Shown here piece after piece: positions 1 to 20,000 of a stretch of 20,000 nucleotides of DNA (its first letter is position 1; each line of letters begins with the position of its first letter). The position numbers and the translations under genes were made by a program. The stretch lies in IMG/VR virus record IMGVR_UViG_3300028194_000749, one strand, 5' to 3'. This DNA is from an uncultured virus (IMG/VR IMGVR_UViG_3300028194_000749) (taxonomy: Duplodnaviria > Heunggongvirae > Uroviricota > Caudoviricetes). A model generated the notes under the pieces. It ran no database searches, was not told where the DNA came from, and was given only the letters and a program-made list of their open reading frames with translations.

Positions 1-16
1 TCGTTGTAATAGTAAT

Positions 17-25
17 CTTTAAGTA
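17..25 (+). promoter_or_regulatory. TATA-like box CTTTAAGTA
   Basis: Starts 31 nt before ATG 48. Confidence 0.8.
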
Positions 26-47
26 TCGGTGTTGATTAAGAATGACT

Positions 48-902
48 ATGCGTCTGGCTCAAGTTGGTTTGGGAACACTTCTTATTGGTGTGGCAGCCTA
101 TTTTGGTAGCGACACAGTTCGTAATAAAGTTTCAACTGTTTTCGGTGCAGATGCCATCACACCTGCCGAATTAGAAGAAATGCACATTGAATCCAGTGGA
201 GTTACTGTGGACACAGTTCCAGTTTCACAAGTTCAAGCATTCATGGGTTGGCAACAACTTCGCCTACAACACACTAACGCAGTTGCTAATGACTCACCAT
301 TTATGGATGGAGTCGTAGATGCCCAGCCTGTTTATACTAATCCCTTTGATATTGGATACAGTTTCGACCAAGAGTATTATGGAGCAGAAACTTTTGAAGC
401 AACTGGAGATTACGCTGGCCAAGGACCTTCTTCTTATAATGTGGCTAATCCACCTAATACTATTCCAACTGCTGGAACACCTTATCGTATTCAAGCACAC
501 ACTGGACAAGTTTATAGCACCGACCCCTCAACTGGAGTTAATGGACAACCTATTGCTTACTCTGGTGCTACACCAGTGGCACGACTTCCACCAGAAGTTA
601 CCAGCGACTTCCCATACATGGTAAGTCTAATCAATGTTCCTTTCCAAGAAATTGCTACATCTGACATCGGTAGTAACCGATTCGGCAGTTTGGCTCGTAA
701 CAGCACCGACGACAATGTAAATGCTCGATTCGGTGAAACTGCACTAAATCCTGAAGTTGATGCTTCTTACACATCACCCACAGGAGAGACCAAGCCATTG
801 AGTCAATGGCGAAGCAAATACACGGTTTTGCGACATTCAGACACCACAGTAAGTGCAATCCCATTTAGTGGCGGTGTCGAACTACAACTAAGGAGAGTAT
901 AA
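48..902 (+). CDS. Hypothetical protein with N-terminal membrane anchor (putative virion protein)
   Basis: N-terminal hydrophobic segment (VGLGTLLIGVAAYF); contains YGAETFEA motif. Start 48 preferred over 42 because of the 31-nt promoter spacing. Confidence 0.75.
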   Translation: MRLAQVGLGTLLIGVAAYFGSDTVRNKVSTVFGADAITPAELEEMHIESSGVTVDTVPVSQVQAFMGWQQLRLQHTNAVANDSPFMDGVVDAQPVYTNPFDIGYSFDQEYYGAETFEATGDYAGQGPSSYNVANPPNTIPTAGTPYRIQAHTGQVYSTDPSTGVNGQPIAYSGATPVARLPPEVTSDFPYMVSLINVPFQEIATSDIGSNRFGSLARNSTDDNVNARFGETALNPEVDASYTSPTGETKPLSQWRSKYTVLRHSDTTVSAIPFSGGVELQLRRV

Positions 903-904
903 TT

Positions 905-2572
905 ATGACTGGAGAAAAAATGCTATATGTTAAATCAAATGACTTTTGGGGATATGATGCGAGCGATTTTGATTCGTCTCTAAACTTTTACACCTACACA
1001 TGGACAGTTCCAGCAGCCATGTATGATGGTATGGATGATAGCGACCAAGGACGACTCTTCCCTTGTGCACTATTTTATGTCCAAGGAGTTACTGATAATC
1101 ACAATTTCCTAACACTTTCTATTGATGTTACGGGTGCCGATGCTAAAGTTCGTGGTATGCAAGGAGCCAAGCGTCGCACACTCAAGTTTGAAAAAGGTGT
1201 GCCTTATGCTTATTCCGTTGGTAGTTTGTCTATGAAGGAAGCACCTGCTGGTTCTTCTAACATCAGTGAGATTGAAACTGCGGTTAAAGATGGTTCGGCT
1301 ACTATGACTGGAGTATTCAATGTTGATTCTTTCCTAACTGATGCAGGTGAAATCGCAACAGCAGTTGGTTTGTCTACTGCCTCATCAGCAGAAAGTTATG
1401 AAGCAGAAGTTTCGGATTTCTATCCACAATCCTCTGCTGAAATTGGTAACGAACAATCTGGCCGTGGAGTTCCAGTGGCTTATGGCTCTGGCTCATCTCA
1501 ATATGTTGAACCACCAGTGGTTGAACTTGAAGCAGAAGTTTCAGATTTCTACCCTCAATCATCTGCCGAAATCGGTGATGAACAATCAGGGCGTGGAGTT
1601 CCTGTGTCTTACGGCTCAGGGTCCTCACAATATGTTGAGCCTCCTGTTGTGGAACTCGCAGCAGAAGTTTCTGACTTCTACCCACAATCTTCAGCCGAAA
1701 TCGGTGATGAACAATCTGGACGAGGAGTTCCTGTGTCTTATGGCTCTGGTTCTTCTCAATATGTTGAACCACCAGTTGTAGAACTCGGTGCTGAAGTTAT
1801 TGATGATGATTACATGGATGCTTATTCGGCTATGGGAGAACCAGATGCAGAATACGACCAAGGCTACAACGACCAACTCGACGAATCCCTCGGAATGAGA
1901 GATGGAGCAGAAGGAAACTTCCGCCAATCTATGAAATCCCGAAGAGATGAGTCAAAAGGGACTGAAAAATATGATAAGTCTCGCCCCTACTCTGGAGTAG
2001 ATACTATGGATGCACAAGGATACAACGACAAAATGGATGAATCATTGGGTATGCGACATCGTGGTCGTCATTCTCAATCAATGAAAGACCGCCGAGATGA
2101 AGCGGCTGCTATGGACCGAAAATACGGAATGAAGCGTAAGTATGATGATGTTATGACAATGGATGCTGATGGTATGATTACCGAAGGCTTGCCAGTTATT
2201 CCAGATTCCTACGGCACTAATTCTGCACTAAGTTCTGGACAAGGTGTGCCAGTTTGGTATGGTAGTGCAGATGGTATGGAAGATTACAACTACCAAAGCA
2301 ACGAGGGTTCATTGGATAGCGCAGGCTTCACAGAAGGCACTGTTAATCCTATGGAGTTCACTCGTCTTGGTGCTTATGATGTTCCAGTTATTTCTAACAG
2401 TTTAGGAGAAGATTCTTCTGAGATGGGATATGGAGTTCCACAATGGTATGGAGCCGACACTATGGCAGACAACTTCGAGGAATCTGCACCACCTATGAAT
2501 ATGGGTAAGAAAACAGTTGGTCTAATGGCTATCATTGGATTGCTTGCTGGAGCATACATGGCTCGTAAGTGA
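905..2572 (+). CDS. Modular repeat-containing protein with C-terminal TM anchor (putative polyprotein)
   Basis: 555 aa; three 43-aa repeats, two QGYND repeats, GLPV..WYG module; ends VGLMAIIGLLAGAYMARK; GGAG upstream. Confidence 0.85.
   Translation: MTGEKMLYVKSNDFWGYDASDFDSSLNFYTYTWTVPAAMYDGMDDSDQGRLFPCALFYVQGVTDNHNFLTLSIDVTGADAKVRGMQGAKRRTLKFEKGVPYAYSVGSLSMKEAPAGSSNISEIETAVKDGSATMTGVFNVDSFLTDAGEIATAVGLSTASSAESYEAEVSDFYPQSSAEIGNEQSGRGVPVAYGSGSSQYVEPPVVELEAEVSDFYPQSSAEIGDEQSGRGVPVSYGSGSSQYVEPPVVELAAEVSDFYPQSSAEIGDEQSGRGVPVSYGSGSSQYVEPPVVELGAEVIDDDYMDAYSAMGEPDAEYDQGYNDQLDESLGMRDGAEGNFRQSMKSRRDESKGTEKYDKSRPYSGVDTMDAQGYNDKMDESLGMRHRGRHSQSMKDRRDEAAAMDRKYGMKRKYDDVMTMDADGMITEGLPVIPDSYGTNSALSSGQGVPVWYGSADGMEDYNYQSNEGSLDSAGFTEGTVNPMEFTRLGAYDVPVISNSLGEDSSEMGYGVPQWYGADTMADNFEESAPPMNMGKKTVGLMAIIGLLAGAYMARK
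1403..1789 (+). repeat. 3 x 129-bp coding tandem repeat (43 aa)
   Basis: Units start at 1403, 1532, 1661 (AEVSDFYPQSSAEIG[ND]EQSGRGVPV[AS]YGSGSSQYVEPPVVEL-x); differences mostly synonymous. Confidence 0.97.
1859..2167 (+). repeat. 2 x ~52-aa diverged coding repeat
   Basis: QGYND[QK][LM]DESLGMR...QSMK[SD]RRDE...Y..V.TMDA at 1859 and 2015. Confidence 0.9.
2174..2272 (+). repeat. Dispersed coding module copy 1 (MITEGLPVIPDSYGTNSALSSGQGVPVWYGSAD)
   Basis: Near-identical to 16200-16298 and similar to 15165-15251. Confidence 0.95.
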
Positions 2573-2582
2573 GGCGATTCAA

Positions 2583-3254
2583 ATGTTTGGTGTGAATGCG
2601 TGGGATATAACTCCACATAAGTTTAATGCCTTTTCCGATGAATCAACGATTCGTGGAGAAATGAACCAAATGGCATCCAGAGGAATTGATATTCCTGCTT
2701 GGTCTTTTGTTAATATGGGTGACTCCGAGATGTTGGGGACACCAGTTGAAACTTTTGAGCGAACCTTTGTAGTGCCATTTGGAACTATTAAACAAACCAA
2801 AAAGGTTCTACATCCCGACCCTGCCAATCAAATTGGTGATGCGTGGAGTGGGGGCAAACCGATGTTTGATGTTAAGGTTCGTAGTGAACTCATACCGCTT
2901 GAAGGAGATGATACTCCATCATCTTTTATTGAAAAGCAAGTTGAAGACCCATTTATGCCCGATAATGCTCAATGGGAATTGTCTGGATTAGATACTTGGT
3001 TTGAAACTACGGAAACTACGGAAGAAGAGGAAGATGATTCCGATGATGAAGAACCTGAAGAAGTAGCCAAAGAGATTACAACCCCTCAAACAGAATCCAA
3101 AACTGGTTTGTATATCTTAGGTGGTATTGGAGTATTAGCCGCAGGTTATCTTTACTTTATTATTCGTAATCCCAAGGCTTATGTTCAAGGCAAGGCTATA
3201 TCCACCGCAGGCGGATTAGTCTCACAAGCGTTAGGTGCAGAACATGGTTCATAG
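2583..3254 (+). CDS. Acidic hypothetical protein with C-proximal TM helix
   Basis: ATG 2583 follows SD-like GAGGCGA, and the track start 2535 overlaps the previous gene; acidic tract, then GLYILGGIGVLAAGYLYFII. Confidence 0.8.
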   Translation: MFGVNAWDITPHKFNAFSDESTIRGEMNQMASRGIDIPAWSFVNMGDSEMLGTPVETFERTFVVPFGTIKQTKKVLHPDPANQIGDAWSGGKPMFDVKVRSELIPLEGDDTPSSFIEKQVEDPFMPDNAQWELSGLDTWFETTETTEEEEDDSDDEEPEEVAKEITTPQTESKTGLYILGGIGVLAAGYLYFIIRNPKAYVQGKAISTAGGLVSQALGAEHGS

Positions 3255-3333
3255 ACATTGGGATGATGACCCAGAACCCAGCGTTTTATTCTTTTTGCTG
3301 GCTTTGGTATTTGGAGTCATTTTTTTACTCTAA
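3244..3333 (+). CDS. 29-aa single-TM microprotein (not in ORF track)
   Basis: MVHRHWDDDPEPSVLFFLLALVFGVIFLL*; AGGTG SD upstream; fills the gap up to the next promoter. Confidence 0.6.
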   Translation: MVHRHWDDDPEPSVLFFLLALVFGVIFLL

Positions 3334-3342
3334 CTTTATTAC
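3334..3342 (+). promoter_or_regulatory. TATA-like box variant CTTTATTAC
   Basis: Starts 31 nt before ATG 3365. Confidence 0.6.
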
Positions 3343-3364
3343 AGTAGTATTACTTATGATAATT

Positions 3365-3718
3365 ATGAGCGAATACTTTTGGGGTCATTATGGTTATCCC
3401 ACCGAAGATTGCGAAATCGAAGAACTTACCCGTGTTGTAGCGTGGGCTTGGAATGGTGATTTCAATAATCTAACTATGGAACGCTATGAGTTTATGGCTT
3501 CTAAGCCTGACCCTCGTTCCTCGGCTCACACCGTAACCGGCATATGCCGTATTACTCACCCCGGCGACGCAGGAGTAGAAATACACATTCATTTAGAAGG
3601 ACCTTATATTCCTAATTCATGGGAACAATTCAGGGTTTTAGCCTATGATACTCAAGAAGAATTGACTCAGGCTTTTTCATCTGAAATGCCATGGGCAGGC
3701 ACACCAAACTTTAAGTAG
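3365..3718 (+). CDS. Hypothetical protein (117 aa)
   Basis: MSEYFWGHYGY...; start reassigned from 3263 by promoter spacing. Confidence 0.7.
   Translation: MSEYFWGHYGYPTEDCEIEELTRVVAWAWNGDFNNLTMERYEFMASKPDPRSSAHTVTGICRITHPGDAGVEIHIHLEGPYIPNSWEQFRVLAYDTQEELTQAFSSEMPWAGTPNFK
3709..3717 (+). promoter_or_regulatory. TATA-like box CTTTAAGTA
   Basis: 31 nt before ATG 3740; overlaps the preceding stop codon. Confidence 0.8.
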
Positions 3719-3739
3719 TCGTGCTGCTCAAGGTAAGAT

Positions 3740-4648
3740 ATGTCTGACGACGGTATTTCACCTTTCTTAGCCGAGATTGAAAGTGAAGTCACAGTAGAAG
3801 CCGCAGGTAATCCTAACAACGCTGTGGCTTTTGATATGGAATCTGGTAAAAACTCTGTGGTAGATACCATGGAAGTTACTAAAGAAGATTTGAATACTTA
3901 TCTTAGTGCTTCACAAAGAAGTTCACTTCCTAAGCACCTTCAAGAAGGTATTGTTCGTAAGAAGAAAACCTCGGCTGCCGAAGAAGAGGCTATGCCAAGT
4001 TTTGAAGAGATGCGTGATGAAACTGCACCTCAAGACCCAGCCGAACCAGAACCAGATATTAGTCAAATGGGAGAAACCCCTGAACCCGGTTTTGCCGACC
4101 CAGATATGGGTCCTACTGAAATGGGAGGTCCTGATGATATGACAGGTGGCGAAATACTGGATAGTCCTTTGCCAGTGGAACTTCTATCTGAGCGACTTCA
4201 GAATCAAGAACAAGAAATGGTGGTGGCCAGCATGACACAAAAACAATTTGAAGATTGGTTGTTTCCAGCCGCAGAAGAATCTGATTGGGCATCGGGTCAA
4301 ATTGCTTTAGCCCGTATTATGGCAAATCTTAAAGCCGCAGGTTATGATTCTAAATCTTTGTCATTAAATGATGAACTCTACCCTGCTTATGTGCAAATTG
4401 CTTCTTCACTTTGGAGTCGTCAAAATCTGGTAACTCCAGTTCGTGATGATGTTTTATCCAGAGTCGAAAATGCTCCGGCTGCACAATTAGTGGCGACTTT
4501 GGAAGCCACCGCTTCCGCAGTTCCTACTGAACTCGCTGCTGAATTGTTTCGAGTCCCCATTGAAGAAACCACTAATTACACTCCATATTTAATTGTAGGA
4601 TTGGCTACAATCGCCGCTACGACCATTCCATTCTTTTGGAAGCGATAG
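3740..4648 (+). CDS. Acidic hypothetical protein with C-terminal TM anchor
   Basis: 302 aa; ends YLIVGLATIAATTIPFFWKR. Confidence 0.85.
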   Translation: MSDDGISPFLAEIESEVTVEAAGNPNNAVAFDMESGKNSVVDTMEVTKEDLNTYLSASQRSSLPKHLQEGIVRKKKTSAAEEEAMPSFEEMRDETAPQDPAEPEPDISQMGETPEPGFADPDMGPTEMGGPDDMTGGEILDSPLPVELLSERLQNQEQEMVVASMTQKQFEDWLFPAAEESDWASGQIALARIMANLKAAGYDSKSLSLNDELYPAYVQIASSLWSRQNLVTPVRDDVLSRVENAPAAQLVATLEATASAVPTELAAELFRVPIEETTNYTPYLIVGLATIAATTIPFFWKR

Positions 4649-4655
4649 GGCAAAT

Positions 4656-4664
4656 CTTTAAGTA
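4656..4664 (+). promoter_or_regulatory. TATA-like box CTTTAAGTA
   Basis: 31 nt before ATG 4687. Confidence 0.8.
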
Positions 4665-4686
4665 TCAAGGATGGTGAAGATAAACT

Positions 4687-5487
4687 ATGAATCTGGACCT
4701 CGCTATTCAAAATGTTATGAAGCGCAGTGAAATGGAAGGTGCTATGCACGGAGTTATGTCTAACTTCGGAGCCAGTTACGAGTTGATGGCTTACACTGAT
4801 TCTGCTAAGTCTGCGGAAAACATTCTTGGAGTTACTGTGGCACACATGGCTCCTAATGCTTTGAGTCGTCCAGTTATGGAAACTAAGCGTGCCGAAGTTT
4901 ATACTGCTACGCCACCTACTCAAGATGTTTCAACTACAATTGGACCTATGGAACTTTCTTACACAGCCAGTTCTCGTAACTGGACTCTAAGTTCTATGGG
5001 ACAACCAACATTTTGGAATAAACTTTTCGGAACTGCACCATCGTCAAAGATTCTTATTACTAAGTATGGCACTAATGCTTCCCATCGTTTCTTGAGTGCT
5101 GTTGAGAACTCTGGTATGTCAGCATCTTCTAAGAATCAAATTGCTTCTTTTGTTATGACTCATATGCAATCCACCTCTGTTCGTGCTTACCAACAAGGGC
5201 TTACGGTTGATACAACAACATTAGATGATGCTATTACTTCTTCCACCAGTCGCAAAGTTCTCGAAGCCAACTATACTAATGGTTCTCAAGAAATGAGTTT
5301 GGCAGAAACCTATTCAGGGGTTGCTAAACTTAGTAATAACACCTTTATGGGTGATACAGTTATTCCACAACCGCTTAGTGCGGCACAAGTAGGCACGGTT
5401 CGCACTGCACTCGGCGACCCCGTAGGTGTTCATATTTCACCACCAACCCGACATATGGGTGCAATCAAGACTAACCGAAGTCTTTAA
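4687..5487 (+). CDS. Ser/Thr-rich hypothetical protein
   Basis: 266-aa ORF with its own promoter; no family recognised. Confidence 0.8.
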   Translation: MNLDLAIQNVMKRSEMEGAMHGVMSNFGASYELMAYTDSAKSAENILGVTVAHMAPNALSRPVMETKRAEVYTATPPTQDVSTTIGPMELSYTASSRNWTLSSMGQPTFWNKLFGTAPSSKILITKYGTNASHRFLSAVENSGMSASSKNQIASFVMTHMQSTSVRAYQQGLTVDTTTLDDAITSSTSRKVLEANYTNGSQEMSLAETYSGVAKLSNNTFMGDTVIPQPLSAAQVGTVRTALGDPVGVHISPPTRHMGAIKTNRSL

Positions 5488-5490
5488 GTA
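5482..5490 (+). promoter_or_regulatory. TATA-like box CTTTAAGTA
   Basis: 31 nt before ATG 5513; contains the TAA stop of the previous gene. Confidence 0.8.
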
Positions 5491-5512
5491 GTTGAACAGG
5501 AGAGTTAAAAAC

Positions 5513-6532
5513 ATGAATGCAGTAACAGATGTAGTCGAAGATTCCTACGAAGGACTCATGGATGCAAAGTTTTATTCTGGCGTTGCTGGTATTGCCATTG
5601 GTGGAGTTCTCGGCAGCGTCGTGACTCTACTACCATTCTACAAACTTGGAACTTTTGGAAATATCGCTCGCACAGTAGTTACCGCAGGCTCAGGTGCTTA
5701 CCTTGTTCAAATGTCTCGTAAAGTTTCTGGAGATATGTCTTCCTTGTATCTTGGTGCAGGAACCATCCTCGGATTCATTGGTGTTACACAAGCCGTGGGA
5801 TACCTCACTGCATTCACAGGACTTTCTATCCCGGGATTCAATGGACTTGGTAGTGTTTTAATCGGTGAAGCAGAATCTTCAATTCTACCTCAGCGTGGCT
5901 CTGGCCGTGTTCTCGGTCAAGAAACAGCAACCCAAGATTTTTCTGACATCTACAATTCCGAAGATATTTTTGAGGAAGGCACACAACAAATGATTAACCG
6001 TGTTCCTGCTGACAACCCAGTTGATTCAGTCGTCGAACAAGCACCACTTGGCCATGGAGTTACTCAATGGTTTGGTGCAGACGGAATCTCTGCTACTGGT
6101 GGAGTTGCCCAAAGTTTTGGTGGAGTTGCTGAATCATCTTCCGTCAATCACAACCCACAGACTAATGTTAGTCAATATGTTTCCTCAGTTGATACTATGG
6201 GAACTCGTGCTATGAATGTGAACAAGGGTTCACCACTTACACAATCTGCCTATGGTAAGAACTATTCACCTCCAGTTTCATTCCAATCTGAAGAACCTAC
6301 TATGAAGATGGGACAAAGTGACGCACCAACTCCAAGTATGGGACAACTACCAGACATCTGGAGTTCTTACATCAAACCTTCCACCACTGCCGAAGAAATG
6401 GTAATGGACACCGTTAGAATGATTAACCCGGGACAACCTATCCAATGGTATGGTTCCGAAGAAAGTTCTACTGGAGTTCTATCACACCATATGTCTCACG
6501 CAGAAGGATTTGGAAGTGTCATAGGACAATAA
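5513..6532 (+). CDS. Membrane protein (Gly-rich N-terminal TM helices) with modular C-terminal tail
   Basis: About 3 hydrophobic helices, then segments bounded by GEAE/YNSE/FGAD/FQSE/TTAE/SHAE; start reassigned to ATG 5513. Confidence 0.85.
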   Translation: MNAVTDVVEDSYEGLMDAKFYSGVAGIAIGGVLGSVVTLLPFYKLGTFGNIARTVVTAGSGAYLVQMSRKVSGDMSSLYLGAGTILGFIGVTQAVGYLTAFTGLSIPGFNGLGSVLIGEAESSILPQRGSGRVLGQETATQDFSDIYNSEDIFEEGTQQMINRVPADNPVDSVVEQAPLGHGVTQWFGADGISATGGVAQSFGGVAESSSVNHNPQTNVSQYVSSVDTMGTRAMNVNKGSPLTQSAYGKNYSPPVSFQSEEPTMKMGQSDAPTPSMGQLPDIWSSYIKPSTTAEEMVMDTVRMINPGQPIQWYGSEESSTGVLSHHMSHAEGFGSVIGQ

Positions 6533-6560
6533 AACTAAAAAAAAATAAAGGTGAAATGAA

Positions 6561-6812
6561 ATGCTACAAAGAATGTGTGATTGGACAAACTCTCGAAATG
6601 GACAAATTGTAATGGGTGTTGCTACTTTAGTCGGTGGCCTACATCTATTCTTCAGCGAATCTCAACCAGTATTGGGTATGCTCGATATTGGCGGTATTAC
6701 TCTAATGGGTAAGGAAATCGGAGTCCAGCAAGTTCTGGGTGTCGTTCTTTCCATTGGTGGTGCTTGCTATGTTTGGGATTATTGCTGTGCTGATACCGGC
6801 ATGGGTATGTAA
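6561..6812 (+). CDS. Small 2-TM membrane protein
   Basis: 83 aa; AGGTGA SD; two hydrophobic segments. Confidence 0.8.
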   Translation: MLQRMCDWTNSRNGQIVMGVATLVGGLHLFFSESQPVLGMLDIGGITLMGKEIGVQQVLGVVLSIGGACYVWDYCCADTGMGM

Positions 6813-6828
6813 ATAGGAGATGAATAAT

Positions 6829-7416
6829 ATGAATATAAAAAGAATACTTGTGAATGAATATACTGTTGGCGGAAGCCTATTGCTGGTTGGTGCTGGATTC
6901 TTCAGCACTCGATTTACTGATGCTCTCTCTTATGAGTTGTTCACTCTACCCTCGGCTATCCCTATGATTGGCGGTGCATCTGTCACTGTTGGTCGTGTGG
7001 CTGGTTTAGTCCCACTAAGTTTGGGTATTGCATTCTTGCTCGGTAAGGTTCGCCCAGTTACTTCCAAAGTTCCAGTCGTTGATAAGGTCGTAGACCTTGC
7101 TGACCGAATCGTGAACGAAGTTTCAATGCCGGTTTCTGAAGAAACATCCACAATGGGTGCAGAGTTCTGTGCAGAACACAACGCTGAGTTCTCTGCTTGC
7201 GGTTGTGGCACTAAAGCGGCTGAAACCGTAGACCATCTTAATCCAACTGAAGTTGATTCCCCAGAAGTTTCTCTGGAAGCAGAATCAGGCTCCAAAAAAA
7301 AACTAAAATGGACTGACGCTGTGAAAGCGGCTCGCAAAGAGTTAGGCATCACTGGATTTAGCGCAGTTAAGAAGGAAACTCCCCTTTACAAGCGTGCTAA
7401 AGCACTAATGGCGTGA
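6829..7416 (+). CDS. Membrane protein with C-terminal DVNP-like basic module
   Basis: Two N-terminal hydrophobic helices; C-terminus WTDAVKAARKELGITGFSAVKKETPLYKRAKAL; GGAGATGA SD favours ATG 6829. Confidence 0.8.
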   Translation: MNIKRILVNEYTVGGSLLLVGAGFFSTRFTDALSYELFTLPSAIPMIGGASVTVGRVAGLVPLSLGIAFLLGKVRPVTSKVPVVDKVVDLADRIVNEVSMPVSEETSTMGAEFCAEHNAEFSACGCGTKAAETVDHLNPTEVDSPEVSLEAESGSKKKLKWTDAVKAARKELGITGFSAVKKETPLYKRAKALMA

Positions 7417-7421
7417 TACTT

Positions 7422-7523
7422 GTGTCTTACGCAAGTCGATTCCGTGGACTTCCAATGGTAGTTCAATTAGGAATTGCTTTGGGTGTCACTGTGGTTGTCG
7501 TCAAAGTCTGGGAAAAAGTCTAA
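7422..7523 (+). CDS. 33-aa single-TM microprotein (not in ORF track)
   Basis: GTG start; MSYASRFRGLPMVVQLGIALGVTVVVVKVWEKV*; fills the intergenic gap up to the next promoter. Confidence 0.65.
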   Translation: MSYASRFRGLPMVVQLGIALGVTVVVVKVWEKV

Positions 7524-7527
7524 GTAG

Positions 7528-7536
7528 TATTAAATA
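7528..7536 (+). promoter_or_regulatory. TATA-like box variant TATTAAATA
   Basis: 30 nt before ATG 7558. Confidence 0.65.
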
Positions 7537-7557
7537 CTTAGGAATGTATTACCGTTT

Positions 7558-8442
7558 ATGACAACTGTTAGTTTAACTTACTATCACGATAGTAAGAACT
7601 ATGGTAACTTTGGTGATGAGTTATCACCATTTATTATTCAAAAACTACTAAGTTCCGAGTATAAACTCCTACTTAATGCCCCAGAATCCGACCATTCTTT
7701 GCTTGGAATAGGTTCTATTATACATCTTGCTAAAGAAAATGATTATGTTTTTGGTAGTGGTTTGGGAGTTTTAGAACCAGAATCATTACCACATTTGAAC
7801 ATTTGTGCCGTCCGAGGACCCTTAACTCGTGAAACTTTAGCCCATTATGATATAGATTGCCCAGAAGTTTATGGTGATGCGGCTTTGTTACTACCTAAGT
7901 TTTATACACCTACTTATTGTGAAGGACTTTCTACTAAGATTGGTTTTGTTCCACATTTTAATCATTACGATAATTATGCATCCCTCGAACTTCCTGAAAA
8001 CTTTCACTTGATTGACCCAACTATGGAGTGGAGACAAGTTATTGATGAGATTACCTCTTGCCATGCAATTGTTTCACAAAGTCTACATGGTTTAATTTGT
8101 GCTGATGCTTACCAAATCCCCAACATTAGATTTGCAGAAAACTTTTGGTTCTGCAATATGTGTCACAGCCTGAGCACGCAGAGTGCACTCAACTTAGATG
8201 AAACTTTTAACTTATCTACTTCTGGGGATGACCGTCCAGCCTGTAATTGCGGTTGGAAATACAATTGTTGGGGCAATAATTTACTACATCATAATGGAGA
8301 TTTTAAGTTTCAAGATTATTTTATGAGTCAAGGTCGAAAGAGTATTTTCTTAACTACATTAGAATCTTATAATGAAACTTTACTCTATACCGACGGCAAT
8401 CAGATAGATTTAGATTTACTTATCTCGGTATTTCCCTTCTGA
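7558..8442 (+). CDS. Polysaccharide pyruvyltransferase-like (ExoV-like) protein
   Basis: Motifs NFGDELS, GIGSII, AVRGPLTR, YGDAALLLP, IGFVPH, SLHGLICADAY, FKFQDYF. Confidence 0.85.
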   Translation: MTTVSLTYYHDSKNYGNFGDELSPFIIQKLLSSEYKLLLNAPESDHSLLGIGSIIHLAKENDYVFGSGLGVLEPESLPHLNICAVRGPLTRETLAHYDIDCPEVYGDAALLLPKFYTPTYCEGLSTKIGFVPHFNHYDNYASLELPENFHLIDPTMEWRQVIDEITSCHAIVSQSLHGLICADAYQIPNIRFAENFWFCNMCHSLSTQSALNLDETFNLSTSGDDRPACNCGWKYNCWGNNLLHHNGDFKFQDYFMSQGRKSIFLTTLESYNETLLYTDGNQIDLDLLISVFPF

Positions 8443-8473
8443 TTTCAGGCACATTCGGATAAAAAACCCAAAC

Positions 8474-8482
8474 CTTTAAGTA
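8474..8482 (+). promoter_or_regulatory. TATA-like box CTTTAAGTA (capsid operon promoter)
   Basis: 31 nt before ATG 8505 of a 7-codon mini-ORF. Confidence 0.8.
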
Positions 8483-8504
8483 GTCAAAAAGACCAATATA
8501 GAGT

Positions 8505-8528
8505 ATGAGCAACCAAGTGTTGTTCTAA
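8505..8528 (+). other. 7-aa upstream mini-ORF MSNQVLF
   Basis: ATG AGC AAC CAA GTG TTG TTC TAA at exactly the leaderless-start position. Confidence 0.5.
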
Positions 8529-8551
8529 ACCTAAAATGGAGATGAAAAAAT

Positions 8552-9259
8552 ATGAGTATGAGAAGCCAAGTATATGAATGGGCCAACCTCGCACCTGTTG
8601 GACAGACATCCACTCTACGAAGAACAACTGCTGATGTGCCAAAAGCATTGACCGCAAATCGTGAGTATGACCTGTTTATCGGAGGCGTTGGGAACAACAT
8701 TACCAAGCCAGCAGAAACGACCGCCACACAGTTTATCGTGATTGAAGATATTGCGTGCAGCCCGAACCTATCCGGTGCTGTCCAAATCCGAATCAACACG
8801 ACAGATTACTTCCAGAACCCTGATGTTACCGATATGGTCGGTATCCCGGGATTGGCAAGTCCTTACCCTCGTGGTGCAAACAGCGCAGTTGCTCTCGCAT
8901 CTGCTACACCTGCTGCTTTCCAAGCAAGTATCACTGATAACATCTTGAAGTCTTTCGACCTCTACCCTGATGTTTATGTGCTACCGGGACAAACTTTCCA
9001 GATTCTATACACCCCTCTGGTTACTACCCCTGCTGCTGCTGACGCTGCGACTTCTACCGCAGTTGTCTCCGCTTTCGTGAAATACACTCTTTACGACGGA
9101 CCGGACGCTCTTATCGCTAACAAACTTTTGGAACTTGGTGTCACCATCAACCCAAACAATGTTGATTGGTATAAGCGCAGCCTGATTGAACAACAACAAC
9201 GCTCTGCTTCTGCTGCTGCTGCTTCGGCTGCTGCTGCTATGGCTAACGGAGGTGTCTGA
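8552..9259 (+). CDS. Putative major capsid protein 1 (single jelly-roll candidate)
   Basis: 235 aa, beta-strand-like pattern, close paralog of the next gene, GGAGATGA SD, visibly more C-ending codons (TTC/AAC/ATC/TAC). The fold is inferred. Confidence 0.6.
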   Translation: MSMRSQVYEWANLAPVGQTSTLRRTTADVPKALTANREYDLFIGGVGNNITKPAETTATQFIVIEDIACSPNLSGAVQIRINTTDYFQNPDVTDMVGIPGLASPYPRGANSAVALASATPAAFQASITDNILKSFDLYPDVYVLPGQTFQILYTPLVTTPAAADAATSTAVVSAFVKYTLYDGPDALIANKLLELGVTINPNNVDWYKRSLIEQQQRSASAAAASAAAAMANGGV

Positions 9260-9260
9260 T

Positions 9261-9938
9261 ATGAGTATGCGAAGTCAAGTATATGAATGGGACGCTGGCC
9301 GTGGAACTGCTGCTGCTAACGCTAACGCAGGCTCCCGTATTTCAGTCTTTATTGGCGGAATTGGTAACAACATCACCAAGCCTGCTGAAACAACTGCAAC
9401 CGAGTTCGTAGTTATTGAAGATATTGCTGTTTCACCAACTCTACCTTTGGGTATTGCTGCTGGTGCTGGAGCAACTCCGGTTGTTGTCACAACTGATGTT
9501 CGTGGACTTTCCTACGACCCAGTTCAAGGAACTGCTGGTGGCCGTGCGTATGTTCAAGTGCGTATCAACACCACTGATTACTTCCTCGACCCTGACAATG
9601 TGCCAAACGACGGTATTCCGGGAACTGCTTCCCCATACCCACGAAGTCTAAACTTCCAGCCTTCGTTCAACCTTTACCCTGATGTCTATGTGCTACCGGG
9701 TCAAGTTTGGGATGTTTTGGTAACTTTCTACCACTCTGCTGGTTTGCTAACCACCACAGGCACCTCTTTGGCTGCTGGCGGTGTTGCTGCAACAGGACAA
9801 CTTCAGTGTTTCGTTAAATACACCCTCTATGATGGACCAGATGCTCTTATCGCCAACAAACTTTTGGAGATGGGAATCAGTATCAACCCCGGAAATGTGG
9901 ACTGGTATAAGCGCAGCCTGCTTGCTTCCCAAGCATAA
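9261..9938 (+). CDS. Putative major capsid protein 2 (paralog of 8552-9259)
   Basis: 225 aa; both start MSMRSQVYEW and share GNNITKPAETTAT, RINTTDYF, LYPDVYVLPGQ, FVKYTLYDGPDALIANKLLE, NVDWYKRSL; GGAGGTG SD before ATG 9261. Confidence 0.6.
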   Translation: MSMRSQVYEWDAGRGTAAANANAGSRISVFIGGIGNNITKPAETTATEFVVIEDIAVSPTLPLGIAAGAGATPVVVTTDVRGLSYDPVQGTAGGRAYVQVRINTTDYFLDPDNVPNDGIPGTASPYPRSLNFQPSFNLYPDVYVLPGQVWDVLVTFYHSAGLLTTTGTSLAAGGVAATGQLQCFVKYTLYDGPDALIANKLLEMGISINPGNVDWYKRSLLASQA

Positions 9939-9963
9939 GCGTAAAACCTACGCCGAATCCGAG

Positions 9964-10021
9964 CCTCTGGCTGGGGTGGAGATAGTCGAAAGACTGTTGA
10001 TGAAACCCCAGCCCATAGAGG
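9964..10021 (+). ncRNA. Structured intergenic RNA containing a kink-turn
   Basis: 9969-9977 pairs with 10005-10013; 9981-9987 pairs with 9992-9998 closed by GAAA; GAU bulge 9999-10001 followed by G.A, A.G, A.G pairs; CCTCT/AGAGG outer stem. Confidence 0.7.
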
Positions 10022-10041
10022 TAACGAATAGGAGTGATTAG

Positions 10042-10266
10042 GTGGATACCAAAACCTTGCTAACCGATGTGTTAATCGTCGGAACCGTATTGTTTGTAGT
10101 AGGAACATGGATAACCTCGCATCATAGTCATAAGATTGTGACGCAAGACCACCCTGAACATCGAGTTCGGGACTTCCTTATCTACACTTGTGCTGGTATT
10201 GCCTTGATTACAGTTGGTAGTAACATGATTACTGATAGTATGATTTCTCGCTTAGGCGGTAACTAA
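10042..10266 (+). CDS. Small 2-TM membrane protein (paralog of next gene)
   Basis: GTG start with AGGAGTGA SD; two hydrophobic helices. Confidence 0.8.
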   Translation: MDTKTLLTDVLIVGTVLFVVGTWITSHHSHKIVTQDHPEHRVRDFLIYTCAGIALITVGSNMITDSMISRLGGN

Positions 10267-10267
10267 C

Positions 10268-10459
10268 ATGGATGCACTCTATCTTGGAAGCGTTATGTTC
10301 GTGGCTGGCTTTTTGCTAACCACTTACCATGTCAGCGAAATGTTTGACCCTAAGACTAAAGCCGTGTCCCATTTAGCATGGGCTATGGTTGGAGTAGGAT
10401 TGTTCCAAATAGGTTCTAATCTTGCTGCTGGTGGTCTACAAGAACGCCTAAAGTCATAA
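10268..10459 (+). CDS. Small 2-TM membrane protein
   Basis: 63 aa; shares G[TS]V[LM]FVxG..T..H and G..L..[VI]GSN...RL with the previous ORF. Confidence 0.8.
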   Translation: MDALYLGSVMFVAGFLLTTYHVSEMFDPKTKAVSHLAWAMVGVGLFQIGSNLAAGGLQERLKS

Positions 10460-10464
10460 GGGCT

Positions 10465-10492
10465 GGGAGTTCAAATCTCTCCGACTCCACCA
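10465..10492 (+). other. tRNA 3'-end fragment (T-arm + acceptor strand + ACCA); att-like site or remnant
   Basis: GGGAG-TTCAAAT-CTCTC-CGACTCC-A-CCA; no matching 5' half upstream. Confidence 0.7.
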
Positions 10493-10496
10493 TTAG

Positions 10497-10505
10497 TATT
10501 AAGTA
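10497..10505 (+). promoter_or_regulatory. TATA-like box TATTAAGTA
   Basis: 31 nt before ATG 10528. Confidence 0.75.
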
Positions 10506-10527
10506 AGTGTTATGTCATATCATTACC

Positions 10528-11457
10528 ATGGGTTTTGATGTTATTATACCAACCTACAAGGTATCTCCAGAGTTTATTCAAACTGCTTTAGAGTCTGTGC
10601 AATCACAAACTCTTGATAATTGGCGTTGCTGGATAGTCGATGGCACACCTACTGATTATGAATCCTATGATGATTTTATGAAAGTAGTGAATACTTTCAC
10701 GACCTCGGATAAGTTTAGTTACTTGCGCCAATCTGGAACAGGAGTCTCACAGGCCAGAAACGAAGCCATAAGTTTAGGAGAAGCAACTTATATTGCTACC
10801 CTTGATGGTGACGACTTTTGGTATCCAGAACATCTGGAATGGATGACTGAAGCCATAGTAGACTCAGAATCAGAAACTTTACCTACTGCTTTGTGGTGGG
10901 CTGGTGCTGATGCACATATTCTGATTAAATCTATCAAGACTGATGAGGTTTATACCCATGATGGCGTATTAGGTTGGTTTGGAGATTATGCCAAGATTCG
11001 CCCTGAAGACCACCATTTTTACTTGCGAACTCATGCAGTGATACCTTCTAACTCGGTTTTCTTGCGTGCTCGCTTTGAAGCCGTTGATGGTTATAATGAA
11101 ACTTTGCAGATTGGTGAAGACACTGATTTGTATCTCCGTATGATTGATAATCCACTTACTCAGGGTTTCGGTAAAACTTTCCGAGGCTATCAATTTGATG
11201 CTGTCAGTGGTTATCATGGATGCGGACCTTGGCAAACTACCCAAATGGGAGGTCAAACCTCCGCCGCCGATGGACGGAGTTCCGAAGAAATAAAAGCCGA
11301 GTTCGTCAAACAAACCTTAACATCTCTTCGTGCCAGTATTACTATGGAAGACCAACCTGCGGAAGTTTCCTCCGAATACTGGCAATTCTTAATAGACAGC
11401 ATAAATGCTTATCAAAACACTCGTGAATCATCCATTATGGAATCAGCCCATCTTTAA
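10528..11457 (+). CDS. Glycosyltransferase family 2 (GT-A fold)
   Basis: DVIIPTY, ALESVQSQT, GVSQARN, LDGDD (DxD), GEDTDLYLR; start reassigned to ATG 10528. Confidence 0.9.
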   Translation: MGFDVIIPTYKVSPEFIQTALESVQSQTLDNWRCWIVDGTPTDYESYDDFMKVVNTFTTSDKFSYLRQSGTGVSQARNEAISLGEATYIATLDGDDFWYPEHLEWMTEAIVDSESETLPTALWWAGADAHILIKSIKTDEVYTHDGVLGWFGDYAKIRPEDHHFYLRTHAVIPSNSVFLRARFEAVDGYNETLQIGEDTDLYLRMIDNPLTQGFGKTFRGYQFDAVSGYHGCGPWQTTQMGGQTSAADGRSSEEIKAEFVKQTLTSLRASITMEDQPAEVSSEYWQFLIDSINAYQNTRESSIMESAHL

Positions 11458-11460
11458 GTA
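11452..11460 (+). promoter_or_regulatory. TATA-like box CTTTAAGTA
   Basis: 32 nt before ATG 11484; contains the previous TAA stop. Confidence 0.8.
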
Positions 11461-11483
11461 GGTCATACGACCTATGCTATACT

Positions 11484-12845
11484 ATGAGCCGCATTGAAAT
11501 TGAAACACCTATTGGACCCATTACTGCTAACCTTGATGAACTCGGAGAAAGTCTTTCTTATCTTATGACTAAGGTAAAGAAAACAGACAAAGTAGACCAA
11601 GCCATTTCTAAGTTCTTACAAGTTGATGAAGATACCACCCATCCTATTGAGTCCAAGCGTAAGTATTACCACGATAGGTCTTATATCTTTTGGATGGAAG
11701 CCCTGATGGAAGTTATCAATACTGGCTATGATATTACTCGTGCCGAAAATTACAACTACGGCGACACCATGACCGCACCTATTTGGTTTGATGAAAAGGT
11801 CGGAGATGTTACCGTTAAAGTGCCACACAAACTCGTTATGTATGTGCAATCTAAAACTAATACTGAAGAAAGATTTGTTATTATGTTCACTCCGTTTGAT
11901 GAATACGAAGTAGATATGGTATTTCAATTTAGAAGTGGTTGTTTTGATTACTCAGAGTTTTGGCAAACAGTAGAAGATTACTTTTACAATCAAGGTTTGC
12001 TTAAGGGCGCACACTTTACTGCGGATTTCAAGATGTTAGATACACCTAAACTTGATTGGAATGATATTGTTATCAAATCTGAAGACCGTCGGATTTTAGA
12101 CCGAAACTTAGTAAAGTTTATTGATTCCGTAGAGTTGTATCGTAGCAAAGGATTAAGAGGAAGTCGAGGTGTGTTGTTGGCGGGTCCTCCCGGCACAGGG
12201 AAAACTCTAAGTTGTAAAGTTTTAATGAACTCTTTGGATGCTACGGTATTGTATGTTTCTCGTGATGCCGTTACTGATGTCGGACAAATAACAGAACTTT
12301 ACAAAATGGCTCGGAGGTTATCTCCATCAGTAGTTATTCTGGAAGATATTGACACGCTGGGAGGGCTTGGTCGAGATGAAGGCGACCATCCACTACTCGG
12401 TGAGTTCCTGAATTGTTTAGCAGGTGTGGAAGATAACGACGGTGTAGTAACTTTGGCTACTACCAATCATCCTGAAAAACTGGATTGGGCTTTGACAGAC
12501 CGACCCGGCCGATTTGATGTCAGACTAAAGTTTGACTATCCTGATGAGAAAAGTCGTATGGCAATTTTGGATAAGTATTTGACACCATTCCAAACTAAAA
12601 ACATTAAACTTAAATCTCTAATGAAGAGAACTGATAAGTTTTCTGGTGCCTATCTACAAGAAATTGTTCAGTCTGCCTTTATGGTAGCCCACGAAGAATG
12701 TGGTTATTGTGATGAACCCACCATTACGCAGAATCATTTGGAACAAGCCTTGACTCAAATGGAATCCCAACGAGCCACAGTAAGCCGGGAAAAAGGTTTG
12801 ACCTATAATGGCACAGAAATGACTTACGAGGAATTGTATAACTAA
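11484..12845 (+). CDS. AAA+ ATPase (classic AAA clade, single ATPase domain)
   Basis: Walker A GPPGTGKT, Walker B VILEDID, sensor/SRH ATTNHPEKLDWALTDRPGRFD, FSGAYL; C-terminus LYN. Confidence 0.93.
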   Translation: MSRIEIETPIGPITANLDELGESLSYLMTKVKKTDKVDQAISKFLQVDEDTTHPIESKRKYYHDRSYIFWMEALMEVINTGYDITRAENYNYGDTMTAPIWFDEKVGDVTVKVPHKLVMYVQSKTNTEERFVIMFTPFDEYEVDMVFQFRSGCFDYSEFWQTVEDYFYNQGLLKGAHFTADFKMLDTPKLDWNDIVIKSEDRRILDRNLVKFIDSVELYRSKGLRGSRGVLLAGPPGTGKTLSCKVLMNSLDATVLYVSRDAVTDVGQITELYKMARRLSPSVVILEDIDTLGGLGRDEGDHPLLGEFLNCLAGVEDNDGVVTLATTNHPEKLDWALTDRPGRFDVRLKFDYPDEKSRMAILDKYLTPFQTKNIKLKSLMKRTDKFSGAYLQEIVQSAFMVAHEECGYCDEPTITQNHLEQALTQMESQRATVSREKGLTYNGTEMTYEELYN

Positions 12846-12851
12846 CCATAA

Positions 12852-12860
12852 CTTTAAGTA
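12852..12860 (+). promoter_or_regulatory. TATA-like box CTTTAAGTA
   Basis: 31 nt before ATG 12883. Confidence 0.8.
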
Positions 12861-12882
12861 GCAAAATGGTATAAGATTACTT

Positions 12883-14967
12883 ATGGCATTCATTTTACCT
12901 ACCATTATTTGTCCTGCGTGTGGTTTTGACCCGTATGACATGATTTTTTATGCCGTTAAACAAGAGTTTCCCGATAGAAACCCTCGTGATGTTATTGAAG
13001 AAATGTCTGACGAAGAATACAAAGAGGAAGCAGAGTTCTATGTTTTTGAAAATCACATAGATTATTGTCCTAATCAAGATAAGTTGATGAAGATTTCTGC
13101 TGGCTTTGAAACCGAAGAAGAAGCATTTGCTTATGCTTACAATCAAGGCCATGCAGCCTCTCGTAAGAATACTGCTTACAAACCTAATCCAACCGGCAAA
13201 GATACTATGGATTTCAAAAAGATATTCAAGCAGCGTGCTGAATCTGCTGGCAAAAAGTCTTGTTCAGATTGTAGTCAAGATGAAGAAGATGGCTACACAA
13301 TTAGCACTTGCTATGATTGTGGTGAAGAGTTCTGCGAAGACTGTTTCTGCTCTGATTGCGATAATTGTGATGATGATTGCACTTGTAAGTGTGTTGAATG
13401 TGGTGACAAAGACAGTTATAAGTATGAACTTGCAGACGGTGGTAATGTTTGCAGGGATTGTGGCAGCCGTTGTGACGAATGCTACAAAACATTCCTCCAA
13501 GATGAAGTCAGAGGCAACAACATAAACTATAAATCTTACTGTAATGACTGTCGCTCAGAGATGGGAGAATGTCATATTTGCGAGGATATATTGATTTACG
13601 GTTATAACGATAATGGGTCTTGCGAAGTTTGTGATGAATCAGTTTGTCAGGAATGTAGTTCCGAAACCGAAGACCCCGAAAAACCCGGTTATGTTGGACA
13701 TGATGTAGCCTGTGATAACTGTGTCAAAGAGAAAAAGTTAGTAGTTACTGCTGAAACTTTTGAGGCTCCATATGCTGGTGCAGGTAGTTTGATGGGTATT
13801 GGCCAAGGCACAGGACTCGGAAGTTTCACTTCTAAAGAACTTACCGAAAGTAGTGCTATTCATGGTGATTTTGATTCAGCCAGTCTAAATTATTCTGGAA
13901 AACAAAACTTAGAAGTCCGTGCTGAAGCAGATGCCAAACAAACTCCTTTTGTATGGTGTGTTGTAAGGGCTTTTGATGAAGACGATGGAAGCGGAGTGGG
14001 AGAAGTTGAGAATACAGAAGTATTAGGTGTTTTCAAATATAAGAAGGATGCTGATAAAGCCATGAAATCGGTTTATAATGAAATGAAATCGCAAGGATTG
14101 GAAGAAGATTATGATAAAGATGGTTTTTATACAGATAATGGATTTATTCATACGACTAAATCAAAATTAGGGCAATTATGGATGCCCTATGGAGCATATA
14201 GGTTTTGGAATGCAGAATCCTTTGAAGCAGACTGGCGAGATTTGCCTCGTGATAGTGCTGGTCGTTGGATGTCATGGACATCATTCACCCCCACTTCTGA
14301 AGAACCCGAAAACTTAGATGCTTATATTGACATCCAACCCGCACAGTCTGGCACCTTCCCTCTGCCAGTAGAAAAACAGGAGACTTTTTCAGAATCTCAA
14401 ATCACTCTGCGAGAATTATCAGAAACCATGAATGCACTTACTGGAAATCTACTTGGTTTTGATATGGCCTACCGCACCGTTCTTGATATGTTGGGTTCAC
14501 AAGATAGCCCAGAACGCCGAGAAGCCTTGTTATCTACTATGGAAGAAACCATTATGACTTTAGAGTTTTACGAAGAAACAGACTATGATGGTGATATTCA
14601 AATGATGGTCGATATTATGCGTCAAAATGGTATGAATCCACCTCCACAATTTGAAGAAGAAGTTCTGGCTCGCTATCAATTTGAAGATAAATGGGCAGCA
14701 GAGGATAAAAAGATTCTCAAACCAGAAGTTCCTGCTGATTACAATATCAACCAAACTTTTGGCAACAACATGGTTTTGATGTCGGAAGATGATGAGGGTC
14801 CTACCATCGAAGATTTCTTTAGAGATATATCAAAAGTTTTGAATAAGTATGGTGAGTTCTCATGGGACTCTGAAGCAGGCGAAGAAGGACTCTACTTTTC
14901 AGGAATGTTACTACCTAATAATGGAGCCGATAACTTCTTCCAATATGATGAAGATTTCTCCGAGTAA
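12883..14967 (+). CDS. Large acidic modular protein with Cys-rich (CxxC-repeat) region
   Basis: 694 aa; about 27 Cys in 13243-13755; segments bounded by QRAE, TAETFEA, VRAE, NAESFEA, WAAE, LMSE. Confidence 0.85.
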   Translation: MAFILPTIICPACGFDPYDMIFYAVKQEFPDRNPRDVIEEMSDEEYKEEAEFYVFENHIDYCPNQDKLMKISAGFETEEEAFAYAYNQGHAASRKNTAYKPNPTGKDTMDFKKIFKQRAESAGKKSCSDCSQDEEDGYTISTCYDCGEEFCEDCFCSDCDNCDDDCTCKCVECGDKDSYKYELADGGNVCRDCGSRCDECYKTFLQDEVRGNNINYKSYCNDCRSEMGECHICEDILIYGYNDNGSCEVCDESVCQECSSETEDPEKPGYVGHDVACDNCVKEKKLVVTAETFEAPYAGAGSLMGIGQGTGLGSFTSKELTESSAIHGDFDSASLNYSGKQNLEVRAEADAKQTPFVWCVVRAFDEDDGSGVGEVENTEVLGVFKYKKDADKAMKSVYNEMKSQGLEEDYDKDGFYTDNGFIHTTKSKLGQLWMPYGAYRFWNAESFEADWRDLPRDSAGRWMSWTSFTPTSEEPENLDAYIDIQPAQSGTFPLPVEKQETFSESQITLRELSETMNALTGNLLGFDMAYRTVLDMLGSQDSPERREALLSTMEETIMTLEFYEETDYDGDIQMMVDIMRQNGMNPPPQFEEEVLARYQFEDKWAAEDKKILKPEVPADYNINQTFGNNMVLMSEDDEGPTIEDFFRDISKVLNKYGEFSWDSEAGEEGLYFSGMLLPNNGADNFFQYDEDFSE

Positions 14968-14974
14968 GCGTAAT

Positions 14975-14983
14975 CTTTAAGTA
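14975..14983 (+). promoter_or_regulatory. TATA-like box CTTTAAGTA
   Basis: 31 nt before ATG 15006. Confidence 0.8.
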
Positions 14984-15005
14984 TCAGACGCAACCAATTT
15001 ATATT

Positions 15006-16568
15006 ATGAGTTGGACTGAATCAGACGCAGCACACAAACTTATTCGTCGTAAGAACGCAAAAGCACAAGGTATATCTCGTCGTAAGGCTCGTCAATCTAA
15101 AACTTCTCGCTCCAAAATGAATGCTGAAGGAATGGAAATGACTCCCGATATTATGGATTATCCCGGTTTGCCAGTTGTTCCTGATTCTTACGGCACAAAC
15201 TCTGCTCTTACCAGTGGACAAGGAGTTCCTCAATGGTATGGCTCTGCTGAACATCACATGACTTTATCCGATTTGAGTGATACTCCCTTTGGAGCATTTG
15301 TTAAACCAGATGGCACAGTAATTATGGTAATCAGTGATAAAAGTGTCAAAGGAAAAGAACAAGAAGCAATAGATTGGGGATTAAATCATTTTGGAAAGCA
15401 GTATGAGGGCGTTAAGTTTGTTAAATATGCTTCTGAATACGATGCTGAATCACGCTTTGATAAGTTGGCAGATAAGATTGCCAAGCAATACGAGAAGAAA
15501 GGTATGAATCCTCAAGAAGCCCGTGAAGTTGGCAAGAAAACTGCTTACAAAATCGGTGCTGCTAAATACGGCAAGGCAGGCATGGCTGCTAAGTCCCGTG
15601 CTGGTCGTATGGCTGCGGAATCCTCTGACGATATTCGCACTGCTGCCGACCTTGTAGCGTGGGCAGATTCTAATGAGGGTAACTTGCCATTGATGTCTAC
15701 TATGAATGCTATGGGAGATAATGAATACCTTAGTATGATTGATTCCGATGATGATGAAATAGATTTCGTATTTTTGGATGGAACTATGGCAACTTGTATA
15801 TTAGATGACAAAACTCTTTCAACTTTCGTAGTAGCCTATGAATCAGAATCTTTTGAGGCTATGGGTCGTTATGACCCAAGTGAAAATGATATTCTCGAAA
15901 CTAAGGAAAAGTTTCAACTTTCCTTCCCTTCCTTTGAGATGAGTCCCAGTTCTATACAATATCTAACTTTCCAACAAGGCTCATCAAATAAGTTCCACTC
16001 TTTTTGGTTGGCTCAAGATAGTTCTGGTGGATGGTATGCTTTCAATGCTTATGCTCGTATGGGTTATTCACCAAAAATCTTCCGTATTATTGGTCCTACT
16101 TCGCAAGAACAGGCTGCCCGTGCTATGCAAAGTAAGATGAATGCTAAACTTCGCAAGGGTTACAGTAACAGTTCTAAAGAGTTCGGCCTTCGTGCTGAGA
16201 TGATTACAGAAGGGCTTCCAGTTATTCCAGATTCCTACGGCACTAATTCTGCTCTAAGTTCTGGACAAGGAGTTCCACAATGGTATGGTAGTGCTGAATA
16301 TCAAGACATGATGTGTTGTGGCGAACAGATGGAATATCACGAAAGTAATAAAGTCAATTATTTCTATTGTCCTATTTGTGAAGAATCTATCAAAACCAAC
16401 GAGTTTGATGCTGAAGCCTCTGATGAAGACTGGGACAAAACTGAATACGAATACAAAGAAGTAGAACTCGCTAAACCATTCCGCACAGCATTTATGGCTT
16501 CGCTCGGATTTATCGTAGCACCTTTGGTAGCCCTAAGTGGTTTGGCCTTTTTCTTAGGAGATGAATAA
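15006..16568 (+). CDS. Modular protein with WGR-like domain, basic modules, Zn-ribbon and C-terminal TM anchor
   Basis: 520 aa; SNKFH...NAYARMG...KLRKGY; CCGEQM...CPIC; two GLPV..WYGSAE modules; ends FMASLGFIVAPLVALSGLAFFLGDE. Confidence 0.85.
   Translation: MSWTESDAAHKLIRRKNAKAQGISRRKARQSKTSRSKMNAEGMEMTPDIMDYPGLPVVPDSYGTNSALTSGQGVPQWYGSAEHHMTLSDLSDTPFGAFVKPDGTVIMVISDKSVKGKEQEAIDWGLNHFGKQYEGVKFVKYASEYDAESRFDKLADKIAKQYEKKGMNPQEAREVGKKTAYKIGAAKYGKAGMAAKSRAGRMAAESSDDIRTAADLVAWADSNEGNLPLMSTMNAMGDNEYLSMIDSDDDEIDFVFLDGTMATCILDDKTLSTFVVAYESESFEAMGRYDPSENDILETKEKFQLSFPSFEMSPSSIQYLTFQQGSSNKFHSFWLAQDSSGGWYAFNAYARMGYSPKIFRIIGPTSQEQAARAMQSKMNAKLRKGYSNSSKEFGLRAEMITEGLPVIPDSYGTNSALSSGQGVPQWYGSAEYQDMMCCGEQMEYHESNKVNYFYCPICEESIKTNEFDAEASDEDWDKTEYEYKEVELAKPFRTAFMASLGFIVAPLVALSGLAFFLGDE
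15165..15251 (+). repeat. Dispersed coding module copy 2
   Basis: GLPVVPDSYGTNSALTSGQGVPQWYGSAE. Confidence 0.93.
16200..16298 (+). repeat. Dispersed coding module copy 3
   Basis: MITEGLPVIPDSYGTNSALSSGQGVPQWYGSAE; 35-nt exact match to copy 1. Confidence 0.95.
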
Positions 16569-16569
16569 T

Positions 16570-16929
16570 ATGGATATGAAACAATTTATTACACTTGGAG
16601 CCGTCATCGGTGGATTATACCTCGCCTACAAAAATAAAGATATGTGGATGTCAGAAACTTTTAATGCTCATGTTTCACCATCACAAGACCAATTCGTGGC
16701 ACGCAACTGGGGAACAGTTGAAAGAGTTTCCACTGAGCGTAACATCATGGCAGGTCAGGCCGTCGGTCAGACTATTAACTACAACGGCATGGGTATCACT
16801 CCTGCAACTGTGGGTGCAACTAATGGCATAGGCCAAGTTATGGATTTAAGTGTCTACGCTGCTACTATGCGAAGCACAGACCCTATCTGGGGTCAGAACT
16901 ATCCCGGTCGTGCCATCGGTCAAGAGTAA
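16570..16929 (+). CDS. N-terminally anchored small protein
   Basis: FITLGAVIGGLYLAY then MSETFNA; start context TAGGAGATGAATAATATG identical to that at 6814-6831. Confidence 0.8.
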   Translation: MDMKQFITLGAVIGGLYLAYKNKDMWMSETFNAHVSPSQDQFVARNWGTVERVSTERNIMAGQAVGQTINYNGMGITPATVGATNGIGQVMDLSVYAATMRSTDPIWGQNYPGRAIGQE

Positions 16930-16930
16930 T

Positions 16931-16939
16931 CTTTAAGTA
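16931..16939 (+). promoter_or_regulatory. TATA-like box CTTTAAGTA
   Basis: Precedes a short leader with GAGGT SD and ATG 16975. Confidence 0.75.
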
Positions 16940-16974
16940 GTCGGCCAACGCCAGACATATTGAGGTTAGCCTAT

Positions 16975-17508
16975 ATGCTTGATTTTGCAGAACTCCGTAA
17001 CCGTATTCTGATGGGAGAAGACGAAGTTCCCGAAGAAATTACAGAATCACCAATTACTAAAGAGTTTATGCGCCCTGCTACGGGTTTCCCAATGTTATTT
17101 GGTGGTCTATCAGTAGCACTGGTTATTGCTGACAAACTTAAACTTGAAATGCTTTCTAAAGAAGGCGAATACAATTACCGTCCTTTGGTTTTGTCGGTGT
17201 TTGGTTTCTTACCTCTTGGTTTTGGACTTGGAGAATTAGTTCGAGGTCTGCAAGCCCAGAAACAATTTGACCGCTACGAAAAGTTAGTGAGTGCTGCTGA
17301 AGAAGAAGTAGAAAGACTGGTCGAAGAAGATGAAGAACAAGATGCTCAAGATAACACTAACGAAGGCAATTATTATGAAGCCGAATCTCAGTTTAATCTC
17401 TCTTCTTTTGGACCCGAAACCGGAGTTTTCCAAAACGGTGCTTTCGGTCAATCAATGCCTACTATTGGTCCGGGTCAAACCTATGAACAAAGAACTTTTG
17501 GATGGTAA
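16975..17508 (+). CDS. 2-TM membrane protein with acidic tail
   Basis: Two hydrophobic helices, acidic helical stretch, YEAE motif; start is ATG 16975 or TTG 16960. Confidence 0.8.
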   Translation: MLDFAELRNRILMGEDEVPEEITESPITKEFMRPATGFPMLFGGLSVALVIADKLKLEMLSKEGEYNYRPLVLSVFGFLPLGFGLGELVRGLQAQKQFDRYEKLVSAAEEEVERLVEEDEEQDAQDNTNEGNYYEAESQFNLSSFGPETGVFQNGAFGQSMPTIGPGQTYEQRTFGW

Positions 17509-17510
17509 AG

Positions 17511-17519
17511 TATTAAGTA
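17511..17519 (+). promoter_or_regulatory. TATA-like box TATTAAGTA
   Basis: 31 nt before ATG 17542. Confidence 0.75.
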
Positions 17520-17541
17520 GTCGTAAGGAGTATGAACAAAC

Positions 17542-18438
17542 ATGAGCGAGAAGTTTTATTGTGTAGGGTGCAAAGAGCATTATGACCTCGATGTGACTGA
17601 GGCTGTTAAGAAACCCTCCAAAGGAGATTCTTTCCGTCATTCATTAGTGAGTCAATGTCCTAAAGGACACAAGACCACCAAAATCTGCAAACAAGAAGTT
17701 TATGATACCTACTCTTCTTCTATGAGTGCAGAAGACCCTCTGACCGCAGGACCATCCCCGGCTGGAGGACCATCCGAGATTACACCCGCCGGCCCTTCTG
17801 CTACACCTCTGGAAAGAACAGATGCAGGAGTTCCTTCGGATTTTGAAAGTGAAACTTTTACCGGAGCAGAAGTTATTCCTGAAGGACCTTCCAGCGAACC
17901 AGTTGATGAAGGCGAAACTTTTGAAGCAACACAAGTTGTTGGAACTATGAGTCCCGGTGCAGGAATCAATGAAGCCCTTGAACCACTTCAAGGAGGATTA
18001 GAAAATGGTGATGAGCCTTCTCTTGTTCCTGCTGATAGTTTCCAACCTCAAGGCAACGGCCATGTTATCGGCCAACACACAGATTCTTATAATACCACAC
18101 CTATGCACGCTGAAGAAGATTTTGAACCATACTTTGAACTTTGTATAGTTAGCAACGGCACTGTTGGCGATATTGTAGAAGATTACGATGAAGCCCAAGA
18201 AGAAAAAGCATTTACAGAATGGGAAAACCATGTTAATGAAGACGGACCCCATGTTCTAATCTTTTATGATTCTGCTGATGAAGCAGGTATGATTGTGGCA
18301 GGAGATGATTTCATGGAAGTTTATGATTCTGAATCACTTCTACCAACAGTTCGCAGTAATCGCAAAGCACTTATGGCTTCTGCTGCCGCAGCCTTAGTTA
18401 TTGGTTTAGTTTGGTATCGCAGTTCACGCTCTCAGTAA
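17542..18438 (+). CDS. N-terminal Zn-ribbon, Pro/acidic modular protein with C-terminal TM anchor
   Basis: FYCVGCK...CPKGH (recalls DUF5679-like ribbons); MSAE, FESETFTGAE, GETFEA, MHAE, YDSE; ends ALMASAAAALVIGLVWYRSSRSQ. Confidence 0.85.
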   Translation: MSEKFYCVGCKEHYDLDVTEAVKKPSKGDSFRHSLVSQCPKGHKTTKICKQEVYDTYSSSMSAEDPLTAGPSPAGGPSEITPAGPSATPLERTDAGVPSDFESETFTGAEVIPEGPSSEPVDEGETFEATQVVGTMSPGAGINEALEPLQGGLENGDEPSLVPADSFQPQGNGHVIGQHTDSYNTTPMHAEEDFEPYFELCIVSNGTVGDIVEDYDEAQEEKAFTEWENHVNEDGPHVLIFYDSADEAGMIVAGDDFMEVYDSESLLPTVRSNRKALMASAAAALVIGLVWYRSSRSQ

Positions 18439-18439
18439 T

Positions 18440-18448
18440 CTTTAAGTA
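18440..18448 (+). promoter_or_regulatory. TATA-like box CTTTAAGTA
   Basis: 31 nt before ATG 18471. Confidence 0.8.
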
Positions 18449-18470
18449 TCAGAATGACTAAGGAATAGTC

Positions 18471-19049
18471 ATGCCAACCTTTGAAGCAGGATACAACATT
18501 CAATGCGACCCCGGTGATTTGTATAGCCGTAAGTGCTATGTCGTTACTGGTGCAGGAGTTAGACAAGAAATTATTGGGTATGATTCTGGTGGAAATCCTA
18601 TCTCAAAACAAGCCACTACTGCCGCAGGCACAGCATGGCAACCCTCAATCACCGTTCTCGACCAAGATGGAAATCCCTATCAGCCATATGGTGCTGGTGG
18701 TATTCCATGGACAATGGGTGGAGGAATGACTGGAATTGGAAAAGTTATGCCTTCTTCTGGTGCTGACCCACAAGATTGGAAATACATTACTGAATCTGCT
18801 CCGGGTGCTCAAGCCCGAATTGCTTACGAAGAACGCACTTGTAATCCCCTATGGCCTACTTTTGGCTGTAAGACTGGAAATACTAATCCTACTGGAGTTA
18901 CTACTGCACCCGTCAATGGACAACCAGACGCAGGAACTCTTGGTTGGCTCAAAGAATACTTTGGAATGTGGAATGCCGAAGAAAAGTATGAAAAGAAATC
19001 CACAGAATCCAAGATTATGTCTTGGTGGAACAGTTTAATAGGTTCGTGA
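18471..19049 (+). CDS. Gly/Thr/Pro-rich hypothetical protein
   Basis: 192 aa with its own promoter; MPTFEA and MWNAE motifs; Trp-rich amphipathic C-terminus. Confidence 0.8.
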   Translation: MPTFEAGYNIQCDPGDLYSRKCYVVTGAGVRQEIIGYDSGGNPISKQATTAAGTAWQPSITVLDQDGNPYQPYGAGGIPWTMGGGMTGIGKVMPSSGADPQDWKYITESAPGAQARIAYEERTCNPLWPTFGCKTGNTNPTGVTTAPVNGQPDAGTLGWLKEYFGMWNAEEKYEKKSTESKIMSWWNSLIGS

Positions 19050-19053
19050 TACT

Positions 19054-19347
19054 ATGGCCGATGAGAAAGACCTCATCGAACAAAAGTTTGATGAACAACA
19101 AGAAGAACAAGTTTTGGCAGCCCGTCATGCTTGGCGCAGTTTGTTAGTTCCAGCCGTCGGCTCTGCGGCCTTCTTTGCATCAGCCATTGTAGGCTTTATT
19201 CGCACTTATCGTAAGTATGGATTTCCACAACACGCTTTCAAACCTTTTGACTATGGTTTAATGAGTATTCCCTTTGTGATTATCGGTATGGCTTTCTTAT
19301 ATCAAGCCGAAGAACAAAAACAAGAAGATGGCGAAGCGGAGGTCTGA
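19054..19347 (+). CDS. Small 2-TM membrane protein
   Basis: 97 aa; two hydrophobic helices. Confidence 0.8.
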   Translation: MADEKDLIEQKFDEQQEEQVLAARHAWRSLLVPAVGSAAFFASAIVGFIRTYRKYGFPQHAFKPFDYGLMSIPFVIIGMAFLYQAEEQKQEDGEAEV

Positions 19348-19352
19348 AACTT

Positions 19353-20000
19353 ATGCCTTTCAAATCTCGTGCTCAAAAAGAGTATCTAAGAATTAACGAA
19401 CCAGAAATCTATGAACGCTGGATGCGTGAATACCATGCCGAATCCAACCAAAGTTTTACTCCTCCTGCTACGGCAGTTGCGGCTGCCAAAAAAGGTTTAG
19501 CCCAAAGAAAGAAATGGGGTCGTGGAGGACTATCGCCCGCCGAGGCTGCTTCGCAGGGTATTGATTCTGGAGTTACTCGTGCTCGTAAGATAAGTTCTGG
19601 AAAAGTTTCACGCCATGATGTCCGTCGGATGTCAGCGTTTAATCGTCATCGAAAGAATAATAATCCCAGTAAAAAGATGCCAGATGGTGGACCCACAGCA
19701 GGAACTATTGCTTGGAATCTATGGGGCGGAAGTTCTGGTGTAAATTGGGCTAAGAAAAAGTCTGCTGCTATGAATGCTGAAGATTTTGAAATGATGTGTC
19801 GCCAATGTAAAATTGGCAATTATGAAAGTTGCTTGTATGGTGAAACTGTGGATACTGGTGGATTTTGGCTTAGTAATTGTGTTCCAGACCCATCAATGAA
19901 TGCAGAAGGGCGTTTCTCGGCTGAAAAATACTATGAAGAAGACCCTGAAAGGTATTATTCTTCCCAATTTGAACCTTATGATTCTTTCCCGACCAAAGAC
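19353..20000 (+). CDS. Modular protein, 3'-truncated by window end (not in ORF track)
   Basis: GGAGGT SD; open for 216 codons: MPFKSRAQKEYL...YHAE / ...PPATAVAAAKKGL...IAWNLWGGSSGVNWAKKKSAAMNAE / CxxC segment / SMNAE. Confidence 0.85.
   Translation, partial: MPFKSRAQKEYLRINEPEIYERWMREYHAESNQSFTPPATAVAAAKKGLAQRKKWGRGGLSPAEAASQGIDSGVTRARKISSGKVSRHDVRRMSAFNRHRKNNNPSKKMPDGGPTAGTIAWNLWGGSSGVNWAKKKSAAMNAEDFEMMCRQCKIGNYESCLYGETVDTGGFWLSNCVPDPSMNAEGRFSAEKYYEEDPERYYSSQFEPYDSFPTKD

Follow-up and report, generated by a model that had tools for sequence, protein, structure and literature searches.

T4 (gp21) and phiKZ-like (gp175) phages process many of their head proteins by cuts after Glu. The sites of adenain, poxvirus I7 and ASFV S273R read (M/I/L)-X-G-G↓X, A-G↓X and G-G↓X, respectively (↓ marks a known or proposed scissile bond, or a module edge). 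Picornavirus-like 3C proteases take Gln or Glu at P1 and a small residue at P1', with a hydrophobic P4 in some, and JAB peptidases are known to cut after Gly-Gly, not Glu. For SPN3US, a prohead protease (gp245) is reported that cleaves itself and, on the C-terminal side of A-X-E, a large set of head proteins, and propeptides there have several sites (PMC10052503). In SSV1 (Fuselloviridae), an unknown protease is reported to process the precursor of the capsid protein VP1 at a conserved Glu, and the genome has no recognisable protease gene (PMC5748691). Large DNA viruses and phages are reported to have Tox-JAB-2 versions, DUF4329 overlaps Tox-JAB-2 in part, and the definers of Tox-JAB-2 considered that JAB domains this divergent might act as nucleases (PMC3482391). 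Here we describe a Glu-ending motif of four residues recurring across modular, often membrane-anchored proteins of a large, uncultured and probably archaeal virus, in which it may mark cleavage sites.

A Glu-ending motif in the window and its relatives

The window, i.e., the whole 20,000-nt stretch analysed, has 24 ORFs, among which AE is the top over-represented dipeptide (63 vs 38.7 expected; all expected counts come from shuffles keeping composition protein by protein). The excess stems almost wholly from AE with M, F, Y or W two residues before it. This form, [M/F/Y/W]-x-Ala-Glu, occurs 20 times against ~5.1-5.2 expected (z 6.6), a count reached in 0/500 shuffles, while AE preceded at that position by L/I/V (10 vs 6.3) or by any other residue (33 vs 26.0) adds little. 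A doubled form, E-[ST]-[FY]-[EN]-A, is found 7 times against 0.1 expected. The mirror control [MFYW]-x-Glu-Ala is flat in the window (5 vs 5.0), and so are the neighbour controls [MFYW].AQ (2 vs 2.6) and.AK (3 vs 2.9), with.GE at 1 vs 5.3. The motif, which an earlier note on this DNA had described, exceeds what composition predicts. In the pattern given there, [hydrophobic]-x-[A/S]-E, a hydrophobic P4 is too broad, as L/I/V are only weakly enriched. The informative positions are P4 (F/M/Y, also W), P2 (Ala, Ser weaker) and P1 (Glu). Since the codons for Ala and Glu differ among motif sites, selection acts at the protein level. Pro is excluded from P3 (0/300 motif sites vs 61/956 other AE sites) and depleted at P1' (2/300 vs 25/956), as expected if the peptide is bound extended across a scissile bond. 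The P4/P2/P1 profile and the Pro exclusion persist over 298 distinct contexts.

Four related IMG/VR contigs of 123-166 kb (G1-G4) carry 67-77 motifs genome-wide where 23-30 are expected. The part of G1 in synteny with the window and neighbouring sequence (66-105 kb on its contig) has 37 vs 8.5, and 32 non-redundant homologues of ORF 15006 (ORFs are named by their first nucleotide) have 125 vs 18.1. The annotated enzymes and capsid-like proteins of G1 (n=42) show no enrichment (12 vs 8.2); its unannotated ORFs (n=155) have 61 vs 22.2. Enrichment peaks in proteins anchored to the membrane by one C-terminal segment, at 4.4-6.1 times expectation compared with 1.9-2.5 times in those without a predicted TM segment, and a site lies within 40 aa of the anchor in only 20 of the 64 tail-anchored proteins (crude scan). 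One protein may hold up to 13 sites, tandem copies are spaced 4-5 residues apart, and several conserved sites lie just 3-11 residues before a C-terminus. Sites are retained in 7 of 9 cases in G1, 2 of 10 in G2, and 0 of 2 comparable cases in each of G3 and G4. Individual sites turn over quickly, yet all four relatives stay enriched, and the motif persists in non-homologous proteins and in G4, the most distant relative. The motif is real, under protein-level selection, and conserved as a feature throughout one virus clade. The relatives encode PolD DP2 and DP1, TBP, TFB, PCNA and a Hjc-like resolvase, archaeal-type replication genes which support the assignment to archaeal viruses already made in the earlier note.

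Sites between modules of the window proteins

The window has the following features, all on the + strand.

42..902, +, ORF whose N-terminus has a TM segment; doubled YGAE↓TFEA at 378-401, kept in G1 as YGAESFNA, absent in G2
905..2572, +, 555-aa tail-anchored modular protein
2535..3254, +, ORF whose TM segment is close to the C-terminus, with LGAE↓HGS after it at 3231-3242
3740..4648, +, 302-aa protein with a tail anchor; sites FLAE, LLSE and LAAE (LAAE 14 aa before the anchor)
5492..6532, +, N-terminal multi-TM domain and long C-terminal tail with YNSE, FQSE, YGSE, GVAES, TTAEE and SHAEG; several sites retained in G1 and G2 amid variable flanks
6820..7416, +, N-terminal TM segments, gappy linker (MGAE↓FCAE↓HNAE, LEAE↓SGS) and basic C-terminal domain; AE sites are conserved islands within the indel-rich linker
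7558..12845, +, control block of motif-free internal controls without a strict site (Pfam, NCBIfam, motif list), with the next five entries
7558-8442, +, pyruvyl transferase
8552-9259 and 9261-9938, +, paired paralogs, putatively capsid-like (ORFs 8552 and 9261)
between 7558 and 12845, +, two small TM ORFs
10507-11457, +, GT2
11484-12845, +, AAA+ ATPase, C-terminus ...ELYN
12883..14967, +, modular protein of 694 aa, N-terminus rich in Cys; it has TAE↓TFEA (from 13747), VRAE and WNAE↓SFEA (14206-14226)
15006..16568, +, 520-aa tail-anchored polyprotein-like ORF
16561..16929, +, small ORF with a hydrophobic N-terminus directly followed by WMSE↓TFNA (16645-16665)
16960..17508, +, two TM segments, an acidic helix, then YEAE↓SQFN (17374-17385), its YEAE kept in G1 and G2, not in G3
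17542..18438, +, 298-aa tail-anchored protein with MSAE, FESE↓TFTGAE, GE↓TFEA, MHAE and YDSE (YDSE 10 aa ahead of the anchor)
18471..19049, +, ORF starting M-P-TFEA-G, with WNAE↓EKYE near the C-terminus
19054..19347, +, small ORF with two TM segments, its C-terminus carrying YQAE↓E and GEAEV
19353..20000, +, 3'-open ORF with YHAE, MNAE (x2) and FSAE

The strings on which the earlier note was built are present in the translations. The doubled forms occur at 378-401, at 1385-1408 (SAESYEAE, in ORF 905), from 13747, from 14209 (NAESFEA) and from 15840 (ESESFEA, within ORF 15006); FESETF and GETFEA belong to ORF 17542, and MSETFNA to ORF 16561. The single forms MNAE, YDAE, MAAE and LRAE are found, and so are FDAE (ORF 15006), LEAE (ORFs 905 and 6820) and YHAE (ORF 19353). 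The GT2, pyruvyl transferase, AAA+ ATPase and capsid-like proteins, named there as controls, have no strict site in the window. A terminal TM anchor was ascribed to most of the ten ORFs listed; a crude hydropathy scan bears this out for 6/10, with ORF 16561 borderline and below threshold. The description of these ORFs as otherwise unrelated fails for several of them, which have shuffled modules in common.

The motif lies in linkers. In the AlphaFold2 model of ORF 15006, 9/9 sites (ending at E41, E82, E144, E148, E205, E281, E398, E431 and E470) fall in segments of pLDDT<50, which make up 51% of residues. These segments lie on either side of every folded block, the WGR domain (residues 290-395; Pfam, E=1.7e-5) among them, and a TM helix follows at 492-516. 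The sites are at boundaries of folded or shuffled modules. The claimed register of repeats and modules with the motif is likewise seen. ORF 905 has a 43-aa tandem repeat (129 nt, nt 1400-1798, 3.1 copies) starting on EAE↓VSDF, its units delimited by L-x-A-E↓VSDF, and modules found in more than one ORF have their ends on the motif. The same ORF has two copies of a GVPxWYG peptide module, which as GVPxWYGSAE has 5 copies in the window, and residues 319-527, the C-terminal half of ORF 905, show homology to a different G1 ORF. Residues 291-349 of ORF 12883, with edges ...TA↓ETFEA and ...VRAE↓, recur in other G1 and G2 ORFs, module 147-206 of ORF 15006 is also present in other ORFs, and HSPs between ORF 17542 and G2 end exactly on MSAE and MHAE. 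Modules internal in the window form ORF N-termini in G1, and the converse is also seen. Residues 28-145 of ORF 19353, with edges YHAE↓ and MNAE↓, are the N-terminus of a different G1 ORF. When internal modules reappear as ORF N-termini, they keep the downstream half alone (TFEA or FEA); the TFEA starting ORF 18471 is such a half at a protein start. Of 488 internal HSP ends, 28 fall no more than 3 residues from a motif Glu vs 8.9 +/- 2.7 at random, counts in which, as in the site counts, paralogues and orthologues repeat non-independent events. The offset of HSP ends from the motif Glu has its mode at 0 (13 cases) while HSP starts are diffuse, i.e., the homology of shuffled modules stops exactly on Glu.

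Possible cleavage, its putative enzyme and rival readings

We give an even chance to the reading that the motif directs site-specific cleavage after Glu, separating modules of tethered polyproteins. The enzyme would be a dedicated protease that reads an extended peptide, taking Phe/Met/Tyr in P4, Ala or more rarely Ser in P2 and Glu in P1, and would cut after Glu, often before [S/T]-F-[E/N]-A. Its substrates would be the modular proteins, in which folded domains and a recurrent ~30-aa peptide are strung on disordered linkers; many of these proteins are membrane-held via a single C-terminal anchor or N-terminal anchors. Cutting during virion morphogenesis would free the modules from each other and from the anchor. 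Cleavage itself, the scissile bond, its timing, the fate of the products and the enzyme are what we infer. The conserved sites 3-11 residues from a C-terminus fit 'cargo release' poorly. The earlier note's interpretation stands in that the motif is real, selected, placed at module boundaries and strongest in tail-anchored proteins; the cutting, the packaged 'cargo' and the Glu/Ala-specific protease stay proposals.

Two metalloprotease-like candidates were found. The HExxH protein is absent from one relative, the heaviest motif user. The favoured putative enzyme is the other, a tail-anchored JAB-like (Tox-JAB-2/DUF4329-like) core protein of the relatives. Present in 4/4 of them with invariant E, H-x-H, S and D (E...HxH...S..D), it has a C-terminal TM segment with an F-x-S-E or F-G-A-E site beside it, and would be on the side of the membrane where its substrates are. 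Two members give sub-threshold DUF4329 matches (E 0.0068 and 0.014), Prok-JAB (PF14464) matched in 0/4 relatives, and the family profile matched no solved structure by sequence. No peptidase family was matched in the G1 Pfam scan (190 ORFs, E<=1e-3), nor any protease family in the 5 ORFs scanned at E<=0.1 from a further 7 of G1 that span segment boundaries or, among recognised families, in 23 core unknown proteins at E<=1. The G1 Pfam scans revealed no protease of T4 gp21/phiKZ gp175, adenain, I7 or S273R type, no match to families C5, C57, C63 and C48, and neither an S77/S80-type protease nor a portal or a capsid protein of the HK97 type. Across the ORFs of the relatives, there is no conserved motif of the G-x-S/C-G type.

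Each sequence feature that supports cleavage would suit equally well a motif that serves for binding in disordered linkers and is not cut. In this serious though somewhat unlikely rival, linker copies of a short docking motif would bind a repeated partner (for example the capsid-like lattice, the AAA+ ATPase or a membrane protein), and avidity would recruit or hold the modular proteins in the particle; cargo-loading peptides of encapsulins work in a similar manner. The disordered setting in the ORF 15006 model, the up to 13 copies per protein with their tight tandem spacing, the conserved copies near C-termini and the failure of the G1 Pfam scans and the Prok-JAB search of four relatives to recognise a protease all favour docking, and Pro exclusion at P3 and P1' suits strand addition as well as cleavage. 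A free-standing binding motif, however, is not expected to yield sharp HSP ends on Glu and diffuse starts, or module N-termini with TFEA or FEA alone.

It is improbable that the motif is a passive junction signature, recognised by nothing, and either favoured for folding or solubility or copied along with modules. Many sites did arise by module duplication (the ORF 905 repeat; the five GVPxWYGSAE copies) and single sites turn over quickly, but the position-specific profile with Pro exclusion in 298 contexts, the persistence in non-homologous proteins and in G4, the flat mirror and neighbour controls and the varied site codons speak against it. Cleavage by a host enzyme is very improbable. In the most specific version, a viral PAN/Cdc48-like AAA+ would dock the host 20S proteasome via a C-terminal Leu-Tyr-X, with linkers clipped after Glu and aromatic residues and folded modules spared. 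The AAA+ gene is within the same gene block, in the window and 4/4 relatives, its best NCBIfam match is the proteasome-activating nucleotidase (E=4e-30), 4/5 orthologues end in L-Y-[N/G], which we take to match the HbYX docking motif, and Pfam detected no viral protease family in G1. Against this, the pore-loop position reads [T/Q/S/E]-[D/N/E]-V-G in 5/5 orthologues (by eye), with no aromatic residue, which would be atypical for an unfoldase, the G3 orthologue ends S-F-G, and proteasomal cleavage is, to our knowledge, not known to obey a four-residue motif.

Comparison with known systems

Like the sites of prohead proteases, which lie in virion proteins in phages, the motif is short, ends in Glu and recurs across many proteins. 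It differs in having Ala at P2 and an aromatic residue or Met at P4; in phages the Ala stands at P3. Sites here lie between modules along the whole protein, those of phages mainly after N-terminal propeptides; many putative substrates here are membrane-anchored, and the virus is archaeal. Adenain, I7 and S273R share the hydrophobic P4, the small P2 and the processing of many virion proteins (true polyproteins in ASFV), but P1 here is Glu instead of Gly. The 3C proteases resemble the proposed enzyme in the shape of the specificity profile and in polyprotein logic; they belong to RNA viruses with a single polyprotein and have a chymotrypsin-like fold. SSV1 is, like this virus, archaeal with Glu at the (here putative) cut site. 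VP1 has one site in one protein, with no motif recurring across many proteins, and Glu is its first mature residue; the cut there is before Glu, and the one proposed here after it. Relative to the Tox-JAB-2 (DUF4329) branch of JAB/MPN+ proteins, the candidate falls below Pfam cut-offs, reads H-G-H in place of H-[ST]-H and has a C-terminal membrane anchor, and it shares with that branch the E...H-x-H...S..D signature, which is invariant in the candidate.

Gene content of the window and its relatives

All sizeable ORFs of the window (named hereafter by their start nucleotide) lie on the + strand, and Pfam recognised four gene products and no more.

Gene products of the window recognised by Pfam
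7558-8442, + strand: polysaccharide pyruvyl transferase
10507-11457, + strand: GT2 glycosyltransferase
11484-12845, + strand: classical AAA ATPase
inside ORF 15006, + strand: WGR domain

Four related IMG/VR contigs, referred to as G1 to G4, were found via two window paralogs (8552-9259 and 9261-9938) with 58-84% identity. They are linear records of 123-166 kb, and two of the four have inverted terminal repeats. G1 is mostly collinear with the window and encodes PolD DP2 and DP1, TBP, TFB, PCNA, an Hjc-like resolvase, an MCM-like protein, RNR, and PolX. Hence, the window belongs to a large archaeal virus or to an element resembling one. G1 further carries three C5 methyltransferases and one Get3/ArsA ATPase; across G1 to G4 (stretches L006-L038), PolD DP1 and DP2, PolX, TBP, TFB, PCNA, RNR, and an MCM-like protein are encoded as well, and the three C5 DNA methyltransferase genes are adjacent to one another. 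The four relatives appear to form an undescribed clade of large archaeal viruses; no published description of this group or of the motif considered below was found in the full-text literature outside subscription journals.

The capsid-like proteins are encoded as adjacent paralogous pairs (window 8552-9938; G1 L010:18320-19791), with a second pair ~16 kb downstream in the relatives and further copies in G4. With the profile of ORFs 8552 and 9261, the best PDB match was a capsid VP2 at E=0.18, and in the ESM Atlas the leads to PRD1 P2/P3 scored 0.75-0.77, no better than chance; the two ORFs could be assigned neither to a known capsid family nor to a known fold, and no similar phage records were found. 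A 15-nt tandem repeat (9204-9244) gives ORF 8552 a C-terminal tail of poly-Ala/Ser. In G3, the second capsid-like pair adjoins a 1968-aa ORF (38027-43933, spanning L024-L025) in which collagen-like G-x-x triplets (...GPSGTSGATGVTGPTG...) predominate; its product could be a fibre.

A four-residue motif ending in Glu

The earlier note had described a recurring [hydrophobic]-x-[A/S]-E motif in otherwise unrelated ORFs, and every string it quoted was found in its place. AE is the most over-represented dipeptide of the window ORFs (63 versus 38.7 expected). This excess comes from AE with Met, Phe, Tyr, or Trp two residues upstream (20 versus about 5.1-5.2, z 6.6), compared with 10 versus 6.3 for Leu, Ile, or Val and 33 versus 26.0 for other residues at that position. 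The mirror control [MFYW].EA is flat in the window (5 versus 5.0), and none of the same-residue controls.AQ,.AK,.GE,.TE, and.LE rises above expectation there. The enrichment therefore exceeds what A/E composition gives, and a composition artefact was rejected. A DNA-level repeat as the source was likewise rejected, because different sites encode their Ala and Glu with different codons. Of the doubled form E[ST][FY][EN]A, the window has 7 instances versus 0.1 expected; this doubling is in part two overlapping F-x-A-E units, as in MNAETFEAE or MGAEFCAEHNAE.

The short motif, with Glu at the presumed P1 position, recurs in many proteins of the window and the relatives. Each of the four relative genomes has 67-77 strict [MFYW]-x-A-E sites versus 23-30 expected, and these cluster near the block that corresponds by synteny to the window. 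For ORF 15006, a 520-aa tail-anchored ORF with nine sites, a metagenomic search gave 401 homologues at E≤0.001; among the best 120 of the 401, 32 remain after removal of near-duplicates, and these hold 125 motifs versus 18.1 expected (z 23). The enzymes and capsid proteins, which the earlier note had proposed as controls, behave as such: 42 Pfam-annotated enzymes and capsid-like paralogs of G1 have 12 versus 8.2 (z 1.3), while its 155 unannotated ORFs have 61 versus 22.2 (z 8.1). PHROGs and NCBIfam gave no match for the motif-bearing ORFs except one family of unknown function for ORF 19353. We infer that the motif-bearing proteins are virion proteins. Strict sites of the window are retained at 7/9 positions in G1, 2/10 in G2, 0/2 in G3, and 0/2 in G4; despite this moderate positional conservation, motif density is maintained in every relative. 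Such turnover is expected for short motifs in disordered regions.

A profile was built from 298 distinct sites, with the presumed cut placed after the Glu.

Profile around the presumed scissile bond
P4: Phe 114, Met 86, Tyr 80, Trp 18
P3: mainly Gly, Glu, Asp, Ala, Ser, Asn
P2: Ala
P1: Glu
P1': Thr, Asp, Gly, Ser, Glu
P2': Phe, 3.9-fold enriched
P4': Ala

Proline is excluded from P3 (0/300 motif sites versus 61/956 other AE sites) and nearly so from P1' (2/300 versus 25/956, with a background of 4.7%).

Linkers, module edges, and membrane anchors

An AlphaFold2 model of ORF 15006, based on 62 sequences, has a mean pLDDT of 55 and three better-folded blocks.

Folded blocks in the AlphaFold2 model of ORF 15006
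residues 150-184: helical hairpin
residues 208-276: beta domain
residues 290-395: WGR domain, pLDDT above 88

The sites end at E41, E82, E144, E148, E205, E281, E398, E431, and E470. All nine fall within segments predicted at pLDDT below 50, which make up 51% of the protein, and such site-bearing segments border each of the better-folded blocks in the model. The placement at domain boundaries that the earlier note anticipated thus holds for this ORF. In ortholog alignments, for example of ORF 6820, the sites are conserved islands within gappy linkers.

The segments between sites also behave as modules that move from one protein to another. Residues 28-145 of ORF 19353, between YHAE and MNAE, are the N-terminus of another ORF in G1, and residues 147-206 of ORF 15006, between YDAE and MAAE, are found in two other ORFs. 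The module following YESE|SFEAM in the window is the start of a G1 ORF, where it reads M-T-D-FEAM; window ORF 18471 begins M-P-TFEA. Across the five proteomes, internal ends of high-scoring pairs (HSPs) lie within 3 residues of a motif Glu in 28/488 cases versus 8.9 ± 2.7 at random, although these counts are not independent because paralogues and orthologues repeat shared events. The mode of the ends is exactly on the Glu (13 cases), whereas the starts are diffuse. A 129-nt tandem repeat (1400-1798) is in register with EAE|VSDF.

A ~30-aa peptide module with the consensus GLPVIPDSYGTNSAL-SG-GVP-WYGSAE occurs in 5 copies in the window, 7 in G1, 5 in G2, and 1 in G3.

GVPxWYG cores of the peptide module in the window
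2243-2263
2432-2452
6056-6076
15222-15242
16269-16289

The module is usually flanked by a motif site on both sides; nearly always, AE or AD follows it and a motif site precedes it by ~10 residues. Cleavage at these sites would free it as a peptide of 35-40 aa.

The N-terminal 290 residues of ORF 12883 (window 12883-13750) have dense CxxC pairs and a weak FYVE-like match (E=0.004), which points to several zinc ribbons before the first TAE|TFEA site. In ORF 6820, LEAE|SGS is followed by a strongly basic C-terminal segment of 44 residues (window 7285-7416; KKKLKWTDAVKAARKELGITGF...KRAKALMA). This segment is conserved in G1 and G2 and could represent a small module that binds nucleic acid and is tethered to a membrane anchor.

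A crude hydropathy scan assigns four window ORFs and 9-18 proteins per relative one TM segment, located at the very C-terminus; motif enrichment peaks in such proteins at 4.4-6.1 times expectation. By the same scan, 20/64 tail-anchored proteins have a site no more than 40 aa from the anchor, and some motif-rich proteins have no TM segment at all. The membrane tethering claimed in the earlier note therefore stands as an association but not as a rule. The Get3/ArsA-family ATPase of G1 (L008:6473-7615; PF02374, E=3.5e-61) is a core gene product of all four relatives, with orthologues at 52-66% identity. We infer that this viral Get3 homologue inserts the tail-anchored proteins. In the full-text literature outside subscription journals, no archaeal virus was found to be reported as encoding a Get3.

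Candidate enzymes and the reading of the motif

Pfam, which may miss remote homologues, matched no peptidase family among 190 ORFs of G1 at E≤1e-3 or among 5 more at E≤0.1, S77/S80 (assemblin-like) prohead proteases included. Nor was any Pfam match to an Ulp1/adenain-like cysteine protease found in G1, and regular-expression scans of the relatives' ORFs for G-x-S-G, G-x-C-G, and D-T/S-G returned nothing conserved. The HExxH scan pointed to one family, represented by a 444-aa protein in L041 of G1. Its residues H85, E86, H89, H93, and D124 do not vary across 23 sequences. In the predicted model (mean pLDDT 84), the HExxH lies on helix 72-91 and an SH3-like barrel is placed at 260-355. By VIA-align, the N-terminal 170 residues match ZMPSTE24 with Z 6.9 (rmsd 4.6, 152 aligned), selecase with Z 5.5 (rmsd 3.8, 99 aligned), BepA with 5.4, BlaR1 with 5.2, abylysin with 5.1, and jannalysin with 5.0, all below the caution line of 8. 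These modest matches of the model are all to one kind of zinc peptidase (M48/M56/minigluzincin-like). No match was found by Foldseek at E≤0.001, by profile against PDB sequences, or in Pfam, NCBIfam, and PHROGs; the ESM Atlas gave a weak DUF2201_N lead (0.76) and nothing else. The profile matches G1, G2, and G3 but not G4, whose record may be incomplete. G4 uses the motif heavily yet lacks this protein, and the genes flanking it in G1 are adjacent in G4; hence, this protein does not accompany the motif in every relative, as would be required of the motif's protease. Directly upstream of it in G1 is a 1322-aa protein (L008:15236-19201) with MoxR-like AAA features, namely AAA_lid_2 and weak AAA_3 and AAA_5.

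The second candidate is a 268-aa protein (G1 L012:3193-3996) with orthologues in all four relatives at 43-70% identity. The segments EREWMCYVY ... WTIHGHPLKDGKIYTGRQYFSSTDI are invariant and give an E / H-x-H / S-x-x-D pattern; specifically, E32/E34, H83, H85, S100, and D103, with the surrounding WTIHGHPLKDGKIYTGRQYFSSTDI, are unchanged in the four orthologues. We take this pattern to be the metal-binding and catalytic signature of JAB/MPN+ (JAMM) enzymes. The protein has a C-terminal TM segment with an F-x-S-E or F-G-A-E site beside the anchor. It matches DUF4329 below threshold (E=0.0068; 16.8 bits against a cut-off of 28.6; 94/116 positions), as does a second JAB-like member (E=0.014), both near full length. 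PF14464 matches none of the four genomes, and a six-frame search with PF14220 gave one of the four relatives at E=0.07. The JAB-like profile had no match among PDB sequences and 54 among 1.84 billion representatives, mostly fragments of the same family; the 8 of these that were scanned had no supra-threshold Pfam family. In Zhang et al. (2012; PMC3482391), Tox-JAB-2 is given the conserved residues E, H[ST]H, S, and D, versions of it are placed in large DNA viruses and phages, DUF4329 overlaps it in part, and such domains are considered possible nucleases rather than peptidases.

The window AAA+ ATPase (11484-12845) is a further lead. Its best NCBIfam match is the proteasome-activating nucleotidase (E=4e-30). 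It ends in ...ELYN and its orthologues in ELYN, DLYG, RLYG, and ASFG, so that L-Y-[N/G] is present in 4/5, a tail that resembles the HbYX proteasome-docking motif. Read by eye, the pore-loop position has no aromatic residue in any of the five orthologues.

Judged from sequence, it is an evenly balanced proposition that the motif marks proteolytic processing sites. We favour this reading because the pattern matches that of known viral maturation systems: a four-position profile with proline excluded around the presumed scissile bond, restriction to a subset of uncharacterised proteins, most of them membrane-anchored, sites that fall in linkers, edges of modules on the Glu, and ORFs that start with only the downstream half of the doubled motif. 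A docking motif that is bound and never cleaved would account for most of the same evidence, and we consider it rather unlikely. Site turnover at constant density fits cleavage and binding alike and does not separate the two. What probability remains goes to readings in which a host enzyme acts on the sites or the motif is a passive linker.

Under the processing reading, a fuller mechanism for large linear PolD-encoding marine archaeal viruses can be put forward, which as a whole we hold to be unlikely. Tail-anchored polyproteins would build the particles in a widespread clade with genomes of about 120-170 kb. The virus-encoded Get3 homologue would put them into the membrane, where a JAB-type viral metalloprotease anchored alongside them would split them, after the Glu of an [F/M/Y]-x-A-E code, into many small proteins and 30-40-aa peptides. 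If true, no maturation system described for archaeal viruses would correspond to it, a JAB enzyme with such a specificity would be unusual, and the link between tail-anchored topology and a viral Get3 would be a new viral route of proteins to the membrane. Throughout a whole clade of large marine archaeal viruses, dozens of uncharacterised proteins carry the four-residue code, which provides a handle for dividing these proteins into functional units. The code also predicts exact peptide termini, which are searchable in existing ocean metaproteomes, and two candidate enzymes and defined substrates are suited to a co-expression test.

Proteolytic maturation is central to assembly in tailed phages, adenoviruses, poxviruses, and ASFV; to our knowledge, it is almost unexplored in archaeal viruses. 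The only comparable archaeal-virus case found is SSV1 VP1, with a single Glu-associated cut, whose protease is reported as unknown (PMC5748691). Maturation by adenain, I7, and S273R would work alike, but these enzymes cut after Gly (GG|X or AG|X) whereas Glu is at P1 here and [MFYW].GE is not enriched; P1 thus disagreed with them, and Pfam recognised no such protease in G1. The closest parallel is prohead-protease maturation, in which T4 and phiKZ-like phages trim many head proteins after Glu. SPN3US gp245 is reported to cut after A-X-E (PMC10052503). Aside from the enzyme side, where Pfam matched no such protease in G1, the likeness to the prohead-protease systems lies in a short motif with Glu at P1 across many proteins.
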